A DNA stretch of 64,000 nucleotides, taken from assembly GCA_025358295.1 (NCBI GenBank), contig JANYJY010000010.1, positions 25,913 through 89,912 of the forward strand, in the 5' to 3' direction. The DNA is from Gammaproteobacteria bacterium (lineage in GTDB: Bacteria > Pseudomonadota > Gammaproteobacteria > Steroidobacterales > Steroidobacteraceae). How positions within the stretch are numbered: the stretch's first letter is position 1; each line of letters opens with the position of its first letter. The notes beneath the pieces were generated by a model. That model searched no databases. It had not been told where the DNA came from and saw only the letters and a program-made list of their open reading frames with translations. Shown here in pieces: positions 1-64,000 of this stretch. The position numbers and the translations under genes are program-made.

Positions 1-716
1 AGGAATTCTTTCAACGACCGCTCGTTTTGCATCACAGGCAAATCGAGATAGCCGGCATCGAAGGCGATGGCAGTGTTCGGCCTCTCGAAGCTCAGCTCGG
101 CGCTGTACATCAGCCGGTACTCCATGCTGTGCGCCGGTTCCGTGTAGGCGAATTCGGTGCGCAGAATGGGAATTCGCCGACCCACCAGCCAGCACGACAA
201 TCCATACAGCAATAGCAGCAATAGCTCGTGGGCGAATACTCGGTCCCTGTCTCCCGCCTTGCGGTCGTGCAATACGATTCTGGCCTCGGCACCGTTGCGC
301 TCGGCGCTGCCCGAAATGTCGTCCAGTATCAGGGCAAAAAAGCGCAGGCTCCGGTCGAGCGCCTGACCGAGGGATTTGCAACCGAGGACGGAGTGGCAAA
401 GCATCGCGAAACTGCCCGATTTCATGCGGCGGGAATCCTGACCGAAGAACTCATCGTCCAGGGCCAAGGCGATGGTGCGCCAGAGGGCGCCGTAGTGTTG
501 CGCCGAAACCCGGGCCTGCGGCACCTGCAGCAGGCTGGACGAGAGCCCCACGTTCGCCAGCAGTTCATCCGCGTTCAAATCGCGCGCCCTCACGCTCTGC
601 AACGCTGCGGCGACGAAGCAAATGGAGATGGTCCCCGGTTCGGCGGACCGTCCGGCCGAGCCGGCCGCCCCACGGCCCAGGGGCGCAGGATAGGTGTTGC
701 TGATTCGCTCCCGCAT
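1..716 (-). CDS. AraC/XylS-family transcriptional regulator, N-terminal effector-binding part (partial; C-terminal HTH lies beyond the window edge), MmsR-like position
   Basis: I translated the minus strand from the ATG at 716..714: MRERISNTYPAPLGR...NADELLANVGLSSSLLQVPQARVSAQHYGALWRTIALALDDEFFGQDSRRMKSGSFAMLCHSV.... The frame stays open to position 1, so it is absent from the ORF track. It lies divergent from mmsA, as mmsR does. The listed + ORF 228..761 is its antisense shadow. Confidence 0.6.
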   Translation of the reverse strand, partial: MRERISNTYPAPLGRGAAGSAGRSAEPGTISICFVAAALQSVRARDLNADELLANVGLSSSLLQVPQARVSAQHYGALWRTIALALDDEFFGQDSRRMKSGSFAMLCHSVLGCKSLGQALDRSLRFFALILDDISGSAERNGAEARIVLHDRKAGDRDRVFAHELLLLLLYGLSCWLVGRRIPILRTEFAYTEPAHSMEYRLMYSAELSFERPNTAIAFDAGYLDLPVMQNERSLKEF

Positions 717-851
717 TTTGAAAGTTTTGGCCACCGATGGGCTGGTTTTAGGCAGCTATAGTTTACGCCATGCGGCCAATAATAGAGGCTTCAGGCTAAA
801 CTATGCCGTCGCGACGCTGGTGCGCGCGCTAACGACCCAAGGGACACTCTC

Positions 852-2378
852 ATGACTATTCAACCTGCAACGCTGGCAAATTCCATACCCGCCGTCAAAA
901 TGCTGCTCGACGGTAAGTTCATCGATTCGCAAACCAGCGAGTGGCACGAGGTCGTCAACCCGGCGACGCAAGAAGTGCTGGCCCTTGTGCCCTTCGCCAC
1001 GGACGATGAAATCAACGCCGCAGTGGCTTCCGCCAAGCTGGCCTACAAATCCTGGAAGAACACACCGCTGGCGGCCCGTGCGCGCATCATGCTGAAGCTG
1101 CAGGCATTGGTGCGGGAACACATGAGCCGCATCGCGCACACCCTGAGTGCCGAACAGGGCAAAACGCTGGCGGACGCGGAAGGAGATGTGTTTCGCGGCC
1201 TCGAAGTGGTCGAACACGCTTGCTCGATCGGCAGCCTGCAGCTGGGTGAGTTTGCCGAGAACGTCGCGGGCGGCGTGGACACCTACACGTTGCGCCAGCC
1301 TATCGGCGTGTGCGCGGGCATCACCCCGTTCAATTTTCCCGCCATGATCCCGTTGTGGATGTTTCCAATGGCCATCGTCTGCGGCAACACCTTCGTGCTC
1401 AAGCCCTCCGAACAGGATCCTCTCACCCCCATGCTGCTGGCCGAACTCGCGCTGCAGGCCGGAGTGCCGCCCGGTGTGTTGAACATCATCCACGGCGGCA
1501 AACGCGCTGTCGATGCGATCTGCACGCACCCGGACATCGTCGCCGTTTCCTTCGTGGGCTCCACCGCGGTGGGCACGCACGTGCACACCCTCGCGTCGCA
1601 ATACGGCAAGCGGGTGCAATGCATGATGGGCGCCAAGAATCACGCGGTCGTGATGCCCGACGCCAACAAGGAGCAGTCCCTCAACGCGTTGGTGGGAGCC
1701 ACTTTCGGCGCCGCGGGACAGCGCTGCATGGCCACTTCCGTCACCGTGCTGGTGGGCGAAGCGCAGAAATGGATACCCGACATCGTGGCCAAGGCGAAGA
1801 CCCTCAAGGTTAACGCCGGCGTGGAAAAAGGTACGGATCTCGGACCCGTCATTTCCAAGAATGCGAAAATCCGCATCCTCGGACTGCTGGAAGACGGAAT
1901 CAAGGAAGGCGCCAAGCTCGAGCTCGACGGCCGCTCCATCAAGGTGCCGGGCTACGAGCGCGGCAACTTCATCGGCCCCACGATTTTCTCGGCGGTGAAG
2001 CCGGAGATGAAAATCTACACCACGGAGATCTTCGGGCCTGTGATGGTCATTGTCGGGGTCGGCACCTTGGACGATGCGATCACCCTGATCAACGACAACC
2101 CCTTCGGCAACGGCACCGGCATCTTCACCCAAAGCGGCGCCGCCGCCCGCAAGTTTCAAAATGAAATCGACGTGGGACAGGTGGGCATCAACGTGCCCAT
2201 CCCGGTTCCCGTCCCCGTATTCAGCTTTACCGGATCGCGCGGCTCCAAGCTCGGCGATCTTGGCCCTTACGGCAAGCAGGCGGTGCAGTTCTACACTCAG
2301 ACAAAGACCGTGACATCGCGTTGGTTCGATGACAGCAGCATTTCCACCGGAGTGAACACGACCATCAGCTTGAAATGA
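852..2378 (+). CDS. mmsA: Methylmalonate-semialdehyde dehydrogenase (CoA-acylating)
   Basis: 508 aa ALDH-fold protein. Motifs are [31 protein letters not shown] (the MMSDH variant of the ELGGKN box) and the catalytic GQRCMA. ATG start with an AAGGGA SD. Confidence 0.93.
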
Positions 2379-2423
2379 ACATCGGGCTCATCGCGTCGGC
2401 GCCTTCGGGCGCCGGGTGACCGC

Positions 2424-3506
2424 ATGGAAATTCTGAGTGAAATTCGCAACCGCATTGCCTTCATCACCCTAAATCGCCCGGCGGCGCTCAATGCTCTGTC
2501 ACTCGATATGATCAGGCAACTGCGCGCCATGCTGGGAAATCACGCCGCGGATCCCAAGGTGAATGCAGTCTTGATCCAAGGCGCGGGCGACAGGGCTTTT
2601 TGCGCCGGCGGCGACATTCGCGCGCTCTATCAAAGTTTCAAGAACTCGGGTTCCCTGTACCGCGAATTCTTCACCGCCGAATATCCGCTGGATTATCTGC
2701 TCAACTGCTACCCCAAGCCCTACCTCGCCGTGATGGACGGCATCACCATGGGCGGCGGAATGGGCATTGCGCAGGGCTCGACCCTGCGCATCGTCGGTGA
2801 GCGCACCCGCATTGCCATGCCCGAGGTGGCGATCGGATTTTTTCCGGACGTCGGCGCCAGCTATTTCCTGTCCCGCCTGCCCGGCGCGCTCGGCACCTAT
2901 CTCGCGCTGACCGGAGTGCAGATTCGCGGCGCCGATGCGCTGTACTGCCAATTGGCCGATGTGTACCTGCCGCCGGCCTCGGTGGCGGCACTCAGCGACG
3001 AACTGGCGGCGTTGCGCTGGAGCGAGGACCGGGCCGGAGATTTGCGCCGATTCGTTTACGCGCGGGCAGCGTTGGGCCTGCAGGCTCCCAGCTTGAGCGT
3101 GCTGCGTCCGGGCATCGATGCACATTTTTCAAAGCTCACGGTGAGCGCCATATTGGCATCTCTGGAAGCTGAAACCCGCGCGCCGTACGCTGACTGGGCA
3201 GAGCAGACCGTGAAGCTCATTCGCAGCCGCTCTCCCACCATGCTTGCAGTCACCTTGACCCAGCTGCAGCGTGGCAAGAATATGAGCCTCGCCGCCTGTT
3301 TGCGCATGGAACTCGCGATGGCGTATCAGTGTTTCGAGCATGGCGATTTTCTCGAGGGCGTACGCGCGCTGATTATCGATAAGGACAATATCCCGCGTTG
3401 GCAACCGAATCGGATTGAAGACGTGACGGACGCCGCAGTCGATGATTTTTTTTGCGGTCGATGGACATCGGCCACCCACCCATTAGCAAACCTAGAAAGC
3501 CTATGA
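2424..3506 (+). CDS. 3-hydroxyisobutyryl-CoA hydrolase (crotonase superfamily, ECH_2 type)
   Basis: 360 aa. Has ITLNRPAALNAL and AFCAGGDIRALY crotonase motifs plus the long C-terminal extension typical of HIBCH. Sits directly after mmsA. Confidence 0.85.
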   Translation: MEILSEIRNRIAFITLNRPAALNALSLDMIRQLRAMLGNHAADPKVNAVLIQGAGDRAFCAGGDIRALYQSFKNSGSLYREFFTAEYPLDYLLNCYPKPYLAVMDGITMGGGMGIAQGSTLRIVGERTRIAMPEVAIGFFPDVGASYFLSRLPGALGTYLALTGVQIRGADALYCQLADVYLPPASVAALSDELAALRWSEDRAGDLRRFVYARAALGLQAPSLSVLRPGIDAHFSKLTVSAILASLEAETRAPYADWAEQTVKLIRSRSPTMLAVTLTQLQRGKNMSLAACLRMELAMAYQCFEHGDFLEGVRALIIDKDNIPRWQPNRIEDVTDAAVDDFFCGRWTSATHPLANLESL

Positions 3507-3516
3507 GAACTCATTC

Positions 3517-4284
3517 ATGCAATTAAAAGAATCACATGCGGTCATCAGCGGCGGCGCGTCGGGGCTCGGCCTCGCCGTGGCGCATCGAATCGTGCAAGCA
3601 GGCGGCAAAGTCGCCTTGCTGGACGTCAACGAGGATCAGGGCAGGACGGCTGCCGCGAGCCTCGGCGAACGCGCCGCTTTCTTCGCAACCGACGTCACCG
3701 ACGAAGCGGCAGTCAATGCAGCCATCGAGCGTGCCCGGGAGCGGATGGGTTCCATTACCGCGGCCGTCAATTGCGCGGGCATCGGTGCGCCCGCCCGTTT
3801 CGTCGGCAAGCAAGGCGCGATGGCGGGAGCATTTTTTCGTAAAATGATCGAGATCAATCTGCTCGGAACATTGTTGGTGTCGAAAGCCGCCGCCGTGATC
3901 ATGCAGCAGAACACGCCGAACGCCGCTGGCGAGCGCGGAGTGATCGTCATGACGGCATCGGTCGCCGCCTTCGACGGTCAGATTGGACAAGTGGCCTATG
4001 CCGCTTCGAAGGGAGGCATCGTCGCCATGACTCTGCCCATGGCGCGCGAACTGGCATCCTCAGGTATTCGCGCCATGACGGTTGCCCCGGGTCTGTTCGC
4101 AACGCCCATGATGAAGGGACTGCCGCAGGAGGCTCAGGACTCTCTCGGCAAGCAAACACCGTTTCCGCCCCGGTTGGGCGAGCCCGATGAGTACGCCGCC
4201 ATGGTGGCTCACATCATTGAGAACATCATGCTCAATGGTGAAACCATTCGTCTCGACGGGGCGATCAGAATGCAGCCGCGTTAG
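3517..4284 (+). CDS. Short-chain dehydrogenase, type II 3-hydroxyacyl-CoA (3-hydroxy-2-methylbutyryl-CoA) dehydrogenase-like
   Basis: 255 aa. Has the ISGGASGLGLA dinucleotide motif, the YAASKGG catalytic YxxxK, and an HSD17B10-like C-terminus (LNGETIRLDGAIRM). Confidence 0.8.
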   Translation: MQLKESHAVISGGASGLGLAVAHRIVQAGGKVALLDVNEDQGRTAAASLGERAAFFATDVTDEAAVNAAIERARERMGSITAAVNCAGIGAPARFVGKQGAMAGAFFRKMIEINLLGTLLVSKAAAVIMQQNTPNAAGERGVIVMTASVAAFDGQIGQVAYAASKGGIVAMTLPMARELASSGIRAMTVAPGLFATPMMKGLPQEAQDSLGKQTPFPPRLGEPDEYAAMVAHIIENIMLNGETIRLDGAIRMQPR

Positions 4285-4469
4285 CGGCTCGCGGGCCGCG
4301 CCGGCAGCTCACTCAGTATCTCGCGCCGTCGCGCCTCGGTGGCCCGCGACCATTCGGAGATTTCTCCGAGGGTGCGGCGGCAGCCGACGCACAGACCTCC
4401 TGCATCGAGCCGGCAGACATCGATGCAGGGAGAGGGCGCGGGTTCGGCGGCTAACGGTGAAGTGACCAT
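4281..4469 (-). CDS. DUF1289-family small 4-Cys protein
   Basis: 62 aa from an internal ATG (4469..4467) of the listed 145 aa ORF: MVTSPLAAEPAPSPCIDVCRLDAGGLCVGCRRTLGEISEWSRATEARRREIL. This is the DUF1289 C-x3-C-x8-C-x2-C pattern. The upstream 83 aa of the listed ORF is Arg/Gly-rich junk that overlaps the previous gene. Confidence 0.6.
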   Translation of the reverse strand: MVTSPLAAEPAPSPCIDVCRLDAGGLCVGCRRTLGEISEWSRATEARRREILSELPARPASR

Positions 4470-5251
4470 TGCCGCAATATACGATGAATGGCGTCGAGAC
4501 CGTCGGTCAGCGCCGCCGGACCCGGCTGCAGGATGATGGGGGATTTGATCTCGTGCAATTCGCCGTCGCGAACCGCGGGTACGCCCTCCCAGCCGGCCCT
4601 GGCCACGACGCGCTCCGGACGAAAGCGCTTGCCGCACCAGGAACCGAGAATGACATCCGGCGAACGGCGCACCACCTCCGAGGCATCGGCCAGAATACGA
4701 TCCTTGCCGAGTGCGCAAAGCGCACGCTCGGGGAACACATCGTCGCCGCCCGCGATACCGATCAATTCGCTCACCCAGCGAATGCCTGTAATCAAAGGTT
4801 CATCCCATTCCTCAAAGTAGACGCGTGGCCGGCGCGGCATTTGCGCGGCCGACTGGCGCACCGTTTCGATATGCGCTGCCAATCCGAGCGCATAGCGTTC
4901 CGCCGGTTCGGCGGCGCCCACCAGCGCGCCGAGCCGGCGTATATAGCCGAGGATGCCGTCCACCGAGCGATGGTTGCTGATCCAGACTTCGATTCCGTGC
5001 TTGATCAATGCCTGTGCGATATCGGCTTGGATGTCGGAGAAGCCCACCACAAAGTCGGGACGCAACTCGAGAATGCGATCAACTTTGGCGCTGGTGAAGG
5101 CCGAAACACGGGGTTTTTCGCGGCGCGCGCGCGCCGGACGCACCGTGAAACCGGAGATGCCGACAATGCGCTCCTCCATCCCCAGTGCGTAGAGAACTTC
5201 AGTAGGCTCTTCGGTGAGACAGACGATGCGGTGCGGATATCGATCGTCCAT
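4451..5251 (-). CDS. Cobalamin-binding protein, BtuF/periplasmic-binding-protein type 8 fold, no signal peptide
   Basis: 266 aa. It begins directly at the conserved PBP core (RIVCLTEEPTEVLYALG...ILELRPDFVV). There is no N-terminal hydrophobic signal segment. Confidence 0.65.
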   Translation of the reverse strand: MDDRYPHRIVCLTEEPTEVLYALGMEERIVGISGFTVRPARARREKPRVSAFTSAKVDRILELRPDFVVGFSDIQADIAQALIKHGIEVWISNHRSVDGILGYIRRLGALVGAAEPAERYALGLAAHIETVRQSAAQMPRRPRVYFEEWDEPLITGIRWVSELIGIAGGDDVFPERALCALGKDRILADASEVVRRSPDVILGSWCGKRFRPERVVARAGWEGVPAVRDGELHEIKSPIILQPGPAALTDGLDAIHRILRQWSLHR

Positions 5252-5257
5252 GCCCGA

Positions 5258-7051
5258 TTAAAGCACACCCTCATCCAACGCGCCCACCGCGCCGTGCAGG
5301 ATGCTGTGCGCGAGACCGCCGGCCTGTGGCAACACGTGATCCGCGTAGAACCGTGCCGTCATGATCTTCGCCGCATAGAACGCGGCGTCGGCGGCGCTGC
5401 CGCCAGGAGCGGACATTCGCACCTGCGAAATCAATGCAGCCCGCAGCAGCTGCCAGCCGCCCGCCACGATGCCCAATAGCTTGAGCATGGGCACCGCGCC
5501 CACGGATACCGCGCGGACATCCTTGGCGTAGTTGTCGACCACATAGCGGATCGCGCGCTCCAACTCAACGATGGCGCCGGAAAATGCCGGCGCAAGCGGC
5601 GCCAAATTTCGCTCGGCCGCCAGCTCGTTCGCCAAGGCGCGCATTTGAGCGGTGACGGCTTGGGCCGCGCGGCCGCCGTCGCGCGCGAGCTTGCGGCCGA
5701 TCAAATCGTTGGCCTGTATGCCGGTGGTCCCTTCATAGATCGGCGTGATGCGCGCGTCGCGCAAATACTGCGCCACGCCGGTCTCCTCGATGAATCCGAC
5801 GCCACCGTGGACTTGAATCCCCAGTGAGGCGATCTCCACCGAATTCTCGGTACACCAGCCCTTGACCACGGGAATCATCAAATCGGCAATCGCCTGATGA
5901 CGTTCACGCTCCTCGGCGCGCGGATGCAGTCGCGCGGCATCCAACGACACGGCGGCCATGGCGGCCAGCGCGCGCATGGCTTCGGTCTGCGATTTCATGA
6001 GCAGCAGCATGCGCCGCACATCGGGATGACGGACGATGGGAACGCGGGCACCGCCGCGCACCCCGGCCTCGGTGCTCTGAATCCGCTCACGCGCATACGC
6101 GAGCGCCGCTTGGTAGGCGCGCTGCGACAAGCCGATGCCTTCGATTCCCACCGAATAGCGCGCCGCGTTCATCATGATGAACATGTATTCCAGGCCGCGA
6201 TTTTCCTCGCCGACGAGTTCGGCAACGGCGCCGCCGTTCTGGCCGTAGGCCAGCACACAGGTAGGGCTCGCCCGTATGCCGAGCTTGTGCTCGATCGACA
6301 GGCAGTGAACGTCGTTGCGCTTCCCCAAAGAGCCGTCGCCATTGACCAGAAATTTTGGCACCACGAAAAGCGATATGCCCTTGACGCCCTCCGGCGCGCC
6401 GGCAACGCGGCCCAGCACCAGGTGCACGATGTTGTCGGTCAGATCGTGTTCGCCATAGGTGATGAAAATCTTCTGGCCGGTGAGGAGATAGCGGCCGCCG
6501 CCCGTGGGCACCGCCCGGGTGCGCACCGCCGACAAGTCGGTACCCGCCTGGGGCTCGGTGAGATTCATCGTTCCGGCCCATTCGCCGCTCACCAGCTTGG
6601 CGAGATACTTGTCTTGCAAGGCCTTCGAGCCGCGCAGTTCAATGGCATCGACGGTCCCGCGTGACAGCATGGGACACAGCGCAAAGGCCACATTGGCGCC
6701 GTTCCACATCTCCTCGATCATGGCCGAAAGCACGCGCGGCAAATTCTGCCCGCCAAACTCCGACGGGCACGCCAGGGCGCCCCAGCCGTCGGCGACGAAG
6801 CGAGCATAGGCTTGCTTCCAGCCGTCGGCGGTGAGCACCTGTCCATCCCGCCAGCGGGCGCCTTGCAGATCGCCGCTGCGATTAAGCGGCGACAGCACCG
6901 CCCCGGCAAATTTCGCCGCCTCGTCCAATACCGAATCGGCCACGTCGTGGGATACGTCGCCGAATCCCGGCAGCTCGGCCAGCAAGCCGAAGTCCACCAT
7001 CTCGCGCAGCACGAACTTCATGTCCGCCAACGGTGCCTGATAATCTTGCAT
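5258..7051 (-). CDS. Long acyl-CoA dehydrogenase with extra C-terminal domain
   Basis: About 597 aa from the ATG at 7051 (MQDYQAPLADMKFVLREMVDF...). The ACAD N, middle and C domains are recognisable (e.g. IYEGTTGIQANDL), followed by an additional helical C-terminal domain. I chose this start because the longer listed ORF would overlap the end of icmF. Confidence 0.85.
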   Translation of the reverse strand: MQDYQAPLADMKFVLREMVDFGLLAELPGFGDVSHDVADSVLDEAAKFAGAVLSPLNRSGDLQGARWRDGQVLTADGWKQAYARFVADGWGALACPSEFGGQNLPRVLSAMIEEMWNGANVAFALCPMLSRGTVDAIELRGSKALQDKYLAKLVSGEWAGTMNLTEPQAGTDLSAVRTRAVPTGGGRYLLTGQKIFITYGEHDLTDNIVHLVLGRVAGAPEGVKGISLFVVPKFLVNGDGSLGKRNDVHCLSIEHKLGIRASPTCVLAYGQNGGAVAELVGEENRGLEYMFIMMNAARYSVGIEGIGLSQRAYQAALAYARERIQSTEAGVRGGARVPIVRHPDVRRMLLLMKSQTEAMRALAAMAAVSLDAARLHPRAEERERHQAIADLMIPVVKGWCTENSVEIASLGIQVHGGVGFIEETGVAQYLRDARITPIYEGTTGIQANDLIGRKLARDGGRAAQAVTAQMRALANELAAERNLAPLAPAFSGAIVELERAIRYVVDNYAKDVRAVSVGAVPMLKLLGIVAGGWQLLRAALISQVRMSAPGGSAADAAFYAAKIMTARFYADHVLPQAGGLAHSILHGAVGALDEGVL

Positions 7052-7056
7052 GGACC

Positions 7057-10000
7057 CTACATGTTGCGGCGGTAACGGCCGCCGACATCGTACAAAGTGT
7101 GAGTGATCTGACCGAGCGAACAACCCCGCACGGCCTCCATCAAGACCTCGAAAGTATTGCCGTTGTCGATGACGGTGCGCCGCAGCCTTTCAAGCAAAGT
7201 TTCCGACGCCTCGGCGTTGCGTTCGTGGAAGGACCGCAGACGCTTGAGCTGGGATTGCTTCTCCGCGTCCGTGGAGCGCGCCAATTCGATTGCCACGGGA
7301 GCAGCGTCGCTGTTTGGATTGCGGAAGGTGTTGACGCCGATGATGGGATAGGAGCCATCGTGCTTCTGGCGCTCGTAGAACAGCGATTCTTCTTGAATCT
7401 TGCCGCGCTGGTAGCCGGTTTCCATGGCACCTAGGACTCCGCCGCGTTCCGCGATGGCATCGAATTCCTTGAGCACGGCCTCCTCGACCAGATCCGTCAG
7501 TTCATCGATGATGAAGCTGCCCTGATTGGGGTTCTCATTCTTGGCCATGCCCCACTCGCGATTGATGATGAGCTGAATCGCCATGGCGCGGCGCACGCTC
7601 TCCTCGGTGGGCGTGGTCACCGCCTCATCGTAGGCGTTGGTGTGAAGGCTGTTGCAATTGTCATAAATGGCGCACAGCGCCTGCAGCGTGGTGCGTATGT
7701 CGTTGAACGCCATCTCCTGGGCGTGCAGCGAGCGGCCGGAAGTCTGCACGTGGTACTTGAGCTTCTGGCTGCGCTCATTCGCGCCATATCTATTCTTCAT
7801 GGCCACCGCCCAGATGCGCCGCGCCACCCGGCCGATGACCGAGTATTCGGGATCCATGCCGTTGGAGAAGAAAAACGACAGGTTCGGCGCAAAATCATCG
7901 ATGTGCATGCCGCGCGCGAGATACGACTCCACATAGGTGAAGCCGTTGGCGAGGGTAAATGCCAGCTGCGATATGGGGTTCGCGCCAGCCTCGGCTATGT
8001 GATATCCGGAGATCGAGACCGAGTAGAAATTCTGGACCTTGTGGTGGACGAAATATTCCTGCATGTCGCCCATCATCTTCAGGGCAAACTCAGTGGAAAA
8101 AATACAGGTGTTCTGTCCCTGATCTTCCTTCAGGATATCCGCCTGCACCGTGCCGCGCACGGTCGACAGCGTCCAAGCCTTGATCTTCTGCTGCTCGTCG
8201 GCGGTCGGCTCACGGCCGTTCTGCTGCTGGAACTTCTCCAGCTGCTGATCGACGGCGGTATTCATGAACATGGCCAGTATCATCGGCGCGGGCCCGTTGA
8301 TGGTCATCGATACTGAGGTGGTCGGCGCGCACAGGTCGAAGCCCGCATACAGCACCTTCATGTCATCCAGGGTCGCAATGGACACACCGGAATTGCCGAC
8401 CTTGCCGTAAATATCGGGGCGCAGGTCCGGATCCCAGCCGTACAGAGTCACCGAATCGAAGGCGGTGGACAGGCGGTGGGCCGGCATGCCCTCCGAGACC
8501 CGCTTGAACCGCTGATTGGTGCGGTACGCATCGCCCTCGCCTGCGAACATGCGCGTCGGATCCTCGCCCTCGCGCTTGAAGGCGAACACGCCGGCGGTAT
8601 AGGGATAGGAACCCGGCACGTTCTCCTTGAGCAGAAAGCGCAAGATCTCGCCATCGTCCTCGAAGCGCGGCAGCGATACCTTGCGGATCGAGGTGCCCGA
8701 CAGCGAGTCGTACGTGAGCTGGGTGCGGATCTCCTTGTCGCGAATCTTCACCACGTACTCGGGCTGCGCGTATAGCGCCAGAGTCGTCGGCCACTGCGCC
8801 AGAAGCTTGGCTGCCCCAGGATCGAGTTCGCCGCTCTTGGCGGCAATCATCTCATCGAAGCCCGCGATCGGCCGCCCCGCAGCCGCAAACAGGGTCTTGG
8901 ACGTACCCAACGACTGGCGCTCGCGCGCAATTCGCGACTGCGCCGCGATGAACCGATGGAAATCGCGCAGCGACGCCGATATCTCCGCCAGATAGCGGAC
9001 CCGCTCGGGTGGCACGATGGCACGGCCGCGCGAGGAGGACTTCACCGCCGCCTGCGGCAGCTTGCCTGGCCCCAGCTTCAGGCCCTTGTCCTGCAGGCGG
9101 GGCAACATGGCTTGATAGAGGGCGGTGACGCCGTCGTCGTTGAAGCGCGAGGCCATGGTGCCGTAAACCGGCATGGCGTCCGTGGGTTGCGCAAACCATT
9201 CGTGATTGCGCTGGTATTGCTTGCGCACGTCGCGCAGCGCGTCTTCGGACCCCTTGCGGTCGAATTTATTGATGGCGACGAAGTCGGCGAAATCGAGCAT
9301 GTCGATTTTTTCAAGCTGCGACGCGGCGCCGAATTCCGGCGTCATAACATACAGCGAGGTGTCGACCAGCGGCACGATGGCCGATTCGCCCTGCCCTATG
9401 CCGGAGGTCTCCACGACTATCAGGTCGAAGCCGCTGATCTTGCAGCAGGCCAGCACATCCGGCAGCGCCGCGGAGATTTCCGTGCCGGTATCGCGGGTCG
9501 CCAGCGAGCGCATGAATATCTTGTCCGACTCAATCGCATTCATCCGGATGCGGTCGCCCAGCAAAGCGCCTCCCGTGCGCTTGCGCGACGGGTCGATGGA
9601 AATCACAGCGACGCGGATGCTGTCGTTCTGGTCGAGACGCAGCCGCAGAATGAGCTCGTCGGTCAACGAGGATTTGCCGGCTCCGCCGGTACCCGTTATC
9701 CCCAGAATCGGCGTCTTAATGCCTGCCGCGGCCTGTAGCAGCGCCTGGCGCGTGCGCATGGTGTAGCTGCGATTTTCGATTGCAGTGATGACCCGCGCGA
9801 GTTGCCGCCGGTTGCCCGAACGCAGTGCCTCCAGCGCGTCGCCTTCCGCCGGCGCCAGTGCCGACAGGTCGTAGTCGCTGGTGCGGATGACATCGTCGAT
9901 CATGCCCTGCAGGCCCAGCTTTGCGCCGTCCTCGGGCGAATACAGGCGGGTCACCCCATAAGCCATCAGCTCGCGAATTTCGGCGGGCACGATCACGCCG

Positions 10001-10320
10001 CCGCCGCCGCCGAATACCTTGATGTTTTCCCCGCCGCTGCTGCGCAACAGATCCATCATGTACTTGAAAAATTCGACATGCCCGCCCTGATAGGACGTGA
10101 TCGCCACCCCCTGCACATCTTCCTGCAAGGCGGCGTTGACGATCTCCTGCACGGAGCGGTTGTGACCCAAATGGATGACTTCCGCTCCCGATGCCTGCAG
10201 CACCCGGCGCATGATATTGACCGACGCGTCATGACCGTCGAACAGGGAGGTCGCGGTCACGAACCGAACTTTATTCGCGGGCTGATAGACCGGCTTGGCG
10301 GCGATGGAAACGGCGCTCAT
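7057..10320 (-). CDS. icmF: Fused isobutyryl-CoA mutase (B12-binding domain + MeaB-like GTPase + mutase substrate domain)
   Basis: About 1087 aa from the ATG at 10320 ([14 protein letters not shown]...). Has an N-terminal B12 domain ([12 protein letters not shown]...GHN), a G3E GTPase P-loop ([10 protein letters not shown]) and a C-terminal methylmalonyl-CoA-mutase-like barrel. An alternative start at 10398 is possible. Confidence 0.92.
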
Positions 10321-10438
10321 AATTTTCTGCTCGCGTCCTTGGGGGCCCAGAATAACAGGCCTGAAGCCGTATTTTAGAGAACCAGGACACCGAAACAAAT
10401 GGCCAAATCCCGCGTCCGCGGTGAGCGAATTTGCAACA

Positions 10439-11251
10439 TCAGCCGGAGGGGCCGCCGCTCCAATTGGGGGGTCTCTTTTCGATGAACGCCGCGACGCCCT
10501 CTTGCGCTGACGCGTCGATCATATTGCAGGCCATGGCATTGCCCGCCAGCTGGTAAGCCGGCTCGATACCCAGTTCGATTTGGCGGTAGAAAAGGCTCTT
10601 GCCCGCCGCAATCGCAGCGCCCGGCTTCGCCGCGATCGCGGCCGCCACGGCATCGATTTCCGCATCGAGGCGCTCGGCCGGAACGCAGCGATTGATGAGC
10701 CCGCGCTGCGCGGCGGCCGCGGCATCGATGAATTCGCCCGTGACCAGCATCTCGAATGCTGCCTTGCGGCCCACATTGCGCGTCAGCGCCACCGACGGCG
10801 TGGCGCAAAATAAGCCCACATTGATGCCGGACACCGCGAAGCGCGCGGTATCGGCGGCGATCGCGATATCGCACATGCCCACGAGTTGGCAGCCGGCGGC
10901 GGTCGCCATGCCATGCACGCGCGCGATGACCGGTTGCGGCAACGACTGGATGCGCATCATCAAGCGGCTGCAGTCATCAAACAATCCTTGGTAATACTCC
11001 AAACGGGGATTGGCCTTCATCTGCTTCAAGTCATGGCCTGCACAAAACGCCTTGCCGGCGCCGCCGAGTACAACGACGCGCAGGCTGGGATCGGCCGCCA
11101 CCGTTGCAAGTGCATCCTGCAAGGCGGCCATCATCGCCTCGGACAAGGCGTTGAACTGCGCCGGACGATTCAGCGTGAGGTACGCGATACTGCCGCTGCG
11201 GCGCTGCAGAACCAGGGGATCGACTTCGGTCTTGGGGGCATCCGCGTTCAT
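10439..11251 (-). CDS. Enoyl-CoA hydratase/isomerase family protein
   Basis: About 270 aa from the ATG at 11251 (MNADAPK...), which follows an AAAGGAG SD. The listed start at 11287 is a TTG. Crotonase motifs: [12 protein letters not shown] and AFCAGHDLK. Confidence 0.85.
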
Positions 11252-11334
11252 TCTTGCAACTACACTCCTTTGCGTGAGTTTACGCAATTTATTCTCGAGA
11301 CATTACCTTATAAATATATCTTATAGGGTTGTTT

Positions 11335-11826
11335 TTATTCGTTTTTAGAATGCGCCAGCCCTTGCGGGCGCATGGCGACGAGATTGATGCTACGGCAGGT
11401 GAACACGATTTCGTCGCGCTGATTCAGCAAGCTGTAGCGAAGATCGACGATACCGCGGTTCGGATCTTTGCCGCTCACGCGCTTGGAGAGCGGTTCGGCG
11501 CGGGCACGCAGCGTATCGCCGGGCCTTACGGGGTTCGGCCAGCGCACATCCTCCCAGGCCACGCCGCAAATCCAATGAATGTCGCCGCTGATCTCATGAT
11601 CGAGGGTGCGCCAGAGGGCTGCGCTGTGAATGCCGGAAGCTATCACCTCGCCGAATATCGATTCTTTCGCAGCGACCGGATCGGCGTGAAAGTACTGTGG
11701 ATCATAGCGACGTGCGAATTCGAGCAACTCCTCGAGCTCGACCTTGCGGGCACTTGACTCACGCACATCGCCGATGACAAGGTCCTCGTAATAGCGACCG
11801 GCGGCAGCAGCAGCCGGCGCAGTCAT
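11335..11826 (-). CDS. MaoC-like (R)-specific enoyl-CoA hydratase / hot-dog fold dehydratase
   Basis: 163 aa. The hot-dog fold pattern is ...FARRYDPQYFHADPVAAKESIFGEVIASGIH.... Confidence 0.85.
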   Translation of the reverse strand: MTAPAAAAAGRYYEDLVIGDVRESSARKVELEELLEFARRYDPQYFHADPVAAKESIFGEVIASGIHSAALWRTLDHEISGDIHWICGVAWEDVRWPNPVRPGDTLRARAEPLSKRVSGKDPNRGIVDLRYSLLNQRDEIVFTCRSINLVAMRPQGLAHSKNE

Positions 11827-11840
11827 GGAGACTCCTGCCG

Positions 11841-12425
11841 ATGAACGCCAACCAATCGTCCCGTGAAAAGGCTCTTACCCTCGAACAGCGCATTGCACGC
11901 CTCGAGGCGCGCACGGAAATACGCGAACTGGTGGCGCGCTATTGTTTCACCGTGGATGAGCGCGACGTGGAAGGCATTGGCCAATGCTTTACCCGCAACG
12001 GATGCTTCCGATCGTTGGACGGGGTCATGAATGCCACCGGTCGCGACGTGGTGGTCGCGCAGTTTCATGGACGCTTTGCCGTGCTCGGTCCGAGCAATCA
12101 CTTCACTCACGATCACATCATCGAATTCGACGAGCGCGACACCGCGCGCGCCACCGGCCTGGTCAATTCCCATGCCGAGGTCGTCCGTAACGATGCGCCG
12201 ATGCTGGCTTCACTGCGCTACCACGACGAATATCGCTTCGAGGATGGCCGTTGGCGGTTCGAGGCACGCACACTCTCCTTCTTCTATTACCTACGGCCGG
12301 CCGACTATCCGCAGGCCATGGGCGACATACTGCGCAACCGCGCCTATGAGAAACCGCAATCCGCCGATTTCCCCGAATCAGTGCCGAGCTGGCATCGCTA
12401 CTATCAGGAACACCCGCGTCCCTAA
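11841..12425 (+). CDS. NTF2-like (SnoaL_4-type) protein of unknown function
   Basis: 194 aa. The pattern LEARTEIRELVARYCFTVDERDVEGIGQCFT...RYHDEYRFEDGRWRF is typical of SnoaL-like/NTF2 cone proteins. Confidence 0.65.
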   Translation: MNANQSSREKALTLEQRIARLEARTEIRELVARYCFTVDERDVEGIGQCFTRNGCFRSLDGVMNATGRDVVVAQFHGRFAVLGPSNHFTHDHIIEFDERDTARATGLVNSHAEVVRNDAPMLASLRYHDEYRFEDGRWRFEARTLSFFYYLRPADYPQAMGDILRNRAYEKPQSADFPESVPSWHRYYQEHPRP

Positions 12426-12433
12426 CGCCCCGT

Positions 12434-14386
12434 TTATTGCGCTCGATAGGCCAGCAGCACATTTCCCGGCATGTGGAAATAGATTCCATAGCCTGAGTTG
12501 ACGATGACGAAACCGTCGCGGACAGCTGCGCCGGGACCGCCGAAGGAGCCGCCGTGAGCGGTGGCGCCCGACGTCGTGCGAACCTCCTGCGTGGTGTCGA
12601 ATTCCTTCAGCACCGCGCCGGTCTTGCCGTCGTAGGCGCGGAAGCGTCCGTCCATATGCCCGGCGAACACCACGCCGGGAACTGCAGTGACCGCCGCGGA
12701 GATGCCCGAATCGCAGAACGGCCGTCCCGCGCACACATCCGTCGCCGGCGTGGTCCACAGCACCTTGCCGGTGGCGGCATCGACCGCCGTGATTCCCGGC
12801 TGCGGCGCTTCCTTGGATGTGCGCCCCGTGTGCTCGTCCTTCATGTCGGATATGCCTGCGTAAATACGCGTGCCTTCCACGGCGACGCCGAAATGAATCC
12901 CGCCCTGGATGCCGCCGCGGCCGACACGCGTTTTCCACAGCAGCTTGCCGTGATCGTCGGGATCGAGGCCGAATAGCCAGCCGTTTTTCTGTGCTGCGAT
13001 GAGAATGTCGTGACCCGATGGCAGGGGCACCAGCACCGTGCCCGCACCGAAATCAACGTCTGGACCGTTCTCGGCCGGACAATTCGGATGGTCTATCGCC
13101 ATCATGCAGCCGACATTCCAGGCATCCCCGGCGAGCGCCTGGTAGGACCACATCATGTGACCGTCGCGCAGGCGAAATGCCAGCACCGAATCGCTGGTAT
13201 CGCTCGCCGGCGAGGAATAATTCTCGCCCGTGCCCACATACACCACGCCGCGCTTCCAATCCACCATGGGACTGTTCCAGATCGGCGCACCCGAGGGCGC
13301 GAAGATCCGCTTGCCGCTGGCCAGGGTCTTTACCGCGACCGGTTCCTGAGGAATCGAATAGGCCTTCCAGCGCTGCACGCCGTCGCGCACATTGAGCGCG
13401 ACTACTGCGCCGCGGAACTTGCAGCATTCGTAATTGGCATCGGCTGCGGTGGTCACCTCCAAAGAGGAGATGGGCACATACAGGGTCTCGGCGCTGAACG
13501 TCGGCGTCGCAGTGATGGTGGCGTTGGGATGATCGTCCACCTTGGCGCTCCACGCGAGCTTGCCGGTGAGCGCGTCGATGGAATACACGCGTGCGATCAC
13601 GTCGCCGAAGAACAATCGCCGCACCGGCTTGCCGTCGGCGTCCTTTTGCTCGTACGGCACGACGCCGGTGCGTACTTCGGCGCCCGCCTTGAAGGTCCAG
13701 CGCACGCAGCCGCTGCTGCGGTCGAGGGCATAAACCGTGCCGTCATAGCTGCCGACGTACACCGCCCCATAGGCAATGCTGGGCTGCGAACGGGCGCGAA
13801 TACCGCCGGGAAACTCGAAGGCCCAGGCGAGTTGCAGGTTGCGGACACCGGCCGCCGGCAGGCCTGCCGCGCCCGAGTCGACGAAGCGCGAATTGTTGTA
13901 GCCCCAGCCGGCTCGCAAAGGCGCCTCGGCCGTATCGAATTGCGCAGCCGCAGCCAGGCACATTTTCGGATGAGCATAATTCCGCGCCGCCGTGAGCGGA
14001 CCGCCGGACAGATATTCGGCCACCTGCACTCGCTGCGGCTCGCTCAAGGCCTGCGCCTGGCCCGCCATGAGCCCATGGGTGAGCGCCTCGTGAATGGTGG
14101 GCCCCGACAACATCTGCAAGAACATTTTTTGCGGCGCCTTCGGCACCTGGCCTTCATGACATTGCGCGCAATGATTCTTGAACACGGCGGCGCCGGGCAA
14201 AGTTTCCGGATCCACCGCCAGCTTGCGGGTGTCGAGTTCCGACACACTCTTGAGCGCATGCGGCGTTTCCGTGGTCTCAGGAGCTGCGGGGGGCACCGCA
14301 GCCATGGCTGCGCCGGTGGCGACGATACTGCAGGCCGCAAAGCAGCTCAGCAGGAATCCATGGCGCCTACTTTGTATATGTCTCAT
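12434..14386 (-). CDS. Exported quinohemoprotein: N-terminal cytochrome c domain + PQQ beta-propeller dehydrogenase (polyvinyl-alcohol-dehydrogenase-like)
   Basis: 650 aa. Has a Sec-type signal (MRHIQSRRHGFLLSCFAACSIVATGAAMA), a CAQCHEG haem c site, and repeated W-containing propeller blades (e.g. GSYDGTVYALD, GKLAWS). The start ATG overlaps the E1-beta stop (ATGA). Confidence 0.85.
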   Translation of the reverse strand: MRHIQSRRHGFLLSCFAACSIVATGAAMAAVPPAAPETTETPHALKSVSELDTRKLAVDPETLPGAAVFKNHCAQCHEGQVPKAPQKMFLQMLSGPTIHEALTHGLMAGQAQALSEPQRVQVAEYLSGGPLTAARNYAHPKMCLAAAAQFDTAEAPLRAGWGYNNSRFVDSGAAGLPAAGVRNLQLAWAFEFPGGIRARSQPSIAYGAVYVGSYDGTVYALDRSSGCVRWTFKAGAEVRTGVVPYEQKDADGKPVRRLFFGDVIARVYSIDALTGKLAWSAKVDDHPNATITATPTFSAETLYVPISSLEVTTAADANYECCKFRGAVVALNVRDGVQRWKAYSIPQEPVAVKTLASGKRIFAPSGAPIWNSPMVDWKRGVVYVGTGENYSSPASDTSDSVLAFRLRDGHMMWSYQALAGDAWNVGCMMAIDHPNCPAENGPDVDFGAGTVLVPLPSGHDILIAAQKNGWLFGLDPDDHGKLLWKTRVGRGGIQGGIHFGVAVEGTRIYAGISDMKDEHTGRTSKEAPQPGITAVDAATGKVLWTTPATDVCAGRPFCDSGISAAVTAVPGVVFAGHMDGRFRAYDGKTGAVLKEFDTTQEVRTTSGATAHGGSFGGPGAAVRDGFVIVNSGYGIYFHMPGNVLLAYRAQ

Positions 14387-15405
14387 GCCCTGTCCTCGTC
14401 CTTTAGTGCTTGGCGGATGGCTGCTTCGATTCGCGGCGGCCCGGGTACGTACAGGCGCTCGAGCGCCGGCGCGAACGGAATCGGCGTATGCGGTGGCGTC
14501 ACTTGGATGATGGACCGCTTGAGCGAGCGAAAGGCTTTTTGCCCGACGATGGCAGCAATATCGCTGGCCATGCCGCAGCGCGGCGGCGATTCATCGACGA
14601 TGACCAGCCGGCCGGTTCCTTGCACGCTTTCAATGATGGTGTCCTCGTCCAACGGCGAGGTGGTGCGCGGATCGATGAGATCGCAGGTAATCCCCTCCTT
14701 GGCGAGTGCATCGATGGCGCGCTCCGCGAAGGGCACCATGCGTGCAATGGCGACCACGGTCACGTGCTCGCCTTCGCGCACCAGAGCCGCCTCACCGAAG
14801 GGCACGGTGTAGGCAGCCTCCGGCACCTCGCCCTTGCGTGGATACAGCGCCTTGTGCTCGAAGAAAATCACCGGATCATCGTCGCGGATGGCCTGGATTA
14901 ACAGACCTTTCGCGTCGTAGGCATTGGAAGGGACAACGACTTTCAATCCGGGCACGGCCGTCAGCAGCGAATAGATGGCCTGCGAATGCTGCGGCCCCAT
15001 GTTCATGCCCGCGCCCATCGCCATGCGGATGACGACCGGGCAGGTGCTCTTGCCGCCGAACATGTAGCGAAACTTGGCTATCTGGTTGTAGATCTGATCC
15101 ATGCACACGCCGACGAAGTCGGCGAACATGATTTCAGCGACCGGCCGCAGGCCGGCCAGCGCCGCGCCGGCAGCGGCGCCAACGATAGCCGATTCGGAAA
15201 TCGGCGTATCGATCACGCGGTCCTCGCCGAACTTGGGCAACAGCCCTTTGGTCACGCCGAAAATACCGCCCGAGGCTTCACGCTCGCCGGAGGTGCCGCC
15301 GGCGCCGCCGGAGACATCTTCGCCGAGCACGATGACGCGTTCATCGCGCGCCATCTCTTGGTGCAGTGCTTGGTTGAGCGCATCGCGCATAGTGATCTGC
15401 GGCAT
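14383..15405 (-). CDS. TPP-dependent dehydrogenase E1 component, beta subunit (AcoB-like)
   Basis: 340 aa. Motifs include VIVLGEDV, VIDTPISESAIVGAAAGAAL and a transketolase-like C-terminal domain. Confidence 0.9.
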   Translation of the reverse strand: MPQITMRDALNQALHQEMARDERVIVLGEDVSGGAGGTSGEREASGGIFGVTKGLLPKFGEDRVIDTPISESAIVGAAAGAALAGLRPVAEIMFADFVGVCMDQIYNQIAKFRYMFGGKSTCPVVIRMAMGAGMNMGPQHSQAIYSLLTAVPGLKVVVPSNAYDAKGLLIQAIRDDDPVIFFEHKALYPRKGEVPEAAYTVPFGEAALVREGEHVTVVAIARMVPFAERAIDALAKEGITCDLIDPRTTSPLDEDTIIESVQGTGRLVIVDESPPRCGMASDIAAIVGQKAFRSLKRSIIQVTPPHTPIPFAPALERLYVPGPPRIEAAIRQALKDEDRA

Positions 15406-15429
15406 GATGAAATGAGTGTCCCTGGGAAT

Positions 15430-16410
15430 TCAGTACTGGATGTAGACGTCTGAGTAGAGATCCGCTTCGACAGGAGGCAGTGCGGCCTTGGCCTCCCTGA
15501 CGGCGGCATCGATCTGCGCCACGGCCTCTTGATCGATGGCGTCGAGCTCCGCCTGCGGCACGGAGCGATCGGCCTCGGTGCGCGCCCGGAAGCGCTTCAG
15601 GCAGTCCATGGTTACGCGCAGCTTCGCCACCTCATCCTTGGCACGATAGTTTTGTGGGTCGCCTTCGAAGTGGCCGTAGTAGCGCGTGATCTTGGCTTCG
15701 ATGGTGCTCGGGCCCTCGCCGTTCTTGGCGCGCGCCACGGCGCGCCCCATGGCGTCGTACATGGCGTGAAAATCGGCGCCGTCGACACACTCGGCGGGCA
15801 TGCCGAAGGCGCGGGAGCGTCCGGCGAGATCGCGCGAGCCCACGGCGTAGGCAGCTCCGGTGTGTTCGCTGTAGCCGTTGTTCTCCAATATGAATATCGC
15901 CGGCACGCGCAGCACCACGGCCATGTTCATGGCCTCGAAGACCGTGCCCTGATTGGCGCTGCCGTCGCCGCCGAAGGCCACACTCACGAAGCGGTTGCCA
16001 CGCAGCTTGCAGGCGATCGCGGCGCCCACCGCGATGGGCGGACCGCCGCCGACGATGGCGTTGGCGCCCAACATTCCCTTGGTCATATCGGCGATATGCA
16101 TGGACCCACCCTTGCCATGGCACAGACCGTCCTTGCGTCCGTAAATTTCCTTCATCATCCCGCCCACATCGCAGCCCTTGGCAATACAGTGGCCGTGCCC
16201 GCGGTGCGTGCTGACGATGTAGTCGGAGTCGCTGAGCTGCTCGCACACACCCACCGCGACGGCCTCCTGCCCCGCATACAGATGCGTGAACCCCGGGATC
16301 TCACCGGTGGCAATCTCGACATGCAGTCGTTCTTCGAACTCGCGGATGAGCTTCATCTGCCGGTAGGCGCGCAGCAGCCGCTCCTTGCTTAAGTTCACAC
16401 TGAAGGTCAT
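15430..16410 (-). CDS. TPP-dependent dehydrogenase E1 component, alpha subunit (acetoin-dehydrogenase AcoA-like)
   Basis: 326 aa. Has STHRGHGHCIAKG and the GDGSANQG TPP motif, which I recognise as the AcoA-type signature rather than PDH or BCKDH E1-alpha. The start overlaps the Rieske gene stop (ATGA). Confidence 0.9.
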   Translation of the reverse strand: MTFSVNLSKERLLRAYRQMKLIREFEERLHVEIATGEIPGFTHLYAGQEAVAVGVCEQLSDSDYIVSTHRGHGHCIAKGCDVGGMMKEIYGRKDGLCHGKGGSMHIADMTKGMLGANAIVGGGPPIAVGAAIACKLRGNRFVSVAFGGDGSANQGTVFEAMNMAVVLRVPAIFILENNGYSEHTGAAYAVGSRDLAGRSRAFGMPAECVDGADFHAMYDAMGRAVARAKNGEGPSTIEAKITRYYGHFEGDPQNYRAKDEVAKLRVTMDCLKRFRARTEADRSVPQAELDAIDQEAVAQIDAAVREAKAALPPVEADLYSDVYIQY

Positions 16411-17798
16411 TTACCCTCTCCTAATGTCCATGTGCCGCGAGCGGTGCCCGGCGGAAACAAATAGTCGTCGATCACTTTGTGAAAGTGTCGGATGCGCAGT
16501 TCCTGGCGCCCCAGCCACAGGCCGCGGAAGCCGCGCGAATGCATCCCGGCCTGCACATTCGGCAGATTGGCGGCGTCCTGATCGAGCACCAAGCCGATGG
16601 ATTTGTCGCCGTGTTTCCACTCCTGGTGCTTGGCGCGCTGCGGCCATTCCTGCCCCGCCGGGATCAGCTCATAGGTCCAGATGTCGTAGTACATCTTGTT
16701 CGGATCCGTGGCATGCGGCCGCTGGCGAAACACCCAGAAGTCATCGGCATGCAGATTGAGCGAGAGATTGGGGAAAATCGTGTAGTGATAGTCATCCGTG
16801 AGCTGATCGTCGTTCAGCTCCGAATAATCCCTGCCCTGCCCGGCGCCCCGCGCCCGCTTCTGTTTCTGCACGTCGCGGCGAATATTGGCGATCGGCTCAT
16901 CGTAGTCGGCCGGATCCATGCCCGCGCCCTTCATGATGGACTTGATGGAATCGGGAATGGTGTTCGGCTTGCGCACACGCGGCGACAAGGTCGCGAAGGG
17001 AATGAGGTAGCGATTGTGGCGATCGTAGCAATCGATCTGAATGTCCAGGTCGTGCAGGTACCAGAGCAACTGCGGATGAATGCCCTGAACGTGATAGCTC
17101 TCGTTGAAGGCATCGACGGAGGCCTTCCAATTGCAATCCCACTCCACAGTAATGTCGCGCGTCTGCACCATGCGCTCGAAGTGATAGGGATCGAGATGCT
17201 GAGGGATGGGCCGCAGAAATTCCTCCAGCGGCTCGGCATCCGGATTCATGGAGAACCACACAAAGCTGCCCCACTCCGTGCACTTCACTTCGCTCATGCC
17301 GTAGGGCGGCGCGCCCTGCTCAAAGGTGTCGAGATCGGGAATGCGCCGGTACGAGCCGTCGAGGTTGTATTCCCAGTGATGGTAGAGACACTTGAAGGTT
17401 TGGCTGGCCCCCGCCGAGCCCCGGCCGCAGGGGCGCAAGCGATTGCCGCGGTGCTGACAGACATTGTAAAAGCCGCGCGCGCTGCCGTCGGCCTGCCTGA
17501 CGACGATGATGGACTCCGCGCCCACTTCGGTCACGATGTAGTCGCCGGGTTCCGGCATGTCGAGCGAGCGGCCCGCGACCAGCCACACCTTGGTCCACAT
17601 CCGTTCCCACTCTAGCCGCATGAATTCTGCGGAGGTATAGCGGCGCTGATCGATCACGCCTGCCTCGAGCACAGGGTCCGGAACTTTTTCGTGCGGCGTG
17701 CCGGGCAACACGCCGTTGCGGCCGTCCGCACCCGGCTTGACCCGCGGCACCTTGGTATAGGGCGGAGATTTCGAGCGGCTGTGCAAATCGTCGGACAT
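16407..17798 (-). CDS. Rieske [2Fe-2S] non-haem-iron oxygenase, alpha subunit (paralog 1)
   Basis: About 463 aa. Has Rieske CQHRGNRL...CLYHHW and the mononuclear-iron motif NESYHVQGIHP. The listed start at 17804 is a TTG; the ATG at 17798 lies 2 nt after the ThuA-like stop. Confidence 0.88.
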   Translation of the reverse strand: MSDDLHSRSKSPPYTKVPRVKPGADGRNGVLPGTPHEKVPDPVLEAGVIDQRRYTSAEFMRLEWERMWTKVWLVAGRSLDMPEPGDYIVTEVGAESIIVVRQADGSARGFYNVCQHRGNRLRPCGRGSAGASQTFKCLYHHWEYNLDGSYRRIPDLDTFEQGAPPYGMSEVKCTEWGSFVWFSMNPDAEPLEEFLRPIPQHLDPYHFERMVQTRDITVEWDCNWKASVDAFNESYHVQGIHPQLLWYLHDLDIQIDCYDRHNRYLIPFATLSPRVRKPNTIPDSIKSIMKGAGMDPADYDEPIANIRRDVQKQKRARGAGQGRDYSELNDDQLTDDYHYTIFPNLSLNLHADDFWVFRQRPHATDPNKMYYDIWTYELIPAGQEWPQRAKHQEWKHGDKSIGLVLDQDAANLPNVQAGMHSRGFRGLWLGRQELRIRHFHKVIDDYLFPPGTARGTWTLGEGK

Positions 17799-17800
17799 GA

Positions 17801-18598
17801 TCAATTCCTCGTGCCGCGCGGCATCGACGCCCAGCGTATCCCTCGCCGCAGCAGCTCATGATACACAGGCAATTTCCAGCTGCCGCGTTCCACCGTGGGG
17901 TATTCCGCCATCATCGGACGCATATCGTACTTGCCTCGACAATGCCCGAGCGTGCAATACAACACCTCGCCCCCGGCGTAGGGATGCAGATACATCACCA
18001 GCTGCCGGTCACCCGGCATCTCAGTGCCCTGGCTGCCGGTTTCCGACACGGGCCGCGGCCACAGCTGCGCCGTGAATCCCGGAGCCTCGCCCCGATAATT
18101 CGTATGCAGCAGAGCGTGCTGAGTCCCATGGTACTCGCACAGGTACAGCTCATCGTCCACCTCGAAGGGTTCGATGCCCGCAACCAGGGGATGCGATGAA
18201 TCGCTCACCTCAACCTTGTAAGGGGCGATCGGCGGATGCGCGACGAATTGGCTGCCCAGCATGGCCATGAAATCCGGCGCGGTTCGCGGCGCATCCCAGC
18301 CGCGGCCCTTGAGAAATCGCAGCACCGAATTCGTGCCGTGCAGCGCCAGCCAGCGTCGTCCGGTTGACAAAAAATCGCGTAATGCAGACTGTTCGGCGTG
18401 CGCCGGAATGACGTCGCAGGTGTAGGTGATGAGAAAATCGCTGGCAGCGATCGCCGCGACGTCGCGGTAATCCTCGGCCACGCGAACGCGGATGTGCTCG
18501 TGCTCGGCAAGCAGCTTCAGGATCTCCAGCCGTGCGTAATCCATGTCGTGGTATAGCCCGCCACAAACCAGGTAGCCGTTCACTGGAGCAGTTGCCAT
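17801..18598 (-). CDS. ThuA-domain (class I glutamine-amidotransferase-like fold) protein
   Basis: 265 aa. The layout is ...DFLITYTCD...WLALHG...FVAHPP...F.VDDELY, as in ThuA-like proteins. Family assignment is from memory of the domain pattern only. Confidence 0.6.
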   Translation of the reverse strand: MATAPVNGYLVCGGLYHDMDYARLEILKLLAEHEHIRVRVAEDYRDVAAIAASDFLITYTCDVIPAHAEQSALRDFLSTGRRWLALHGTNSVLRFLKGRGWDAPRTAPDFMAMLGSQFVAHPPIAPYKVEVSDSSHPLVAGIEPFEVDDELYLCEYHGTQHALLHTNYRGEAPGFTAQLWPRPVSETGSQGTEMPGDRQLVMYLHPYAGGEVLYCTLGHCRGKYDMRPMMAEYPTVERGSWKLPVYHELLRRGIRWASMPRGTRN

Positions 18599-18639
18599 GG
18601 CAGCCTGCTAGCGCGTTGGCATCGCCGCGGCGCGGGCGA

Positions 18640-19401
18640 TCATAACTGCACGCGTTTCGTGAAGCCGTTGTCGGCCACGATGTTCGCGCCGGTGACCAAG
18701 CTTGAGGCCGGGCTCGCAATGAAAACGATGATGCGCGCGATTTCTTCCACTGTGCCCATGCGCCCGCAGGGGATCTGTTTCATGATCGAGTCGAAGAACT
18801 TCGCCTGAGTGCCCTTGATCATCTCCCAGGCACCGCCTTCGAAGTAGATCGGTCCGGGCGACACGGTATTCACACGTACGGCTTTCTTGCCCACATATTG
18901 CGACAGCTGCTTGGAATAGGTAATCAATCCGGCCTTGATGGCGTTGTAGGCCATGGGCGCGGCAAAGGTTTCCACCGCATTGGTCGAGCCGATGATTACG
19001 ATGGAACCGGATCCGGATTTCTCCAGATGCGGCATGAGCGCCTCGCAGCCGCGCACGGTGTGCAGCATGTCGATTTCGAAATTCCGCACCCAATTCTTTT
19101 CACTGTCCATGCCGCCGCCGCCGCTGACACCGGGAATGAATATGTCGCAGCCGCCGAGCGCGGTTGCCGCCCGCTCCAACCACGCCTTGTACGCCTCACC
19201 GTCGCGCACGTTCACGGCCTCACCGAACACTTCCACGTCGGGGCGTTTTACGGCTTCAACCGCCTGGGCGACTTCCTCCGGGGTACGGGCGCAGAATGCG
19301 ACATTGACGCCCTCGGCCACCAGCAGTTCGACCACACCGCGTCCGATGCCCTTGGTCGCACCCGTGACTATTGCTCGCTTGCCCCGTAGCCCAAGATCCA
19401 T
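18640..19401 (-). CDS. Short-chain dehydrogenase/reductase
   Basis: 253 aa from the ATG at 19401 (MDLGLRGKRAIVTGATKGIGRG), with a GGAG SD upstream. Catalytic motif YNAIKAG. The listed start at 19452 is a TTG that would run into the palindrome at 19451. Confidence 0.85.
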   Translation of the reverse strand: MDLGLRGKRAIVTGATKGIGRGVVELLVAEGVNVAFCARTPEEVAQAVEAVKRPDVEVFGEAVNVRDGEAYKAWLERAATALGGCDIFIPGVSGGGGMDSEKNWVRNFEIDMLHTVRGCEALMPHLEKSGSGSIVIIGSTNAVETFAAPMAYNAIKAGLITYSKQLSQYVGKKAVRVNTVSPGPIYFEGGAWEMIKGTQAKFFDSIMKQIPCGRMGTVEEIARIIVFIASPASSLVTGANIVADNGFTKRVQL

Positions 19402-19450
19402 TGCATCGCTCCTCAAATGACGTAGTGTAGTCGTCGTCGCCCCGTAAAAC

Positions 19451-19468
19451 AAACAGTCAAGACTGTTT
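19451..19468. promoter_or_regulatory. Island palindrome site 1: AAACAGTCAAGACTGTTT (perfect 8+8 inverted repeat)
   Basis: Lies in the intergenic gap, about 50 nt upstream of the SDR ATG at 19401 that heads the SDR - ThuA - Rieske - E1ab - PQQ operon. An A-run precedes it and a T-run follows. Confidence 0.6.
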
Positions 19469-19474
19469 TTTATG

Positions 19475-20230
19475 TCACTGGGCTATCAGGCCATTGTCGA
19501 TGACGATTTCCGTCGCATTGACGAATCGCGACTCGTCCGACGCAAGATAAACCACCAAATTCGCGACGTCTTCGGGTTTGCCCAGTCCCACGGCAGTGTT
19601 GTACACCGACATGGACATGCCCAATTCAGCCGTGGCCTTCACCACCATGGGTGTCTCGATAGCGCCGGCGTGAATGGAATTGCAGCGCACATTGTAATTA
19701 TTCATCTGGCAGTGCACCGCAATAGCCTTGGTCATCGAGCGCACGGCGCCCTTGGCCGCCGAGTAGGCATAAAACACCGGATACCCCAGGTGGGTGGCCG
19801 TCGAGCACATATTGATGATGGAGCCGCCCCCGGACTCCTTCATCACTGGGATTCCATACTTGCAGGCGAGAAAAACGCTGTCCGTCATGACGCGCAGGTG
19901 CGCGTGAAATTGATCCAGGGTGGCGGACTCCGGCGTGCCGATCACCACCATGCCGGCGTTATTCACCAGCACATGCAGGCCGCCGAAACGGCGCCGGGTC
20001 TCTGCGAAAACCTCCTGCCAGCGGCTCTCGCTGGATACATCGTGCACGAGAAATAGGGTGCTGCCCGCCCTGGCGGCATTCAATTCCGCCTCCAAAGCAC
20101 GGCCTGCAGCCTCATTGATGTCCGTGATCACGACGCTGGCGCCTTCCCGAACTAATGCTGAGGCGTCCGCCTTGCCGAGACCGGAAGCCGCCCCGGTTAC
20201 CAATGCCACCTTGCCGCTGACTCGACCCAT
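19475..20230 (-). CDS. Short-chain dehydrogenase/reductase (hydroxysteroid-dehydrogenase-like classical SDR)
   Basis: 251 aa. Motifs: VALVTGAASGLGKA, NNAG, YSAAKGA. Confidence 0.88.
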   Translation of the reverse strand: MGRVSGKVALVTGAASGLGKADASALVREGASVVITDINEAAGRALEAELNAARAGSTLFLVHDVSSESRWQEVFAETRRRFGGLHVLVNNAGMVVIGTPESATLDQFHAHLRVMTDSVFLACKYGIPVMKESGGGSIINMCSTATHLGYPVFYAYSAAKGAVRSMTKAIAVHCQMNNYNVRCNSIHAGAIETPMVVKATAELGMSMSVYNTAVGLGKPEDVANLVVYLASDESRFVNATEIVIDNGLIAQ

Positions 20231-20294
20231 GATGTCCCCCTATCCTTAATGTATGCCAGTGGGCTGAAACCTATCAGTCAACCCATCCGGTTTC

Positions 20295-20310
20295 AATCAG
20301 ATCTGACTTT
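20295..20310. promoter_or_regulatory. Degenerate related palindrome AATCAGATCTGACTTT in the SDR/TetR divergent gap
   Basis: TCAGATCTGA is a perfect palindrome. It shares ATCAG-NN-CTGAC with site 4 (ATCAGTACTGAC). It is 65 nt from the SDR start and 75 nt from the TetR start. Confidence 0.4.
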
Positions 20311-20384
20311 TTCAAGCAGGCGATACAACTTTGGCTTATAAAGGATTTTTGAGAAGCCGCCTCATTCAAGGGAACGTATAACGC

Positions 20385-21035
20385 ATGGCAGCAAATGGAC
20401 CAGGATCGAGCAGCGGCGTAGGCGAGGCCTTGGCGCCCGTCGGTTGGCAGGCTCAAAAGAGCGCATCGACGCGCACCCAGATCATCGAAGCGGCCATCAA
20501 ATGCCTGGTCGAATTGGGGTATGCCCGCACCACTACCGCCGTGATCGCCGAAAAGGCCGGCTTATCGCGCGGTGCCATGCTGCACCATTTTCCGTCGAAA
20601 ATGGACATCGTCAGAGCGGCCGTCGACTACTTGCATGCAAAGCGGCTGCGCGCCATGCGCAAGTCCATGGCTAAGGAACCCATCGATGGCGATCACGTCA
20701 GGCTGGGCGTGCAAAGTTACTGGACTCATGTCAAACATCCCTGGTTCGTCGCCTTTTTCGAACTCGCGGTGGCGGCGCGCACGGACAAGGAACTCGCCGC
20801 CATTTTATTCCCCGCGCAGGAAGCCTTTGAAAAGGAGTTCTTGACCACCAGCCTCGAATTCTTTCCCGAATGGAAGCGCAAGGGCGAAAAATTCCTGCTG
20901 GGCTTCGACCTAAGCCGCTATGTGATGGAAGGCATGGCCATCAGCTTCTTGACGCACAAGGAGACCGAGCGCGATCAGCGCGTGCTGCGTTACCTGGAAG
21001 AGAAGCTCACGGAACTGGCCGGCGAGGATCGATAG
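20385..21035 (+). CDS. TetR/AcrR-family transcriptional regulator
   Basis: 216 aa. Has an N-terminal HTH (TRTQIIEAAIKCLVELGYARTTTAVIAEKAGLSRGAMLHHFPSK). It is the only regulator gene inside the central island. Confidence 0.88.
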   Translation: MAANGPGSSSGVGEALAPVGWQAQKSASTRTQIIEAAIKCLVELGYARTTTAVIAEKAGLSRGAMLHHFPSKMDIVRAAVDYLHAKRLRAMRKSMAKEPIDGDHVRLGVQSYWTHVKHPWFVAFFELAVAARTDKELAAILFPAQEAFEKEFLTTSLEFFPEWKRKGEKFLLGFDLSRYVMEGMAISFLTHKETERDQRVLRYLEEKLTELAGEDR

Positions 21036-21062
21036 GCGGCGGCCCGGCGCTTCCCGCGAAGT

Positions 21063-21356
21063 TCAGCTCTTCCAATCCAGCAATTGCAGATCCATGTCGC
21101 CTTCCACGCACGCCATGATGGGCGGCACGAGACGATCGTGAAATGGGCTGGCCTGGTGCGCCTGAAATGCCGCTTCGTCCTTGAATCGGGCGTACACCAC
21201 GTAGGTGCGTGCCTTGGTGCGGCTCTTGATCACATCATAGACCAGAGTGCCCGGTTCGTCGGCGTGAGTCAGTTCGGAAAGCTCCTTTTGCAGCCGTTCG
21301 AACTCAGTCTCCTTGCCTTGCTTGATAGCCAATGTGGCGATGAAAGTCGTCGACAT
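21063..21356 (-). CDS. Antibiotic-biosynthesis-monooxygenase (ABM, ferredoxin-like dimeric alpha-beta barrel) domain protein
   Basis: 97 aa from the ATG at 21356 with an AGGAG SD: MSTTFIATLAIKQGKETEFERLQKEL...YARFKDEAAFQAHQASPFH. The longer listed ORF (to 21425) would overlap the upstream ABM gene. Confidence 0.65.
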   Translation of the reverse strand: MSTTFIATLAIKQGKETEFERLQKELSELTHADEPGTLVYDVIKSRTKARTYVVYARFKDEAAFQAHQASPFHDRLVPPIMACVEGDMDLQLLDWKS

Positions 21357-21376
21357 GAATTGCAATCTCCTAAAGT

Positions 21377-21670
21377 TCACTCCAGCCCGTCGAAATACTC
21401 TCGCTCCCATGTCCCGTTCAGACATGCGGATATTTTCGGCGCGATCTCGGCAAGCGCCTTTGAATTCATGTGCCGATGCTCGGTGGCCTCGTCGGGAAAG
21501 CTCTCGAGCACGGCATAACGGTTCTCTTCGCGCAGCTTGAAGAACTCGTACGCCAGCACCTCAGGCTCGCTCGCCCTGACATGCTCCTGCATTTGGCGGC
21601 ACAGACGAATGAATTCCGGCCGCTTCTCCGGCTTGACGGTCATGCGGGCAATGAATGTGATTTTAGCCAT
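21377..21670 (-). CDS. ABM domain protein (tandem paralog)
   Basis: 97 aa: MAKITFIARMTVKPEKRPEFIRLCRQMQEHV...LESFPDEATEHRHMNSKALAE. Confidence 0.7.
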   Translation of the reverse strand: MAKITFIARMTVKPEKRPEFIRLCRQMQEHVRASEPEVLAYEFFKLREENRYAVLESFPDEATEHRHMNSKALAEIAPKISACLNGTWEREYFDGLE

Positions 21671-21712
21671 GACGGTTTATGCTCCTGTAACTCAAACCGA
21701 AGGATTGCATCG

Positions 21713-22054
21713 ATGTCGAATAAAATGTCCGTGGCCGTGCCCTTGAGCGAAGTCCCGGCGGGAACCATGCATGCCTGCAGCGTCGGCGGCCGGGAAATCG
21801 TCATCTGCCGCACCAAGGACGGCATCTACGCGCTCGACAACATCTGCACGCATGCCTATGCCCGGCTCAACGAAGGCCGCCTGCGCGGCACGCGGCTCAT
21901 CTGCCCCTTGCATGGCGCGTCGTTCGACATTCGCGACGGGCGCGCACTGGGCGCTCCCGCGACGCGCGCGCTCGCCACTCATGCCGTCACCGTGGTCGAT
22001 GATCGCGTGGAAGTGACTCTGACGTCCGCCGAGCCCGGCAAGCTCACGCTGTAG
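21713..22054 (+). CDS. Rieske-type [2Fe-2S] ferredoxin (oxygenase electron-transfer component)
   Basis: 113 aa from the internal ATG at 21713 of the listed ORF 21470..22054: MSNKMSVAVPLSEVPAG...CTHAYARL...CPLHGASFDIRDG (CxH...CxxH). Confidence 0.85.
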   Translation: MSNKMSVAVPLSEVPAGTMHACSVGGREIVICRTKDGIYALDNICTHAYARLNEGRLRGTRLICPLHGASFDIRDGRALGAPATRALATHAVTVVDDRVEVTLTSAEPGKLTL

Positions 22055-22068
22055 CGCGCCCCTCCCGC

Positions 22069-23238
22069 TCACTTGGAATCCCGTTGCGCGAAGCGGCGGC
22101 CCACCATGGCCGCAGCGATGTTGACCTTTTGAATATCGATGGCACCGCCGGCGATACCCCAACCCCAGGCATCGCGCAGGCGCCGCTCCATCGGATACTC
22201 GCGGGAATAGCCGTATCCGCCCATTAATTGCACCGCATGTCCGGTCACTTCTCGGGCAATCTCGTTCGCGAAGCATTTCGCCGTCGATGACTCGATGACG
22301 CTGGGCATTCCAGCCTGCGCGTTGCTGGCAGCTCGCCAGATCAACAAGCGCGCGGCGTCCACCTTGATTCGCATGTCGGCGAGGCGCAGTTGCACCGCTT
22401 GGAATTCCACGATGGGTTTGCCGAATTGCCGCCGCTCCTGTACGTAGGCGAGAACATCCTCGAGCGCGCCGCTCGCCTGCGCGAGCGCCATGGTGGCATT
22501 GCCGCAGCGCTCCAGATCGAAGGCCTCCATGAGGCGCTTGAAGCCGCCGGCGGGCACGATTACATTCGAGAGCGGCACCGTGCAATTCTCGAAGTACAAA
22601 TCCGAAGACGGTACGCCGCGAAAGCCCATCAACGACTCGGGTTTACCGAAACTCAACCCCGGCGCGTCCTTCTCGACGTATACGGCGCCGATGCCTTTGG
22701 CGCCGGGAGCATCAGACATACGGCAATACGCCACATAGCCGTCGGCATGACCGCCGCCCGAACACCAACGCTTGCTGCCGTTGATCACCACACTCTGGCC
22801 GCGAATTTCTGCGCGGGTGGTCAGATCCGTCAGCGCCGAGCCGGCGCCGGGCTCGGACATGGCAATGGCGACGACGATTTCGCCGCTGCAAACGCGCGGC
22901 ACGATGCGCGACTTGAGTTCGCCATTGGCGAATTGTTCTATCGCGCGCACCGGGCCCACGCAGGACTCGAACACCGGAAACGCAACGGCAGAGGAGATCT
23001 TGCCGAACTCCTCCAGCACGATGAGCGCCTCGAGATTGCCCTGCCCCAAACCGCCCAACGCCTCGGGGATGTTGATGCCGAGAAAGCCGTGGCTCGCGAA
23101 TTCCGCGATGAGTTCACGGGACGGCGGCTCACCGCTGGTCTCGATCTGCTGCGCAATCGCCGGCAATCGCTTCTGCGCATATTCGCGTGCAGCCCCCTGC
23201 AGCGCACGCTGCTCTTCGCTCAGAGTAAAATCCAACAC
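22069..23238 (-). CDS. Acyl-CoA dehydrogenase
   Basis: 389 aa with a classical ACAD layout (LDFTLSEEQRAL...; GYGYSREYPMERRLRDA). GTG start preceded by a GAGG SD. Confidence 0.9.
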   Translation of the reverse strand: MLDFTLSEEQRALQGAAREYAQKRLPAIAQQIETSGEPPSRELIAEFASHGFLGINIPEALGGLGQGNLEALIVLEEFGKISSAVAFPVFESCVGPVRAIEQFANGELKSRIVPRVCSGEIVVAIAMSEPGAGSALTDLTTRAEIRGQSVVINGSKRWCSGGGHADGYVAYCRMSDAPGAKGIGAVYVEKDAPGLSFGKPESLMGFRGVPSSDLYFENCTVPLSNVIVPAGGFKRLMEAFDLERCGNATMALAQASGALEDVLAYVQERRQFGKPIVEFQAVQLRLADMRIKVDAARLLIWRAASNAQAGMPSVIESSTAKCFANEIAREVTGHAVQLMGGYGYSREYPMERRLRDAWGWGIAGGAIDIQKVNIAAAMVGRRFAQRDSK

Positions 23239-23265
23239 ACACCTCGCACGTGTAATATTCCCATC

Positions 23266-24489
23266 ATGAACGAATCAAGCCGCCAAACGCCAAATATTTC
23301 CCGCCAAGTCCTCGCCGGCATCCGCGTGCTCGATTTCGGCCGCTACGTCGCGGGCCCCTATTGCGCCACCTTGCTCGGATACCTGGGCGCCGAAGTGATC
23401 CGCATCGAACGCCGCGAGGGCGGCGAGGACCGGTACATCGCGCCGGTGGCCGACAGCGGCGAAGGCGGCGTGTTCTTCCAAACCGGAGCCAACAAGAAAT
23501 CCATCACTCTCGATCCCGGCAAGCCGGCAGCGCGCGCGCTGATCGCGCGGCTGGTCGCCACGGCGGACGTGGTCGTCGCCAACCTGCCGCCGCTGCAGCT
23601 GCGCAACATGGGCATCGACTACGAGACCCTGCGCGCCATCCGGCCCGACATCATCTTGACCACGCAGACCGCCTTCGGCGACCGCGGACCTTACGCCAAT
23701 CGCGGCGGCTTCGACGGCGTCGGACAGGCCATGTCGGGCGCCATGTATATCTCCGGCGAACCCGGCGCGCCGGCCAAGGCCGCTGCGCCCTACGTAGATT
23801 TCGGCACCGCGGTGCTCTGCGCCCTGGGCACCGTCGCGGCGATTCTGCACCGCGAACGCAGCGGTGAGGGCCAGGAAGTCAAAGGCACCCTGCTCGGCAC
23901 TGCGCTCGCCACCTTCGGTTCGCATTTGGCGGAACAGGGAGCGACGGGGATCAATCGCGTCGGCAGCGGCAACCGCGTGCAGACTTCCGCGCCCTCCGCG
24001 GTTTTCCCCACCCGCGACGGCCATGTGCTGACTCACGTCGTCGGCAACGGCCTGTTTCGGCGCTGGGACAAGCTCATGGGCGATGAAGCCCGCTGGACCG
24101 GCGATCCGCAGTACCGGGATGACGACTCGCGCGGCGACCACAGCGACAATATCCTGCAAAGCATGTCCGCTTGGTGCGCGGCCCGAACCAGTGCCGAAGC
24201 GCTCGCAGCGCTCGACGCAGCGGGCCTGCCCGCCGGGCCCATCTATTCGCCGCAGCAGGCGCTCGATGACCCGCAGGTGGCGGCCATGAATTTCCTGCAT
24301 GCGATTGCCGATTTTCCCGGCCTGCGGCGCCCCGTTCCGATCTCGGGACTGCCCGTGGACTTGAGCGTGACTCCCGGAACCGCACCCGGCCGTCCGCCCT
24401 TGCTGGGAGAACATACCGATGCCGTGCTTGCCGAACTCGGCTACACCACCGCCGAAGTCGCCGCCCTCAAAGAGTCGGCAGTGATATGA
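23266..24489 (+). CDS. Family III CoA-transferase (CaiB/BaiF)
   Basis: 407 aa from the ATG at 23266, internal to the listed 699 aa ORF. The family N-terminus is LAGIRVLDFGRYVAGPYCATLLGYLGAEVIRIE. Confidence 0.88.
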   Translation: MNESSRQTPNISRQVLAGIRVLDFGRYVAGPYCATLLGYLGAEVIRIERREGGEDRYIAPVADSGEGGVFFQTGANKKSITLDPGKPAARALIARLVATADVVVANLPPLQLRNMGIDYETLRAIRPDIILTTQTAFGDRGPYANRGGFDGVGQAMSGAMYISGEPGAPAKAAAPYVDFGTAVLCALGTVAAILHRERSGEGQEVKGTLLGTALATFGSHLAEQGATGINRVGSGNRVQTSAPSAVFPTRDGHVLTHVVGNGLFRRWDKLMGDEARWTGDPQYRDDDSRGDHSDNILQSMSAWCAARTSAEALAALDAAGLPAGPIYSPQQALDDPQVAAMNFLHAIADFPGLRRPVPISGLPVDLSVTPGTAPGRPPLLGEHTDAVLAELGYTTAEVAALKESAVI

Positions 24490-24491
24490 CG

Positions 24492-24525
24492 GCATGGGTC
24501 GCGCCCATTGAGACGCGACCCATGC
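24492..24525. terminator. GC-rich hairpin between convergent genes (likely bidirectional terminator)
   Basis: GCATGGGTCGCG - 10 nt loop - CGCGACCCATGC, a perfect 12-bp stem. It lies between the CoA-transferase stop (24489) and the TonB-dependent receptor stop (24533). There is no long U-tract. Confidence 0.6.
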
Positions 24526-24532
24526 GGCCGGT

Positions 24533-27028
24533 TTACTTCTGACCGAACTTGAAACCAATTTCTCCACCGACGAACAGCGGCTCTCCGTAGAACGACCACA
24601 CCCACAGGGGATCGACGTTCTGCGCCGATTCCTTGTAGAGCTTGTTCGTGAGATTGCGGCCATACACGCGCGCGAACCACTTGTTGCCCTCGCCGTTGTA
24701 GGTGATCGAGGCGCCGAGCAGCGCCCGCGCGTCCGCGTAGGTCTGAGTGAAGGGCGCATTCGGCAACGCAATGGAATACGTATCTAGATTCCTCGACACG
24801 TAATTGTCGTTGAGGTCGATGACCACCGTGCCATTGGTCCAGGCGACTGGGATGGTGTAGTTCAAATCGATCGTCGCCGTCACGGTCGGGCAACGATTGA
24901 CGGGCAGGCCGGACAGATCGGTGCTGCCGCCGCTTGCATTCAGCGTCGAGAAGTTGCCGTACGAGCAGTGTTGGAAGCTCAGCGGTGTGCGCAGCATCAG
25001 GCCGTCCATCAGTCGCACCGTCAATTCGTTCTCGATGCCGTACGCAGTCATTTTGGCGGCATTCTTGAACAGCGTCTCCTCACCCTGCTGCCCGTTCGCA
25101 TTGGTGATGGGCGCGACGACCTGGCGGATCAGGTCCGTGTAGCGCACATAGAACAGTGCCTCGTTGAGGCGCACGCGGCGATCGAACAACTCGCTCTTAA
25201 CGCCCAGCTCGAAGGAATCCGCTTTTTCCGGATTGGTTGGCTGCTTCTCCGCAGGAGTAATGGGCGTGCCGCCCGTGCCCACTTGGTCGTTGTAACCGCC
25301 GCCCTTGAAGCCGTGCGAGAAGTTCACATAGCCGAACACTTCGGGGTCGAATTGATGCGAGAGGGTCACGCGATACGAGGGTTGAGTCCACGAATGGCTG
25401 TCGGTCACCACACCGAACGGATAGGCGCTGAAATTAGCACCGCTCATCAAGCCGTTCAGTTGCGCGTAGGTGAACGCCGGCACGACGGCGCCGGTGGGCG
25501 ACGGCAATTGCTGCACGAACACCTGTTGGCGGCCAATCCAGTTCTTGCTGTCCTGGGTGATGCGCGCGCCGACGGTCAGCGTGGTGGCGTCCGTGAACTT
25601 GTAATTGGTCTCGCCGTACAGCGCCTTGGATTTTTCGGTCTGCTCGTTGCACAGCACCTGCGGATTGTTGTTATAGCCGCCCGGCTGCAATCCCGGCGGC
25701 GTCGGCACGCCGAACAGATCATAAATGCCAAGAATCTGCGCCACGCAGAACTTGGTGTCATCGTGCTGGTAAAACGCACCCGCCACGTAGTTGAAAGCGC
25801 CGATCTGCTTCGATGCGAAGCGCAGTTCTTCCTGCCAGGTCTTGCGGCGATCGGAACGGTTGGCATCGAACACCGACAGCGGTCCCACCACGCCGGTGTA
25901 ATCGGACGGCAGGCTTGAATCCTGCGACCGATAGCCCTGCACCCAGGTGAAGGTGCCAGGTTCGATGGTGTAATCGATGTTCAGATGCTCGCCCTGGGCA
26001 TCGACGCGATGACCGTTTTGCGAGTCGATCAAGTAGCCCTGGCGATTATCGACACCGGCGTTGCCCAGGGGGTTGTTACCGGTGTAGCCCGGCAAGCCGA
26101 GCTGGCCGAAGACGAAATAAGGAACATTGGTTCCCGGACGCAGGTCCGCCGGCGTCGTATTGACCGCACCCGGAGTGCCGGAGCGGTCGGTCAGCATTTC
26201 GTAGGTAAAGAGGGCACGTAAATTGTCCGTCGGTTCCCACAGCAGCTTGGCGCGGCCGGTGAACACATCCGAGCCGCCGACGCGCGCACCGTCGCCGGTA
26301 TACGTCGTGCCGCCGATCACGTTGCTGGCGCCGTTGCGCATCCAACCGTCCTGCTTCTCCTCGCTTGCCACCACGCGCAGTGCCAGGTGATCGGCGATAA
26401 TGGGGATATTGATGGCGCCCTGGCCGTGCATCTCGTTGTAGCTTCCGCCGCCGGCCTGAGCCTCGACGGTCATCTCCGTGAGAGATGGCGCCTTGGTTTT
26501 GACGATGACAGCGCCGCCCGTGGTGTTCTTGCCGAACAAGGTGCCCTGAGGTCCTCGCAGCACCTCGACTTCCTGGACGTCGAAGGGATCGAGCAGCTGA
26601 GTCTGTGTGCTCGGCATGACGAAGTCATCGATGAGCACCGCCACCGGCGCTTCGTTGTAAACGATGATGTCGGTGTTGCCGACGCCACGCATGGCGAACG
26701 ACGCGGCATTAAAGCCATTGACCTTGTTCGCCGAGAAATTCGGCACCAGCATCGCGAGGTCGGCGAGCGTGCGCGGCGTGAGCGCGGCCATGGTCTGCGA
26801 ATCGATGGCAGTGACCGCGATGGGGGTCGACTGCAGATTCGATTCGCGACGGGTTGCCGTGACGACGATTTCATCCAGGCCACCGACGGCGGGCTCGGCT
26901 GCAGCGGCGGTCGCGATCTCCGCGTGGGCAGTGGTTGACAGCAGCGCTGCTGCCACAGCAAGCGAGACGCTACGGTGATGCTGAAGTGTCGCGCGGCCGG
27001 CACGCCCGATGCGCTTGTTGATTGTCAT
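24533..27028 (-). CDS. TonB-dependent outer-membrane receptor (paralog 1)
   Basis: 831 aa. Has a signal peptide (...LLSTTAHA), a TonB-box/plug region (LDEIVVTATRRESNLQSTPIAVTAID) and a long beta-barrel. Confidence 0.9.
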   Translation of the reverse strand: MTINKRIGRAGRATLQHHRSVSLAVAAALLSTTAHAEIATAAAAEPAVGGLDEIVVTATRRESNLQSTPIAVTAIDSQTMAALTPRTLADLAMLVPNFSANKVNGFNAASFAMRGVGNTDIIVYNEAPVAVLIDDFVMPSTQTQLLDPFDVQEVEVLRGPQGTLFGKNTTGGAVIVKTKAPSLTEMTVEAQAGGGSYNEMHGQGAINIPIIADHLALRVVASEEKQDGWMRNGASNVIGGTTYTGDGARVGGSDVFTGRAKLLWEPTDNLRALFTYEMLTDRSGTPGAVNTTPADLRPGTNVPYFVFGQLGLPGYTGNNPLGNAGVDNRQGYLIDSQNGHRVDAQGEHLNIDYTIEPGTFTWVQGYRSQDSSLPSDYTGVVGPLSVFDANRSDRRKTWQEELRFASKQIGAFNYVAGAFYQHDDTKFCVAQILGIYDLFGVPTPPGLQPGGYNNNPQVLCNEQTEKSKALYGETNYKFTDATTLTVGARITQDSKNWIGRQQVFVQQLPSPTGAVVPAFTYAQLNGLMSGANFSAYPFGVVTDSHSWTQPSYRVTLSHQFDPEVFGYVNFSHGFKGGGYNDQVGTGGTPITPAEKQPTNPEKADSFELGVKSELFDRRVRLNEALFYVRYTDLIRQVVAPITNANGQQGEETLFKNAAKMTAYGIENELTVRLMDGLMLRTPLSFQHCSYGNFSTLNASGGSTDLSGLPVNRCPTVTATIDLNYTIPVAWTNGTVVIDLNDNYVSRNLDTYSIALPNAPFTQTYADARALLGASITYNGEGNKWFARVYGRNLTNKLYKESAQNVDPLWVWSFYGEPLFVGGEIGFKFGQK

Positions 27029-27112
27029 GAATAGCTCCCCTCTAAAAAGATCGATTTAGGCTTTGCGCCTTTTCGGAATATCGCAACACAAGCTACGCGG
27101 GACTCTCAAAAA

Positions 27113-27134
27113 AAACAAGCCTGACGGTTTGTTT
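27113..27134. promoter_or_regulatory. Island palindrome variant (22-nt class): AAACAAGCCTGACGGTTTGTTT
   Basis: Lies about 85 nt upstream of the TonB-dependent receptor start at 27028. It has AAACAAG/TTTGTTT arms, contains CTGAC and is preceded by an A8 run. It is a weaker match than the others. Confidence 0.35.
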
Positions 27135-27223
27135 GATAGGAAAAATACTTTGGCGATACAGCAGGCTAGACGCGCCGGAGGCAGCCAATGCCCTGGAAAT
27201 TGCTGCCGCCACGCGGAGTTACG

Positions 27224-28150
27224 TCATTTGTTGTATTCGTGCACGACCCGATAGCCGATACGCGGAAAATGCACCAGGACCGAGCCCACTAGCGGGTCGG
27301 ACCGGCGCACCGCGACTTCATACAGTGACAGCGTCGCCAATTCCCCGACCACCGGGTCCTTACCGTAGTCATTCGGGACTACTGCGACACGAACGCCGAC
27401 GGTCAATCCCAGCGCATCCGCGGCATCCACTCCCAGCCCCGGGGGCGCACCAGAGGCACGCGCTGCAGCGAGCGCGTCCTCGGCGCTCATCTCGGTGCGC
27501 TTGCCGTGGCCCACGCCGCGCATCCTGGCCTCCCACGCTTGCATGCGCTCGAAGGAGGCAAATATTTGGCCGGCGATAGGAACATTGCCGCGCGCCATCC
27601 ACACGGGAAAATAGGCGTGGATATCGGCAAGGCCGGGGATATCTCCCTGCATGAAAGCTCGGCCATCCGCGAGCTGCTGCTCTACCAGGTCGGCCTGCGC
27701 ACGGAACTGAGTGGTCAAATGCGGAATTTCTCGCTCGAGGTTATCGAAATCCATGAAATTGAAAAAGGCCTTGCGGTCGTTGATCACCGCCTCCGGCAGC
27801 CCGCGCTTGTTCAGCCCCATGGACAAACCCGCGCCGGGCTCAAAAAAGCTCCCATCGCTCCATGCGGCAAGCGCCATCGTCAGCCCTCTCTGGCCGAACG
27901 GAAACAGGGTTGGATGCGGGAATCGCGCCTCGAGCTCGGCCGCGATCAGGCGAGTGTCGCAATAAATATCCGCTCCAATCTGCAATACCGGCGTCTTTCG
28001 ATAGCCTCCGGTCAGCGCGGTCAGGAACGGCTTGGGCATGACCATGGGAATTTCGACGGAGCGCCAGGCCAGCCCCTTCAGTCCCAGCATCAGCCGCACC
28101 TTCTCGGCGAACGGCGACAGATCGAAATGGTGCAGAATCAGCTCGGTCAC
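27224..28150 (-). CDS. GST-fold protein with about 70 aa C-terminal extension (paralog 1)
   Basis: 308 aa. GTG start with an AAGGAG SD 7 nt upstream. N-terminal thioredoxin-like GST domain (ILHHFDLSPFAEKVRLMLGLKGL...YRKTPVLQIG). C-terminal beta-rich tail: ...VGVRVAVVPNDYGKDPVVGEL...VHFPRIGYRV. Confidence 0.7.
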   Translation of the reverse strand: MTELILHHFDLSPFAEKVRLMLGLKGLAWRSVEIPMVMPKPFLTALTGGYRKTPVLQIGADIYCDTRLIAAELEARFPHPTLFPFGQRGLTMALAAWSDGSFFEPGAGLSMGLNKRGLPEAVINDRKAFFNFMDFDNLEREIPHLTTQFRAQADLVEQQLADGRAFMQGDIPGLADIHAYFPVWMARGNVPIAGQIFASFERMQAWEARMRGVGHGKRTEMSAEDALAAARASGAPPGLGVDAADALGLTVGVRVAVVPNDYGKDPVVGELATLSLYEVAVRRSDPLVGSVLVHFPRIGYRVVHEYNK

Positions 28151-28194
28151 GCATGTACTCCTTGGTCAATAGCCTATACCCCAGGGCAATAAAA

Positions 28195-28212
28195 AAACAG
28201 TCAGGTCTGTTT
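28195..28212. promoter_or_regulatory. Island palindrome site 2: AAACAGTCAGGTCTGTTT
   Basis: Lies in the divergent gap between GST-like 27224..28150 (45 nt away) and Rieske oxygenase 28277 (65 nt away). It is flanked by A7 and a T-rich run. Confidence 0.55.
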
Positions 28213-28276
28213 CTTTTTTGTTGCCGGGTATAATCTTAAGGATACGGAAAGGTCGGCAGAAAGAGGCATCTGGGTC

Positions 28277-29488
28277 ATGGACAGCGCAACAGTGCAACGG
28301 TTTCTCGACGGCATGAAGTACGAGGCGGAGCGGACCGGCCCGCCCCCGGGTTTCCCTGCGTTTCCCGATATTCCGGCGGGGCGCTACACCGACCCCGCCT
28401 TTCTCAAACTCGAGTCCGAACAGCTGTGGCATAAGAGCTGGCTCTACGCCTGCCACGTTGACGAGCTTCCGCAACCCGGCAGCTACCTGCTGTGGAAGAA
28501 AACCGGAACCCCCATTCTCATCCTGCGCGGCAAGGATGAGGTCATCCGTGCGTTCTATAACACCTGCCGGCATCGCGGCGGTCCGCTGGTCAAGACCGAG
28601 TGCGGCAAGGTCGACGGACTGGTCTGCGGTTACCATGGCTGGACCTATTCGCTCGACGGCAAGCTCATCAATCTGCGCGACAAGCGTGACTTCCCCTGTC
28701 TCGACATGTCGACCCGCTCGCTCATCGACGTGCGTTGCGAGCGCTTCTACAACTGGGTGTTCATCAACGAGAATCCGCACGCCGAACCGCTGCTGCAGCA
28801 CACCCATCCGTTCTTCGACTATTTCAAGCAATTCGAGCCCGACTGCTGGCGGTTCGTCGCGAAGACGGCTCACGATGTGAAGTGCAACGTCAAGGTGCTG
28901 CTCGATGCCTTCCTTGAGGTCTATCATTTGAAATCCATTCACCAGGGCACGGTGGACCGCTTTCTGGATCACCGCGGCACGACCATTGCCCTGTACCGCA
29001 ACGGGCACTCCATCATGGTCACGCCGAACCGGCGTCCGGATTGGAAGGATCCCGGCACGCGCGGTCTGCGCCATATCGAGTCGGCCACCGTCATCTCCTC
29101 GAAGAACAATCCATCATTCAATTTCTATCCCAATCTGGTTGCGCCGGTGGACCCCAGTGGAGTTCCCTTTCTTTTGTTTTGGCCGACGTCCGATACGACC
29201 ATGCGAATCGAATGCCACTGGTTTGCGCCGGATTGGGGCGGCGGACCGCTGCCCGAGCTGTGGAAAATTCGCATGACGAATTTCGAGCGCATTCTCGAGG
29301 AGGATTTGCAATTCGCTCCGCAAATCCAGGAATCGCTGATGTCGCCGGGATTTCGCGGCATTCCGCTCAATTATCAGGAGCGCCGAATTTATCATTGGCA
29401 CGAAGAGCTGGACCGGCGCATCGGCAGCGAGCGCGTGCCCGTGCAATTGCGCATCGAGCCCCTTCTCGAACCCTATTATGAAAACTGA
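28277..29488 (+). CDS. Rieske non-haem-iron oxygenase, alpha subunit (paralog 2)
   Basis: 403 aa. Has CRHRGGPL...CGYHGW and the iron motif LEVYHLKSIH. Confidence 0.88.
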   Translation: MDSATVQRFLDGMKYEAERTGPPPGFPAFPDIPAGRYTDPAFLKLESEQLWHKSWLYACHVDELPQPGSYLLWKKTGTPILILRGKDEVIRAFYNTCRHRGGPLVKTECGKVDGLVCGYHGWTYSLDGKLINLRDKRDFPCLDMSTRSLIDVRCERFYNWVFINENPHAEPLLQHTHPFFDYFKQFEPDCWRFVAKTAHDVKCNVKVLLDAFLEVYHLKSIHQGTVDRFLDHRGTTIALYRNGHSIMVTPNRRPDWKDPGTRGLRHIESATVISSKNNPSFNFYPNLVAPVDPSGVPFLLFWPTSDTTMRIECHWFAPDWGGGPLPELWKIRMTNFERILEEDLQFAPQIQESLMSPGFRGIPLNYQERRIYHWHEELDRRIGSERVPVQLRIEPLLEPYYEN

Positions 29489-29500
29489 GTGCGGTATGCG

Positions 29501-30934
29501 ATGAGCAAGCCCGCCGCCATTTTGCGGATGGGCGTGCACGTCCCGAAGCTGCGCCTGGCGCGATCGGCCATTGCCGCCGCCATGGCATGGGCCAGCCCCC
29601 CCGGACGCAGCGGCGCCCGCGGCGCTCGCGCGCTGTGCAATTGGGACGAAGACGCACTGACCATGGCGGTCGAAGCCGCGCGCAGCGCTCACGATCCCGA
29701 CGGCGCACCTCAGTCCGTCCTGTTCTGTTCGACCACCGCGCCCTTCGCCGATCGCGATGACGCCGTCATGCTGGCCTCTGCCCTCGACTTGTCGGATTCG
29801 ATCGACAGCTTGAACCTCGGCGCCTCGCTGCGCGCCGGCACCAGCGGCTTGATCAGCGCCGCGCGGCGCGGCGACGCCCGCACGCTGCTGGTCGCGAGCG
29901 ACGCTCGCCTGACGCGCGCCGGCAGCCCACAGGAAATGACCTATGGCGATGCCGCGGCGGCGTTGCTGCTCGGGCCGACCAATCCGGCGGCCCTCGCCAG
30001 CGTGCTCGCAACGCGGACTCTGGGCAGCGATTTCGTGGACCATTATCGGATGAGCGGCGCGAGCTTCGATTACGGCCTAGAGGAACGCTGGATACGCGAA
30101 GAGTCGCTGCTGCAGTTGATTCCTCGGGCCGTGTCGGAGCTGTTGGCGGCGGCGGGTTTGAACGCCGGGGCCATTGGACATTTCGTCATGCCTGGGAGCG
30201 CAGTTACCGCCAAGCGTGTTGCCGAAGCGTGTGGTCTACAAGCCGCGCAGCGCGACGCGCGGGCGCTGACCGAATGCGGCGACGCCGGCACGGCGATGCC
30301 GCTGCTGATGCTCGCCGGCGCGCTCGAGACGGCCGCGCCCGGCGACCTCATCATTCTGATCGGCATCGGCCAGGGCGTGGACGCGGTGCTGCTGCGCGCC
30401 GAAGCAGGACTGCGCCTTGCAGGGAAGGTCTTTGCCGGTGCACTTGCCGCCCAGCAGGAGGAACCCAGCTACGTGCGCTACCTGTCGCATCGCGCCCTAA
30501 TCGATGTCGATTTCGGCATGCGCGCCGAACGGGACCAGCGTACTGCGCATACGGTGGCCTACCGCAAACGCGACGCCCTCAATGCCTTCAAGGGTGGCCG
30601 CTGCGAGCATTGCGGCACCGTGCAATTTCCGCGCTCGCGGGTCTGCGTCAACCCGCAGTGCCGGCAGACGGACACTCAGGTTGCGCACCGGCTCGCGGAC
30701 TCGCGTGGCAGAGTCAAATCCTTCACCGAGGATTGGCAGGCCTATGCGGCGCGCCCGCCTTATATATACGGCAATGTCGAATTCGCCGAAGGCGGAAATC
30801 TGCTCATGGAGTTCACCGACGTCGAAGCCGGCGCGCTGAAGGTCGATGATGCGGTGCGTTTCGTGTACCGCATCAAGGATGAAGATCGCGCGCGGCGCTT
30901 TCGCCGCTACTTCTGGAAAGCAACCACGGTTTGA
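29501..30934 (+). CDS. HMG-CoA-synthase-like (thiolase-superfamily) domain fused to a DUF35 zinc-ribbon/OB-fold domain
   Basis: About 477 aa (a GTG at 29489 is an alternative start). N-terminal motifs: NWDEDALTMAVEAARSA, ...LGASLRAGTSGL..., YGDAAAALLLG. C-terminal motifs: CEHCGTVQFPRSRVCVNPQC followed by an OB-like segment. Confidence 0.7.
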   Translation: MSKPAAILRMGVHVPKLRLARSAIAAAMAWASPPGRSGARGARALCNWDEDALTMAVEAARSAHDPDGAPQSVLFCSTTAPFADRDDAVMLASALDLSDSIDSLNLGASLRAGTSGLISAARRGDARTLLVASDARLTRAGSPQEMTYGDAAAALLLGPTNPAALASVLATRTLGSDFVDHYRMSGASFDYGLEERWIREESLLQLIPRAVSELLAAAGLNAGAIGHFVMPGSAVTAKRVAEACGLQAAQRDARALTECGDAGTAMPLLMLAGALETAAPGDLIILIGIGQGVDAVLLRAEAGLRLAGKVFAGALAAQQEEPSYVRYLSHRALIDVDFGMRAERDQRTAHTVAYRKRDALNAFKGGRCEHCGTVQFPRSRVCVNPQCRQTDTQVAHRLADSRGRVKSFTEDWQAYAARPPYIYGNVEFAEGGNLLMEFTDVEAGALKVDDAVRFVYRIKDEDRARRFRRYFWKATTV

Positions 30935-30944
30935 AGGCGGCTCA

Positions 30945-32168
30945 ATGGCAAGCGGAATCAAGGATAAAGTAGTCATCGTCGGCATGGGCTGCTCCAGTTT
31001 CGGCGAGCGCTGGTCCTGCGGGCCCGATGACTTGATGGTCGAAGCCTTCGACGAAGCGCTCGCCGATGCGGGCATCGTGCGCGACCGTATCGACGCGGCG
31101 TGGCTCGGCGTGTTCTTCGACGAGCAAAATACCGGCAAGTCCTCGCTGCCCCTGTCCATGGCGCTGCGGCTGCCGAATGTGCCGACGACGCGGGTCGAGA
31201 ATCTATGCGCCACCGGCACCGAGTCGCTGCGCGGCGCCGTGTATGCAGTGGCGTCCGGAGCCTGCGACATCGCTCTCGCCATGGGGGTGGAGAAACTCAA
31301 GGACACGGGATTTTCCGGTCTGCCAGAGCGCACCAAGGGAACCTTCGAGGATCTGTATCTGCCGACCAGCACGGCGCCCGGGGCTTTCGCCCAGCTTGCC
31401 AGTGCCTACGCGGCGAAGCACGGCTATTCCATGACCGAGCTGAAGCGCGCCATGGCGCATATCTCCTGCAAGAGCCACGAGAACGCCACGCGCAATCCCA
31501 AGGCGCATTTGCGCCATCGCATCACCCCCCAGCAAGTCCTCGATGCGCCGGCCATCTCCTATCCGCTCGGCGTCCTGGATTGCTGCGGCGTGAGCGACGG
31601 TGCAGCCTGCGCCATCGTGACCACGCCCGAGATCGCGCGCGAGCTGGGCAAGCGCGACCTCGTGTCGGTGAAGGCATTGCAGCTGGCACCCAGCAACGGG
31701 GTCGAGATGGGTCATCAATCCTGGGACGGCAGCCATACGCTGACCACGCCGATCGCCGCGCGCCGCGCCTACGCGGAGGCCGGCATCGCAAATCCCCGCG
31801 AGGAAATAGATCTCATCGAAGTGCATGATTGCTTCTCGATCACCGAACTAGTGCTGATGGAGGATTTGGGATTCTCCGATGTCGGTCGCGCTCCTCACGA
31901 CGTGCTCGACGGACGCTATGACTCCGGCGGCGCCATACCCTGCCAGATCGACGGTGGCTTGAAGTGCTTCGGGCATCCCATCGGCGCCACCGGACTGCGC
32001 ATGGCGTATGAGATTTATCTGCAGCTGCTCGGACGCGCCGGCGAACGTCAATTGCGTGGGCGTTCCGGACACGGGCCCGCCATCGGACTCACGCACAATC
32101 TCGGCGGAATTCCCAACCGCAACATCGCCAGCGTCTCGATTTTGGGCCTACTCTCCGCTTCACACTGA
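30945..32168 (+). CDS. SCP-x/lipid-transfer-type thiolase
   Basis: 407 aa from the ATG at 30945 (MASGIKDKVVIVGMGCSSFGERW), with an SD upstream. Motifs: NLCATGTESL (nucleophile Cys), EVHDCFS, and GHPIGATG near the C-terminus. Confidence 0.85.
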   Translation: MASGIKDKVVIVGMGCSSFGERWSCGPDDLMVEAFDEALADAGIVRDRIDAAWLGVFFDEQNTGKSSLPLSMALRLPNVPTTRVENLCATGTESLRGAVYAVASGACDIALAMGVEKLKDTGFSGLPERTKGTFEDLYLPTSTAPGAFAQLASAYAAKHGYSMTELKRAMAHISCKSHENATRNPKAHLRHRITPQQVLDAPAISYPLGVLDCCGVSDGAACAIVTTPEIARELGKRDLVSVKALQLAPSNGVEMGHQSWDGSHTLTTPIAARRAYAEAGIANPREEIDLIEVHDCFSITELVLMEDLGFSDVGRAPHDVLDGRYDSGGAIPCQIDGGLKCFGHPIGATGLRMAYEIYLQLLGRAGERQLRGRSGHGPAIGLTHNLGGIPNRNIASVSILGLLSASH

Positions 32169-32179
32169 AGGACACCGTC

Positions 32180-32770
32180 ATGACTGACACCCTGTTCACC
32201 CGCACCGACCGCAATGACATGGCGCCGCAATGGCGCGACGCGTGCGACATGCTCAACAAGCTGACCGGCGATGCCACCTTCGTCGAGGTGTTCGCCCAGG
32301 CTCCCGAGCTGCTCGACTTCGTCATGCAGCAGTTCTATATGAAGGTGTTCTTCGGCGGCACGGTGCCGCAGCGCTACAAGCAGCTGGCGCGCCTGAAACT
32401 ATCGTTGATCCACGGCTGCCGGACCTGCAATAAACAGAATGTGCCCGGCGCAATTGAGGCAGGCTTCACTCAGACACAAATCGATGCGCTCATCGACGGC
32501 AACGTTGCTGCGTTCACTCCCGCCGAGCGCGCCGTGATCGAATATGCCGAGCAAGTCGCGTTGTCCAACATGGATGGTCAAATGACGCCAGACCTGTTCG
32601 CCAGGCTGCGGGCGCAATTTACCGAGGCGCAGATTCTCGAGCTGGGCACGGCCATGGCAGTAGTGTCGGGCATGGCCAAGTTGTCGTTCGTACTCGATCT
32701 GGTCGAGCGTGAGAGCTACTGCCCGTTCACACCAGCCACCGCGGACTCAAGGTCAGTGGCGGCAGGTTAG
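32180..32770 (+). CDS. Carboxymuconolactone-decarboxylase (AhpD-like) family protein
   Basis: 196 aa. Has the CMD-family helix with LIHGCRTC. Confidence 0.7.
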   Translation: MTDTLFTRTDRNDMAPQWRDACDMLNKLTGDATFVEVFAQAPELLDFVMQQFYMKVFFGGTVPQRYKQLARLKLSLIHGCRTCNKQNVPGAIEAGFTQTQIDALIDGNVAAFTPAERAVIEYAEQVALSNMDGQMTPDLFARLRAQFTEAQILELGTAMAVVSGMAKLSFVLDLVERESYCPFTPATADSRSVAAG

Positions 32771-32792
32771 TCGCGCGGCAGCAGGTTGAGGC

Positions 32793-33677
32793 TCAGCGGC
32801 CGCGAACCCGGAAGTAGTCGGGAATGCCGCCGGGCCAGTCCTCGCCCCAATTCTGGCGTCCGCCGTCAACGGCCAACACTTCGCCGGTGATGAATTTACC
32901 GGTGGGCGCCGCGAGATAAATCACGGCTTGCGCGATGTCCATGACATCGCCCAGTCGCTTCATGGGATTCGAGAGCGTGAACGCCTCCGCGGCCTCGCGC
33001 GGATAGACATTGAGCCCGTCGGTGGCGATGGACCCGGGCGCCACGCAATTGATGCGGATGTCGAGCGGCGCCCATTCCACGGAGAGGGTCTTGCTCAAGT
33101 AGATGACGCCGGCGCGGGCCGCCGCCGTATGGGCGACCTGCGGGTTGCCGCGCGAAACCACGGCGACAATGTTCACAATCGAGCCGGCGTGGCCCTGGTC
33201 ACGCCAGTGTTGTGCCGCAGCTTGCATCATGTACCAGGTGCCGTTCAGATTCGTGTCGATGACGGCATTCCAGCCCTTGACGCTGAAGTCGATGGCCGCT
33301 TGCGGATATTGACCGCCCGCGCTGTTGACCAGCACATCCAGCCGCCCGAACTTCTCCCAAGTTTCCTTGAACAGAGCCTGCACCTGCTCGGGATCGCGTA
33401 TGGTCATGGACTTGGTCATGACCGGCTTGCCGATGCGTTTTTCAATGCCCGCAGCGGTCTCTTCGAGCTTGTCGGCACGGCGGCCGCAGATCACGACCTG
33501 CGCGCCGAGGCGGGCTAATACGTAGGCGATGGCGCGTCCGATCCCGCTGCCGCCACCGGAAACCAGGCATACCTGGCCGGCGAGTACATCGTCGCGAAAC
33601 GAAAGCGGCCATTCGGCGAGTTCATCGTCGGTCATTCCCCACTGTTTGGGGGGATCTAAAGGCAGGCGTAGGCTCAT
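32793..33677 (-). CDS. Short-chain dehydrogenase/reductase (enoyl/dienoyl-CoA-reductase-like)
   Basis: 294 aa. Motifs: CLVSGGGSGIGRA and NSAG. I did not locate a canonical YxxxK. Confidence 0.85.
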   Translation of the reverse strand: MSLRLPLDPPKQWGMTDDELAEWPLSFRDDVLAGQVCLVSGGGSGIGRAIAYVLARLGAQVVICGRRADKLEETAAGIEKRIGKPVMTKSMTIRDPEQVQALFKETWEKFGRLDVLVNSAGGQYPQAAIDFSVKGWNAVIDTNLNGTWYMMQAAAQHWRDQGHAGSIVNIVAVVSRGNPQVAHTAAARAGVIYLSKTLSVEWAPLDIRINCVAPGSIATDGLNVYPREAAEAFTLSNPMKRLGDVMDIAQAVIYLAAPTGKFITGEVLAVDGGRQNWGEDWPGGIPDYFRVRGR

Positions 33678-33742
33678 TTTCTTAAGTTTGGCGCGAAGGC
33701 GCGTTTATATATTTCGAGTATAGGCAGCGCGCCATAAAAAAG

Positions 33743-33760
33743 AAACAGTACTGACTGTTT
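33743..33760. promoter_or_regulatory. Island palindrome site 3: AAACAGTACTGACTGTTT
   Basis: Lies in the divergent gap between the SDR (start 33677) and the acyl-CoA synthetase (start 33816). It shares the identical 20-mer CAGTACTGACTGTTTTTTTA with site 4. Confidence 0.6.
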
Positions 33761-33815
33761 TTTTAATGACCGCTCCATGCTACTGTCCAACTTCATATCG
33801 GGGGCGGGCTCGGCA

Positions 33816-35495
33816 ATGGCTGAATTTAACAAAATCGGCGGCGAAGATTTGTCGCGGCTGCGTATTTCGGTGACGACCATAGGGGACCTGCTCCTCAGCG
33901 CCGCCGATCGTTACCCCGACACTCTCGCGCTCGTATTTCCAGACTCACAATACACGTATCAGGAACTGGCCACGCGTGCTTTGCGTCGTGCCCGCAGCCT
34001 ACAGGCGCTCGGCGTGAAGCCGCGCGACCACGTCGGCATTTTGATGCCCACCTGCCCTGCATTCGTCGAAATATTTTTTGCCGCCGCGCTGTGCGGCGCC
34101 GTAGTCGTGCCGATCAATGCGCGCTACCGCGCGCAAGAACTCGCCTATGTGATCGAGAACGGCGACATCGTCACACTGATCACCACCGATGCCATCGCCG
34201 ATCAGGTCAATTTCGTCGAGCGACTGGCCGGCGCCGTGCCCACCCTCAAGTCCCAAGCCGACCCACGGCGGCTGCAGGTGCCGGGCATGCCGGCTTTGCG
34301 CAACATTGTGTTACTGGGTGAGACGACATCGCCGGGCTTCATATCGCAGGGCGAATTCGATGCTCTCGAGGAAACCTCGCCCGAGGAGAAGGTGCATCTT
34401 GCCCGCCTCGGGGTGCGCGTTCGCGACGTGGGACTCATGTTGTATACCTCGGGCACGACCGCAAATCCCAAGGGCTGCCGCATCACCCACGAAGCGCAGG
34501 TGCGCAATTCCATCGCGCTCGGCCGGCATCGTTATCGTCTCACCCACGAGGACCGGTTTTGGTCGCCGCTGCCGATGTTCCACATCGCCTCGGTGTTGCC
34601 GATGCTCGCCATCTTCGATGTCGGCGGCACGTATCTGACCATGAGCTACTTCGACGCCGGCGTCGCCCTGGACATGCTGCAGCGTTACGAAGTCACGGCG
34701 ACCTATCCGTGCTTCGTCACCATCATGCAGGGCCTGATCTATCATCCGAATTTTGCCAGCGCCGATCTTTCGCGCATCAAACTCATGAACTCGAATTTTG
34801 CCGTGCAGCCTCCGGATGTGGCGCAGTCCATCATGCGCGCCATGCCTCAGGCCCTGCAGGTCGGCAGCTTCGGCATGACCGAGACGGCAGGCACGGTATG
34901 CACCGGTTCGCCGGACGAGGCTGAATCCCTGCGCATCACGCGGCTGGGCAAGCCCCTGCCCGGCCTCGAGGTGCGCATCGTCGACGGCGAGAGCGGCGCC
35001 GATGTGGCCACCGGCGGGCACGGCGAAGTGCTGGTTCGCGGCTACAGTGTGCTCGAGGGCTATCACAAGGACGCGGAGAAAACCGCCGAGGCCATCGACT
35101 CGGACGGCTGGTTTCACACGGGCGACATCGGCTCCTTGGACGAACAGGGCACCATCATGTTCCACGGCCGCTACAAGGACATGCTGAAGGTCGGCGGTGA
35201 GAACGTAGCGGCGGCGGAAATAGAAGCGTTGCTCGGCCGTCATCCGGCGGTGAAGCTGGCGCAAGTCGTCGGCATTCCCGACGCGAAATATGTCGAGGTG
35301 CCGGCCGCCTTCGTCGAACTCAAGCCGGGCAGCACTGTCACCGAAGCCGAACTGGTAAGCTTCTGCAAGGCTGAGGTGGCTGCATTCAAGGTGCCGCGCG
35401 TTGTGCGCTTCGTCAGCGATTGGCCGATGTCCTCGACCAAGATTCAAAAATTCCGGCTGCGCGAAGCCTTGGTAGCCGACCTAGGGTTGACGTAA
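33816..35495 (+). CDS. Acyl-CoA synthetase / AMP-dependent ligase
   Basis: About 559 aa. Motifs: LYTSGTTANPKG, FHTGD, and KFRL near the C-terminus. I prefer the ATG at 33816 over 33777 because 33777 lies only 17 nt from the palindrome at 33743..33760. Confidence 0.88.
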   Translation: MAEFNKIGGEDLSRLRISVTTIGDLLLSAADRYPDTLALVFPDSQYTYQELATRALRRARSLQALGVKPRDHVGILMPTCPAFVEIFFAAALCGAVVVPINARYRAQELAYVIENGDIVTLITTDAIADQVNFVERLAGAVPTLKSQADPRRLQVPGMPALRNIVLLGETTSPGFISQGEFDALEETSPEEKVHLARLGVRVRDVGLMLYTSGTTANPKGCRITHEAQVRNSIALGRHRYRLTHEDRFWSPLPMFHIASVLPMLAIFDVGGTYLTMSYFDAGVALDMLQRYEVTATYPCFVTIMQGLIYHPNFASADLSRIKLMNSNFAVQPPDVAQSIMRAMPQALQVGSFGMTETAGTVCTGSPDEAESLRITRLGKPLPGLEVRIVDGESGADVATGGHGEVLVRGYSVLEGYHKDAEKTAEAIDSDGWFHTGDIGSLDEQGTIMFHGRYKDMLKVGGENVAAAEIEALLGRHPAVKLAQVVGIPDAKYVEVPAAFVELKPGSTVTEAELVSFCKAEVAAFKVPRVVRFVSDWPMSSTKIQKFRLREALVADLGLT

Positions 35496-35501
35496 GACAC
35501 C

Positions 35502-36029
35502 ATGTCCGCTCTGCCGCACTTTGGGCCCATCGTTCAGAACGCCTTCGTGGTACGCGACCTGGAGCCGGCAGTGGCCTACTGGTCCGGCAAGCTCGGCGTC
35601 GGCCCGTTCTACATGCTCGAGCATATTTCATTCGGCAAAGTGTATTTTCGCGGCGCGCCGTTGTCTCTCGACATGTCGGTCGCCATCGCGCAGTGGGGCG
35701 ATATGCAAATCGAGCTGATCGTGCAACACGATGCAGTCCCTTCCATTTACTCCGAATTCCTGGCCCGCCACGGCGAAGGCCTGCAACATCTCGGCGTCAT
35801 GACCGCTTCCCTGGATGAACACCTCGAGCGCTTGCGGCCGCTGGGCATCGAGCCGGTGCAATGGGGCGAAACGGCGGGAGGCATGCGCTTTGCCTACATC
35901 AATACCGACCAGCAGGCCGGGGGCATGATCGAATTGATAGAAACCGGACCCGCGGTCGAGGCCTTTTTCTCGAAGGTGCGCGGCGCCGCGGCAAACTGGG
36001 ACGGCAGCCGGCCGCTGCGGCGTCTCTAG
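35502..36029 (+). CDS. VOC (glyoxalase/bleomycin-resistance/dioxygenase) family protein
   Basis: 175 aa. Shows the paired beta-alpha-beta-beta-beta pattern, with ...GLQHLGV... and ...MIELIE.... Confidence 0.7.
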   Translation: MSALPHFGPIVQNAFVVRDLEPAVAYWSGKLGVGPFYMLEHISFGKVYFRGAPLSLDMSVAIAQWGDMQIELIVQHDAVPSIYSEFLARHGEGLQHLGVMTASLDEHLERLRPLGIEPVQWGETAGGMRFAYINTDQQAGGMIELIETGPAVEAFFSKVRGAAANWDGSRPLRRL

Positions 36030-36041
36030 CACGCTGCCAAC

Positions 36042-36569
36042 GTGCCGTTTTCAAAACTCAATCCGGTCCAGATCGCCTATCACGTTGCGGACCCGGAGCG
36101 GGCGGCGCATGACTACGCGCGCAGTTACGGCTGGGGACCCTTCTTTTTGTTCGAACACATCGCACTGAGCCAGTGCCTGTATCGCGGCTCGCCCGCGATC
36201 TTCGATCACAGTTCCGCTTACGGCCAGGCGGGTGAACTCATGATCGAACTCATTACCCAACACGATGACCGGCCCTCGGTGTTGCGCGATCTGTTTGCGC
36301 GCGACGCCGTGGGCGTACATCACGTGGCGCACTTCGTGCCCAATCTGCCGGAGACTCTGGAACAGGCGCGCGTCGCCGGCCGTGATATTGCGCTCGATGC
36401 CTGTACGGCCACCGGCACGCACTTCGCCATGCTCGATACCTCACACGAGCTCGGTCACATGACCGAGCTGTACGAAGGCAGCGGCGATCTGCTCAGGTTT
36501 TATCGCTATGTACGGCGTGCCGCCGAAGGCTGGAGCGGCGCCGAGCCTCTGCGGCGTCTCAATGTCTGA
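36042..36569 (+). CDS. VOC family protein (tandem paralog)
   Basis: 175 aa, GTG start. Motifs: IAYHVAD, VHHVAHF, MTELYE. Has the same C-terminal ...W.G..PLRRL ending as the preceding gene. Confidence 0.7.
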   Translation: MPFSKLNPVQIAYHVADPERAAHDYARSYGWGPFFLFEHIALSQCLYRGSPAIFDHSSAYGQAGELMIELITQHDDRPSVLRDLFARDAVGVHHVAHFVPNLPETLEQARVAGRDIALDACTATGTHFAMLDTSHELGHMTELYEGSGDLLRFYRYVRRAAEGWSGAEPLRRLNV

Positions 36570-36605
36570 CACGGCAATTCAAATTCAAACGGCATAGGAA
36601 ACATC

Positions 36606-37409
36606 ATGGGACGCATTGACGGCAAGGTGGCGGTGATTTTGGGCGCGGCCGGCAAGGACAACATGGGGCAGGTCATCGCCCGCCGCTTCGCTGCCGAGGG
36701 CGCCCGTGTCATCGTGGCCGGACGCTCGGAAGCGCAGCTGCGTGCGCTCGCGGCGGAACTCGGCGGAGATCAGCGCGTCTGCGACATTACCCGCAGCGCC
36801 GATGTGGCTGCGCTGGCGCATTTTGCCGTGGAGCGCTTTGGCGGCCTCGATATTGCGGTCAATTGCACCGGCTGGGCGCCGATGACCAAGCTTCTCGACG
36901 TCAAAGAGGAAGAATTGGACAAGCTTTGCGCGCTGCAATTCAAGGGAGTTTATTTCTTCCTGCAAAGCATGGTGGCGCAGATGGCCGCGCACGGCGGCGG
37001 TTCCATCGTGCAAATGTCTTCGGCCTCAGCCTACGCCCTGCTCTACAACCACGCGGCCTACATTGCGACCAAATCAGCCGGCGATGCCTTGGTGCGCTGC
37101 TTCGCGAACGAGTTCGGCGCCAAGGGCGTGCGTGTCAATGCCATTGCACCGGGTTTGACCGGCAGTCCCATGACCTCTCACGAAATGAGCCTGCCGGGAC
37201 TTCAAGAAGCATTCATCAAAGAATATCCGCTCGGCAGGATCGGCACGGCGGAGGATATTGCGAACGCCGCTTTGTGGCTCGCCGGCAACGAAAGCTTCCT
37301 CACCGGCCAGGTTTTGCAGATCAACGGCGGCCTGACCTTGCGGCGCAATCCGACTCCCCGCGAAATCAGCGCCAGCATGAAGGCAGCCGCACCGAAGACC
37401 GGGCCATGA
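36606..37409 (+). CDS. Short-chain dehydrogenase/reductase
   Basis: 267 aa. Motifs: VAVILGAAGKDNMG and YIATKSA. Confidence 0.8.
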   Translation: MGRIDGKVAVILGAAGKDNMGQVIARRFAAEGARVIVAGRSEAQLRALAAELGGDQRVCDITRSADVAALAHFAVERFGGLDIAVNCTGWAPMTKLLDVKEEELDKLCALQFKGVYFFLQSMVAQMAAHGGGSIVQMSSASAYALLYNHAAYIATKSAGDALVRCFANEFGAKGVRVNAIAPGLTGSPMTSHEMSLPGLQEAFIKEYPLGRIGTAEDIANAALWLAGNESFLTGQVLQINGGLTLRRNPTPREISASMKAAAPKTGP

Positions 37410-38116
37410 TCGAACTCTATTTCTATCCTTCGCCTAACGGCTTGAAAATCGCCATCATGCTCGAAGAATGCGCGCTGCCCTACCAGGTGCGGTTCGTCGA
37501 CATTACGCGGGGCGCGCAATTCGATCCGAAGTTCTTGGAATTCAGCCCCAACAACAAGATTCCTGCGCTCATCGAGACCGATGCGGACGGCGGCCCCATA
37601 CGGCTGTTCGAATCCGGCGCCATCTTGGTCTATCTCGCTGAGCGCACGGGTCGCTTCCTGCCGACCGACCCGCACAGCCGCTACCAGTGCCTGGCATGGC
37701 TTTTCTGGCAGGTGGGCGGCCTCGGCCCCATGGCGGGACAAGCACATCACTTTCGTGCATTCGCCTCTGAAAATGTGCCCTACGGAATCCGCCGCTACAC
37801 CGACGAGGTGAACCGGCTGTACGGAGTGATGGACCGCAGGCTCGCAGATCGCGAATGGCTCGCCGGGGACTATTCCATTGCCGACATGGCGTGTTATCCC
37901 TGGATCGTACCGCACGAACGCCAGGGTCAAAGGCTCGAGGACTTTACGCATCTAAAGCGCTGGTTCGACGCCATGAGCGCCCGGCCCGGGGTGCAGCGCG
38001 GGCTGGCGCGCGGCAACGAGCGAGCGGCGGATGAAATCGGCCATACCTTTCTTTATGGACAATCGGCTGCAACAGTCAAAGACGAGGAAGCGCGCCGCGC
38101 GCAATCACCCAAATGA
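37406..38116 (+). CDS. Nu-class (YfcG/YghU-like) glutathione S-transferase
   Basis: 236 aa from the ATG at 37406, internal to listed ORF 36863..38116: MIELYFYPSPNGLKIAIMLEE...FSPNNKIPALI. This closely follows the YfcG N-terminus as I remember it. The start overlaps the SDR stop (ATGA). Confidence 0.85.
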   Translation: MIELYFYPSPNGLKIAIMLEECALPYQVRFVDITRGAQFDPKFLEFSPNNKIPALIETDADGGPIRLFESGAILVYLAERTGRFLPTDPHSRYQCLAWLFWQVGGLGPMAGQAHHFRAFASENVPYGIRRYTDEVNRLYGVMDRRLADREWLAGDYSIADMACYPWIVPHERQGQRLEDFTHLKRWFDAMSARPGVQRGLARGNERAADEIGHTFLYGQSAATVKDEEARRAQSPK

Positions 38117-39030
38117 ACGGCCCCATATTGCACGCTTACGACGCATCACCCTTCACCCAGCGCGCCCTGCGGCTGCTCGGAATCAAGAACGTGGACTGGC
38201 GCTGGGTCGAGACACCCATGATGCCCCCCAAGGATGATCTGCTGCTGCTGACCGGCGGTTATCGCGGCACGCCGGTACTGCAGTTCGGCAGCGACGTTTA
38301 CGTGGACTCGCAACTGATCGCGATGGAACTGGAACGCCGCTATCCGCTGCCGGCGCTATTTCCATCGGGCAGAACCGGACTCGACCTGGCGCTGGTCAAA
38401 TGGAGCGATGCTTTTTTCCGCAGCGCGCTCCACATCGTGCTCGCGCTACAAGCGGCCTCCTGGCCCGAGGCGTTTCGCCAGGATCGCGAACAAGTGTTCG
38501 CGGATATCGATTTCTCCAAAGCCGGGCATGCACTCGAGGATTCGCGCGCGCAATTTCGGGCACATGCGTACCTGCTCGAACAGCAGCTCGCGGACGGCGG
38601 CGCCTTTCTCGGCGGCGACTCGCCTGGATTGACCGATTCGCAGGTCTACCCCGTCGTATGGCTGATGCGCGCGGCTCTGCCGGAGGTCACCGGTCAATTG
38701 CTCATAGATCTCCCGCGGCTGGCTGCGTGGGAAGGCCGGGTCGCGGAACTCGGCGAAGGACGGCGAACGCGGATCGATGCCGGCGCCGCGCTCGAGGAGG
38801 CGCTTCGATCCGAACCCGTGCCGTACCTGGACATTGATCCCTACGACGCGCAAGCATTGACGCCGGGCATGCGAGTCCGCGTGTCGGCCGACGACACCCG
38901 CCGCGGCGAGGTCGAGGGCGAGGTCACCGTAGCATTGCCGAACAGAATTTCGGTCCGCCGTTCGCATCCGCGCATCGGCACCGTCGTGGTCCATTTCCCG
39001 CGCCTGGGCTATCGGGTCGCCCGCCTCTAA
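38113..39030 (+). CDS. GST-fold protein with C-terminal extension (paralog 2)
   Basis: 305 aa: ILHAYDASPFTQRALRLLGIKNV...YRGTPVLQFG. The tail is ...MRVRVSADDTRRGEVEGEV...VHFPRLGYRV, the same architecture as 27224..28150. The start overlaps the previous stop (ATGA). Confidence 0.7.
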   Translation: MNGPILHAYDASPFTQRALRLLGIKNVDWRWVETPMMPPKDDLLLLTGGYRGTPVLQFGSDVYVDSQLIAMELERRYPLPALFPSGRTGLDLALVKWSDAFFRSALHIVLALQAASWPEAFRQDREQVFADIDFSKAGHALEDSRAQFRAHAYLLEQQLADGGAFLGGDSPGLTDSQVYPVVWLMRAALPEVTGQLLIDLPRLAAWEGRVAELGEGRRTRIDAGAALEEALRSEPVPYLDIDPYDAQALTPGMRVRVSADDTRRGEVEGEVTVALPNRISVRRSHPRIGTVVVHFPRLGYRVARL

Positions 39031-39125
39031 ACGTTTCCGCGGAAACGTCTGTGGATAAGTCTTCGAACCGCACCGCAGCATCAAAGACTTGTACTTTATT
39101 CTGCGATCATCCTATTATACAAAAC

Positions 39126-39143
39126 AATCAGTACTGACTGTTT
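39126..39143. promoter_or_regulatory. Island palindrome site 4: AATCAGTACTGACTGTTT
   Basis: Lies 26 nt upstream of the E1-alpha ATG at 39169, after the GST-like gene ends at 39030. Confidence 0.55.
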
Positions 39144-39168
39144 TTTTATTTTGCTGCAGGGGGGAGAA

Positions 39169-40143
39169 ATGGCCGATCAATCCTACGATCCGATCATGCT
39201 GCTGGACGCCTATCGGCGCATGCGCGCCATCCGGGACTTTGAGGAACGCATGCGGCGTGAAGTCCAAGCCGGCACGGTGCCGGGATTTGTGCACTTGTAT
39301 TGCGGTCAAGAAGCTGTCGCCGTCGGCACCTGTATGCACCTGCTCGATACTGATTATATCGGCAGCACCCACCGCGGCCACGGACACTGCATCGCCAAGG
39401 GTTGCGACATCGGCGACATGCTGCTCGAGATCTATTGTAAGCAGGGCGGCCTGTGCAACGGCAAGGGTGGCTCGATGCACATTGCCGATTTGCGCAAGGG
39501 GATGCTCGGCGCCAATGCCATCGTGGGCGCGGCGCCGCCGATTGCCGTCGGCGCGGCATTGAGCCAGTCCACGCTGCAAACCGGTGGGGTTACCGTCACT
39601 TTCATCGGTGACGGGGCGTCCAATCAAGGCACGGTTGCCGAATCCTTGAACATGGCATCCATCCTGAAACTGCCGCTGATATTTCTTTATGAGAACAACG
39701 GCTATGCCGAGTTCACCGGCATCTCATACCACTTGGGCGGCAATATCGCGCGCCGCGCCGCGGGCTTCGGCATGCCGGGCGAGACCGTGGACGGAGTCGA
39801 CTTTTTCGCCGTCTATGACGCCGTCGGCCGCGCGGTGGAACGGGCGCGCAAAGGCGAAGGCCCGAGCGCCGTCGAGGCCGTCGCGATGCGCTGGTATGGT
39901 CATTTCGAAGGCGACATGCAGCTGTACCGGGATCCCCAAGAAGTGGATCGCCTGCGCGCGACTGCCGATCCTCTCGTCAAATTCGAGGACCGCGCAATCC
40001 GCGATTTCGGAATCTCCAAAGATGAATTGGTGGAAATCGATGAGGAAATCGCGGAACTGATCGAGGACCGCGTTGTGGCGGCGAAAGCAGCGCCCAAGCC
40101 GCCGCGCGAAGCGCTATACACAGACGTCTACGGGAGTTACTGA
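39169..40143 (+). CDS. TPP-dependent E1 alpha subunit, AcoA-like (second copy)
   Basis: 324 aa from the ATG at 39169 with a GGGGAG SD (the listed start 39151 is a TTG). Motifs: STHRGHGHCIAKG and GDGASNQG. Confidence 0.9.
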   Translation: MADQSYDPIMLLDAYRRMRAIRDFEERMRREVQAGTVPGFVHLYCGQEAVAVGTCMHLLDTDYIGSTHRGHGHCIAKGCDIGDMLLEIYCKQGGLCNGKGGSMHIADLRKGMLGANAIVGAAPPIAVGAALSQSTLQTGGVTVTFIGDGASNQGTVAESLNMASILKLPLIFLYENNGYAEFTGISYHLGGNIARRAAGFGMPGETVDGVDFFAVYDAVGRAVERARKGEGPSAVEAVAMRWYGHFEGDMQLYRDPQEVDRLRATADPLVKFEDRAIRDFGISKDELVEIDEEIAELIEDRVVAAKAAPKPPREALYTDVYGSY

Positions 40144-40144
40144 T

Positions 40145-41173
40145 ATGCCGATCAAGTCGTTTCGCGACGCCATCAATGAGACCCTCAAGCAGGAGATGCG
40201 TCGCGATTCGCGCGTCATCGTCATGGGCGAGGATGTGGTCGGCGGCATGGGCGGCAGCTCCGGCGTGGCCGAAGCCGCCGGCGGCACCTTCGGCGTCACT
40301 GCGGGACTCGCGGCCGAGTTCGGACGGCGGCGCGTCATCGATACGCCGATTACCGAATCGGCCATCATCGGCGCGGCGGGCGGCGCCGCACTCACCGGTC
40401 TGCGGCCGGTGGCGGAACTCATGTTCATCGACTTCATCGGCGTCTGCCTCGACCAGATCCTGAATCAGCAGGCCAAATTTCGCTACATGTTCGGCGGTAA
40501 ATGCAGCGTCCCCGTCACCATTCGCACCTTGATGGGTGCCGGACTCGGCGCCGGGCCGCAGCATTCGCAGAGCTTGCACGCCATTCTCACGTCCATTCCC
40601 GGCATCAAGGTGGTCTTGCCGTCGAATGCCGCGGATGCCAAGGGCTTGCTGGCGACGGCGATTCGCGACGATGATCCGGTCATTTTTTGTGAGCATAAAT
40701 TCCTCTACGGCGAAAGCTGCGAAGTACCGGACGGCGAATATCTGATTCCCTTCGGTAAAGCCAACGTGACGCGCCGCGGCAGCCACGTGACCGTCGTGGC
40801 CTTCTCACGCATGGTATTGCTCGCCAACAAGGTCGCCGACAAGTTGGCGAAGGAAGGGATTTCCGTGGAAGTGATCGATCCGCGCACCACCTCGCCGCTC
40901 GACCGCGACAGCATCCTGGAGTCGATCGAGAAAACCGGCCGTCTCGTGGTTGTCGATGAGGGAGGCCCGCTATGCGGCATGGCGAGTGAAATCGCGAGCC
41001 TGGCGGCGTGCCATGCATTGTCGGCATTGAAGGCGCCTGTGCAAAAAGTGACGCCGCCGCACACCCCGGTGCCGGCGACGCCGCATTTGGAACAGGATTG
41101 GGTGCCCTCGCCGGAGAAGATCGAACTTGCGATCCGCACCACCTTGGACCAGAAGCTGGCGCGTACCGGATGA
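40145..41173 (+). CDS. TPP-dependent E1 beta subunit, AcoB-like (second copy)
   Basis: 342 aa from the ATG at 40145 (MPIKSFRDAINETLKQEM...VIVMGEDV...VIDTPITESAIIGAAGGAAL). Confidence 0.9.
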   Translation: MPIKSFRDAINETLKQEMRRDSRVIVMGEDVVGGMGGSSGVAEAAGGTFGVTAGLAAEFGRRRVIDTPITESAIIGAAGGAALTGLRPVAELMFIDFIGVCLDQILNQQAKFRYMFGGKCSVPVTIRTLMGAGLGAGPQHSQSLHAILTSIPGIKVVLPSNAADAKGLLATAIRDDDPVIFCEHKFLYGESCEVPDGEYLIPFGKANVTRRGSHVTVVAFSRMVLLANKVADKLAKEGISVEVIDPRTTSPLDRDSILESIEKTGRLVVVDEGGPLCGMASEIASLAACHALSALKAPVQKVTPPHTPVPATPHLEQDWVPSPEKIELAIRTTLDQKLARTG

Positions 41174-41472
41174 GTCAGACCACCGGTTACGGCTGCTACA
41201 TGCGCGTGCGCACCAAGCCGCACAAGCGCGACGAATTCGTGCGGCTGATTTTGGAGCTGCGCCGGCAGGCGCTTGCCAACGAACCTGCAACGCTGTTCTT
41301 CGAATTCTTTCAGGCGGCGGACAGCAATGAATTCGTATTCCTCGAGGGCTTCGTCGATGAGTCCGCACAGCAACGGCATCAACAAGCTCCTTACCATTTG
41401 GCGATGTCGGAGGCAGGATGGGCATGCTTGGACGGACAGCCGACCATCGAATTCATGAAGCCGGCGCGCTAG
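41170..41472 (+). CDS. ABM-domain protein
   Basis: 100 aa from the internal ATG at 41170: MSQTTGYGCYMRVRTKPHKRDEFVRLILELRRQAL...FLEGFVDESAQQRHQQAPYH. The start overlaps the E1-beta stop (ATGA). Confidence 0.6.
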   Translation: MSQTTGYGCYMRVRTKPHKRDEFVRLILELRRQALANEPATLFFEFFQAADSNEFVFLEGFVDESAQQRHQQAPYHLAMSEAGWACLDGQPTIEFMKPAR

Positions 41473-43457
41473 CCGCCGCGCTGATTGGGCTGATCTTCGC
41501 GTCGGCTTGCTGGGCTGAGGCCCCCGGCGTGGTGACGTCCAGCGTGGTGACGCCCAGCGTGACCGCGGGTTGGAGCTATTACGGCGGCACCAGCGACGGC
41601 ACGCGTTATTCGACGGCGCATCAAATCAATCGCGATAATGTCGCCGACCTGCGCTTGGCCTGGAGCTATTCCACCGGAGAGATGCAGCGGCGCGGCGCGG
41701 ATTTGATCGCTAACAGCTCCACCGAGACCACCCCTATCCTGGTCGACGGCAATCTCGTGTTCTGCACGCCCTTCAATCGCCTGGTGGCGCTCGATCCGGG
41801 CACCGGCCGCGAGCGCTGGAGCCTGGATCCGAAAATCGACCTGAGCCACCCGATTCCCTATCAATACAATTGCCGCGGCGTGTCCTTCTGGCGCGACAGC
41901 CAGAGCATGGGGCCGCAGCTGTGCGCCACGCGCATATTCATGGCCACCAACGACTCGCGCATCATCGCCGTGGACGCGGCCACCGGCAGGCGCTGCCCCA
42001 ACTTCGGCGTCAACGGGGAAGTCACCCTCGTCCGCGATGCGCCGCCGAAATTTCCCGGGGAAGTCTCCATTTGTTCAGCGCCCGTGGTCGCGCGTGATGT
42101 GGTGGCCGTCGGCTCTTTCATCATGGACAACCTGCGCACCGATGCGCCCTCCGGGACGGTGTTCGGCGTGGATGTGCGATCCGGGGCGCTGCGCTGGAAA
42201 TTCGAGCCGGTGCCCCGCGATCCGGCGGATCCCGCCATGTCGACTTGGCTCGAGGGTAGCGCGACGCGAACCGGCGCCGCCAATGTGTGGTCGACCATGG
42301 TCGCAGACGAAGTGCGCGGCATCATCTATGCGCCGGTGGGTTCCGCCTCGCCGGATTTCTACGGCGGTGCGCGCAAAGGCAATAATTCATATTCCAGCTC
42401 GCTTGTAGCGCTCGATGCGACCACGGGCCGGCCCATATGGAATTTCCAGAGCGTGCATCACGATGTGTGGGATTACGATGTGTCGGCTCCCCCGCTGCTC
42501 GCGACTCTGCGCAAGGACGGCGCCAACATTCCGGTCGTCGTGCAGAACACCAAACAGGGCTTCGTGTGGGTGCTCAATCGCGAAGACGGCAAGCCGGTAT
42601 TCGGAGCGGTCGAGAAGCCCGTGCCGCAGAACGGACTGCCCGGCGAATGGCTCTCGCCCACCCAGCCTTTTCCGATCAAGCCCGCCCCGCTGGTGCCGCT
42701 CACATTGACGCCCGACGATGCCTGGGGATTCACGTTTTGGGACAAGCGCGCCTGCCGCAAGAAAATCGAATCACTGCGATCGCAAGGCATTTTCACACCG
42801 GCGTCGACCGCACCGGGCACGCTGTTGGTGCCGGGTTCGGCGGGCGGCGCAAACTGGGGTGGAGCGGCCTACGACGCCGAACATCAACTGATGATCGTCA
42901 ATGTCAACCGCGCGGCACAGGTCGTGATCATGATTCCGCGCAAGCAGATTCCGAGCCTCACCGGCATCAGCCTCGCCAACGGCACGGATGTCTCGGCGGC
43001 GACCGGCACGCCCTATGGCGTGCACCGCGAATGGCTGCTGTCGCCATGGGGCGCGCCCTGCAGTCCGCCCCCCTGGGGCGAGCTCGTCGCCCTCGATCTG
43101 TCGGACGGCAGCGTGCGCTGGCGAGTGCCTCTAGGGTCGATCGAGAAGCATCTGCCTTTCCACTTCGAGTGGAATCTGGGCACACCGAATCTGGGCGGCC
43201 CCATCGTCACGTCCGGCGGATTGGTGTTCATCGCCGCCACGATGGACGGATTTCTGCGAGCCTTCGATCTGCAATCGGGAAAAATGCTGTGGCGGGTCGA
43301 GCTGCCGGCCGGCGGCCAGGCGACGCCCATGACCTATGAAATCGGCGGGCGGCAGTATCTGGTCATGGTGACCGGACATCACATGTGGTTTGGCTCTCCG
43401 GCGGGCGACGCAGTGGTCGCCTACGCCCTCCCCGACTCCCGCGCCGCGGCGCACTAG
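41418..43457 (+). CDS. Exported PQQ-dependent dehydrogenase, glucose/quinate/shikimate-dehydrogenase family (no N-terminal membrane domain)
   Basis: 679 aa. Has a signal-like N-terminus (...ALAAALIGLIFASACWA). Motifs: WSYYGGTSDGTRYS..QINRDNV..L.LAWSY and ...TPILVDGNLVFCT...ALDPGTGRERW. No alternative in-frame start exists downstream of the ABM stop, so the overlap of about 50 nt appears real. Confidence 0.85.
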   Translation: MGMLGRTADHRIHEAGALAAALIGLIFASACWAEAPGVVTSSVVTPSVTAGWSYYGGTSDGTRYSTAHQINRDNVADLRLAWSYSTGEMQRRGADLIANSSTETTPILVDGNLVFCTPFNRLVALDPGTGRERWSLDPKIDLSHPIPYQYNCRGVSFWRDSQSMGPQLCATRIFMATNDSRIIAVDAATGRRCPNFGVNGEVTLVRDAPPKFPGEVSICSAPVVARDVVAVGSFIMDNLRTDAPSGTVFGVDVRSGALRWKFEPVPRDPADPAMSTWLEGSATRTGAANVWSTMVADEVRGIIYAPVGSASPDFYGGARKGNNSYSSSLVALDATTGRPIWNFQSVHHDVWDYDVSAPPLLATLRKDGANIPVVVQNTKQGFVWVLNREDGKPVFGAVEKPVPQNGLPGEWLSPTQPFPIKPAPLVPLTLTPDDAWGFTFWDKRACRKKIESLRSQGIFTPASTAPGTLLVPGSAGGANWGGAAYDAEHQLMIVNVNRAAQVVIMIPRKQIPSLTGISLANGTDVSAATGTPYGVHREWLLSPWGAPCSPPPWGELVALDLSDGSVRWRVPLGSIEKHLPFHFEWNLGTPNLGGPIVTSGGLVFIAATMDGFLRAFDLQSGKMLWRVELPAGGQATPMTYEIGGRQYLVMVTGHHMWFGSPAGDAVVAYALPDSRAAAH

Positions 43458-44725
43458 ATCGGTTCGAGGGTCACCCACAATTCGCGCAAATTGCGGCCGA
43501 AGAAGCTCGGTTGGTAGTCAGGCTCGGCATGACCGACCAACAGCGAAAAACCCCGGTAGCGATCCAGCAGCGCGCTGAAGGCGCTGCTCAGCTCCTGACG
43601 CGCCAACTGCGCGCCGATGCAGTGATGCCGGCCGATGCCAAGCGCCAAGTGCTTACCCGGCTGCTTGCGATCAAGATCGATGCGATCCGCATCCGGGAAC
43701 TGCGCCTCGTCGCGATTGGCCGAGCCGAATCGCAGCGACAACAAGTCCCCGGCGGCCAGTTCCACGCCGCCGAGTAGCGTCGGTTTCACGACCCGCCGAA
43801 ACATGCCCTGCGCGGGCGACTCCAGTCGCAGGATCTCCTCCACCAGATTGGCAGTCAGGTTGCGATCGGCCCGCAGCTCCGCCAGGGCCTTTGGGTCGCG
43901 GATCAGCAGCAGCAGCCCGGACGTGATGGCAGCGGTGGTCGTCTCATTGCCGGACGCGAGCAAGTCGATGGTGATGATGGTGAGCTGTTCTTGGAGATTG
44001 AAATTCGTCTCCGGGCGGGCCGAGGCTTGTACCAATTCAGACAACAAATCCGCACGCGGCGCGCGGCGCCGCTGTTCCAGCTCGGCGGCGAAGTAATGCT
44101 GCATCTCCACGACCAGCCGCGCGCACTCCAGTTCGCGCTCCGCGGATACCATCATGCTGAAAGGCTCGACAATGGCATCGGACCAGGCTTTGAAGCGGTT
44201 CAGATCGTCGTGCGGAATGCCGATCAGGTCGGCGATGACGATCATCGGCAGCGGATGCGCGAACTCGTGCACGAACTCAATACCGGTGCGTCCGGCGAGA
44301 CCGTCCAGCAGTGCGACGGCCGTGCGATCGATCAGAGGCTTGATCCCACGCACACGCTGCACGGTGAACAAAGGCTCCAGGAACTTGCGCACGCGCGTGT
44401 GCACCGGCGGATCGGAAGTCGAACACGATGCCAGCGGCAGCCAACCCTGCTTCTGGTAGACATCGATGATTTCCTGCGGCACGCCGTCGGGCTTGATCGC
44501 CATGGGGCTGACGCCGCTCTCGTACAAGTCCGGATGACGCATGATCTCGCGGCAAAGCTCGAAACTCGTCACGAGATAGAACCCGTTCTGCGGCATGCGG
44601 TACACGGGCGCCTGAGCGCGCGCAGCCTTGTAGAAATCATAGGGACATTGCTGCACCTGCGGTTCCATAAGGTTCCAGGAATCGAGGGCAACGGGCACGT
44701 TTTGATTATCCATTTCTGACTTCAT
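43454..44725 (-). CDS. Cytochrome P450
   Basis: 423 aa. Has I-helix LLASGNETTT, an ExxR (EEILRLES) and the haem-thiolate loop LGIGRHHCIG. The start overlaps the upstream quinohemoprotein stop (ATGA). Confidence 0.9.
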   Translation of the reverse strand: MKSEMDNQNVPVALDSWNLMEPQVQQCPYDFYKAARAQAPVYRMPQNGFYLVTSFELCREIMRHPDLYESGVSPMAIKPDGVPQEIIDVYQKQGWLPLASCSTSDPPVHTRVRKFLEPLFTVQRVRGIKPLIDRTAVALLDGLAGRTGIEFVHEFAHPLPMIVIADLIGIPHDDLNRFKAWSDAIVEPFSMMVSAERELECARLVVEMQHYFAAELEQRRRAPRADLLSELVQASARPETNFNLQEQLTIITIDLLASGNETTTAAITSGLLLLIRDPKALAELRADRNLTANLVEEILRLESPAQGMFRRVVKPTLLGGVELAAGDLLSLRFGSANRDEAQFPDADRIDLDRKQPGKHLALGIGRHHCIGAQLARQELSSAFSALLDRYRGFSLLVGHAEPDYQPSFFGRNLRELWVTLEPI

Positions 44726-46581
44726 CTACCGTCGACGGAAAAGACCAACAACACATTGCCGCCCATCCGGCCGCCGAATAGGTAACCGGAATTCACCACC
44801 ACACGGCCGTTCGCAACGACCGCGCCGGCACTCTCTATCGAGCCGCCGTGCGCCTTACCGCCGCCCACCGTATCGAATTGACCATGGGTATCGAAGGACC
44901 AAAGCAGCTGACCGTCGCGTTCACGGTAGGCGCGCAGCCAGCCGTCGAAGGACGGCTGAAACACAGCGCCCGGAATCGACGTCGCCGGCGGCGAATAACC
45001 GCGATCGCAAGCCGGCTTGTCCGCTGCCGCGCAGACATCGGGCGCGGCCGCGAACCACTTGATCGCGCCGCTCTCGGGACTAAGTGCAAACAGCCCGGGT
45101 TTCGCTTCGCCCTTCTCGGTGCCGAGAAATATCGTATCGGCATTCGGCGCGTACAAAACCGATGCTGAGGCGGCCATGCCCCAATGCACTCCTCCGGCAA
45201 ATCCTCCCCGTCCATACTTGACGTGCCAGACCAGCGTGCCGTCGTCCGGGTTCAACGCGAAAACATCGGCAGATTTCTCTCCCACGAGCAGCACATCTTT
45301 GCCGCTCTTGAGTTTATGCAGGATGGGCGGCGCGCCGATATCGAGATCCGGGCCGTTCTCCAGAGGACAGTTCGGTCCGCCGCCGATGAAACACGCCATG
45401 TTCCAGGCATCGTGCTGAATCGACTGATGCCACCACAACATGCGACCCGTATCCAAATCGTAGGCGATGACTGCATCGCTTTGCGGTACCGCGGGTGAGG
45501 TGTAGGACTCGCCGGTGCCCACGTACAGGCGCCGACGCTTTACATCGATGGTAGGAGAATTCCAAACCGGCGCACCGGCCGGAGCGTGACGCAATGTCCC
45601 CGCCGATGTGCGCTCACCGGTCGCTTGCGGCTCACCCGGAATCGAATAGCTTCGCCACACGACATGTCCGTCAGTGGCGTCCAGTGCCGCCACACCGCCG
45701 CGGAAGGTGCAGCATTCGTAACTGGGATCCGCCGCCGCCGACCATTCATTCGACGACAGGGGAACGTAGAGACGGCCGGCGTAGTAGCGCGGCGAACCCG
45801 TGATGGTCAGCCGCGGATGCGCATCCACTCGGGTCGTCCATAACAGCTTGCCGCTCAAGGCATCGAGCGCATACGCATTGCCGCTGAAATCGCCGAACCA
45901 CAATCGGGGCCGTGCCTTGACATCACCCTTGCGCCAGGGCTCGAGGATCGGGCTGACGCGAACCTCCGCCGCGGCCTGAAAACTCCAGCGAACGCAACCG
46001 GTGTCGTAGTCCAGCGCATACACCGTGCCGTCCTGACTGCCGACGAAAATTGCACCCGCACCGATGGTGGGCTGCGAGCGGGCGCGCGAGGCGCCCGGAA
46101 AGGCAAAAGCCCATTTAAATTTCAAGCGCGGCACGTCGCGGGCGTCGAGACCTGCCGCAGCCGCATCGATGTGGCGGGAATTCTCGAGGGTCATGCCCCA
46201 ACCCGCCAGTGGTGGGGGGCTGCGCAAATCGAATTGCTGGCGATCCGCCGGACACTCAGGTCCCGCCACCTGCCCCGAGACGGGCAGAGCGGCGCCACCC
46301 AGGAATTCCGCCACCGACTGCCGCTCGCCGGGGGTCAGGTGGGAGCCCTGCTCCTGCATCGCCCCGGACTCCAGGGCCGACATGATCGCCCGCGGACCGA
46401 GCATTTGGAATTCAACCGAATGAGGCGCCCGCGGTACCCCGCCTTCATGACAGGTGGCGCAAATCGAGCCGTAGATTTCCGCGGGTGGCCGCTCAGCGGC
46501 TGCGGAAACCCCTGAATTTAAAGCCAAAATCGCCAGGATCACCGATCCCGACAGCCGTGCCAGCAAGCATTTATTTTGCAA
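44722..46581 (-). CDS. Exported quinohemoprotein: cytochrome c + PQQ propeller (PVADH-like, paralog 2)
   Basis: 619 aa. TTG start with a GGGGAG SD 8 nt upstream. Has a signal peptide (...ILALNSGVSAAAE), a CATCHEG haem c site and propeller repeats (GSQDGTVYALD, GKLLWT). Confidence 0.85.
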   Translation of the reverse strand: MQNKCLLARLSGSVILAILALNSGVSAAAERPPAEIYGSICATCHEGGVPRAPHSVEFQMLGPRAIMSALESGAMQEQGSHLTPGERQSVAEFLGGAALPVSGQVAGPECPADRQQFDLRSPPPLAGWGMTLENSRHIDAAAAGLDARDVPRLKFKWAFAFPGASRARSQPTIGAGAIFVGSQDGTVYALDYDTGCVRWSFQAAAEVRVSPILEPWRKGDVKARPRLWFGDFSGNAYALDALSGKLLWTTRVDAHPRLTITGSPRYYAGRLYVPLSSNEWSAAADPSYECCTFRGGVAALDATDGHVVWRSYSIPGEPQATGERTSAGTLRHAPAGAPVWNSPTIDVKRRRLYVGTGESYTSPAVPQSDAVIAYDLDTGRMLWWHQSIQHDAWNMACFIGGGPNCPLENGPDLDIGAPPILHKLKSGKDVLLVGEKSADVFALNPDDGTLVWHVKYGRGGFAGGVHWGMAASASVLYAPNADTIFLGTEKGEAKPGLFALSPESGAIKWFAAAPDVCAAADKPACDRGYSPPATSIPGAVFQPSFDGWLRAYRERDGQLLWSFDTHGQFDTVGGGKAHGGSIESAGAVVANGRVVVNSGYLFGGRMGGNVLLVFSVDGR

Positions 46582-46620
46582 GATATTGCTCCCCCGGGTA
46601 ATGCCCGGATAATAACAAAC

Positions 46621-46638
46621 AAACAGTCATGATTGTTT
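46621..46638. promoter_or_regulatory. Island palindrome site 5: AAACAGTCATGATTGTTT
   Basis: Lies in the divergent gap between the quinohemoprotein/P450 operon (start 46581) and the TonB-dependent receptor (start 46747). Confidence 0.55.
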
Positions 46639-46746
46639 TTTTCTCGATGTTGAGTTAAGTTCGCCGAAATAATGAAGGTTCCGCCGGGAACGATTTTTGC
46701 CGATGGCTTTACACAAGGCGGTTCGTCCGCCGCAAGGGGAGTTGAT

Positions 46747-49302
46747 ATGCGACGTTTTAAATTAAATGGGGTCGGCGGTACGCTGGCCACCCTTACTTTG
46801 GCCCTCGGGCCGATGGCCGGCGCCTATGCGGCCGAGGAAGGCGCCACCGCCACCAATTCGGGTTCTCTCGAGGAAATCGTGGTGACCGGCACCAAGCGCG
46901 ATGTGACCGCACAGAGCGTCCCGATCTCGATGACGGCCATCGGCGCCGCGGAACTCGCGAGCGTACATGTCAATGACATCAAGGCGCTGGCGACTCTGGC
47001 GCCCGGCCTGGTGCTGTCGAATCCCGCGGGCTTTAACGCCGCAGGCGGCGGCATGCGCGGTACCGGCACCAACATCATTCTGGTCACCCAGGACGCACCC
47101 GTCAGCTTCCTGGTGGATGATTTCGTTCTGTCGCAGGTCACCTCGCAATTCGTCACCCTGTTCGACACGCAACAGGTCGAGGTTTACCGCGGACCGCAGG
47201 GCACCCTGTTCGGTGCCAACGCGACCGGCGGTGTGATCTCCATCATTTCGAAGAAGCCGGAACTCAACAAGTACTACGCAGAGAGCGAGGCGACCTACGG
47301 TCATTACGGCAATGGCGCGGGCATTGCGAGTGTCAAACAGGCCTTCAATCTTCCGCTGAGCGACACCCTGGCCTTCAGGCTGGCGGCAATCTACGACTAC
47401 GACGCCGGCTACTACACCAACAACAAGAATAGTGCGACCTTCCCGGGCAACGTGCCGCTATGGAGCGCTTTTGGCATTCCCCAGGGAACTCCCCTGCCGC
47501 CCGGAGTGAATCCACTGACCACCGGCAACGGTGAGCGCCTCGGCGGTCGCGACGTACTGGCGGCCAAAGCCAAATTGTTGTGGCAGCCTAACGACTATTA
47601 CTCGGCATTGCTGACCGGCGAAGTGGTGCACGACCGCTCCGGATCACCGCCGGGCGTCAACGAGAGTTCCCCGACCGACCTGATTCCCGCATTGGGCTTT
47701 CCCGGCATCGGTCAAACGCATCAGGGCAATGTTTTCTCGACGTTGATCACCAACAATGCCGATATTCAGGAACCGCAGGGACACCGCGTGGATAACAACG
47801 GCATTTACCTGACGCAAACCCTGACTCAGTCGTACGGTGAATTCAAGTCGATCACCGGGTACCGTAACGAGCGTGCACGCTTGCCGAGCACCTACACCGG
47901 CGAATCGTTTCTGACTTTGTTCGATTCCATGCGCAACTCCAACCGCTACACGTTTCAGCAGGAAGTCCGCTTCGCATCCAACTTCAAGGGACCTTTCAAC
48001 TTTGTCGCCGGCGCGAATTATTTCCACGATTCCTTCGATTTTCTTGCTTACTACTCGGTGGGTTTGACCGCACTGATTCCGGTCATCAATCCGACGACGG
48101 GCACGTTCTTGACGCCCGCAGGCCAGGTCAGCCTGAACACCGAGGCGCTGCACGACTATCAGTTCCAAGGCACCACGCAGCAACGTCACCAGGAGGCTCT
48201 GTTCTGGGACGGAAACTATGACATCACGGATAAACTCCAGTTCACGGCCGGCGTGCGCTTCAGCGAGGACCATAAGAAATTCCTGCGCTATGTCAACGGT
48301 GGCGGCCCCTGCACCTCTCTGACGGCGCCGGACGATATCGAAGCCGGCGGCGGATCGTGCCTCGACTCGCATTCCAATTTCATCAGCCGCGCGGGAATTC
48401 AGCCCGGCGCGTTTAACGGCGGCGTGTTCAGCCCGCTGCCGCTATCGGCCTTCGGTACCGTCGTCAACGACAGTAGCAGCTGGAATAAGACCACGTTCCG
48501 CACGGTGCTTGATTACAAGCCCGAGCCGGGTCAATTGGTGTATTTGAGCTACGCCACGGGCTTCTTGTCCGGAGGGTTCTCTGAGACCTGCGCGACGGTC
48601 GCGCGCTGCAAGTATGATCCGGAGACCAATAACAATTTGGAATTGGGTTATAAGTCGGATCTCATCGACAACACCCTGCGCCTGAATGCGGCCCTGTACT
48701 TGACCAAGTACAACAATCTGCAGCAGGCGGTGGTGGCAGCCTACACGGCTTCCGACGGCACGGGCCAACAGGAGACGGTGACGGTCAACACGGGAACCTC
48801 GCGTGCGACCGGCTTGGATCTGGAGATGAACTGGATCGCAATGCACGGGTTGCGCATCGACGCTTCGCTCAACTACCTGCATCATATTTACACTTCCGGC
48901 TCCATTCCGGATCTCGTGAAGATTCCGGCAGGCCCCTCGACTCCCTTGAGCCAGTACCAGGTGACGTTCTCGCCGACCTGGAAGGGCAATTTGAGCGCCA
49001 ACTACGATATCCCCTTCGCGCCTCTAAATCGCTGGACGCTGCACGCGGACGGCAACTACCAGGGCACCGCACAGACTGATGTGTACAACACCGTCAACAC
49101 GCAGATGCAGAGCCGCTTGCTGTTGAATGCCTCGGCGACGTATCACGATGCCGCCGGCAAATGGACGTTCACCCCGTGGGTGTCGAACATCGCGGATAAG
49201 GTCTATCGGGTCGCGGCACTCCCGGTCGCGGGTTTGTGGGACTTCACCAACTATGGGGCGCCGCGCTCATTCGGCGTTACCGCGAATCTGCGCTTCGAAT
49301 AG
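46747..49302 (+). CDS. TonB-dependent outer-membrane receptor (paralog 2)
   Basis: About 851 aa from the ATG at 46747 (AAGGGGAG SD): MRRFKLNGVGGTLATLTLALGPMAGAYAAEE.., with the plug region LEEIVVTGTKRDVTAQSVPISMTAI. Confidence 0.9.
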   Translation: MRRFKLNGVGGTLATLTLALGPMAGAYAAEEGATATNSGSLEEIVVTGTKRDVTAQSVPISMTAIGAAELASVHVNDIKALATLAPGLVLSNPAGFNAAGGGMRGTGTNIILVTQDAPVSFLVDDFVLSQVTSQFVTLFDTQQVEVYRGPQGTLFGANATGGVISIISKKPELNKYYAESEATYGHYGNGAGIASVKQAFNLPLSDTLAFRLAAIYDYDAGYYTNNKNSATFPGNVPLWSAFGIPQGTPLPPGVNPLTTGNGERLGGRDVLAAKAKLLWQPNDYYSALLTGEVVHDRSGSPPGVNESSPTDLIPALGFPGIGQTHQGNVFSTLITNNADIQEPQGHRVDNNGIYLTQTLTQSYGEFKSITGYRNERARLPSTYTGESFLTLFDSMRNSNRYTFQQEVRFASNFKGPFNFVAGANYFHDSFDFLAYYSVGLTALIPVINPTTGTFLTPAGQVSLNTEALHDYQFQGTTQQRHQEALFWDGNYDITDKLQFTAGVRFSEDHKKFLRYVNGGGPCTSLTAPDDIEAGGGSCLDSHSNFISRAGIQPGAFNGGVFSPLPLSAFGTVVNDSSSWNKTTFRTVLDYKPEPGQLVYLSYATGFLSGGFSETCATVARCKYDPETNNNLELGYKSDLIDNTLRLNAALYLTKYNNLQQAVVAAYTASDGTGQQETVTVNTGTSRATGLDLEMNWIAMHGLRIDASLNYLHHIYTSGSIPDLVKIPAGPSTPLSQYQVTFSPTWKGNLSANYDIPFAPLNRWTLHADGNYQGTAQTDVYNTVNTQMQSRLLLNASATYHDAAGKWTFTPWVSNIADKVYRVAALPVAGLWDFTNYGAPRSFGVTANLRFE

Positions 49303-49327
49303 CGCAAATCACGGTTGATTCGGCAAA

Positions 49328-49354
49328 GCGTGCGGCGCGCAATGCGCCGCACGC
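49328..49354. terminator. GC-rich hairpin after TonB-dependent receptor 2
   Basis: GCGTGCGGCGC - GCAAT - GCGCCGCACGC, a perfect 11-bp stem. It lies in the convergent gap between 49302 and 49389. Confidence 0.55.
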
Positions 49355-49359
49355 AGAAC

Positions 49360-49383
49360 CACCGGCCCCGCTTGGGGCCGGTG
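49360..49383. terminator. Second GC-rich hairpin in the same convergent gap (serves the E2 gene on the minus strand)
   Basis: CACCGGCCCC - GCTT - GGGGCCGGTG, a perfect 10-bp stem with a tetraloop. It lies 6 nt from the E2 stop codon. Confidence 0.55.
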
Positions 49384-49388
49384 TCCAT

Positions 49389-50618
49389 TTACAAGCTGGT
49401 CGGTTGTTCCAACAAGGCCCTCAATGCCCCGAGGAATTGCGCTCCGACGGCGCCATCCACCACCCGATGATCCGCTGACAGCGTCAGAGTCGCGGTTTTC
49501 GCAATCAGTTGGCGGCCGTTCCTGACGATGACCCGATCGGCCGCCGCGCCCACCGCGAGAATCGCCACCTGCGGCGGATTGATGATGGCATCGAAACGAT
49601 CGATGCCAAACATGCCGAGATTGGAAATCGTGAATGACCCCCCGGATATCTCCTCGCGGGTCAGGCGGTTCGTGCGCGCGCGCTCGGCGAAATCGCGAAC
49701 CTCGGTGCCGATCTGTGCCGGCGTCTTTAGCTCCGCACCGCGCACCACGGGCGTGATCAAGCCGTTCTCGGTGGCGATGGCAATGCTGATGTCGGCGTGC
49801 GCCGACTTGAGAATTTCATCGCCGACCAATTGCGCGTTCACCGCCTTGTGCGCCATCAAGGTGATGGCCGTGGCGCGCACCAGCAAGTCGTTGACGGAAA
49901 CCTCCCCGCCCGAGGCATTCAGCGCGGCGCGCTGCTCGAGCAGAGCAGTAAAATCGACGTCGACCTCGAGGCGGTAGTGCGGGATCTCCTGAGTCGATGC
50001 CAGCAGCCGCTTGGCGATAGTCGCGCGCATCGATGACATCTTTTCCCGCACCGGCGCGGCCGACGGAGCCGCTACCGCCGCATTGCCCGCTTGCGGGGTC
50101 GCCCCGGACCCCGACTTGGCGGCATAGGCTTCCACATCCTCTTTGGACACACGCCCATTGCGTCCCGTGCCCTGCACCTTGCTGATGTCGATACCCAGCC
50201 GCTCCGCCACGCGACGCGCGATGGGGCTGATGCGCCCCTCCTCGGTCGGCGCCGCGGCGGGCGCCGGAGTCTGCGCCACGCCGGCTGCAGCAGGCGATGA
50301 GTCCGGTTCGAAGCTGGTATTGGGCGGCTTGAACTCGCGCACAAAGGCATTGATTTGCTCATCCGATACCGAAGGCTCGGCGAATACGGCGATAAGAGCA
50401 CCGACATTTTCGACGGCGCCCGCTTCCGCGAGAATTTGCCGAAGCACGCCGCTGACCGGCGCTTCAACGGAATTCACAATTTTTTCGGTCTCAACGTCCA
50501 GCAAGGTGTCGCCTTTTTGCACCGTTTGGCCCGGCGCGGCGTGCCATTGCGTGATGGTGCCCTGTTGCATCTCGATGCCCCACTTCGGCATCGTGATTGG
50601 AAAAATCTGCTGGCTCAT
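49389..50618 (-). CDS. Dihydrolipoamide acyltransferase (E2) with one lipoyl domain
   Basis: 409 aa. Has a lipoyl-lysine box (LLDVETEKIVNSVEAP), a peripheral-subunit-binding domain (ISPIARRVAERLGIDISKVQGTGRNGRVSKEDV) and the catalytic DHRVVDG. Confidence 0.9.
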   Translation of the reverse strand: MSQQIFPITMPKWGIEMQQGTITQWHAAPGQTVQKGDTLLDVETEKIVNSVEAPVSGVLRQILAEAGAVENVGALIAVFAEPSVSDEQINAFVREFKPPNTSFEPDSSPAAAGVAQTPAPAAAPTEEGRISPIARRVAERLGIDISKVQGTGRNGRVSKEDVEAYAAKSGSGATPQAGNAAVAAPSAAPVREKMSSMRATIAKRLLASTQEIPHYRLEVDVDFTALLEQRAALNASGGEVSVNDLLVRATAITLMAHKAVNAQLVGDEILKSAHADISIAIATENGLITPVVRGAELKTPAQIGTEVRDFAERARTNRLTREEISGGSFTISNLGMFGIDRFDAIINPPQVAILAVGAAADRVIVRNGRQLIAKTATLTLSADHRVVDGAVGAQFLGALRALLEQPTSL

Positions 50619-50710
50619 AATCGCTCCGGGTTGCTTGGCGAAGGGCGGGATGACGTGCGTCCCCGCGGCGCCGTGGCGCCTACCCCTATTAAATCACTGT
50701 TGAGCCGAAA

Positions 50711-50732
50711 AAACAGTCAGCTCTGATTGTTT
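50711..50732. promoter_or_regulatory. Island palindrome site 6 (22-nt class): AAACAGTCAGCTCTGATTGTTT
   Basis: Lies in the divergent gap between E2 (start 50618) and Rieske oxygenase 3 (start 50782). It has 10-nt arms with one mismatch and is flanked by A- and T-runs. Confidence 0.6.
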
Positions 50733-50781
50733 TTTATCCTGCGAGTGCTACCATAGCTTTTGGCTGCAGCGGAGGGACGAC

Positions 50782-52143
50782 ATGTCGGTCAATTACAAAG
50801 TTGAGTGGCCCATGAATCTACATGCGCCCGCCGGTTCGCTCGAAGCGAAACAGGCGGCCGTAGACAATGGACTCGACGTCCCCGATCCGTCGCGCTACTC
50901 ATCCGCCGACTACATGAAAACGGAATGGGAGCAGCTTTGGCCGCGCGTCTGGCTGCTGGCCGGCGTCACTCCCGACCTGCCGGAGAGCGGCGATTACCAT
51001 GTGTTCGAGATCGGCCACGAAGAGATTCTGCTGGTGCGCCAGGACGACGCCTCGATCAAGGCGTTTTACAATGTCTGCCCGCATCGCGGCAATCGAATCT
51101 CCCTGAACGATCGAGGCAGCGTCGGTAAATTCACCTGTGCATTCCATGGCTGGCAATTCGCCTGCGACGGCACGCTCCTCAAGATCACGGATGAGGATAC
51201 CTTCGACCCACGCCTGATTGCGCACCGGCCCTCTTTGAGCGAAGTGCGGTGCGATATCATCGGCGGTCTCATATTCGTCAACATGGACGGTAAGGCGCCG
51301 CCGTTGCGGGAGTGGATCGGCTTGCCGCCGGGCTACATCGAGAACTACGAAATCGACAAGATGAACGTGGTGCGCCATGTACGCAGCGAATGGCGCGCGA
51401 ATTGGAAGACGGGCATCGATGCGTTCTACGAAACCTATCATCTGCCCTTCATCCACCCGCAAACTCAGGGCGTGATGGAAGATTTCAGTCAGTACGATCT
51501 TTACCCCAATGGCTTCAGCCGCATGATCGTGCCCATCGGCGTCAAGTCGCACCGTGTGGGCGATCAGATCAGCGTCGATCCTTACCAGCAATTCATGATG
51601 CAGGAAGCGGGCATCGACCCCACGAAATTCAGCGGCACCGCACGGGAAGTTCGCGTCGCCATCCAGCAGGCCAAGCGCTCCCGCGGCAAGCGTTTCGGGC
51701 TCGAGTACTACGACAAACTCACCGATGCACAGCTGACGGATAGCTGGGCAACTGGATATTTTCCGAATGTGCAGATCGGCATGCATCCGGAAGGCGTGTT
51801 CATCATGCGCTTTCTGCCGCACGCCACCGATCCGGAGCGTTTCTACTACGACAACATGACGATGTTCCGTTATGTCGAGGATCCCGGCTACACGGTGCCC
51901 GGCTGGATGGGCCTGCCCGCGGGCATGGACGTCACCGGCGCGACGCGCCCGGAGATCGAGCGCGTGCCTGTGGATGTGCGCCCGAATCTGGGCGAAGTTC
52001 TCGATCAAGATGTGGAACTGGTGGCCGCGGTGCAACGCGGCTCGAAGTCACGCGGCTTCCGCGGGCCGTTGTGGTCCGATCAGGAACAACGGGTACGACA
52101 CTTCCACCGCGAGCTAGACCGCTACATCAATCGCGAGAAGTAG
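50782..52143 (+). CDS. Rieske non-haem-iron oxygenase, alpha subunit (paralog 3)
   Basis: 453 aa. Has CPHRGNRI...CAFHGW and the iron motif YETYHLPFIHP. GGAGGG SD. Confidence 0.88.
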   Translation: MSVNYKVEWPMNLHAPAGSLEAKQAAVDNGLDVPDPSRYSSADYMKTEWEQLWPRVWLLAGVTPDLPESGDYHVFEIGHEEILLVRQDDASIKAFYNVCPHRGNRISLNDRGSVGKFTCAFHGWQFACDGTLLKITDEDTFDPRLIAHRPSLSEVRCDIIGGLIFVNMDGKAPPLREWIGLPPGYIENYEIDKMNVVRHVRSEWRANWKTGIDAFYETYHLPFIHPQTQGVMEDFSQYDLYPNGFSRMIVPIGVKSHRVGDQISVDPYQQFMMQEAGIDPTKFSGTAREVRVAIQQAKRSRGKRFGLEYYDKLTDAQLTDSWATGYFPNVQIGMHPEGVFIMRFLPHATDPERFYYDNMTMFRYVEDPGYTVPGWMGLPAGMDVTGATRPEIERVPVDVRPNLGEVLDQDVELVAAVQRGSKSRGFRGPLWSDQEQRVRHFHRELDRYINREK

Positions 52144-52146
52144 GCC

Positions 52147-52938
52147 TCAGTCGCGAAACACCGGCGCGCGCTTCTCCAGAAACGCGGCAATGCCTTCGCG
52201 GCCTTCGTTCGTCGTGCCTCGCGCAGAGATCGAGCGGCTTTCGCGCGCCATTTGCGCCTCGAAGCCCGGTTCCGCCTCGCCCAACAGCCGCTTGAGCGCA
52301 CCGAATGCTCTGGTTGGACCCTTGGCCAGGCGCGTGGCCAGGGCCGTGGCAGCCTCCATGAGACTGCCGTCGTCGACAACCTGATTTACCAGCCCCCAAT
52401 CCAGCGCCTGCTGCGCATCCAGGACGCGATTCGTGAGCAACAATTCCATGGCGCGCTTGTAGCCCACCGCCCGCGGCAGCAGGAAGGTGCAACCGGCGTC
52501 GGGCGTGAGGCCGACGCCGGTATACGCAGGCGCGAATTTGGCGCTGCGTGCCGCCACCGCGAGGTCTGCGGCCAACACTAACCCCAGGCCCGCACCCGCG
52601 GCGGTGCCGTTAACGGCGGCGATCACCGTCGCATCCAATCGTACCAGCAGCGTCATGCCGGCATGAAGATTCGTGGTGAGTTCGCTCAAGTAGGCGCCGA
52701 CATCGGCGCCGGAGCCCACCATGCCCTTCAAGTCGCCGCCGAAGCAGAAGTTCTTGCCCTCTCCGGTGAGCACCACGGCGCGCACGTCGGACGCTGCCTC
52801 GATGGCGAATACCGCGGCGAGGAACTCCCGGCCGAACTGTAAGTTCATGGTGTTCGCGGCGTCGGGACGCGACATGGTGAGAAACGCCACTTGATCGCGA
52901 ATGTCGAGATTCACGGTGGGTGCAGAGATATTGCTCAT
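52147..52938 (-). CDS. Enoyl-CoA hydratase/isomerase family protein
   Basis: 263 aa. Motifs: LTMSRPDAANTMN and NFCFGGDLK. Confidence 0.85.
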   Translation of the reverse strand: MSNISAPTVNLDIRDQVAFLTMSRPDAANTMNLQFGREFLAAVFAIEAASDVRAVVLTGEGKNFCFGGDLKGMVGSGADVGAYLSELTTNLHAGMTLLVRLDATVIAAVNGTAAGAGLGLVLAADLAVAARSAKFAPAYTGVGLTPDAGCTFLLPRAVGYKRAMELLLTNRVLDAQQALDWGLVNQVVDDGSLMEAATALATRLAKGPTRAFGALKRLLGEAEPGFEAQMARESRSISARGTTNEGREGIAAFLEKRAPVFRD

Positions 52939-52964
52939 GTAAATCCTGAAGGTGAAAAAATAAC

Positions 52965-53882
52965 TTAAATCGCGACCGCGTCGGGCGACGTTTTAGGAAA
53001 TGCGCCGGCGCGGCTCAGCATCCCCGGAACATCCCGCCCCATCGCGCCGGCGAGCCAGCGAGCACTGGCAATGAGACGCTCCAAATCCAATCCCGTTCGG
53101 TAACCCGATCGTTGCAGCATGTACGCCACATCCTCGGTGGGAACATTGCCGGTGGCGCGCGGCGCAAACGGACAGCCTCCGATTCCTCCCAAGGAAGCAT
53201 CCACGATGCGCGCGCCGGCCTGAACCGCCGCCCACACATTGGCCAGCCCCGTGTTACGAGTGTTGTGGAAGTGAACGCGCACCGGCAATGGCTTGATCGC
53301 AACGGCCACCCTCTGCACCAGCGCCGCCACTTCCGCCGGACTCGCCACGCCGATGGTATCCGCAATGGCAACCTCCACTGGGCCCGCTGCGGCTGCGCTC
53401 CGTGCCATCTCCACCACACGAGAAGGATCGACTTCGCCGTCGAAGGGACAACCGAAGGCAGTGGAAATGGTGATCTGCGCGCGGCGTCCCTGGGTCCTCG
53501 CCAGTCGCACGACCTCGCAGCACATGGCGAGCGAGGCGTCCGAACTCATGCCCTGATTGCGCGAGGAAAAGCCGTCTGTGGCGGCGCACACAGCGCCGAC
53601 TTCGTCCATGCCCGCCTCGATGGCGCGCAGCGCACCGCGTTTGTTCAGCACCAAACCGATGTAAATGACTCCCTCGCGCCGCGGCAATCCCGCCGCCACC
53701 GCATCGGCATCGGCCATCTGCGGTACCAGCTTGGGATTCACGAAGCTGGTCGCCTCGAGTCGCCGAACGCCGGCATCGAGCGCACGACCGATCAGCTCCA
53801 ACTTTTGCGAGGTGGTGAAGAGCACGGATTCGTTTTGCAGCCCATCACGTGCGCCGACTTCGAGCATCTCTATATCCGGCAT
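52965..53882 (-). CDS. Hydroxymethylglutaryl-CoA lyase-like (HMGL/DRE-TIM) enzyme
   Basis: 305 aa. Motifs: EVGARDGLQNE, a later HFHNTRNTG, and GGCPFAP. Confidence 0.85.
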   Translation of the reverse strand: MPDIEMLEVGARDGLQNESVLFTTSQKLELIGRALDAGVRRLEATSFVNPKLVPQMADADAVAAGLPRREGVIYIGLVLNKRGALRAIEAGMDEVGAVCAATDGFSSRNQGMSSDASLAMCCEVVRLARTQGRRAQITISTAFGCPFDGEVDPSRVVEMARSAAAAGPVEVAIADTIGVASPAEVAALVQRVAVAIKPLPVRVHFHNTRNTGLANVWAAVQAGARIVDASLGGIGGCPFAPRATGNVPTEDVAYMLQRSGYRTGLDLERLIASARWLAGAMGRDVPGMLSRAGAFPKTSPDAVAI

Positions 53883-53929
53883 ATTAAACTCTTATATTTC
53901 AATAGATAAAGCATACAATACAATTTCAC

Positions 53930-56900
53930 TTATATGTTCCGGGCCGCGCCAAAACCGCCGCCGCCCGGCGTGCACACGACAAAGACATCGCCGGGCTGCA
54001 TGGCCACCTCGGCAAGGTGCCCGAGCCGCTCCAGCCGCCCGTCCCGCCTCTCGACCCAATTCTCGCCCACTGCGCCGGATCCTCCGCCCTCCAGACCGAA
54101 TGCCCCATGGACCCGGCCATTGCTAAGGATGGAGGCGGTCATGGCCTGCAAGAATCGGATGCGCCGAATTCCGCCCTCTCCTCCCGGCATCAATCCGGGT
54201 CCACCCGAGCCCCGCCGAATCTCATAGGACTCCAGTCGCACGGGGAAGCGAAATTCCAGAACCTCCGGGTCGGTCAGGCGTGAATTCGTCATATGTGTTT
54301 GGACCACGTCGGTACCGACAAATTCAGGCCCCGCGCCCGAACCGCCGGCGATGGTCTCGTAGTACTGATACTGCGCATTGCCAAAGGTGAAGTTATTCAT
54401 GGTGCATTGACTCGCGGCCATGACACCGAGGGCCCCGAACAGAGCATTGGTCACGCAGGTCGATGTCTCGACATTGCCGGCGACCACCGCGGCCGGAAAT
54501 TGCGGATTGAGCATGCAGCCATCGGGCAGGATTATCTGCAAGGGCTTCAGGCACCCGGCATTCAGTGGAATGTCGTCATTCACCAAGGTGCGGAACACAT
54601 ATAGAACGGCCGCCGTGGTAACCGCCCGTGGCGCATTGAAATTATTATCGAGCTGCGCACTGGTGCCGCCGAAATCGATGCAGGCGGTGCGTCTGAGCGT
54701 ATCGACCCGCACGCCGACCTGGATGCGGGCCCCATTGTCCAATGGCAGAGTGAACTCCCCATCCCTGAGTGCTGTGATCACGCGACGCACCGATTCCTCG
54801 GCGTTGTCCTGCACATGCCGCATATAGGCAGTGACGGTGCCGCGGCCATAGTGAGCCACCGTGGACTTAAGCTCTTCGACGCCCTTCTCGTTCGCCGCAA
54901 TTTGCGCGCGCAGGTCAGCCAAATTCTGAGCGGGGTTGCGCGACGGGTGGACGCCAGTCGACAGCAGCTCGCGCAAGGCGCTTTCGCGCAGCGCACCTCG
55001 CTCGACGAGCTTGAAATTATCGATCAACACGCCTTCGTCCCCGATAGTGGTGGAAAACGGCGGCATCGAACCCGGCGTCGTGCCACCGATGTCGGCATGA
55101 TGTCCGCGCGAGGCCACGAAGAAACTCGGCGTGGCGTCGCTCGCATCGAGATACACCGGCGTCACCACGGTCACATCCGGCAGGTGAGTCCCGCCGTGAT
55201 AGGGGTCGTTCAATACATAGACGTCCCCGGCCTGCATGTGCGGATTGCGCGCGATCACCGCACGAATCGACTCGCTCATCGACCCCAAGTGAACCGGCAT
55301 ATGCGGCGCGTTGGCGATCAAGGCACCCTCGGCATCGAACACGGCGCAACTGAAATCCAGACGTTCCTTGATATTGACCGAATAGGCCGTGTTCTGCAGG
55401 CGCAGCCCCATCTGTTCGGCGATGTTCATGAACACATTGTTGAACAACTCCAGCATCACGGGATCGACCTGCGTACCGGCCGCGTGCAGCGTCGCTCGCG
55501 GACGCACGCGCTGCAATTCGAGGCATCCTGCGGCGGTCATCGACGCGCGCCAGCCGGGTTCGACCACCGTGGTCGCATTGCGTTCGGCAAGGATGGCCGG
55601 CCCATCGATGAGCGCACCGGCATGCAGTGCCTCGACTCGAAACAGGCCTGCCGCACGCCTGCCCGACGGCGCTTCATCGGCGAAGCAATACATGTTCAAT
55701 ACGGTGTCGGGCTTAGCTTCAAGATCGGCAGCCGGCAGGCTCGTCGCGCCGAGTGCTGCTGCAGACCCGGCAACGCGGGCCAACGCGGCGCCCGCGGCAA
55801 TGCACTCCACCGACACTGATTCGATCACCAAGGACTGATCGGGCATCAGGAAGGCAAAGCGGCGCCGATAACTGCTTTCAAAATTTCCGCGGATCGCGGC
55901 CAGGGCCTCGGCCGGCTCACCGTCCAGGGGCAGATCGACGTCTAGGGCTGTGTCCGTGCCTTGGTAACGGAGGTGGGCACGCGCAATGACTTGCGGATTT
56001 GCATGCGCCACGCCCTGCGCCTCGAGTTCCGCTTCCGCCTGGGCACTCAGCTCGGCGATTCGCAGCCGCGCCTCCTGCAGCCCCGGCACGTTCAGATCAC
56101 GCTCCACAGCCGTCTGCCGCATGACGATTTGATCGGCAAGCCCCATGCCGTAGGCGGACAGGACGCCAGCCAAGGGATGAATGAATACACAGCTCATGCC
56201 GAGCGCGTCCGCGACCTGGCAGGCATGCTGGCCGCCCGCACCGCCGAAACATTGCAACGTGTAGCCGCTCACATCGTAGCCGCGCATCACTGAAATGCGC
56301 TTCACCGCGTTGGCCATGCTGCCCACCGCAATCTGCAGCGCACCCGCGGCGACATCATCGGGATCGACGGCACGTCCCGCGGCCGCAGTCATGCGCGCCG
56401 CCAGTGCGTCGAAGGACTGCCTCGCAGCCTTTGCATCCAGGCATTCATCGGCCTCAGGGCCGAAGACTCGCGGAAAATAATCCGGCTGAATGCGGCCCAG
56501 CAAGACGTTCGCATCCGTGACGGTCGGCGGCCCGCCGCGTCGATAGCTGGCGGGTCCCGGATTCGCGCCGGCGGACTCCGGCCCCACCCGCAGGCGCGCA
56601 CCGTCGAAACGGATGACGGAGCCGCCGCCGGCCGCGATACTGTGAATGTTCATCATGGGCGCACGCACTCGCACACCCCCCACCGCTGTATCGAAGGCAC
56701 GCTCGTACTCGCCCGCAAAATGACTGACGTCGGTGGAAGTTCCTCCCATGTCGAAGCCGATCACACTGGCATGTCCGGCCGCCTGCGCGGTGCGCGCCAT
56801 CCCGACGATGCCGCCGGCGGGACCGGACAGAATCGCGTCCTTTCCCTGGAAACGATCTGCCCGAGTCAAGCCGCCCGAACTCTGCATAAACAGCAGGGGC

Positions 56901-57598
56901 ACCCCCGGCATCAGCGCCGCCACGCGATCGACATAGCGCCTCAAGATGGGCGACAGATAGGCGTCCACCACCGAGGTATCGCCGCGCGGCACCAGCTTCA
57001 TGAGGGGGCTGACACGATGCGACACGGAGATCTGAGAAAAGCCGATTTCTCGCGCCAAACGTTCGGCAGCGAGTTCGTGCTTAACATAGCGGTAACCATG
57101 CAGAAACACGATGGCGCAGGCACGCAAGCCGGCGCCGAATGCCGCATGCATATCGCGCCGCAGAGCGTACTCGTCGAGCGGCTCGATAATTTCGCCGCCG
57201 GCGCTCACCCGCTCAGCCGCCTCGACCACCCGGTCGTACAACAATTCAGGCAGTACGATATGACGGGCGAACAGCTGCGGCCTCGCCTGAGTGGCGATCC
57301 GCAGCGCATCGCGGAATCCGCGGGTGATGACCAGCAAAGTGCGCTCGCCTTTGCGTTCCAGCAGCGCGTTGGTGGCCACCGTGGTTCCCATTTTCACGCA
57401 GGCTACGCGATTGGCCGTTATCGGCTCCCCAGGCGCCAGTCCCAGAAGCCGGCGGATGCCTTCAACCGCGGCATCGGGATATTGCGACGGATTCTCCGAC
57501 AACAGCTTGCGAGTGTGCACCAAGCCGTCCGGCGCGTGGCCCACGATATCGGTGAACGTCCCGCCCCGATCGACCCAGAATTGCCAGCGTTCGCTCAT
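53930..57598 (-). CDS. Fused hydantoinase A/B - 5-oxoprolinase-like ATP-dependent enzyme
   Basis: About 1222 aa from the ATG at 57598 ([20 protein letters not shown], the OPLAH-type N-terminus). HyuA-like and HyuB-like halves are in one ORF. The start overlaps the MFS stop (ATGA). The listed 53 aa N-terminal extension is Arg/Gly-rich and overlaps the MFS gene. Confidence 0.88.
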
Positions 57599-58854
57599 AC
57601 CTGGATGGGTGCGCCGGGCTCCATGCGCACACCCGCTTCGGCGTCGAGCACGCGGCCGCGTGTTTCCGGAAGCGCCCACGCCGCGGCCACAACCAGTGCA
57701 TAGGCGCCGGCCGTCATCGCGCCGATCGACTGAGCGAGCGACACATGGGTGCTCCAAGCGCCGATCAAAGCGGGACAGGCGGCACCGATGGCACGGCCCA
57801 CGCTATAGCAGAATCCCTGGCCGGAGCCGCGCACATTGCTCGGAAAAAGCTCAGAGAAGCAAGCACCCATGCAGGCAAAGATCCCTAACACGAAGAATCC
57901 CAGCGGGAAACCGATCAACAGCATCCCGCCGCTCACCGGCATGCGCAGATAGATCAAAATCAACACGGCCGCACAGCAGGCAAATAAAATGAAGCTGCGC
58001 CGCCGCCCCATGCCATCCGACACCCAGGCGCTCACCCAATATCCCGCCATCGAACCTGCGATGACCATCATCAGATAGCCCGTTCTGTCCGTCGTCGAGA
58101 GGTGCCGCTCGGTCTCGAGAAAAGTCGGCAGCCAGGTGGTGACGGAATAGTAGGCGCCGAGCATGCCGGTGGCGAGCAGAGTCGCCAGAATCGTGGTCGG
58201 CAGCAACGCCGGTCGAAAGATGTCCAGGAAATCGGTCGTCTGAGAGCGCCGCGCGCACATGGCCGAATACACCGCGGGTTCGCGCACATTGCGGCGGATG
58301 TAGATGATCAGCAATGCCGGGAGGATGCCGATCCAAAACAAAACCTTCCACGCCAGTTCCGCGGGCAGCAGCGCGCTGGCCGCCCAGAATGCCAAGGCCG
58401 CCGCCGCCCACCCGACAGACCAGCTGCTTTGGACCAAACCGGATGCCTTGCCGCGATGCCTTGCTTCAATCGTCTCCGCCACTAGCACCGACCCCACGGC
58501 CCATTCGCCGCCGAAACCGAATCCTTGCATGGCGCGGGTAAACAGTAGTTGACCGTAGGAATGCGTGAACCCGCTCAAAAACGTAAACGCGGCAAACCAA
58601 ATCACCGTCACTTGGAGAATCCGTACTCGGCCGAAGCGATCCGCCATGACCCCGGCAGCCCACCCGCCGGCGGAGGAGGTGATCAAGGCGGCGCTGGCAA
58701 TATAGCCGGCCTCCGCCTTACTCATGCCCCAGAGAGTGATCAGGGTCGGAATAATGAAGGTGTAAATGAGAAAGTCGAAGCCATCCAATCCATAACCGGC
58801 AAAGGCGGCCAGCATGGCGCGACGTTCATTTGTATTCGTTTGCTTCAGCCACAT
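57595..58854 (-). CDS. MFS transporter
   Basis: 419 aa with about 12 hydrophobic segments and the loop motif DRFGRVRIL. Confidence 0.85.
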
Positions 58855-58872
58855 GACGAATCTCCCCGCAGG

Positions 58873-59646
58873 TCAGCTTCGAGTACGTATGCGCAAACTG
58901 TCCCAACTGGCATCGGCGATCCAGCCGCCGTCGACCGGCAGACTGACACCGTTGATGAATCCGCTTTGATCTGCATCCAAAAGAAAAGCAATTGTCTCTG
59001 CTACATCCTGCGGGCGCGCGAAACGCGCCATCGGAACGCGATTGACGATATCCGCATCCGAATAGGCGCCACTGCCCTGATCCGCCACGTCCATCTCTGT
59101 CTTGATCCATCCCGGACACACCGCGTTGACGCGCACCCCGCGCCCGCCCCACTCTGCGGCCAGAGTTTTGGTAAGGCCGATAAGTCCGTGCTTGGACGAA
59201 TTGTAAGCGCTGCGATGACTGACGGCGGCAAGTCCGGCAACCGAGGCGACGTTTACGATGCTGCCCTGCCTGCGCGCCAGCATTTGTGCGCCGAGATAGC
59301 GGCACAACAGGAATGGCCCGAACAGATTGATGTTCATCACACGCTGCCATTGAGCGGCGGTGGTCTCCTCGGCCGGCGCGATCAGGCTGATCCCGGCATT
59401 GTTTACCAAGCCGTCGGCCCCGCCTCGCTTACGGCTTATCCATTCCGCCAGTTGTTGAACGAACGGTTCCGAGGACACATCGCCCGACATCCCATCGACT
59501 TGCGCTCCTGTGGCGCGCAACCGATCGACCTGCTCTTCGAGCGGCTTGAGGTCGATCATCGTCACGCAATAACCGCGCTGCGCTAACAGTGTCGCTGTCG
59601 TGAGCCCGACGCCCTGCGCCGCACCGGTAACTACAATGGACTTCAT
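58873..59646 (-). CDS. Short-chain dehydrogenase/reductase
   Basis: 257 aa. Motifs: IVVTGAAQGVGLT, NNAG, YNSSKHG. The start overlaps the upstream MFS stop (ATGA). Confidence 0.88.
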   Translation of the reverse strand: MKSIVVTGAAQGVGLTTATLLAQRGYCVTMIDLKPLEEQVDRLRATGAQVDGMSGDVSSEPFVQQLAEWISRKRGGADGLVNNAGISLIAPAEETTAAQWQRVMNINLFGPFLLCRYLGAQMLARRQGSIVNVASVAGLAAVSHRSAYNSSKHGLIGLTKTLAAEWGGRGVRVNAVCPGWIKTEMDVADQGSGAYSDADIVNRVPMARFARPQDVAETIAFLLDADQSGFINGVSLPVDGGWIADASWDSLRIRTRS

Positions 59647-60938
59647 TCACTCTCCGTTGTTTCATCCACAGAAATTCCCAGCCAGGCTACGGCACTGGCA
59701 AACGCGAAACCGGCACCCAGCACGAATGCGGTCCGCCATAAATGCTCGCCGGATAAATAGCCGATGATGGGAATGCCGATAATGCCGCCCAAATTCCCGC
59801 CGGTGTTCATCGCCCCGCTCACGGCCATGGTTTCCCCCCGCCCCACGGTCATGGCCGCGCCCCAATAGGCGCCCTCGTTGAGTTCAACCGCAGCAAAGCA
59901 GCAGGCAAGCCCCGCCACCGCCCAATAGGGATTAGCCGCGTTGACCGACACCAGCAACAAAGCGCCGGCAATGGGCATCGCAATCAGCGGCACGAGTCGA
60001 TAGCCCCATCGGTTGCCGAGACGCAGGCACAACGCGCTGGTGAGCACACCGCCGATGCCCGCGCCGAGCGCCGCAGCCAATGGCGGTGTGCTGGCCAGCC
60101 AGCCGCTTTCGAGTATGGAAAACTTGCGTTCCTGCACCAGGTAGAGGAATACCCAATTGGAAAGCAAGTAGAAAGAATAATTCAGACAGAGGTAGGAAAT
60201 GCCGAGCAACAGTACATTGCGGTTGGCCAATATCTTCAGAACCTGCTTGGCGCTCACCGTCGCATCGACGGGCGCGATGCTCTCATTGCCGATCTCCGCG
60301 AGTTCCCCGGCGGACACCGACGGATGTTCGCGCGGCGAATTGCGGCCGTACCAGGCCCAGATCGAAATCAACACGACGGCGGGCAGGCTCGACCATAGCA
60401 ATGCCTGCTGCCAGCCGACGGCGGCCATGAGATGAGTGATGAGCGGCGGCGTGAACGCGGCGCCCAGGCTCAAGCCCATGGTTTGCAAGCCCTGCACGAA
60501 GGCCCAACGACGCGGCGGAAACCAGACCTCGAAGACGCCCGCCGAGACCGGGAAAGTAGCGGCCTGCGCGCTCCCGAGCAGCAACTGCAGTATCAGCAAG
60601 ACCGCGAACAGACTCACGCCGCTCAACCAGTAGGGCGCCAGCGGTGTGGCAATGGTGGCCAGAAATGCGGCGCTCCCGATAATGACGAAGGTGCGACGCG
60701 CTCCCACACGTTGCCCGAAGATGCCGCCGGGGAGTTGCAACAGTCCGTAGCCCAGCACGAAGGCCCATTCGATCAGGCTGATTTGAAAATTGCTCAAGCC
60801 CAATTCCGGCATCATATGCGCGGCCGTGACTGTGATGCTCTTCTGCTGCAGATAGGCCACGAAACCAAAGCCGAACAACATGGAAAAGATGCGCCAGCGA
60901 ATGCGCAGCGCCTGAGGGCGTGCCGCGGAGTTCATCAT
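59643..60938 (-). CDS. MFS transporter
   Basis: About 431 aa from the ATG at 60938 (MMNSAARPQALRIRWRIFSMLFGFGFVAYLQ); the listed start 60974 is a TTG. Multiple TM segments and the loop GQRVGARRT. Confidence 0.8.
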   Translation of the reverse strand: MMNSAARPQALRIRWRIFSMLFGFGFVAYLQQKSITVTAAHMMPELGLSNFQISLIEWAFVLGYGLLQLPGGIFGQRVGARRTFVIIGSAAFLATIATPLAPYWLSGVSLFAVLLILQLLLGSAQAATFPVSAGVFEVWFPPRRWAFVQGLQTMGLSLGAAFTPPLITHLMAAVGWQQALLWSSLPAVVLISIWAWYGRNSPREHPSVSAGELAEIGNESIAPVDATVSAKQVLKILANRNVLLLGISYLCLNYSFYLLSNWVFLYLVQERKFSILESGWLASTPPLAAALGAGIGGVLTSALCLRLGNRWGYRLVPLIAMPIAGALLLVSVNAANPYWAVAGLACCFAAVELNEGAYWGAAMTVGRGETMAVSGAMNTGGNLGGIIGIPIIGYLSGEHLWRTAFVLGAGFAFASAVAWLGISVDETTESE

Positions 60939-61159
60939 GACGGCTGAGCAGGCGTTTGCTGCATGTCGAGACAAATCTGCACTGCATAACCCAGCGATAC
61001 CGCCGACTTATCGGCACTGCGCATATCGTCCCTCGGGAAAGCGCTCACGACATACCCCATCGAGACCGCCAGCACAGCGACGGTCGCGAGGATGCCGAGG
61101 GATCTTCCGCGATTTGCGGGCGGTAACGGATCGGGAAGTAAGGAGAGCGACGAGTCCAT
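60935..61159 (-). CDS. Possible small single-pass membrane protein (hypothetical)
   Basis: 74 aa from the ATG at 61159: MDSSLSLLPDPLPPANRGRSLGILATVAVLAVSMGYVVSAFPRDD.... Its TGA overlaps the ATG at 60938 of the MFS gene (ATGA). There is no obvious SD and no recognisable family, so support is weak. Confidence 0.25.
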   Translation of the reverse strand: MDSSLSLLPDPLPPANRGRSLGILATVAVLAVSMGYVVSAFPRDDMRSADKSAVSLGYAVQICLDMQQTPAQPS

Positions 61160-61195
61160 GCGATATATTCGCATATTGCCAGGAGCCGACACGCA

Positions 61196-62521
61196 ATGAA
61201 AAGCCGCCCAAGCGGGTTTGGAATCGAGCAATTGCCGCGAATCGTCCGCGGTGAAGGCAGTTATTTGATCGATGCGGCGGGAAAGCGCTACCTGGACGGT
61301 TCGGGGGGCCCGGCGGTGTTCTGCCTGGGCCATGCTCACCCGGAGGTCAACGCCGCCATCACGCGCCAATTGCAAGACGTCGCCTATGCCTACCGATATC
61401 TGTTCACCAGCTCAGCACTCGAGGAACTGACGGCAACTGTGCTGCGGCTATGCGGCGCCGAATTTCAGGATCTGGTGTTCACGGGCAGCGGCTCGGAGGC
61501 CGTCGAGGCGGCAATGAAGATCGCGCTTCAGTATTTCGCGGCGCGCGGCTTGATGAACAAACGGCATTTCATCGCGCGGCGGCGGTCATGGCACGGCAAT
61601 ACCCTGGGGGCTCTGTCGATATCGGACTTCGCCCAGCGGCGTCGGGCCTTTGAGGGAAGTCTGCTCGACGTCACCTTTGTCTCCGCGGCGAATGCATACC
61701 GGATGCCCGACGGCGTGCGCCGCGAAGATCTCGTCGGGCACCTGGCCGCGGAGCTGGAACACGCCATCGTATCCGTCGGTCCGGAACGCGTGGCGGCCTT
61801 TGTGTTCGAGCCCATCGTGGGGGCGGCGGGCGGCGTCGTGCCCGCACCGGAGGGCTACGCCGTGGCCATCCAAGCCGTGTGCCGCAAATACGACGTTTTG
61901 ATGATCGCCGATGAGGTCATGTGCGGTGCCGGGCGCGCCGGCACCTGGCGCGCGTTGGAGTTTGACGGCATCGTCCCGGATATCATGTGTATTGCCAAGG
62001 GGCTCGCCGGCGGCTACATCCCGCTGGGCGCCGCGGTGGTCACGCGTGCAATCGCCACGCTCATTCACAGCGAGCACGGCGCCTATATGACCGGACACAC
62101 CTTCACCGGTCACACCGCGGCCTGCGCCGCCGGCGTCGCGGTGCAGGACATCCTGCAGCGCGATGGCCTGGTCGACAGGGTCAGGCGCGACGGCGCCGCC
62201 TTGCAGGAATCCCTGCGTGAGGCGCTGGCAAAATTCGACGAGGTCGGCGATGTGCGCGGCCGTGGATTTTTCATCGGTATCGAGCTGGTTAGCGACCGCA
62301 GTACCAAGGCGCCGTTTCCCGCCAAGCGGGCGCTGAGTTTCGATATCGGCGCGCGCGCTTTTGCGGATGGCCTCATATGCTATCCCTGTTCCGGCCATGT
62401 CGACGGCTCGGCAGGCGACACTATCATCATCGCCCCGCCGTACAATGCAGCCGACGCGGAACTGGAGCAGATCATCGCCAAGCTGGTGTCGGCGATCGGC
62501 TCCGCGCTAAGCGGTTCTTGA
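61196..62521 (+). CDS. Class III (omega-) aminotransferase, PLP-dependent
   Basis: 441 aa. Motifs: ...GSYLIDAAGKRYLDGSGGPAVFCLGHAHPEV..., FTGSGSEAVE, ADEVMCG.GR.G, and the Schiff-base region CIAKGLAGGYIPLGA. AGGAG SD. Confidence 0.88.
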   Translation: MKSRPSGFGIEQLPRIVRGEGSYLIDAAGKRYLDGSGGPAVFCLGHAHPEVNAAITRQLQDVAYAYRYLFTSSALEELTATVLRLCGAEFQDLVFTGSGSEAVEAAMKIALQYFAARGLMNKRHFIARRRSWHGNTLGALSISDFAQRRRAFEGSLLDVTFVSAANAYRMPDGVRREDLVGHLAAELEHAIVSVGPERVAAFVFEPIVGAAGGVVPAPEGYAVAIQAVCRKYDVLMIADEVMCGAGRAGTWRALEFDGIVPDIMCIAKGLAGGYIPLGAAVVTRAIATLIHSEHGAYMTGHTFTGHTAACAAGVAVQDILQRDGLVDRVRRDGAALQESLREALAKFDEVGDVRGRGFFIGIELVSDRSTKAPFPAKRALSFDIGARAFADGLICYPCSGHVDGSAGDTIIIAPPYNAADAELEQIIAKLVSAIGSALSGS

Positions 62522-62968
62522 CGGCTCCGTTGCAGATGCATCGACTGCCACGAAAACGCAGCAGTTCGCGCGCTCGGCCAGCGAGGCGCGATGCGGATTG
62601 CCCCACCAAAATCCTCCCGAGGGCTGGGGGTAGTGGCCGAGCACGATGAGATCCACCGCCAATCGTCTTGAGAACGCAATGATCTGTTCGATGATGTTGC
62701 CGCTGGCCAGATAGCCTTCTGCCGACACACCGCGCGCCTTCAGCCACTCCACCGATTCATCCAGCAATTTGCGATAGCCGCCGGCCTCGTCGACCAGGCA
62801 GGCGTGCCCTGCCGCGCCCGCAACCACTGCCGCGCCCACCATACCGCTGGGAATGATCGACAACACATAAACTTGCGCGTTGACCAATATGGCGAGCTCG
62901 GCGCCCCGCTTCAGCGCCCGGCGACCTACTTCGGTGCCGTCATAACAAAGCAGTACTCGCTTGAACAT
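62507..62968 (-). CDS. Universal stress protein (UspA family)
   Basis: 153 aa from the internal ATG at 62968: MFKRVLLCYDGTEVGRRALKRGAELA...DLIVLGH.... The listed longer ORF would overlap the NRDE gene. Confidence 0.75.
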   Translation of the reverse strand: MFKRVLLCYDGTEVGRRALKRGAELAILVNAQVYVLSIIPSGMVGAAVVAGAAGHACLVDEAGGYRKLLDESVEWLKARGVSAEGYLASGNIIEQIIAFSRRLAVDLIVLGHYPQPSGGFWWGNPHRASLAERANCCVFVAVDASATEPSRTA

Positions 62969-62972
62969 AACG

Positions 62973-63734
62973 TCACCCCAGTTCGAACTGCAAGCTGACC
63001 CTGCCAATGTCCGCCCCGACGGAGTTCCAACTCCACTCGTCAAAGTATGCTCGGCCTTGATGCTCAATGCGAATAATTGTTGAGCAGCGTGTCCCGAAAT
63101 CTGGGGCCCGTATAAATGCGCTCGATAGCAGACGTTCCCATTCCAGGCTGACCCCGGTTTGCGGCAATTGCGCGTCGGGGGCCGGCCGCTCATCCCGTAA
63201 TAGCTCGAGCAAGGGGGTCGCGTCGGTCAAATTCTCGAGCGCCGCCTCTACCCGGCTTTTCGCGTACCGGACCTTGGGCCAGGGCGTGTCCAACAAGTGA
63301 TTCGATAGACCATAGACGCCGGGACCGAGTTGCCTGCCGAGGCCGGTCACGCTTTCATAGATCCCGAGCCGCTCACCATCGGAGAAAATCAAGTTGAAGC
63401 CGTTGTAACCTGCGCCTACCTCACGCAGGTACGCCAGGCATTCGTCAACCAGCGCGCCCGACTCGAGCATGGTGGTCACGAGCGCGCCGCGGCTGGGTGC
63501 GTTCAGGCGCTGACGATTGGGATCGCGGTAATTCGTAAGCGCGGCCCATCGGCCGGACCGCGAGATGCCGAGCCAGGTGCCGCCGGCTTGAAGATCGCGT
63601 CCCGCGAGGATAGCCGGCTGCTGCGGCCACCACTCGGCGGCAGCCGTGGGGCGGGCATGAAACTCATCGCGATTCGCCGCCACCACGCAAGCGTACCGAG
63701 GATGCAGGCGCCACGCGACCAGAATCAGACACAT
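62973..63734 (-). CDS. NRDE-family (DUF833 / TANGO2-like) protein
   Basis: 253 aa. Starts MCLILVAW and carries the eponymous AANRDEF motif. Confidence 0.75.
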   Translation of the reverse strand: MCLILVAWRLHPRYACVVAANRDEFHARPTAAAEWWPQQPAILAGRDLQAGGTWLGISRSGRWAALTNYRDPNRQRLNAPSRGALVTTMLESGALVDECLAYLREVGAGYNGFNLIFSDGERLGIYESVTGLGRQLGPGVYGLSNHLLDTPWPKVRYAKSRVEAALENLTDATPLLELLRDERPAPDAQLPQTGVSLEWERLLSSAFIRAPDFGTRCSTIIRIEHQGRAYFDEWSWNSVGADIGRVSLQFELG

Positions 63735-63765
63735 CGAATTCTCTCCCCGTTGCGCCCGGCACCGG

Positions 63766-64000
63766 TCAAGCCGGCTCGAGGGCTTGGTCCAATACCTCTA
63801 TCCAATGCCTCACCGGTACGACCGTTCCGGACTGCAAGTGTTGGATGCAACCCATATTGGCCGAGACAATACACTGTGGGTCGAGCATCGCGAGCGCGGC
63901 CAGCTTGCGATCGCGCAATTGCCGGGAAATATCCGGCTGCAATATCGAGTAAGTGCCCGCGGAACCACAGCAGAGATGACTCTCGACGGGCGCAATCGCA
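63766..64000 (-). CDS. glcF: Glycolate oxidase iron-sulfur subunit, C-terminal fragment (5' end outside window)
   Basis: My own minus-strand translation gives ...AIAPVESHLCCGSAGTYSILQPDISRQLRDRKLAALAMLDPQCIVSANMGCIQHLQSGTVVPVRHWIEVLDQALEPA*. The CCGSAGTY and ANxGC motifs belong to the GlcF CCG domain. The listed ORF 63810..63995 is a wrong-frame shadow. Confidence 0.75.
   Translation of the reverse strand, partial: AIAPVESHLCCGSAGTYSILQPDISRQLRDRKLAALAMLDPQCIVSANMGCIQHLQSGTVVPVRHWIEVLDQALEPA

Follow-up and report, generated by a model that had tools for sequence, protein, structure and literature searches.

The Klebsiella genes for AcoA and AcoB sit in an operon that encodes a LuxR-type regulator (AcoK), E1 alpha, E1 beta, E2 and LpdA (acoK-acoABCD), and the acetoin dehydrogenase system, AcoA/AcoB/AcoC/AcoL, is also found in Cupriavidus, Pseudomonas, Bacillus and Pelobacter. 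Polyvinyl alcohol dehydrogenase (cytochrome), PvaA (EC 1.1.2.6), is known from Sphingopyxis sp. 113P3 and Pseudomonas sp. VM15C. Rieske monooxygenases that consist of an alpha subunit only include the carnitine monooxygenase CntA, the glycine betaine monooxygenase GbcA, the stachydrine demethylase Stc2 and the ketosteroid 9-alpha-hydroxylase KshA.

The window analyzed here, by which we mean the whole stretch of 64,000 nucleotides, contains a putative operon with a counterpart of each of these enzymes. Like Klebsiella acoABCD, it encodes a heteromeric thiamine-dependent E1, but it has no E2 of its own and no E3, and its E1 invariably comes with a Rieske oxygenase, an SDR and an exported PQQ/haem c dehydrogenase. 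The earlier note knew of no described pathway with this combination and, likewise, our literature search found no paper describing an operon with an Aco-type E1, a Rieske oxygenase and a PQQ enzyme.

Gene organization of the operon

Six co-directional genes occupy positions 12434 to 19401 of the minus strand. Their coordinates were taken from the ORF listing and a read-out of the junctions, and the domain calls of all six are supported by Pfam and NCBIfam.

18640-19401, minus strand, SDR1, opening gene of the operon, 253 aa (Pfam adh_short_C2)
17801-18598, minus strand, ThuA-like protein, 265 aa (Pfam ThuA)
16407-17798, minus strand, Rieske oxygenase alpha subunit, ATG start, with a TTG at 17804 also open (Pfam Rieske and Ring_hydroxyl_A)
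15430-16410, minus strand, E1 alpha, AcoA-type, 326 aa (Pfam E1_dh)
14383-15405, minus strand, E1 beta, AcoB-type, 340 aa (Pfam Transket_pyr and Transketolase_C)
12434-14386, minus strand, PQQ/cytochrome c dehydrogenase, final gene of the operon, 650 aa

The stop codon of E1 beta and the start codon of the PQQ gene share an ATGA overlap at 14383-14386 (GCATGAGA), and a second ATGA overlap joins the Rieske and E1 alpha genes at 16407-16410 (AAATGACC). The ThuA stop codon is separated from the Rieske ATG by 2 nt (17799-17800, TGA-TC-ATG), and the remaining gaps measure 24 nt (E1 alpha/E1 beta) and 41 nt (SDR1/ThuA). This anatomy, including the motifs, reproduces what had previously been read from the sequence. 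Since four-base overlaps are commonplace in operons, the ATGA overlaps are unremarkable in themselves. A scan of the coding strand from 12434 to 19401 revealed no promoter-like or terminator-like site, and we consider that the six genes are probably co-transcribed. A search for RNA runs containing this sequence yielded none.

The E1 beta/PQQ junction is crossed by independent Logan contigs from sediment runs, so it is no assembly artefact; a contig from an insect-gut run also spans it, with differences at 18 of 539 bases (about 97% identity). All six genes are under purifying selection when compared with those of L002, the closest relative, which has an E2 gene within the operon (dN/dS 0.04-0.13; 0.041 for E1 beta).

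The E1 component and its probable E2 partner

E1 alpha is 61-62% identical to Klebsiella AcoA and E1 beta is 60% identical to AcoB. The motif STHRGHGHCIAKGCD is invariant between E1 alpha and AcoA; STHRGHGHCIAKG begins at residue 67 of E1 alpha, which also carries the thiamine diphosphate motif GDG-x26-NN. Against the pyruvate dehydrogenase model TIGR03182, E1 alpha scored 308 bits, under the cut-off of 393.85, and AcoA is likewise sub-threshold (320 bits). The NCBIfam pattern of sub-threshold scores obtained with E1 alpha, E1 beta and the E2 of the window matches that of Klebsiella AcoA, AcoB and AcoC. Judged by these comparisons, the E1 is of the AcoA/AcoB type and not an ordinary pyruvate or 2-oxoacid E1, which upholds the assignment made in the earlier note. 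By the same reasoning, it would act on alpha-hydroxyketones. An identity of 60% to AcoA leaves the substrate specificity unfixed, given that the window encodes two E1 alpha paralogues that are only 58% identical to each other and equally far from AcoA.

The window holds a single E2 gene, outside the operon:

49389-50618, minus strand, E2 with lipoyl, E3-binding and acyltransferase domains (Pfam)

This E2 shares 58% identity with the E2 encoded inside the L002 operon, its NCBIfam profile pattern is that of Klebsiella AcoC, and its lipoyl N-terminus matches the AcoC model (125 bits). A copy of the operator described below lies 94 nt upstream of the gene (50712-50727). Both the identity to the L002 protein and the common operator make it a credible partner, as had been suggested before, and the operon's E1 probably works with this paralogous E2. 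In most relatives (about 31), an E2 gene is placed between E1 beta and the PQQ gene, and by this comparison the window operon has evidently lost its own copy. Because the E2 gene was lost from between them, the E1 beta/PQQ overlap is a derived, lineage-specific detail. The coupling of E1 beta to the exported enzyme that the earlier note stressed thus exists as an overlap in this genome, but not as a general trait, since E2 intervenes in the relatives. In the window, neither an E3 (lpd) gene nor a ferredoxin reductase gene was found.

These data also bear on the possibility that E1 and E2 make up a genuine 2-oxoacid dehydrogenase complex. In that case, the Rieske oxygenase and the SDR would convert a carboxylic acid to the 2-hydroxy and subsequently the 2-oxo acid, and oxidative decarboxylation by E1/E2 would yield an acyl-CoA shortened by one carbon, that is, an alpha-oxidation, for example of beta-branched isoprenoid acids. 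The canonical lipoyl/E3-binding/acyltransferase layout of the E2, whose top match is a pyruvate dehydrogenase E2 model, is compatible with this, as are the top profile matches of the E1 (pyruvate dehydrogenase models), the best solved structure for E1 alpha (human pyruvate dehydrogenase E1 alpha), the JGI label of many close homologues ("pyruvate dehydrogenase E1 component alpha subunit") and the presence of branched-chain and CoA-handling neighbors (IcmF, an HMG-CoA-lyase-like gene, enoyl-CoA hydratases). Nevertheless, every pyruvate dehydrogenase equivalog cut-off was missed, the E1 is far nearer to AcoA/AcoB and has the AcoA motif, and the E2 N-terminus matches AcoC; hence we regard such a complex as rather unlikely, albeit worth weighing.

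A palindromic operator links the operon to a probable wider regulon

The surroundings of the operon include the following features:

19452-19467, no strand assigned, palindromic operator AACAGTCAAGACTGTT, flanked by A/T-rich sequence and lying 51 nt upstream of SDR1
19475-20230, minus strand, SDR2, a seventh co-directional gene 73 nt upstream of SDR1 (Pfam)
20385-21035, plus strand, TetR-family regulator, divergent (Pfam TetR_N)
21713-22054, plus strand, Rieske-type ferredoxin (Pfam Rieske)
22069-23238, minus strand, acyl-CoA dehydrogenase (Pfam)
11335-11826, minus strand, MaoC-type hydratase (Pfam)
11841-12425, plus strand, SnoaL-like protein, convergent on the operon end (Pfam)

The operator is a 16-bp palindrome, AACAGTC-NN-GACTGTT, that occurs at seven sites in the window (0.94 expected), all of them intergenic. 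In nearly all related loci it is kept upstream of SDR1, at a distance of 60-110 nt. A weak promoter-like pair that the scan did not flag was recognized by eye overlapping the operator (-35 TTGTTT, 19452-19447; -10 TACACT, 19429-19424). The position of the operator in the SDR2/SDR1 spacer supports a 5' boundary of the operon at 19401, and SDR2, which lies upstream of it and adjoins the TetR gene, is probably transcribed separately. The TetR gene is the only regulator gene identified in the island between 11 and 53 kb, and no copy of the palindrome is present in the TetR/SDR2 spacer; by association, the TetR protein is a candidate repressor for the palindrome. The ferredoxin probably supplies the Rieske oxygenases with electrons.

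The operator is common to the operon, TonB receptors, a CoA ligase, other Rieske oxygenases and the neighborhood of a P450. The wider regulon also comprises two further Rieske oxygenases, a second PVADH-like gene and a second AcoAB-like pair, behind which lies a PQQ dehydrogenase from a different subfamily, and genes for CoA handling co-occur with the cluster across relatives. Since the operon is embedded in a CoA-dependent catabolic regulon, its substrate is probably not acetoin. An ordinary acetoin/2,3-butanediol operon with unrelated passengers, in which SDR1 would be the butanediol/acetoin dehydrogenase and E1 would cleave acetoin, could explain the identity to AcoA/AcoB and the weak matches of both SDRs to butanediol dehydrogenase and acetoin reductase models. 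However, these matches (113 and 164 bits) fall far under the 270-bit BudC cut-off, and SDR1 reached no NCBIfam equivalog cut-off. Moreover, unlike the Klebsiella aco genes, the locus has a TetR protein and a palindromic operator instead of an AcoR/AcoK-type regulator, it has no lpd gene, its operator is common to the genes listed above, and essentially all close relatives retain E1 together with the Rieske oxygenase, SDR1 and the PQQ enzyme. An acetoin operon is therefore improbable.

Conservation of the gene set

Dozens of bacteria from soil and freshwater carry the operon. Among 28 well-flanked loci with a PQQ protein at least 53% identical to that of the window, 25 have E1 beta directly upstream of the PQQ gene, so the arrangement is not unique to this genome; these loci come mainly from Steroidobacteraceae and other gammaproteobacterial MAGs. 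The adjacency was observed in 14/15 loci at 60% identity or more, in 11/13 at 53-60%, and in 2/22 below 53%. Rieske and SDR1 genes are present in all 15 loci of the closest group. In the 28 core loci, SDR2 adjoins TetR in 27, TetR is kept in 26, and the acyl-CoA dehydrogenase (70-91% identity), which also occurs in alphaproteobacterial loci, is found in 22. Most related loci carry a Rieske-type ferredoxin gene along with the PQQ gene, and many relatives have a MaoC/SnoaL pair between SDR2 and SDR1.

Alphaproteobacteria have the same gene set in a looser order, with orthologous sets in Niveispirillum cyanobacteriorum, N. lacus and Allopontixanthobacter sediminis. Plasmid NZ_CP025614.1 of N. cyanobacteriorum TH16 encodes orthologues of SDR1 (59%), SDR2 (59%), the Rieske oxygenase (64.5%), ThuA (55%) and E1 alpha (67%), together with E1 beta, E2, a Rieske ferredoxin, an acyl-CoA dehydrogenase, MaoC and a TonB receptor; unlike in the window, the gene order differs and the PVADH-like gene is truncated and about 20 kb away. 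Plasmid pNL2 of Novosphingobium aromaticivorans DSM 12444 (NC_009427.1) carries, in another order, a Rieske-ThuA pair, SDRs, acyl-CoA dehydrogenases, DUF35/thiolase genes, E1 alpha-E1 beta-E2, a VOC protein and a TonB receptor, and no PVADH-like gene was seen in the stretch compared. Given that its Rieske protein is only 32% identical, the pNL2 cluster represents a related but distinct system. Both clusters are annotated but uncharacterized.

It is very improbable that the PQQ or E1 genes merely adjoin the others with no functional link, the overlap being an accident of the E2 deletion. The overlap is indeed secondary, and below about 53% identity most PQQ homologues have no E1 genes beside them; nonetheless, the adjacency persists over family-level divergence and the set is found rearranged in Alphaproteobacteria, while the second AcoAB-like pair of the window also precedes a PQQ dehydrogenase.

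The exported dehydrogenase and the Rieske oxygenase

The PQQ protein contains PQQ, PQQ_2 and Cytochrome_CBB3 domains (Pfam). Its N-terminus, MRHIQSRRHGFLLSCFAACSIVATGAAMA followed by AV at the presumed cleavage point, was read by eye as a Sec signal peptide, and an N-terminal haem c site (CAQCH, from residue 73) precedes the PQQ beta-propeller; C73, C76 and H77 do not vary across alignment A1. Export, a CXXCH haem c site and the propeller recall PvaA, with homology over about 90% of the length, and this part of the description "polyvinyl-alcohol-dehydrogenase-like" stands. By sequence, the enzyme is a distant paralogue of genuine polyvinyl alcohol dehydrogenase, in an orthologous group of its own whose defining trait is a location next to AcoAB-type E1/E2 genes. 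That the locus degrades PVA or a synthetic polyol, with a true PVA dehydrogenase and the other genes processing oxidized fragments, is hardly credible: the architecture and the JGI/KEGG-style name of its more than 3,000 homologues ("polyvinyl alcohol dehydrogenase (cytochrome)") agree with it, but the protein shares only 36% identity with the characterized Sphingopyxis sp. 113P3 enzyme, no oxidized-PVA hydrolase or dedicated cytochrome c gene adjoins the PQQ gene, unlike in the oph-pvaA-cytC locus, and the family is plentiful in MAGs from pristine soil, lakes and glacier streams.

The Rieske oxygenase has the [2Fe-2S] Cys/His motif and the iron motif D-x3-E-x2-H-x4-H. Like CntA, GbcA, Stc2 and KshA, it combines [2Fe-2S] and mononuclear iron domains, has no beta subunit gene and depends on a separate electron-transfer partner. 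Its nearest solved structures are CntA and relatives, for the N-terminal half only: similarity is restricted to residues ~50-245, the substrate-binding C-terminal part is unrelated, and the protein scored far below every equivalog cut-off (133 versus 670 for GbcA). The ThuA-like protein (Pfam ThuA, 61 bits versus a cut-off of 33.4) has no sequence match in the PDB; its AlphaFold2 model (pLDDT 75.7) has a class I glutamine-amidotransferase-like fold, with 4jqs, a "putative ThuA-like protein", as the top match. Its gene is present in 8/15 and 8/13 loci in two sets of related loci, and is missing from about a third to half of related operons.

A proposed role for the operon

We somewhat favor the view that the genes between 19401 and 12434 constitute a single catabolic operon under repressor control, and that this operon is part of a conserved regulon of several operons, about 40 kb in size, that degrades a natural substrate; the best reading of the module is the cleavage of an acyloin or diketone. 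The compound would probably enter through the TonB-dependent receptors of the regulon, and the periplasmic quinohaemoprotein would oxidize one of its hydroxyl groups, although the periplasmic and cytoplasmic enzymes could act on different molecules. SDR1 and the Rieske monooxygenase, which would receive electrons from the nearby ferredoxin, would generate an alpha-hydroxyketone or 1,2-diketone in the cytoplasm. The thiamine-dependent E1 would then break the C-C bond beside the carbonyl and pass the acyl half to the lipoyl E2, which in this genome is presumably the protein encoded at 49389-50618 under the same operator. The resulting acyl-CoA and aldehyde may be handled by the neighboring acyl-CoA dehydrogenase, MaoC hydratase, SDR2, CoA transferase and thiolase.

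Organization of the six-gene operon

The earlier note had described six consecutive genes on the minus strand, joined by ATGA overlaps at 16407-16410 and 14383-14386 and by a 2-nt gap at 17799-17800, and the ORF list together with the junction sequences reproduced each of these elements. The other intergenic gaps of the operon measure 24 and 41 nt, and every domain call was backed by both Pfam and NCBIfam. The two motifs reported previously were also found, STHRGHGHCIAKG starting at residue 67 of E1 alpha and CAQCH at residue 73 of the PQQ protein.

Genes of the operon, from the ORF list and junction sequences
18640-19401, minus strand, SDR1
17801-18598, minus strand, ThuA-like protein
16407-17798, minus strand, Rieske oxygenase alpha subunit
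15430-16410, minus strand, E1 alpha
14383-15405, minus strand, E1 beta
12434-14386, minus strand, haem c/PQQ dehydrogenase

Two genes that the earlier note had not included lie next to this set: a second, co-directional SDR (SDR2, 19475-20230) and a divergent TetR gene (20385-21035). SDR2 was considered as the first gene of the operon and rejected in favor of SDR1, because a conserved operator separates the two. This operator, located in the SDR2/SDR1 spacer, is a perfect palindrome with A/T-rich flanks (AACAGTC-AA-GACTGTT, 19452-19467; sequence AACAGTCAAGACTGTT), and its position supports the 5' boundary of the operon as claimed. A simple scan detected neither promoter-like nor terminator-like sites on the coding strand inside the operon. 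No RNA run was found to contain this stretch; co-transcription of the six genes is predicted. Beside the operator, a weak promoter was read by eye, which the promoter scan did not flag.

The junction between E1 beta and the PQQ gene is real, since independent Logan contigs from sediment metagenomes span it; a contig from an insect-gut metagenome run (X5) also crosses it, differing at 18 of 539 bases. When the region 12000-20500 was compared, X5 proved to contain a related strain with the same junction lacking E2, and with insertions of one base directly behind positions 12435 and 19465, of which the second falls inside the operator.

E1 is of the acetoin dehydrogenase type

E1 alpha is 61-62% identical to Klebsiella AcoA and E1 beta is 60% identical to AcoB, with STHRGHGHCIAKGCD invariant. 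The proteins used for this comparison were obtained by a translated search of plasmids, from a Klebsiella michiganensis operon with the order LuxR-type regulator-E1 alpha-E1 beta-E2-lpdA, which we take to be acoK-acoABCD, as recognised from the K. pneumoniae literature. The thiamine diphosphate motif GDG-x26-NN is present at residue 148 of E1 alpha, and the segments with the active-site histidines, YGHFEGD (alpha) and QHSQ (beta), are conserved with respect to Klebsiella AcoA/AcoB. E1 alpha scored under the equivalog cut-off for pyruvate dehydrogenase (TIGR03182, 308.2 vs 393.85) and did not reach that of TIGR03181 (202.6, cut-off 411.35); Klebsiella AcoA, AcoB and AcoC show the same sub-threshold pattern against the NCBI pyruvate dehydrogenase models. 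On this evidence, the assignment of the pair to the AcoA/AcoB type holds at the family level. It does not fix the substrate, because the two E1 alpha paralogues of the window are 58% identical to each other and no closer than either is to Klebsiella AcoA.

The main rival to the acyloin cleavage proposed below is a genuine 2-oxoacid dehydrogenase role for E1, in which an acid would first undergo alpha-hydroxylation and oxidation. Among solved structures, the best match to E1 alpha is human pyruvate dehydrogenase E1 alpha, with a score of only 185 bits, and the names given by JGI to close homologues vary among pyruvate dehydrogenase E1 alpha, 'pyruvate/acetoin dehydrogenase' and 'acetoin:DCPIP oxidoreductase'; against this reading stand the sub-threshold scores and the resemblance to AcoA/AcoB. 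Plain acetoin use is unlikely. To our knowledge, hardly any acetoin-type E1/E2 complex has been described for a substrate other than acetoin. The aco system, which cleaves acetoin to acetyl-CoA and acetaldehyde, has the AcoC E2 beside E1; in the window operon, no E2 gene separates E1 beta from the PQQ gene. The scan of window proteins showed no E3 (AcoL/AcoD) and no acetoin-responsive activator of the AcoR/AcoK type, the only nearby regulator being TetR.

A second AcoA/AcoB-like E1 pair is encoded at 39151-40143 and ~40145-41173, and is directly followed by a PQQ dehydrogenase gene (41418-43457) whose product has a signal peptide and a propeller of the glucose/quinate type. The same window thus contains a second, independent E1-PQQ adjacency (39151-43457).

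The exported haem c/PQQ enzyme

The PQQ protein matches Pfam Cytochrome_CBB3 at residues 63-126 and PQQ at residues 177-425 and beyond; its CAQCH motif is invariant among homologues, and its N-terminus, judged by eye, is a typical signal peptide. The proposal that this enzyme is polyvinyl-alcohol-dehydrogenase-like (PVADH-like) stands with regard to architecture, an N-terminal CXXCH haem c followed by a PQQ beta-propeller, but not as orthology to PvaA. The plasmid-encoded enzyme of Sphingopyxis sp. 113P3 is only 36% identical to it, and the locus in that strain comprises a gene of the size of an oxidised-PVA hydrolase (oph-like), the PQQ gene, an MFS gene and a cytochrome c gene, whereas no such PvaA-type neighbors (oxidised-PVA hydrolase or cytochrome c genes) adjoin the PQQ gene of the window. 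Degradation of PVA is therefore an unlikely role, even though JGI labels many of the more than 3,000 homologues as 'polyvinyl alcohol dehydrogenase (cytochrome)'.

A second PVADH-like gene of the haem c/PQQ kind lies at 44722-46581; its product has CATCH at residue 41 and shares 46% identity with the first PVADH-like protein. At its end, this gene overlaps a cytochrome P450 gene (43454-44725) by 4 nt.

The Rieske oxygenase and the ThuA-like protein

The Rieske oxygenase alpha subunit matches the Pfam families Rieske and Ring_hydroxyl_A, and its translation contains the cluster motif CQH-x20-CLYH as well as the 2-His-1-carboxylate iron motif DAFNESYHVQGIH at residue 229. No gene for a small (beta) subunit is adjacent in the ORF list, which indicates the alpha-only type. 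A gene for a Rieske-type ferredoxin (21713-22054) is conserved near the cluster, and a reductase gene was not found in the window.

The ThuA-like protein was assigned by Pfam (PF06283, 61.1 vs a cut-off of 33.4) and has no PDB match by sequence. A Foldseek search with its AlphaFold2 model, which is poor around residues 173-195 and 220-242, gave 4jqs ('putative ThuA-like protein', E 3.5e-9) as the best fold match; the model supports a ThuA/class I amidotransferase-like fold only, and no function follows from it. A ThuA protein of trehalose utilisation would be expected beside a ThuB-type Gfo/Idh/MocA oxidoreductase and sugar transport genes, none of which occurs in the operon or in the surrounding catabolic island; the conserved partner of the window protein is the Rieske oxygenase. 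Many Cys and His residues are invariant in the family, among them C12, H17, C61, H87, H121 and those of the CTLGHCRG segment (215-222), and they may form a metal or redox site.

Conservation of the gene set in other genomes

To survey synteny, an alignment of PQQ protein homologues was used to scan one genome per species, which yielded 80 loci onto which the window proteins were mapped; loci entered the count only if their sequence extended 8 kb or more upstream of the PQQ gene. E1 beta lies immediately upstream of the PQQ gene in 14 of 15 loci in which the PQQ protein is at least 60% identical, in 11 of 13 at 53-60% identity, and in 2 of 22 below 53%. In the closest group (n = 15), the Rieske oxygenase and SDR1 are present in all 15 loci and the ThuA-like protein in 8, and the latter is dispensable in many lineages. 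The arrangement is thus not unique to this genome, and accidental adjacency of the genes is unlikely, even if the association fades among the most distant PQQ homologues. In two loci (L009 and L023), the E1 genes occupy the same place ahead of the PQQ gene but share only 38-53% identity with the window E1, which suggests a replacement by a different type of E1.

Most carriers are either Steroidobacteraceae or unclassified gammaproteobacterial MAGs, with soil, sediment, lakes and glacier streams as their sources. Sets of orthologues, although rearranged, were found in Niveispirillum cyanobacteriorum TH16 (on a plasmid), N. lacus and Allopontixanthobacter sediminis. Plasmid pNL2 of Novosphingobium aromaticivorans has a related but distinct cluster, Rieske-ThuA / E1 alpha-E1 beta-E2. 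The bile-salt side-chain cluster of Sphingobium Chol11 was considered as an analogue, since it includes a Rieske monooxygenase, and was discarded as not being the same system because it is without E1/E2. In agreement with the earlier statement that no described pathway with this combination was known, a literature search found no account of the cluster; the six-gene association is built from known enzyme families and is conserved, and no description of it was found.

Loss of E2 and the coupling of E1 beta to the PQQ gene

In ~31 loci, E1 beta is followed by a gene of ~1.2 kb and then by the PQQ gene. In L002, the closest relative of the window, and in L012, this gene encodes an E2 with lipoyl, E3-binding and acyltransferase domains; it is missing in the window, in the insect-gut relative, and in L011, L027 and L070. 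Since the operon proteins of L002 are 85-94% identical to those of the window and its E2 is retained, the loss in the window lineage was recent. The interpretation given in the earlier note is supported in part: the coupling of E1 beta to the PQQ gene, which it emphasised, is derived, but the underlying association of the genes is real and conserved.

The only E2 of the window (49389-50618) lies 35 kb away and is just 58% identical to that of L002, so it is a paralogue and not a relocated copy. It is solitary, with no adjacent E1 or E3, and is divergent from a third Rieske oxygenase gene (50782-52143), with an operator between them. Against L002, dN/dS was 0.04-0.05 for the two E1 genes and 0.07-0.13 for the rest of the operon, indicating that E1 is still under strong constraint.

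A conserved operator marks a regulon

A search for the 16-bp palindrome AACAGTC-NN-GACTGTT with at most three mismatches revealed seven copies in the window, against 0.94 expected, all of them intergenic.

Copies of the operator in the window
19452-19467, upstream of SDR1
27114-27129, upstream of a TonB-dependent receptor gene
28196-28211, between a GST gene and the second Rieske oxygenase gene
33744-33759, between an SDR gene and an acyl-CoA ligase gene
39127-39142, upstream of the second AcoA-like gene
46622-46637, between the second PVADH-like gene and the second TonB receptor gene
50712-50727, between E2 and the third Rieske oxygenase gene

Conservation of the operator extends to related genomes, some Alphaproteobacteria among them; nearly every related locus has it 60-110 nt upstream of SDR1, and other intergenic sites are present there too. 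Besides supporting the 5' boundary, the shared operator links the distant E2 to the operon and defines a multi-operon regulon of ~40 kb. The TetR gene, kept in 26 of 28 core loci, encodes the only regulator found in the island; by association, its product is the obvious candidate to bind the operator.

Gene content of the island

The island (~11-53 kb) encodes three alpha-only Rieske oxygenases, a Rieske ferredoxin and a P450; two AcoAB-like E1 pairs and one E2; two PVADH-like enzymes and a third PQQ dehydrogenase, that of the glucose/quinate type directly after the second E1 pair; and two TonB receptors, several SDRs, three GSTs, two VOC proteins and two ABM proteins. Functions related to CoA thioesters include an acyl-CoA dehydrogenase, a family III CoA transferase, an acyl-CoA ligase, a DUF35/thiolase pair and a MaoC hydratase. 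Neither an E3 nor a ferredoxin reductase was found in the window. Much of this set co-travels in relatives, Alphaproteobacteria included.

Several groupings were observed in and around the island. Genes for a Rieske oxygenase, a DUF35 protein (ChsH2-like OB-fold), an SCP-x-type thiolase, an SDR and an acyl-CoA ligase are clustered at 28277-35495, a set reminiscent of modules that remove side chains, for example from steroids or ibuprofen. The three glutathione S-transferase genes (27224-28150, 36863-38116 and 38113-39030) lie inside the operator-marked island. At 53930-57757, a very large fused hydantoinase A/B protein of 1275 aa, with sub-threshold similarity to caprolactamase and acetophenone carboxylase subunits, is encoded; genes for an HMG-CoA-lyase-like protein and an enoyl-CoA hydratase lie beside it. 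A branched-chain acyl-CoA block at 852-11287 comprises an aldehyde dehydrogenase, an ECH_2 protein of the 3-hydroxyisobutyryl-CoA hydrolase type, an SDR, a B12-type periplasmic binding protein, a long acyl-CoA dehydrogenase and a fused isobutyryl-CoA mutase (IcmF-like, 7057-10398).

Discussion

From the gene content and its conservation, both of which were observed directly, we infer an order of reactions and a class of substrate. The exported dehydrogenase would oxidise a hydroxyl group in the periplasm, the cytoplasmic Rieske monooxygenase and the SDR would then make an acyloin or a diketone, and the AcoAB-type E1, together with a lipoyl E2, would cleave this intermediate to an acyl-CoA and an aldehyde, which the products of the CoA-handling neighbor genes could process further. 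The substrate classes weighed from the gene content were steroids, lignin beta-ethers (three GSTs), ibuprofen-like compounds (Rieske oxygenase, DUF35/thiolase, CoA ligase) and terpenoids; the genes present spoke neither for nor against any one of them. In its complete form, the proposal is a hitherto undescribed O2-dependent cleavage of the C-C bond adjacent to a ketone, in which the exported PQQ enzyme or an SDR would turn a secondary alcohol into a carbonyl, the Rieske oxygenase would hydroxylate the alpha position, and E1/E2 would split the resulting acyloin, as the core of a conserved TetR-repressed regulon of ~20 genes whose natural substrate would be abundant, for example a terpenoid, an alicyclic compound or a ketol derived from lignin. 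We advance it tentatively, as a possibility that is rather improbable in all its details. If it is true, the ring of an alicyclic ketone would be opened by an alternative to the route of Baeyer-Villiger monooxygenase plus lactonase. The regulon is widespread in Steroidobacteraceae of soil and freshwater and in some Alphaproteobacteria.

The conserved operator makes the regulon testable, and Niveispirillum cyanobacteriorum TH16, N. lacus 1-14 and Allopontixanthobacter sediminis KCTC 42453 are cultured carriers. The fixed partnership of E1, Rieske oxygenase, SDR and PQQ/haem c enzyme, present in dozens of uncultured genomes from soil, sediment and freshwater and in a few cultured Alphaproteobacteria, points to a broader role of thiamine-dependent acyloin cleavage in the degradation of larger natural compounds, and would place a large, abundant subfamily, routinely mislabelled 'polyvinyl alcohol dehydrogenase', in a physiological context.

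Follow-up and report, generated by a model that had tools for sequence, protein, structure and literature searches.

Does the 40-kb stretch at positions 12434-52143 of the window (the whole 64,000-nucleotide stretch of DNA that was analysed) encode one catabolic unit, and does it match any known pathway? The initial annotation had described it as an island, one functional unit, whose gene set fits no nameable pathway. Genes were located by Pfam and NCBIfam scans, which recovered nearly all of the annotated items in place. About 40 genuine breakdown-pathway genes lie within the stretch, with one conserved control site common to them, and the evidence supports products that cover the outer membrane, periplasm and cytoplasm.

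In the genome comparison that the initial annotation had proposed as a way to find a conserved core, orthologues were linked rather than scattered across related loci and MAGs. This linkage is kept in dozens of bacteria, mostly uncultured, from soil, freshwater and marine sources, and is retained among Steroidobacteraceae-like MAGs. The linked genes of the proposed island stand but the discrete island does not. GC content is uniform throughout the window (~0.60-0.65), without a compositional island boundary, and the cluster divides into a conserved core and an accessory module. The core of ~30 kb comprises 11.3-37.4 and 50.6-53.9 kb. A paralogous second gene set makes up the 13 kb accessory module (37.4-50.6 kb), which is missing at the corresponding position in the closest genomes and is kept together as a unit elsewhere. 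The conserved block reaches leftward to 11335 and rightward to 53882, and ends in the following genes:

11335..11826, minus strand, MaoC-like (R)-hydratase (Pfam MaoC_dehydratas), outside 12434-52143
11841..12425, plus strand, SnoaL_4 / NTF2-like protein (Pfam SnoaL_4, 92.7 bits)
52147..53882, minus strand, enoyl-CoA hydratase (ECH, 52147-52938) and HMG-CoA-lyase-like (HMGL) gene (domain scans)

The MaoC-like gene adjoins SnoaL and cPQQ genes in loci L001, L075 and L090. In L001, L086 and L087 the SnoaL_4 gene sits next to a cytochrome-c/PQQ gene, and the clusters of Paracoccus and of the cultured Sphingobium sp. RAC03 likewise contain an NTF2 gene. The order RO3-ECH-HMGL was found in four loci of close relatives.

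Uptake and periplasmic oxidation involve five genes:

24533..27028, minus strand, TonB-dependent receptor 1 (TBDR1), conserved in the core
46672/46747..49302, plus strand, TonB-dependent receptor 2 (TBDR2)
12434..14386, minus strand, cPQQ1, PVADH-like quinohaemoprotein (Pfam PQQ, PQQ_2, Cytochrome_CBB3)
41418..43457, plus strand, PQQ2, exported PQQ dehydrogenase of the glucose/quinate/shikimate family (PF01011, 742 bits)
44722..46581, minus strand, cPQQ3, second PVADH-like quinohaemoprotein (CATCH at residue 41)

Both annotated receptors were confirmed, each with Plug and barrel domains (34% identical to one another), as were three exported PQQ dehydrogenases, two of them with cytochrome c. 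PQQ2 is the one without a cytochrome domain; it also lacks a membrane anchor and matches TIGR03074 at model positions 152-783 (658 bits). In cPQQ1 a PQQ propeller is combined with a haem-c domain at the N-terminus (CAQCH, residue 73); cPQQ3 is 46% identical to cPQQ1, and each carries one CXXCH, within the N-terminal cytochrome-c domain. By eye, all three dehydrogenases have signal-peptide-like N-termini. Orthologues of cPQQ1 carry the JGI name 'polyvinyl alcohol dehydrogenase (cytochrome)'. The quinohaemoproteins share just 36% identity (cPQQ1, 35.8%) with the Sphingopyxis 113P3 PVADH, and the oxidised-PVA hydrolase, noted earlier as missing, was not found by tblastn (best E-value 1.6); on both counts a match to the PVA operon was rejected.

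Cytoplasmic hydroxylation was annotated as three Rieske oxygenases and a P450. All four were verified, and a Rieske ferredoxin is additionally present:

16407..17804, minus strand, RO1, Rieske oxygenase alpha (Rieske and Ring_hydroxyl_A)
28277..29488, plus strand, RO2, Rieske oxygenase alpha, core (top PDB match CntA, 112 bits)
50782..52143, plus strand, RO3, Rieske oxygenase alpha, core (in 31/48 loci; such counts refer to long loci)
~21713..22054, plus strand, Rieske-type ferredoxin (Rieske, Rieske_2; HcaC and AndAb ferredoxin models match)
43454..44725, minus strand, cytochrome P450 (nearest PDB entries ~200 bits)

The Rieske and 2-His motifs are intact in all three oxygenases, which are alpha-only, and no beta subunit was found near RO1. 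RO2 shares 57% identity with genes of Paracoccus, Niveispirillum and Sphingobium clusters. The ferredoxin, whose listed ORF (21470-22054) is over-extended 5' (the L001 orthologue has 113 aa), is the oxygenases' electron donor. The P450 is peculiar to the version of the accessory module seen here, and the homologous modules of L086, L087 and L088 lack it.

Steroid-type features had been noted in the oxygenases and in a DUF35/thiolase pair, without KstD or Hsa genes. The latter families were indeed absent from every scan, but the features themselves did not hold up. The oxygenases are unlike KshA, which was not among the PDB matches of RO1 (best match carnitine monooxygenase CntA, only 95 bits), and a steroid pathway was rejected on this oxygenase evidence. 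The pair consists of:

29489..30934, plus strand, PhlA/HMG-CoA-synthase-like domain fused to a DUF35 zinc-ribbon/OB domain (NF003274, 103 bits; zf-ChsH2, OB_ChsH2_C)
30945..32168, plus strand, SCP2-type thiolase (NF004810, 639 bits, above cut-off; in 48/48 loci)

PDB matches of the fusion were PhlA (9skh, 5m3k) first, then archaeal HMGCS and the DUF35 protein in 6esq. Motifs read in the sequence indicate that its PhlA/HMG-CoA-synthase-like part lacks the nucleophile Cys; the thiolase (listed ORF start 30846, likely start M34) has NLCATG with the nucleophile Cys, HDCF and GHP. The pair is PhlABC/HMG-CoA-synthase-like, with the thiolase, a true thiolase of SCP2 type, as the fusion's PhlC-like partner.

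Genes for C-C cleavage and for CoA-level processing are:

14383..15405, minus strand, E1 beta, set 1, thiamine-dependent dehydrogenase (Transket_pyr and Transketolase_C; NF006667, 335 bits)
15430..16410, minus strand, E1 alpha, set 1 (E1_dh, 267.6 bits; TIGR03182, 308 bits, below cut-off)
39151-40143/40073-41173, plus strand, E1 alpha/beta, set 2 (Pfam/NCBIfam scans)
49389..50618, minus strand, E2 lipoyl acyltransferase (Biotin_lipoyl, E3_binding, 2-oxoacid_dh)
22069..23238, minus strand, acyl-CoA dehydrogenase (ACAD; three ACAD domains)
23311..24489, plus strand, family III CoA-transferase (CoA_transf_3, 352.7 bits)
33777..35495, plus strand, acyl-CoA synthetase (AMP-binding; every NCBIfam match below cut-off)

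Two E1 pairs and one E2 are present as annotated, but their acetoin type is not distinguishable from a 2-oxoacid (PDH) type; automatic names of the set 1 E1 alpha orthologues include both PDH and acetoin E1 alpha. The sets are 58% (alpha) and 63% (beta) identical, and the E2, the only one in the window, has its L001 counterpart between E1 beta and cPQQ. The annotated CoA-level set was upheld for the ligase, CoA-transferase, ACAD (among the best-kept neighbours, 35/48) and thiolase, while the enoyl-CoA hydratase lies four bases past 52143. Nearest PDB entries to the CoA-transferase are a CaiB/BaiF protein, SUGCT and formyl-CoA transferases, with no racemase among the matches listed.

The remaining genes are:

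18640..19452, minus strand, SDR1 (adh_short_C2)
19475..20230, minus strand, SDR2 (adh_short_C2, 179.9 bits)
32793..33677, minus strand, SDR3, resembling 2,4-dienoyl-CoA reductase (NF005811, 208 bits, below cut-off; 38/48 loci)
36606..37409, plus strand, SDR4, final gene ahead of the accessory module
27224..28150, minus strand, GST1, ~310-aa GST-like family (GST_N_3, GST_C)
37406..38116, plus strand, Nu-class (YfcG-like) GST (NF010579, 223 bits, below the 332-bit cut-off)
38113..39030, plus strand, GST3, GST1 paralogue (46% identity)
35502-36029 and 36042-36569, plus strand, two VOC (Glyoxalase_4) genes (175 aa each, mutual identity 39%)
21066-21356 and 21380-21670, minus strand, tandem ABM pair (Pfam ABM)
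~41182..41472, plus strand, third ABM gene (tblastn with L087 ABM, 79% identity)
17801..18598, minus strand, cytoplasmic ThuA-domain protein (Pfam ThuA)
32180..32770, plus strand, CMD/AhpD-like protein (Pfam CMD; 30/48 loci)

Instead of at least five SDRs, only four lie within 12434-52143 (six across the whole window); SDR4 is followed directly by RO3 in seven loci. Domain scans and tblastn bore out three GST-fold, two VOC and three ABM genes, the tandem ABM genes being 92% and 87% identical to the two of L001 (tblastn). Distant loci keep the ThuA gene in their core, and the Paracoccus and RAC03 clusters have it too. The Nu-class GST (PDB matches YfcG, 222 bits, and NaGSTNu, 5uun, 154 bits) could possibly be a glutathione lyase or disulfide reductase, and its pairing with GST3 is kept in eight loci. 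Top PDB matches of GST1 are the structural genomics entries 4kf9 and 3ic8, with LigG at only 41 bits and LigE/F unmatched. The cluster has no LigE/LigF-type GST, in agreement with the earlier remark that no obvious beta-etherase pair is present, and a lignin beta-etherase pathway was rejected on this GST evidence.

We found no published description of the gene cluster and no matching characterised pathway, in line with the initial annotation, which could name none. The step order of the uptake-to-CoA route proposed there is an inference. Our leading guess for the substrate is a compound that is hydroxylated and alicyclic or branched (terpenoid-like).

The shared palindrome reported earlier is real. 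The operator has the form A-rich/ACAGTC-NN-GACTGT/T-rich, and a search with ACAGTMNNGAYTGT (<=2 mismatches) gave 17 strand-hits versus 5.98 +/- 2.49 expected, a number reached in 0/100 shuffles. All eight copies are intergenic:

19453..19466, site 1, ACAGTCAAGACTGT, between SDR2 and SDR1; same place in L001 and L048
20293..20310, site 2, degenerate TCAGATCTGACTTT, divergent SDR2/TetR region
27115..27128, site 3, degenerate, upstream of TBDR1; position also occupied in eight other loci
28197..28210, site 4, divergent GST1/RO2 promoter region; most conserved site
33745..33758, site 5, divergent SDR3/ligase region; kept there in close loci
39124..39141, site 6, upstream of E1 alpha set 2; same place in L087 and L088
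46623..46636, site 7, divergent cPQQ3/TBDR2 region; same place in L086 and L087
50713..50730, site 8, divergent E2/RO3 region; counterpart at the SDR4/RO3 position in five loci

The operator occurs at corresponding promoters in ~60 related loci, with AAAAACAGTCnnGnCTGTTTCTT upstream of RO2 in ~60 loci at site 4. Together with the conserved linkage, this strongly supports the claim of a single unit, both functional and regulatory. The candidate repressor of the shared operator is:

20385..21035, plus strand, TetR-family regulator (TetR_N)

Its orthologues occupy the same place in close MAGs (80-93% identity) and are found at 43-50% identity in L075 and RAC03, both of which also have the operator; in RAC03 it adjoins the orthologous TetR, with two strong sites in the analogous SDR/TetR region.

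A gene map of the window was made from open reading frames and codon-position GC, and the candidate genes were scanned with Pfam and NCBIfam. Nearly all of the items that the initial annotation had assigned to a catabolic island of about 40 kb (12434-52143) were recovered at the places it gave. The exceptions were the SDRs, counted there as at least five and found to be four within those limits, and the enoyl-CoA hydratase (ECH), whose gene starts at 52147, just past the proposed end. Most NCBIfam matches were below the curated cut-offs. The receptors, dehydrogenases and oxygenases are as follows.

Receptor, dehydrogenase and oxygenase genes of the cluster (strand given where recorded)
12434-14386: cPQQ1, haem-c and PQQ quinohaemoprotein, N-terminal cytochrome-c domain with a single CXXCH; signal-peptide-like N-terminus by eye
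16407-17804: RO1, Rieske oxygenase alpha subunit, Rieske and 2-His motifs intact
about 21713-22054: Rieske ferredoxin
24533-27028, minus strand: TonB-dependent receptor 1, from Pfam/NCBIfam; signal-peptide-like N-terminus by eye
28277-29488: RO2, Rieske oxygenase alpha subunit, Rieske and 2-His motifs intact
41418-43457: PQQ2, PQQ dehydrogenase without a cytochrome-c domain; signal-peptide-like N-terminus by eye
43454-44725: P450
44722-46581: cPQQ3, haem-c and PQQ quinohaemoprotein, N-terminal cytochrome-c domain with a single CXXCH; signal-peptide-like N-terminus by eye
46672-49302, plus strand: TonB-dependent receptor 2, from Pfam/NCBIfam; signal-peptide-like N-terminus by eye
50782-52143: RO3, Rieske oxygenase alpha subunit, Rieske and 2-His motifs intact

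Further genes encode two E1 alpha/beta pairs and one E2, an acyl-CoA synthetase (ligase), a family III CoA-transferase, an ACAD, a thiolase, three GST-fold proteins, two VOC proteins and three ABM proteins. The cluster was found to lack genes for an oxygenase reductase, an E3, an inner-membrane transporter and PQQ synthesis, and Rfam and tRNA scans of the window gave no matches.

A search with the quinohaemoprotein returned metagenome orthologues of 85-88% identity, of which the named ones were Steroidobacteraceae MAGs. A genome collection was then scanned with the 481-aa protein encoded at 29489-30934, a fusion of a PhlA/HMGCS-like domain and DUF35, as anchor. The scan gave 80 loci, nearly all from uncultured Gammaproteobacteria, Steroidobacteraceae or Steroidobacterales, represented by MAGs from soil, glacier-fed streams, freshwater and marine habitats. 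The closest genome, contig_40181 (85-93% amino-acid identity), carries the genes in the order MaoC, SnoaL, cPQQ, E2, E1, RO1, ThuA, SDR, SDR, TetR, ABM, ABM, Rieske ferredoxin, ACAD, CoA-transferase, TonB-dependent receptor, GST, RO2, fusion, thiolase, CMD, SDR3, ligase, VOC, VOC, SDR4 and RO3. The conserved block extends leftward to 11335, which takes in the MaoC and SnoaL genes, and rightward to 53882, with RO3 followed by an ECH and an HMG-CoA-lyase-like gene in four of the relatives (L002, L004, L007 and L010). Compact versions of about 20 kb (L054 and L074) keep E1 alpha, E1 beta and E2, ABM, the ligase, the ferredoxin, RO3, the ACAD, RO2, the fusion, the thiolase, SDR3, VOC, ThuA, a cPQQ and a TonB-dependent receptor. 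The orthologues are thus linked in related genomes, and not scattered. What stands of the proposed island is its conserved, linked gene set; the boundaries differ, and since GC content is flat across the window it is not an island in the compositional sense. A megablast search of 24.5 kb against plasmids found only three short fragments of 74-78% identity. An exact-sequence look-up of PQQ2 (protein P0121) gave no record. A 569-aa fragment 100% identical to PQQ2 is present on a 4.4-kb contig in the Logan assembly of a public run, indicating that the same or a near-identical organism is represented in public read data.

In all close relatives SDR4 is directly followed by RO3, which identifies the stretch between them in the window (37406-50618) as an accessory module at this position. 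It comprises the genes for a Nu-class GST (GSTnu, 37406-38116), GST3 (38113-39030), a second E1 alpha and E1 beta, an ABM protein, PQQ2, the P450, cPQQ3, TonB-dependent receptor 2 and E2. Identities between the module proteins and their core paralogues are 46% for cPQQ, 58% for E1 alpha, 63% for E1 beta, 46% for GST and 34% for the receptors, the module being, by its predicted products, a second, paralogous version of the uptake, periplasmic-oxidation, E1 and GST genes of the core. It probably serves a related variant of the substrate. The module is kept as a unit in other MAGs (L086 to L088), where the P450 is absent, and in L087 core genes are its immediate neighbors. The module of these MAGs has two adjacent Creatinase_N/Peptidase_M24 genes, which are missing from the window, between GST3 and E1 alpha (L086, 5379-7901; L087, 4894-7453).

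Reading of the intergenic regions together with a regular-expression search revealed an 18-bp palindrome, AAACAGTC-NN-GACTGTTT, flanked by A and T tracts; the sites have the form A-run, [A/T]CAGT[C/A]-NN-GA[C/T]TGT, T-run. Eight sites were located, at about 19453, 20293, 27115, 28197, 33745, 39128, 46623 and 50713. All eight are intergenic, the majority lie in divergent promoter regions, and three belong to the accessory module. The operator is common to the promoter regions of at least 12 transcription units, with about 40 genes between them; in the window, the units at 21-24.5 kb (ABM, ferredoxin, ACAD and CoA-transferase) are without a strong copy. The pattern gave 17 strand-hits where 5.98 +/- 2.49 were expected, a count not attained in any of 100 shuffles. 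Across the related loci (81 loci, 1.4 Mb) there were 126 hits at no more than one mismatch, 117 of them outside mapped genes and recurring at the same promoters from locus to locus. In about 60 loci the RO2 orthologue has the form AAAAACAGTCnnGnCTGTTTCTT upstream of it, even where RO2 identity is only 59%, and other recurrent positions are the shared intergenic regions of SDR3 and ligase, SDR4 and RO3, ligase and ACAD, and GSTnu and TonB-dependent receptor, as well as the region upstream of the receptor. We considered that the palindrome might be a bidirectional terminator and rejected this: as RNA the hairpins are AU-rich and weak (-3.6 to -10.8 kcal/mol), and the sites occupy divergent promoter regions, in which no gene terminates; both points argue for DNA operators. 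Consensus scans for sigma-70 promoters and for terminators found fewer sites than in shuffles, and none at the operators, and so carried no information. An operator-like sequence with two mismatches, ACCGTCATGACTGA, lies at 32174-32187, exactly at the junction of the thiolase stop and the CMD start; it contains the ATG start codon and may be there by chance.

The sole regulator gene in the cluster encodes a TetR-family protein (20385-21035), and one operator site is in its own divergent promoter region, shared with SDR2. In the loci examined for it, the operator was accompanied by a TetR-family gene; in most of the distant loci no TetR gene was detected within 10 kb. Taken together, these comparisons provide strong evidence for one regulon, with TetR as the predicted operator-binding protein, which would repress all units until a substrate or intermediate of the pathway binds to it. 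The suggestion that the region is one functional unit is strongly supported by the operator and by the gene linkage, both kept in related loci. One could suppose instead that several independent catabolic operons have become neighbors by chance and are under a general-purpose regulator. The layout is modular, the accessory module occupies different places in different genomes, the GSTs, RO1 and the P450 vary among loci, and the flanks are catabolic too, carrying valine/isobutyryl-CoA-type genes to the left of the cluster and oxoprolinase-like and MFS genes to its right. Against this, the same operator and the same co-localization recur across Gamma- and Alphaproteobacteria, and the compact 20-kb versions still unite the TonB-dependent receptor, cPQQ, E1/E2, Rieske oxygenases, thiolase complex, ligase and ACAD, and we therefore regard a chance assembly as unlikely.

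Related clusters were found on plasmids of three cultured strains.

Related clusters in cultured strains
Sphingobium sp. RAC03, pBSY17_1: 837-861 kb
Paracoccus pantotrophus DSM 2944, pPAN2: 0-26 kb
Niveispirillum cyanobacteriorum TH16, plasmid: 111-124 kb

These share with the window orthologous RO2 (57% identity), ACAD (71-73%) and E1 alpha/beta (60-68%), along with SDRs, ThuA, VOC, NTF2, ABM, ligase, CoA-transferase and thiolase/DUF35, but unlike the window they have no PQQ dehydrogenase. In RAC03 the DUF35 protein is separate and small, the TetR gene product is 43% identical to that of the window, and the operator is present in two copies between the SDR and TetR genes, while weaker copies precede other genes of the cluster. 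The Paracoccus cluster has an ABC transporter, its own LpdA and a GntR regulator gene instead of TetR, and the operator motif is absent. We found no characterization of any of the three clusters, and literature searches with the enzyme names, Steroidobacteraceae, PVADH, PhlABC, DUF35 and ThuA found no description of the window's cluster, which consists of known families in an undescribed, well-conserved combination. That no pathway could be named for it was also our result. Features that define the PVA, beta-etherase and steroid systems are absent; with PhlABC and with acetoin or pyruvate dehydrogenase the cluster has components in common, in a different context.

The fusion consists of a PhlA/HMG-CoA-synthase-like domain and a DUF35 domain with a four-cysteine zinc ribbon. 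Its best solved relatives are PhlA (60 bits) and then archaeal HMGCS; the nucleophile cysteine of the HMGCS-like domain is replaced, which makes HMG-CoA synthase activity unlikely. The gene that follows encodes an SCP2-type thiolase (NF004810, 639 bits) with the nucleophile cysteine and the HDCF and GHP motifs. In predicted domain make-up the two proteins correspond to PhlABC, the Friedel-Crafts acyltransferase of Pseudomonas protegens, and to the archaeal type of thiolase/HMG-CoA synthase/DUF35 complex, the same three components being present in each. DUF35 acts as a scaffold in complexes of this type (PMC12329534). The window differs in that a single protein of 481 aa contains both the PhlA-like and the DUF35 part, the HMGCS-like part lacks the catalytic cysteine, similarity to PhlA is low at 60 bits, and the setting is catabolic, with co-transcription of a Rieske oxygenase. 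The ibuprofen genes ipfABDEF encode a CoA ligase, a Rieske dioxygenase acting on the CoA ester (IpfAB, alpha and beta subunits), the SCPx thiolase IpfD and the DUF35 protein IpfE, and have no PhlA-like domain. The same logic of ligase, Rieske oxygenase and C-C cleavage by thiolase/DUF35 may apply in the window; the window oxygenases are alpha-only, and the PhlA-like domain is found in the window alone of the two. The nearest relatives of the CoA-transferase are SUGCT, formyl-CoA transferases and CaiB/BaiF-family proteins. Assignment of this protein as an alpha-methylacyl-CoA racemase is not supported, as the nearest structures are true CoA-transferases.

The best models for E1 and E2 are of the PDH type, at scores near or below their cut-offs, and the orthologues have been automatically named both "pyruvate" and "acetoin" E1. 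The heterodimeric thiamine-dependent E1 alpha/beta with a lipoyl E2 is common to AcoABC, pyruvate dehydrogenase and the window. In contrast to those systems, the window has no E3, AcoX or AcoR, the scores are below the PDH equivalog cut-offs, and the operon of E1/E2 also includes a Rieske oxygenase, two SDRs and ThuA. From sequence, an acyloin cannot be told apart from a 2-oxoacid as the likely substrate of these enzymes.

The two quinohaemoproteins raise the question of polyvinyl alcohol (PVA) or another 1,3-polyol polymer, whose hydroxyls they would oxidize while the cytoplasmic enzymes used the fragments ending in methyl ketones or carboxylates. The architecture of cPQQ1 and cPQQ3, an N-terminal haem-c followed by a PQQ propeller (by domain order, CXXCH and, by eye, signal peptide), is the rare one of PVADH, and the orthologues of both are named PVADH by KEGG-based annotation. 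The pva operon of Sphingopyxis sp. 113P3 (PvaA, oxidised-PVA hydrolase and cytochrome c) likewise encodes a periplasmic enzyme of this kind and has a TonB-dependent receptor, an adenylate-forming enzyme and an SDR nearby. However, cPQQ1 is only 35.8% identical to the 113P3 PVADH, about 35 further window genes have no counterpart in the pva region, and there is no separate cytochrome c gene. The oxidised-PVA hydrolase that the initial annotation did not find is indeed lacking: a tblastn search of the window with the putative hydrolase encoded upstream of 113P3 pvaA gave a best E-value of 1.6. The cluster is moreover kept in MAGs from pristine glacier streams, soil and marine habitats, which is hard to square with a synthetic polymer and points to a natural substrate, and we consider PVA degradation highly improbable. 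PQQ2 is a soluble version of the membrane glucose/quinate/shikimate dehydrogenase family. The PVADH-like loci of Aromatoleum EbN1, Novosphingobium THN1 and PP1Y showed no core cluster. On plasmid pTHN of Novosphingobium sp. THN1 (206-248 kb) a homologue with 51% identity to cPQQ1 has two TonB-dependent receptors as neighbors, together with E1 alpha, E1 beta and E2 genes of weak similarity; a quinohaemoprotein and E1/E2 are thus paired outside the core cluster as well.

A second alternative is that the cluster acts on lignin-derived or other aryl-ether oligomers, an SDR oxidizing the alcohol, a GST cleaving the ether, the Nu-class GST removing glutathione, and the Rieske enzymes serving as demethylases or hydroxylases. 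As in the beta-aryl-ether pathway (LigD/L/N/O, LigE/F/P, and LigG or NaGSTNu), an SDR, a GST and a Nu-class GST are combined in one operon (SDR4, GST3 and GSTnu), and a SnoaL/NTF2 gene is adjacent. GSTnu scored 154 bits to NaGSTNu (PDB 5uun) and 223 bits to the YfcG model, whose cut-off is 332 bits. Sphingomonads use TonB-dependent receptors for lignin oligomers, which would fit the receptors seen here. The other two GSTs do not fit. GST1 (27224-28150) and GST3 belong to an uncharacterized family of about 310 aa, with PDB 3ic8 and 4kf9 as the best matches, and in searches of PDB sequences they gave no match to LigE or LigF at E <= 0.01 and only 24-41 bits to LigG. Genes for an aromatic ring-cleavage dioxygenase, an O-demethylase or the protocatechuate pathway were not found when the window was scanned with Pfam and NCBIfam, so that an aromatic lower pathway is missing, and the absence of both a beta-etherase pair and a ring-cleavage dioxygenase, reported from the sequence at the outset, was confirmed. 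The GSTs are also absent from the compact core versions and the core is found in marine MAGs as well, all of which makes an aryl-ether substrate unlikely.

A non-canonical catabolism of the side chain or rings of steroids, sterols or bile acids would be in keeping with the many carriers that are Steroidobacteraceae, and with the combination of alpha-only Rieske oxygenases, a DUF35-thiolase pair, CoA ligase, ACAD, TonB-dependent receptor and P450, the last of which matches CYP125-like and vitamin-D hydroxylases at about 155-170 bits. The steroid-type features that had been pointed out do not survive closer comparison. RO1, RO2 and RO3, all alpha-only, are far from every solved structure; the best match is the carnitine monooxygenase CntA (95-112 bits), and none of the three matched the KshA structures. 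DUF35 is fused to a PhlA/HMGCS-like domain and not to a hydratase, and the thiolase keeps its Cys, HDCF and GHP, unlike the Ltp2 aldolase and the distinct catalytic set of Sal (PMC12329534). KstD and Hsa genes, correctly noted as absent, were not found in the Pfam scans, and compared with the aerobic 9,10-seco pathway the window also has no KshA-type oxygenase, HsaA-D, Ltp2/Sal-type aldolase, or Ipd or FadD3-type signatures. The Sphingobium Chol11 bile-salt side-chain cluster, considered as a possible relative, was set aside for its different content: it has a KshA-type oxygenase and amidases and no thiolase. A steroid pathway of this kind appears very unlikely.

Considering all of these data, we lean toward a single-regulon catabolic supercluster, probably from an uncultured Steroidobacterales-like gammaproteobacterium, with the following route, each step of which is predicted from family membership. 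A bulky or hydrophobic hydroxylated substrate would enter through the TonB-dependent receptors, and in the periplasm its alcohol groups would be oxidized by the PVADH-like quinohaemoproteins, with the quinate/glucose-dehydrogenase-like PQQ enzyme of the accessory module presumably acting there too. In the cytoplasm the carboxylate form would be converted to a CoA ester by the ligase or the CoA-transferase, and desaturated or hydrated by ACAD, ECH and MaoC. The three alpha-only oxygenases, fed by the Rieske ferredoxin, and the P450 may hydroxylate unactivated carbons, and the SDRs would turn the new alcohols into ketones. Two C-C cuts are envisaged, one by the SCP2-type thiolase within a PhlABC/HMGCS-DUF35-like complex, acting on 3-oxoacyl-CoA or beta-diketone-type intermediates, and the other by the PDH/acetoin-type E1 alpha/beta and E2, which would convert an alpha-ketol, 1,2-diketone or 2-oxoacid to acyl-CoA. 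The paired GSTs (the family of about 310 aa and the Nu-class lyase) probably remove a substituent beside a carbonyl, by analogy with beta-etherase logic. The VOC, ThuA, ABM, CMD and SnoaL proteins have no place assigned to them in this route. A fitting scheme would be hydroxylation beside a ketone to give an alpha-ketol or 1,2-diketone, followed by thiamine-dependent, acetoin-like cleavage; this step would open alicyclic rings or take off methyl-ketone ends, the latter arising from ECH and HMG-lyase-type cleavage of 3-methyl-branched enoyl-CoAs.

From this reaction logic, the flanking genes and the habitats, we would guess first, with low confidence, that the substrate is an alcohol or acid of natural origin, alicyclic or methyl-branched (terpenoid/isoprenoid-like). 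The flanking isobutyryl-CoA genes, including an IcmF-type mutase, and habitats rich in lipids of phototrophs and plants suggest such a compound, and we think a synthetic polymer less likely. More speculatively, the cluster could represent a widespread and so far undescribed means by which unactivated alicyclic or methyl-branched skeletons are opened (terpenoid-type or carboxyl-rich alicyclic matter), in which Rieske hydroxylation beside a carbonyl and SDR oxidation to an alpha-ketol or 1,2-diketone would lead to an E1-E2 cleavage that keeps the bond energy as acyl-CoA, together with a PhlABC-like thiolase complex, periplasmic PVADH-like pre-oxidation and one TetR repressor; we think this less likely than not.

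We know of no case in which PVADH-like quinohaemoproteins, an operon of PDH/acetoin-type E1/E2 with a Rieske oxygenase, and a fused PhlA-DUF35 with an SCP2 thiolase act together. Steroidobacteraceae-like bacteria are abundant in soils and streams and are mostly uncultured, and the tight conservation of a 30-45 kb cluster suggests that its target is probably a common pool of natural carbon, broken down by a route not yet mapped. PVADH-like genes are routinely scored as "plastic-degradation" markers in metagenomes; the context of the cluster would place many of them in a natural-product pathway that has no PVA hydrolase. With a conserved operator, and with cultured strains that carry related clusters (RAC03, P. 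pantotrophus DSM 2944 and N. cyanobacteriorum TH16), the question can be approached by experiment.

The left flank of the cluster (852-11287) is a valine/isobutyryl-CoA-type block with an aldehyde dehydrogenase, an ECH_2 protein resembling 3-hydroxyisobutyryl-CoA hydrolase, an SDR, a long ACAD with Acyl-CoA_dh_C, a 1113-aa IcmF-type fused B12 mutase/MeaB and an ECH. It also holds a Peripla_BP_2 gene for a cobalamin or siderophore-type binding protein (4451-5251), and an AraC-family gene lies at 3-755. In the closest genome this flank is not kept beside the cluster. The right flank (52965-57757, minus strand) consists of the HMG-CoA-lyase-like gene and then a 1275-aa fused hydantoinase A/B (oxoprolinase-like); farther right are two MFS transporters, an SDR, a class III aminotransferase, a Usp gene and a TANGO2-family gene. 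No operator copies were seen in the right flank.

Two convergent junctions within the cluster, 24490-24532 and 49303-49388, contain GC-rich perfect inverted repeats without a T-run, one of them GCATGGGTCGCG...CGCGACCCATGC and the others GCGTGCGGCGC...GCGCCGCACGC and CACCGGCCCC...GGGGCCGGTG. These are likely to be transcription stops or mRNA-stabilizing hairpins that delimit operons. At the outer edges of the conserved block are very AT-rich intergenic stretches (11288-11334 and 53883-53929), both with CTTATA-type repeats such as CCTTATAAATATATCTTATAGG, which may be sites for a different regulator.

Follow-up and report, generated by a model that had tools for sequence, protein, structure and literature searches.

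A conserved 26-bp palindrome in a Steroidobacteraceae degradation island, a candidate multi-promoter operator of the island TetR repressor

Island genes and the recurrent palindrome

The window analysed here is a 64-kb stretch of DNA that carries a large, uncharacterised island of degradation genes from an uncultured member of the Steroidobacteraceae. A palindrome recurs in the intergenic gaps of this island, and we refer to its strong copies as O1 to O7. The regulator gene and the putative regulated transcription units that lie behind these copies are listed below, with gene assignments from Pfam.

12434..19401, minus strand: operon behind O1, with closely spaced genes for SDR1, ThuA-like protein, Rieske1, E1-alpha, E1-beta and PQQ/cytochrome c dehydrogenase
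20385..21035, plus strand: TetR/AcrR-family regulator gene (Pfam TetR_N), candidate repressor
24533-27028, minus strand: TonB-dependent receptor 1 (TBDR1), behind O2
27224-28150, minus strand: GST1, behind O3 (grouped with TBDR1 as the minus-strand span 24533..28150)
28277..32770, plus strand: operon behind O3, with Rieske2, DUF35/ChsH2-like protein, thiolase-like protein and CMD
32793..33677, minus strand: SDR3, behind O4
33816..39030, plus strand: operon behind O4, with acyl-CoA synthetase, two VOC proteins, SDR4, GST2 (Nu class) and GST3 (Pfam and PDB sequence matches)
39169..43457, plus strand: operon behind O5, with E1-alpha-2, E1-beta-2, ABM and PQQ dehydrogenase
43454..46581, minus strand: operon behind the minus side of O6, with PQQ/cytochrome c dehydrogenase and P450
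46672..49302, plus strand: TonB-dependent receptor 2, behind O6
49389..50618, minus strand: E2 acyltransferase, behind O7
50782..52143, plus strand: Rieske3 oxygenase, behind O7

The pattern AAACAGT-N4-ACTGTTT, with up to two mismatches allowed, matches the window six times against an expectation of 0.04, and none of 100 shuffles of the window contained six matches. A weight matrix made from 164 sites of related genomes and run across the window returned seven strong sites of 29-47 bits, the next best position scoring 4.0 bits. All seven are intergenic, as the first-pass annotation had stated of every copy, and all fall within 19-51 kb of the window; the matrix scan gave no strong sites in 1-19 kb or 51-64 kb, in line with its claim that the flanking regions are free of the motif. 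The full element spans 26 bp, AAA-n-AAACAGTC-n-TGACTGTTT-n-TTT, and also exists in a form whose half-sites are 4 nt apart. The A-run before and the T-run after the motif, likewise described earlier, lay outside the search pattern, yet they are conserved among the 164 sites, with A at position -1 in 162/164 and T at positions 20/21 in 161-162/164. The individual copies are as follows.

O1, 19447..19472 (core 19451-19468), 46.0 bits: 2 nt past the SDR2 stop and 58 nt ahead of the SDR1 start (ATG 19401, minus); predicted -10 box TACACT, 19424-19429 (minus)
O2, 27109..27134 (core 27113-27130, AAACAAGCCTGACGGTTT), 38.2 bits: upstream of TBDR1 (start 27028, minus); predicted -10 box TAGCTT, 27090-27095 (minus)
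O3, 28191..28216 (core 28195-28212), 44.7 bits: common to the divergent GST1 (GTG 28150, minus) and Rieske2 operon (ATG 28277, plus); predicted -10 boxes TATAAT, 28229-28234 (plus), and TATAGG, 28173-28178 (minus)
O4, 33739..33764 (core 33743-33760), 47.1 bits: common to SDR3 (start 33677, minus) and the acyl-CoA synthetase operon (probable start 33816, plus); predicted -10 boxes TACTGT, 33781-33786 (plus), and TATACT, 33717-33722 (minus)
O5, 39122..39147 (core 39126-39143, AATCAGTACTGACTGTTT), 42.6 bits: between the GST3 stop (39030) and the E1-alpha-2 start (ATG 39169)
O6, 46617..46642 (core 46621-46638), 44.2 bits: common to the quinohaemoprotein/P450 operon (start 46581, minus) and TonB-dependent receptor 2 (start 46672, plus)
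O7, 50707..50736, 4-nt-gap variant (AAACAGTCA at 50711-50719, GCTC, TGATTGTTT at 50724-50732), 41.1 bits with the gapped matrix and 28.7 bits ungapped: common to E2 (start 50618, minus) and Rieske3 (start 50782, plus); predicted -10 boxes TACCAT, 50749-50754 (plus), and TTTAAT, 50688-50693 (minus)

The coordinates and sequences given earlier for six main sites all proved correct, as did the identical 20-mer noted at 33746 and 39129. Site 27113 had been called weak, and its score makes it a strong site. Divergent starts flank four strong sites (28195, 33743, 46621 and 50711) and co-directional genes the other three (19451, 27113 and 39126); five divergent copies had been claimed, and the fifth stands only if the weak sequence at 20295 is counted.

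Conservation and promoter geometry

For comparison we used 80 orthologous loci from Steroidobacteraceae-like species-level genomes, each reaching 10 kb from the synthetase gene in both directions. The element recurs about 180-200 times in these loci (164 sites with up to two mismatches) and, although the island is rearranged, occupies the same gene junctions in about 74 of the 80 genomes, which bears out the conservation expected for orthologous clusters. A site is present at the GST1-Rieske2 junction in 26/27 loci, at SDR3-acyl-CoA synthetase in 20/20, at Rieske2-TBDR1 in 11/11 and at SDR1-SDR4, the junction orthologous to O1, in 10/10, with 4/14 at SDR1-SDR2; the intra-operon and convergent junctions of the 80 loci contained no motif sites. 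The O2 variant AAACAAGC/ACGGTTT is also seen upstream of TBDR1 orthologues, and the gapped form of O7 upstream of Rieske3 in 13/16 loci. Island spans contain 171 of the 179 strong sites in the 80 loci, the remaining eight being at island edges or beside weaker homologues of island genes, and no site without an island-type gene nearby was found in 310 kb of non-island flank from these loci and about 32 kb of window flank. In an independent metagenome scan, about 40 of 47 GC-rich matches were flanked by island genes. Low-GC metagenome matches to the outer pattern resemble true terminators.

The sites also stand in a regular relation to promoter-like sequences. A strong -10-like hexamer occurs on 72% of 196 gene-facing sides as against 29% of 62 non-facing sides, and on gene-facing sides these hexamers peak 16-21 nt beyond the core, so that the site covers the -35 region. 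The distance from motif to -10 box has a spread of up to 5 bp, and at O3 it is fixed across orthologues. By this geometry, a single site in a divergent gap is predicted to serve both promoters. The promoters have poor -35 hexamers (TTnTTT) and the palindrome centre lies near -38 to -42 from the inferred starts, which is also the classic position of a class II activator. O5 is arranged differently: a sigma-70-like promoter, TTGTAC (39089-39094), 18 nt and TATTAT (39113-39118), was read by eye from the sequence just upstream, the promoter tool output being without it, and this would place O5 at about +1 to +26.

The TetR gene and its upstream gap

No regulator other than TetR was found across the 64-kb window, as had been said of the span holding the palindromes, and no other regulator is recurrent in the 80 loci; TetR orthologues adjoin SDR2 in every island arrangement. 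The protein has a predicted all-helical, TetR-like fold. Among solved structures TtgR is closest to its DNA-binding domain; over the whole protein, other TetR proteins match the predicted fold at least as well as TtgR does. Every column of the recognition-helix segment GLSRGAMLHHFP is conserved to 98% or more among 136 orthologues with overall identities of 54-90%, and this near-invariance matches the invariant operator. Since TetR is the sole conserved regulator and a TtgR-like DNA-binding domain occurs together with a TtgR-like operator, the product of 20385-21035 is the probable binding protein.

The gap between tetR and SDR2 is built differently from the other junctions and contains the following feature.

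20272..20312: conserved block of the tetR-SDR2 gap, kept in 19/19 related tetR-carrying loci and in the window

The block holds a weak gapped site, TATCAGTCA-ACCC-ATCCGGTTT (20272-20293), in the -35/-10 spacer of the SDR2 promoter, followed by AATCAGATCTGACTTTTT (20295-20312), which overlaps the tetR -35 (CTGACT, 20303-20308). Its core-only scores are 8-22 bits, above the 99.9th percentile of positions, and a canonical site at 25 bits or more was found in 0/18 tetR-SDR2 gaps. The first-pass annotation had taken 20295 as an eighth site and as a degenerate variant upstream of tetR. With -2.4 bits under the full matrix it was rejected as a standalone motif match. All orthologous TetR/SDR gaps nonetheless retain its sequence, as part of the differently built block, which may be an autoregulatory site of another design. 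The lack of a canonical site leaves the usual sign of autoregulation, the same site at the regulator's own promoter, weak, and this counts somewhat against TetR as the factor that binds the palindrome. In lake-type genomes most island genes depend on a promoter in the tetR gap, and half-sites of the motif, the permitted CAAGC variant among them, are present in that gap.

Interpretation and comparison with known systems

We favour, with a probability of roughly 0.6, the reading that the 26-bp palindrome is the multi-promoter operator of the island TetR repressor. The operator would be built into the -35 region of the island promoters and would be bound by TetR, probably as two dimers by analogy with TtgR and QacR. 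Bound TetR would block RNA polymerase at seven operators, a single operator shutting two back-to-back promoters in the divergent gaps, and a substrate or intermediate would act as inducer and release the repressor; repression as the direction, the stoichiometry and the inducer are presumed here. We propose that the regulated set comprises seven operators and about 11 transcription units, with roughly 30 catabolic and uptake genes; 11 units would be a lower bound, as further members, or a distant regulator, may lie beyond the 10 kb covered on each side of the synthetase gene. The position of O5 downstream of its -10 box, together with that of the weak tetR-gap site between -35 and -10, fits repression and not activation. 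Against the TetR reading, a rigid dimer would hardly accept both the ungapped and the 4-nt-gapped spacing of half-sites, the motif is only moderately similar to the TtgR operator, and poor -35 hexamers coincide with a palindrome centred near -38 to -42.

The palindrome could instead be bound by another factor encoded elsewhere, most plausibly a class II activator at about -40, with TetR controlling its own gap and the SDR2 promoter alone. We consider this rather unlikely, although it is the strongest of the alternatives. A class II activator would substitute for the weak -35 hexamers from a centre about 38-42 bp upstream of the inferred starts, the tetR-SDR2 gap shows a separate conserved block in place of a canonical site, and the GTC-N2-GAC core, which we take to resemble GntR/HutC-type sites, counts in the same direction. 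However, no second regulator recurs in the 80 loci or is present in the window, and O5 lies where an activator could not work. The tetR-gap half-sites of the lake-type genomes, with their CAAGC variant, argue for one factor, and the pairing of a TtgR-like DNA-binding domain with a TtgR-like operator again favours TetR.

It is very improbable that the element is a structural signal, namely a weak bidirectional intrinsic terminator or attenuator hairpin. The order of A-run, palindrome and T-run looks terminator-like, as do the low-GC metagenome matches, the sites at 19451, 27113 and 39126 come after a stop codon, and the folding of some sites is more stable than that of shuffled sequences (z as low as -3.7). 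However, the RNA stems predicted for the sites have little stability (-3.6 to -11 kcal/mol) and are inconsistent against shuffles (z -0.3 to -3.7), and mirrored positions show no compensatory changes, complementarity being at or below chance (pair 7/12, 38% observed and 51% expected). The sequence itself, beyond its shape, is conserved in about 200 sites, and conservation of the promoter-distal half (21.0 bits) equals or exceeds that of the proximal half (18.5 bits). A terminator scan of the window did not flag the motif sites, Rfam holds no family matching the element, and the four strong sites between divergent starts are placed, as had been argued at the outset, where a terminator is unlikely. 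In these comparisons the element behaves as a protein-binding site, and not as a hairpin, REP element or terminator. Least probable of all is a generic dispersed repeat (REP- or MITE-like) or nucleoid-protein site that is frequent here by coincidence, which would suit a short AT-rich repeated palindrome within GC-rich DNA, but the sites are junction-specific and at a fixed distance from -10 boxes, nearly all GC-rich metagenome matches adjoin island genes, and the locus and window flanks are without sites away from such genes. Junction conservation, island restriction, metagenome context and protein-site behaviour thus support the original proposal that the palindrome is the operator of a single regulon, and a similar density in unrelated gaps was not seen in a partial test comprising the locus flanks, the window flank and the metagenome matches.

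Among known operators, that of TtgR in Pseudomonas putida (ttgR/ttgABC), CAGTATTTACAAACAACCATGAATGTAAGTATATTCC (PMC4538802), aligns with the motif in register at 16/26 positions (p about 0.003 against shuffles), and AAACA..CATGA.TGT is common to both in the same register. The pseudo-palindrome bound by SmeT is 28 bp long, and binding there blocks the two divergent promoters (PMC3128119), and QacR binds 28 bp as two dimers (PMC6018408). The TtgR system and that of the window both have long pseudo-palindromes, of 26-30 bp, overlapping promoter elements in a divergent gap. Whereas the single operator of TtgR or SmeT serves one efflux operon and the regulator's own gene, the window has seven operators for about 11 catabolic or uptake units, and the gap of its regulator is without a canonical site. 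Unlike the TtgR system, the window motif has two half-site spacings, ungapped and with a 4-nt gap, and the ligand-binding domain of the window TetR is not specifically TtgR-like.

Class II activator sites of the CRP/FNR or LuxR type are centred near -41.5, and the window palindrome is similarly placed about 40 bp upstream of the inferred start, over a weak -35 hexamer. In contrast to class II systems, there is no gene for a CRP/FNR- or LuxR-type regulator in the neighbourhood, the distance to the -10 box shifts by as much as 5 bp, and one site is downstream of the -10 box. TetR repressors with multi-operon catabolic regulons include KstR and KstR2 in actinobacterial steroid catabolism and PsrA and FadP in fatty-acid degradation, and regulons of the KstR/PsrA type are recognisable by comparative genomics. 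The window motif differs from the sites of these regulators in sequence (the KstR motif is TnnAACnnGTTnnA), is longer and has conserved A/T tracts, and the lineage, uncultured Gammaproteobacteria, is a different one. We nonetheless presume the window system to be of the KstR/PsrA type, with one local TetR repressor and a conserved palindrome before many catabolic operons, so that the palindrome, itself genuine and well conserved, would belong to a common class of gene switch.

A palindromic element at the promoters of the catabolic island

The catabolic gene island, which occupies approximately 12-52 kb of the window, carries a recurrent AT-rich palindrome. Searching the window for AAACAGT-N4-ACTGTTT with up to two mismatches gave six matches, at 19451, 28195, 33743, 39126, 46621 and 50711, compared with a mean of 0.04 matches in the shuffled window, and none of 100 shuffles gave six; read back from the window, these sites have the coordinates and sequences reported in the first-pass annotation. 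A weight matrix derived from sites in related genomes and then run over the window returned seven positions with scores of 28.7-47.1 bits, the next best reaching 4.0 bits. The core columns of this matrix are biased, since its training sites were chosen with the pattern from that annotation. Positions outside the search pattern are conserved as well, with A at -1 in 162 of 164 sites and T at 20/21 in 161-162 of 164, and one free position separates the core from each flank in the aligned sites. With these flanks the palindrome extends to 26 bp and reads AAA-n-AAACAGTC-n-TGACTGTTT-n-TTT.

Strong sites (O1-O7, position of the core) and the regulator gene of the island
19451: O1, co-directional, just past the SDR2 stop codon
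27113: O2, co-directional, past the GST1 stop codon
28195: O3, between divergent starts
33743: O4, between divergent starts
39126: O5, co-directional, past the GST3 stop codon
46621: O6, between divergent starts
50711: O7, between divergent starts, upstream of Rieske3, the 4-nt-gapped form
20385-21035, + strand: tetR, TetR-family regulator

All seven strong sites are intergenic, as had been claimed for every copy, and the matrix gave no strong site in 1-19 kb or 51-64 kb, in keeping with the earlier reading of the flanks as motif-free. Four of them lie between divergent starts; the weak copy at 20295 would bring the number to the five first counted. The site at 27113 had been considered weak but belongs to the strong group, whereas 20295, put forward as a weak copy in the gap between tetR and SDR2, scores -2.4 bits. 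The motif is absent from the divergent island gaps between the acyl-CoA dehydrogenase (ACAD) and the CoA-transferase (23239-23310) and between ABM and the Rieske ferredoxin (21357-21469), and the regulon therefore excludes some island promoters.

Pfam annotation of the window ORFs confirmed the gene map drawn up in the first pass. The island encodes three Rieske oxygenases and one P450, two TonB-dependent receptors, three PQQ-type dehydrogenases (two with a cytochrome c domain), two E1 alpha/beta pairs and one E2, five short-chain dehydrogenases, three GSTs, two VOC proteins, one acyl-CoA synthetase (ACS) and one thiolase with a DUF35 protein. In a comparison made with lignin beta-etherases in view, GST2 proved to be Nu-class, and GST1 and GST3 matched uncharacterised GST-like proteins. 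When 12434-16410 is set against 39169-46581, the island is seen to contain paralogous modules (two E1 alpha/beta pairs, two PQQ/cytochrome c dehydrogenases, three Rieske oxygenases, two TonB receptors and three GSTs), which points to duplication within the island in which every copy retained an operator. The segment 19-44 kb, compared with PLSDB by megablast, gave short matches to single genes only; the island does not correspond to a known plasmid cluster.

Some gene boundaries deserve comment. The longest-ORF start of the ACS gene, ATG 33777, overlaps a predicted -10 box (TACTGT, 33781-33786), and ATG 33816 (MAEFNKIGG...) is the likelier start. The 699-aa ORF at 22390-24489 is over-extended: its CoA-transferase III domain covers residues 308-676 only, its first part overlaps the acyl-CoA dehydrogenase on the opposite strand, and the gene actually begins near 23311. 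A fused isobutyryl-CoA-mutase-like protein with B12-binding, MeaB GTPase and mutase domains is encoded at 7057-10398, in the left flank and not as part of the regulon.

Conservation of the element in orthologous loci and metagenomes

Using ACS as the query, we obtained 80 loci from species-representative genomes (1.38 Mb in all), nearly all from uncultured Steroidobacteraceae or Steroidobacterales together with a few Woeseiaceae-like MAGs, in which ACS protein identity ranges from 87 to 64%; genes were called crudely, from GC3 and tblastn. These loci contain 164 pattern matches with up to two mismatches. The weight matrix detected 203 sites above 15 bits in the loci plus the window, and 179 above 30 bits in the loci. 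The sites, approximately 180-200 in the 80 loci, recur at the same junctions and are conserved in sequence at orthologous promoters across species. Synteny mapping revealed that island gene order differs among the loci and that the junctions bearing the motif stay the same. The motif thus concentrates upstream of orthologous island genes, as the first-pass annotation had led us to expect.

Occurrence of the site at junctions of orthologous loci (<>, divergent)
GST1<>Rieske2: 26 of 27 loci
SDR3<>ACS: 20 of 20 loci
Rieske2<>TBDR1: 11 of 11 loci
SDR1/SDR4: 10 of 10 loci
ACAD>ACS: 8 of 8 loci
SDR4>Rieske3: 13 of 16 loci
RieskeFd<>ACS: 12 of 17 loci
ACAD<>CoAT3: 0 of 31 loci
tetR<>SDR2: 0 of 18 loci

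Convergent junctions of the orthologous loci have no sites, and neither do most junctions within operons (0 of 41 at DUF35/Rieske2), the exceptions being ACS/VOC1 (2 of 33) and E1a1/Rieske1 (2 of 24). Island spans contain 171 of the 179 strong sites in the loci, and the remaining eight are found at island edges or beside weaker homologues of island genes. As all eight are near island-type genes, the 310 kb of non-island flank yielded no site without such a neighbour. In one locus (L160:2178-5954), a canonical site is located between a divergent acyl-CoA dehydrogenase-like ORF, named by eye, and a run of unannotated ORFs absent from the window; in some genomes, additional operons may thus belong to the regulon.

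Metagenome contigs scanned with the outer pattern AAANAAACAG-N6-CTGTTTNTTT returned 120 loci, which split into two populations by GC content. Island homologues adjoin the match in about 40 of the approximately 47 contigs of at least 56% GC, in which the centres are of the TCnnGA type, and the motif is thus tied to the island rather than generic. Matches on low-GC contigs have CAGC...GCTG centres and look like ordinary bidirectional terminators or chance occurrences unrelated to the island; on AT-rich contigs (L081-L200) the outer pattern matches AAAAAAACAGC-loop-GCTGTTTTTTT. On a contig of 69% GC (L091:376-1120), an ORF with a TetR-like N-terminus, recognised by eye, is directly followed by AAACAAACAGACCAGTCTGTTTTTTT with no island genes nearby, which may be a terminator or an unrelated site. 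A dispersed repeat of the REP or MITE type is very unlikely, given that the 310 kb of non-island flank and the window flanks hold no site lacking a nearby island-type gene. Likewise, the similar density in unrelated gaps that the first-pass annotation had named as the mark of a generic element was not seen in these flanks or on the metagenome contigs.

In L079, a distantly related Woeseiaceae-like MAG, the genes of the island are in their usual order (Rieske2<>GST2, RieskeFd<>ACS) and the AAACAGT motif is lacking (best score 1.3 bits); its Rieske2<>GST2 gap contains a different AT-rich palindrome, CTTGAATATTATTCAAAAAA (7120-7139), and both regulator and operator may have been replaced. Its downstream genes resemble those of steroid ring degradation, encoding a CoA-transferase A/B pair, a KstD-like flavoprotein, a MaoC hydratase and an AMP-ligase.

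Operator geometry and the candidate regulator

An intrinsic terminator or RNA hairpin would have a stable stem, preserved by compensatory changes and with a U-run after it, at the ends of genes. Folded as RNA, the window sites give weak stems of variable strength, ranging from -3.6 to -11.1 kcal/mol (z -0.3 to -3.7), and among 115 distinct sites mirrored positions never rise above the complementarity that column frequencies predict. At the variable pair 7/12, 38% of these sites are complementary compared with 51% expected, with G7/A12 observed 34 times, T7/C12 28 times and the compensated G7/C12 only six times. A weak half tends to accompany a consensus half, a trend shared with protein-binding sites. 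Two-fold symmetry is kept even in the half that faces no promoter: in 60 one-directional sites it reaches 21.0 bits, compared with 18.5 bits for the proximal half, and 74% of non-facing sides retain the outer TTT. Rfam gave no family match in the window, and simple sigma-70 and terminator scans of the window flagged none of the sites. With weak stems, no covariation, a silent terminator scan and four sites between divergent starts, the hairpin can be rejected. From the weak folds, the missing covariation, the conservation of both halves and the negative Rfam and terminator searches, we conclude that the element is a putative site for a symmetric DNA-binding protein, and we put the probability that it is an island-specific transcription-factor operator at about 0.95.

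When each site was oriented towards its gene, near-consensus -10 boxes (TATAAT, TATACT, TACCAT) were found at a nearly fixed distance, strong -10-like hexamers being present on 72% of 196 gene-facing sides compared with 29% of 62 non-facing sides, with peaks at 16, 18, 20 and 21 nt past the core. Assuming a 17-bp spacer, the -35 hexamer is located at motif positions 12-22 and typically reads TTnTTT; the operator therefore covers the -35 region, with its centre about 38-42 bp upstream of the inferred start, and in divergent gaps one palindrome is common to two back-to-back promoters. The window sites obey this offset rule with the sole exception of O5 (39126), which lies directly downstream of TTGTAC-18-TATTAT, at about +1, a promoter that was read by eye and is absent from the list of the simple promoter scan. 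Such predicted overlap of operator and core promoter elements is the geometry of repression.

The half-sites occur in a second spacing. Taken as AAACAGTCA + 4 nt + TGATTGTTT, the site at 50711 reaches 41.1 bits, compared with 28.7 bits ungapped, and the 4-nt-gapped form is conserved upstream of Rieske3 orthologues (the half-site spacing scan penalised N, of which L028 contains a run). Autoregulation through the same operator would place a canonical site at the tetR promoter; none of 18 tetR<>SDR2 gaps has one, and weak half-sites in another arrangement are present instead. They form a block, TAnCAGTCA-N4-nnCCGGTTT followed by C-AATCAnCTTTGACTTTTT, conserved in all 19 tetR-carrying related loci and in the window. 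It begins with a weak gapped site, located between the -35 (TTGAAA) and -10 boxes of the SDR2 promoter, whose core-only scores of 8-22 bits exceed the 99.9th percentile of positions; its second part is the site at 20295, which overlaps the -35 box (TTGACT) of the tetR promoter. Deviations in the left half use CAAGC, a variant that canonical sites also allow. In loci of the lake type, this gap precedes a single long operon that comprises most of the island genes, which makes it probable that the block stands in functionally for the canonical operator.

The TetR protein had been singled out as the only regulator encoded in the island. Pfam recognised a TetR_N domain in it (PF00440, E 1e-13) and found no other regulator in the whole 64 kb, the remaining window ORFs included. 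In the loci, too, no other regulator recurs, clustering of unmatched ORFs having revealed no family present in more than seven loci. The tetR gene adjoins SDR2 in every arrangement that includes that region, on metagenome contigs and a 4.95-Mb contig as well; on the latter (L201:12018-17581) RND efflux genes for an outer-membrane factor and an AcrB-like pump come after the island and its tetR. The AlphaFold2 model (10 helices, pLDDT 80) has the standard TetR fold with an all-helical ligand-binding domain. The best 50 matches listed by fold search are all TetR-family regulators of generic fold with no specific close relative among them, and NCBIfam assigns no named subfamily. The homologue search gave relatives of at least 67% identity among the matches listed, and among solved structures the DNA-binding domain is closest to TtgR (E 3e-13, residues 24-142). 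Across 136 orthologues, 54-90% identical overall, every column of the segment GLSRGAMLHHFP and of an N-terminal arm shows at least 98% conservation, in keeping with the invariance of the operator.

On this sequence evidence, the island's TetR is probably the factor at the operator, and we hold with similar confidence that it acts as a repressor. The main rival is that another factor, perhaps a class II activator, possibly binds the palindrome; the weak -35 hexamers and the absence of a canonical site at tetR speak for it. A class II activator would bind at a fixed centre near -41.5 and never downstream of the promoter: the observed offsets put the centre at about -38 to -42 relative to inferred starts, and O5 lies downstream of its by-eye -10 box. 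Under TetR repression, the protein would sit on the multi-promoter operator across the island and block access to the -35 region (at O5, to the start site) until a ligand released it.

Significance and comparison with known TetR systems

Mechanistically, this would be an ordinary repressor/operator arrangement. Its unusual points are the two half-site spacings and the number of promoters served, with seven putative operators for about 11 transcription units in one island; the movement of the promoter-operator module with each operon through rearrangements is noteworthy as well. In these uncultured Steroidobacteraceae, the motif singles out those of the many dehydrogenase, oxygenase, GST and TonB-receptor genes that would make up a single co-regulated pathway. 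The search for the island's substrate can thus start from a specified set of genes and one candidate sensor protein, and the operator/regulator pair is open to synthesis and direct test and could serve as a substrate biosensor. Literature searches with the organism and island gene names found nothing, and those with parts of the motif matched only primers from papers on other subjects; neither the motif nor the island was found to have been described. A more inclusive scenario, unlikely in its entirety, is that one TtgR-like TetR reads the same half-sites in at least two spacings (ungapped, 4-nt-gapped and possibly split in its own gap) through a module whose operator T-tracts are the -35 region, carried with each operon through repeated rearrangements of an island of approximately 35 genes (its substrate perhaps steroid-/terpenoid-like or lignin-derived) that occurs widely among uncultured Steroidobacterales from soils, lakes and sediments.

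KstR is an example of a TetR-family protein with a multi-operon catabolic regulon. The TtgR operator, printed as CAGTATTTACAAACAACCATGAATGTAAGTATATTCC (PMC4538802), aligns with our motif in the same register, centre on centre, with AAACA..CATGA.TGT in common (16 of 26 specified positions), and 0.3% of its shuffles score as well. QacR binds a 28-bp pseudo-palindrome as two dimers (PMC6018408), and SmeT, which also recognises a 28-bp pseudo-palindrome, blocks both divergent promoters (PMC3128119). The length of these two operators fits the 26-bp element described here. By analogy, the element would functionally be a long operator of the TtgR/SmeT/QacR type, used as in multi-operon catabolic TetR regulons such as that of KstR.
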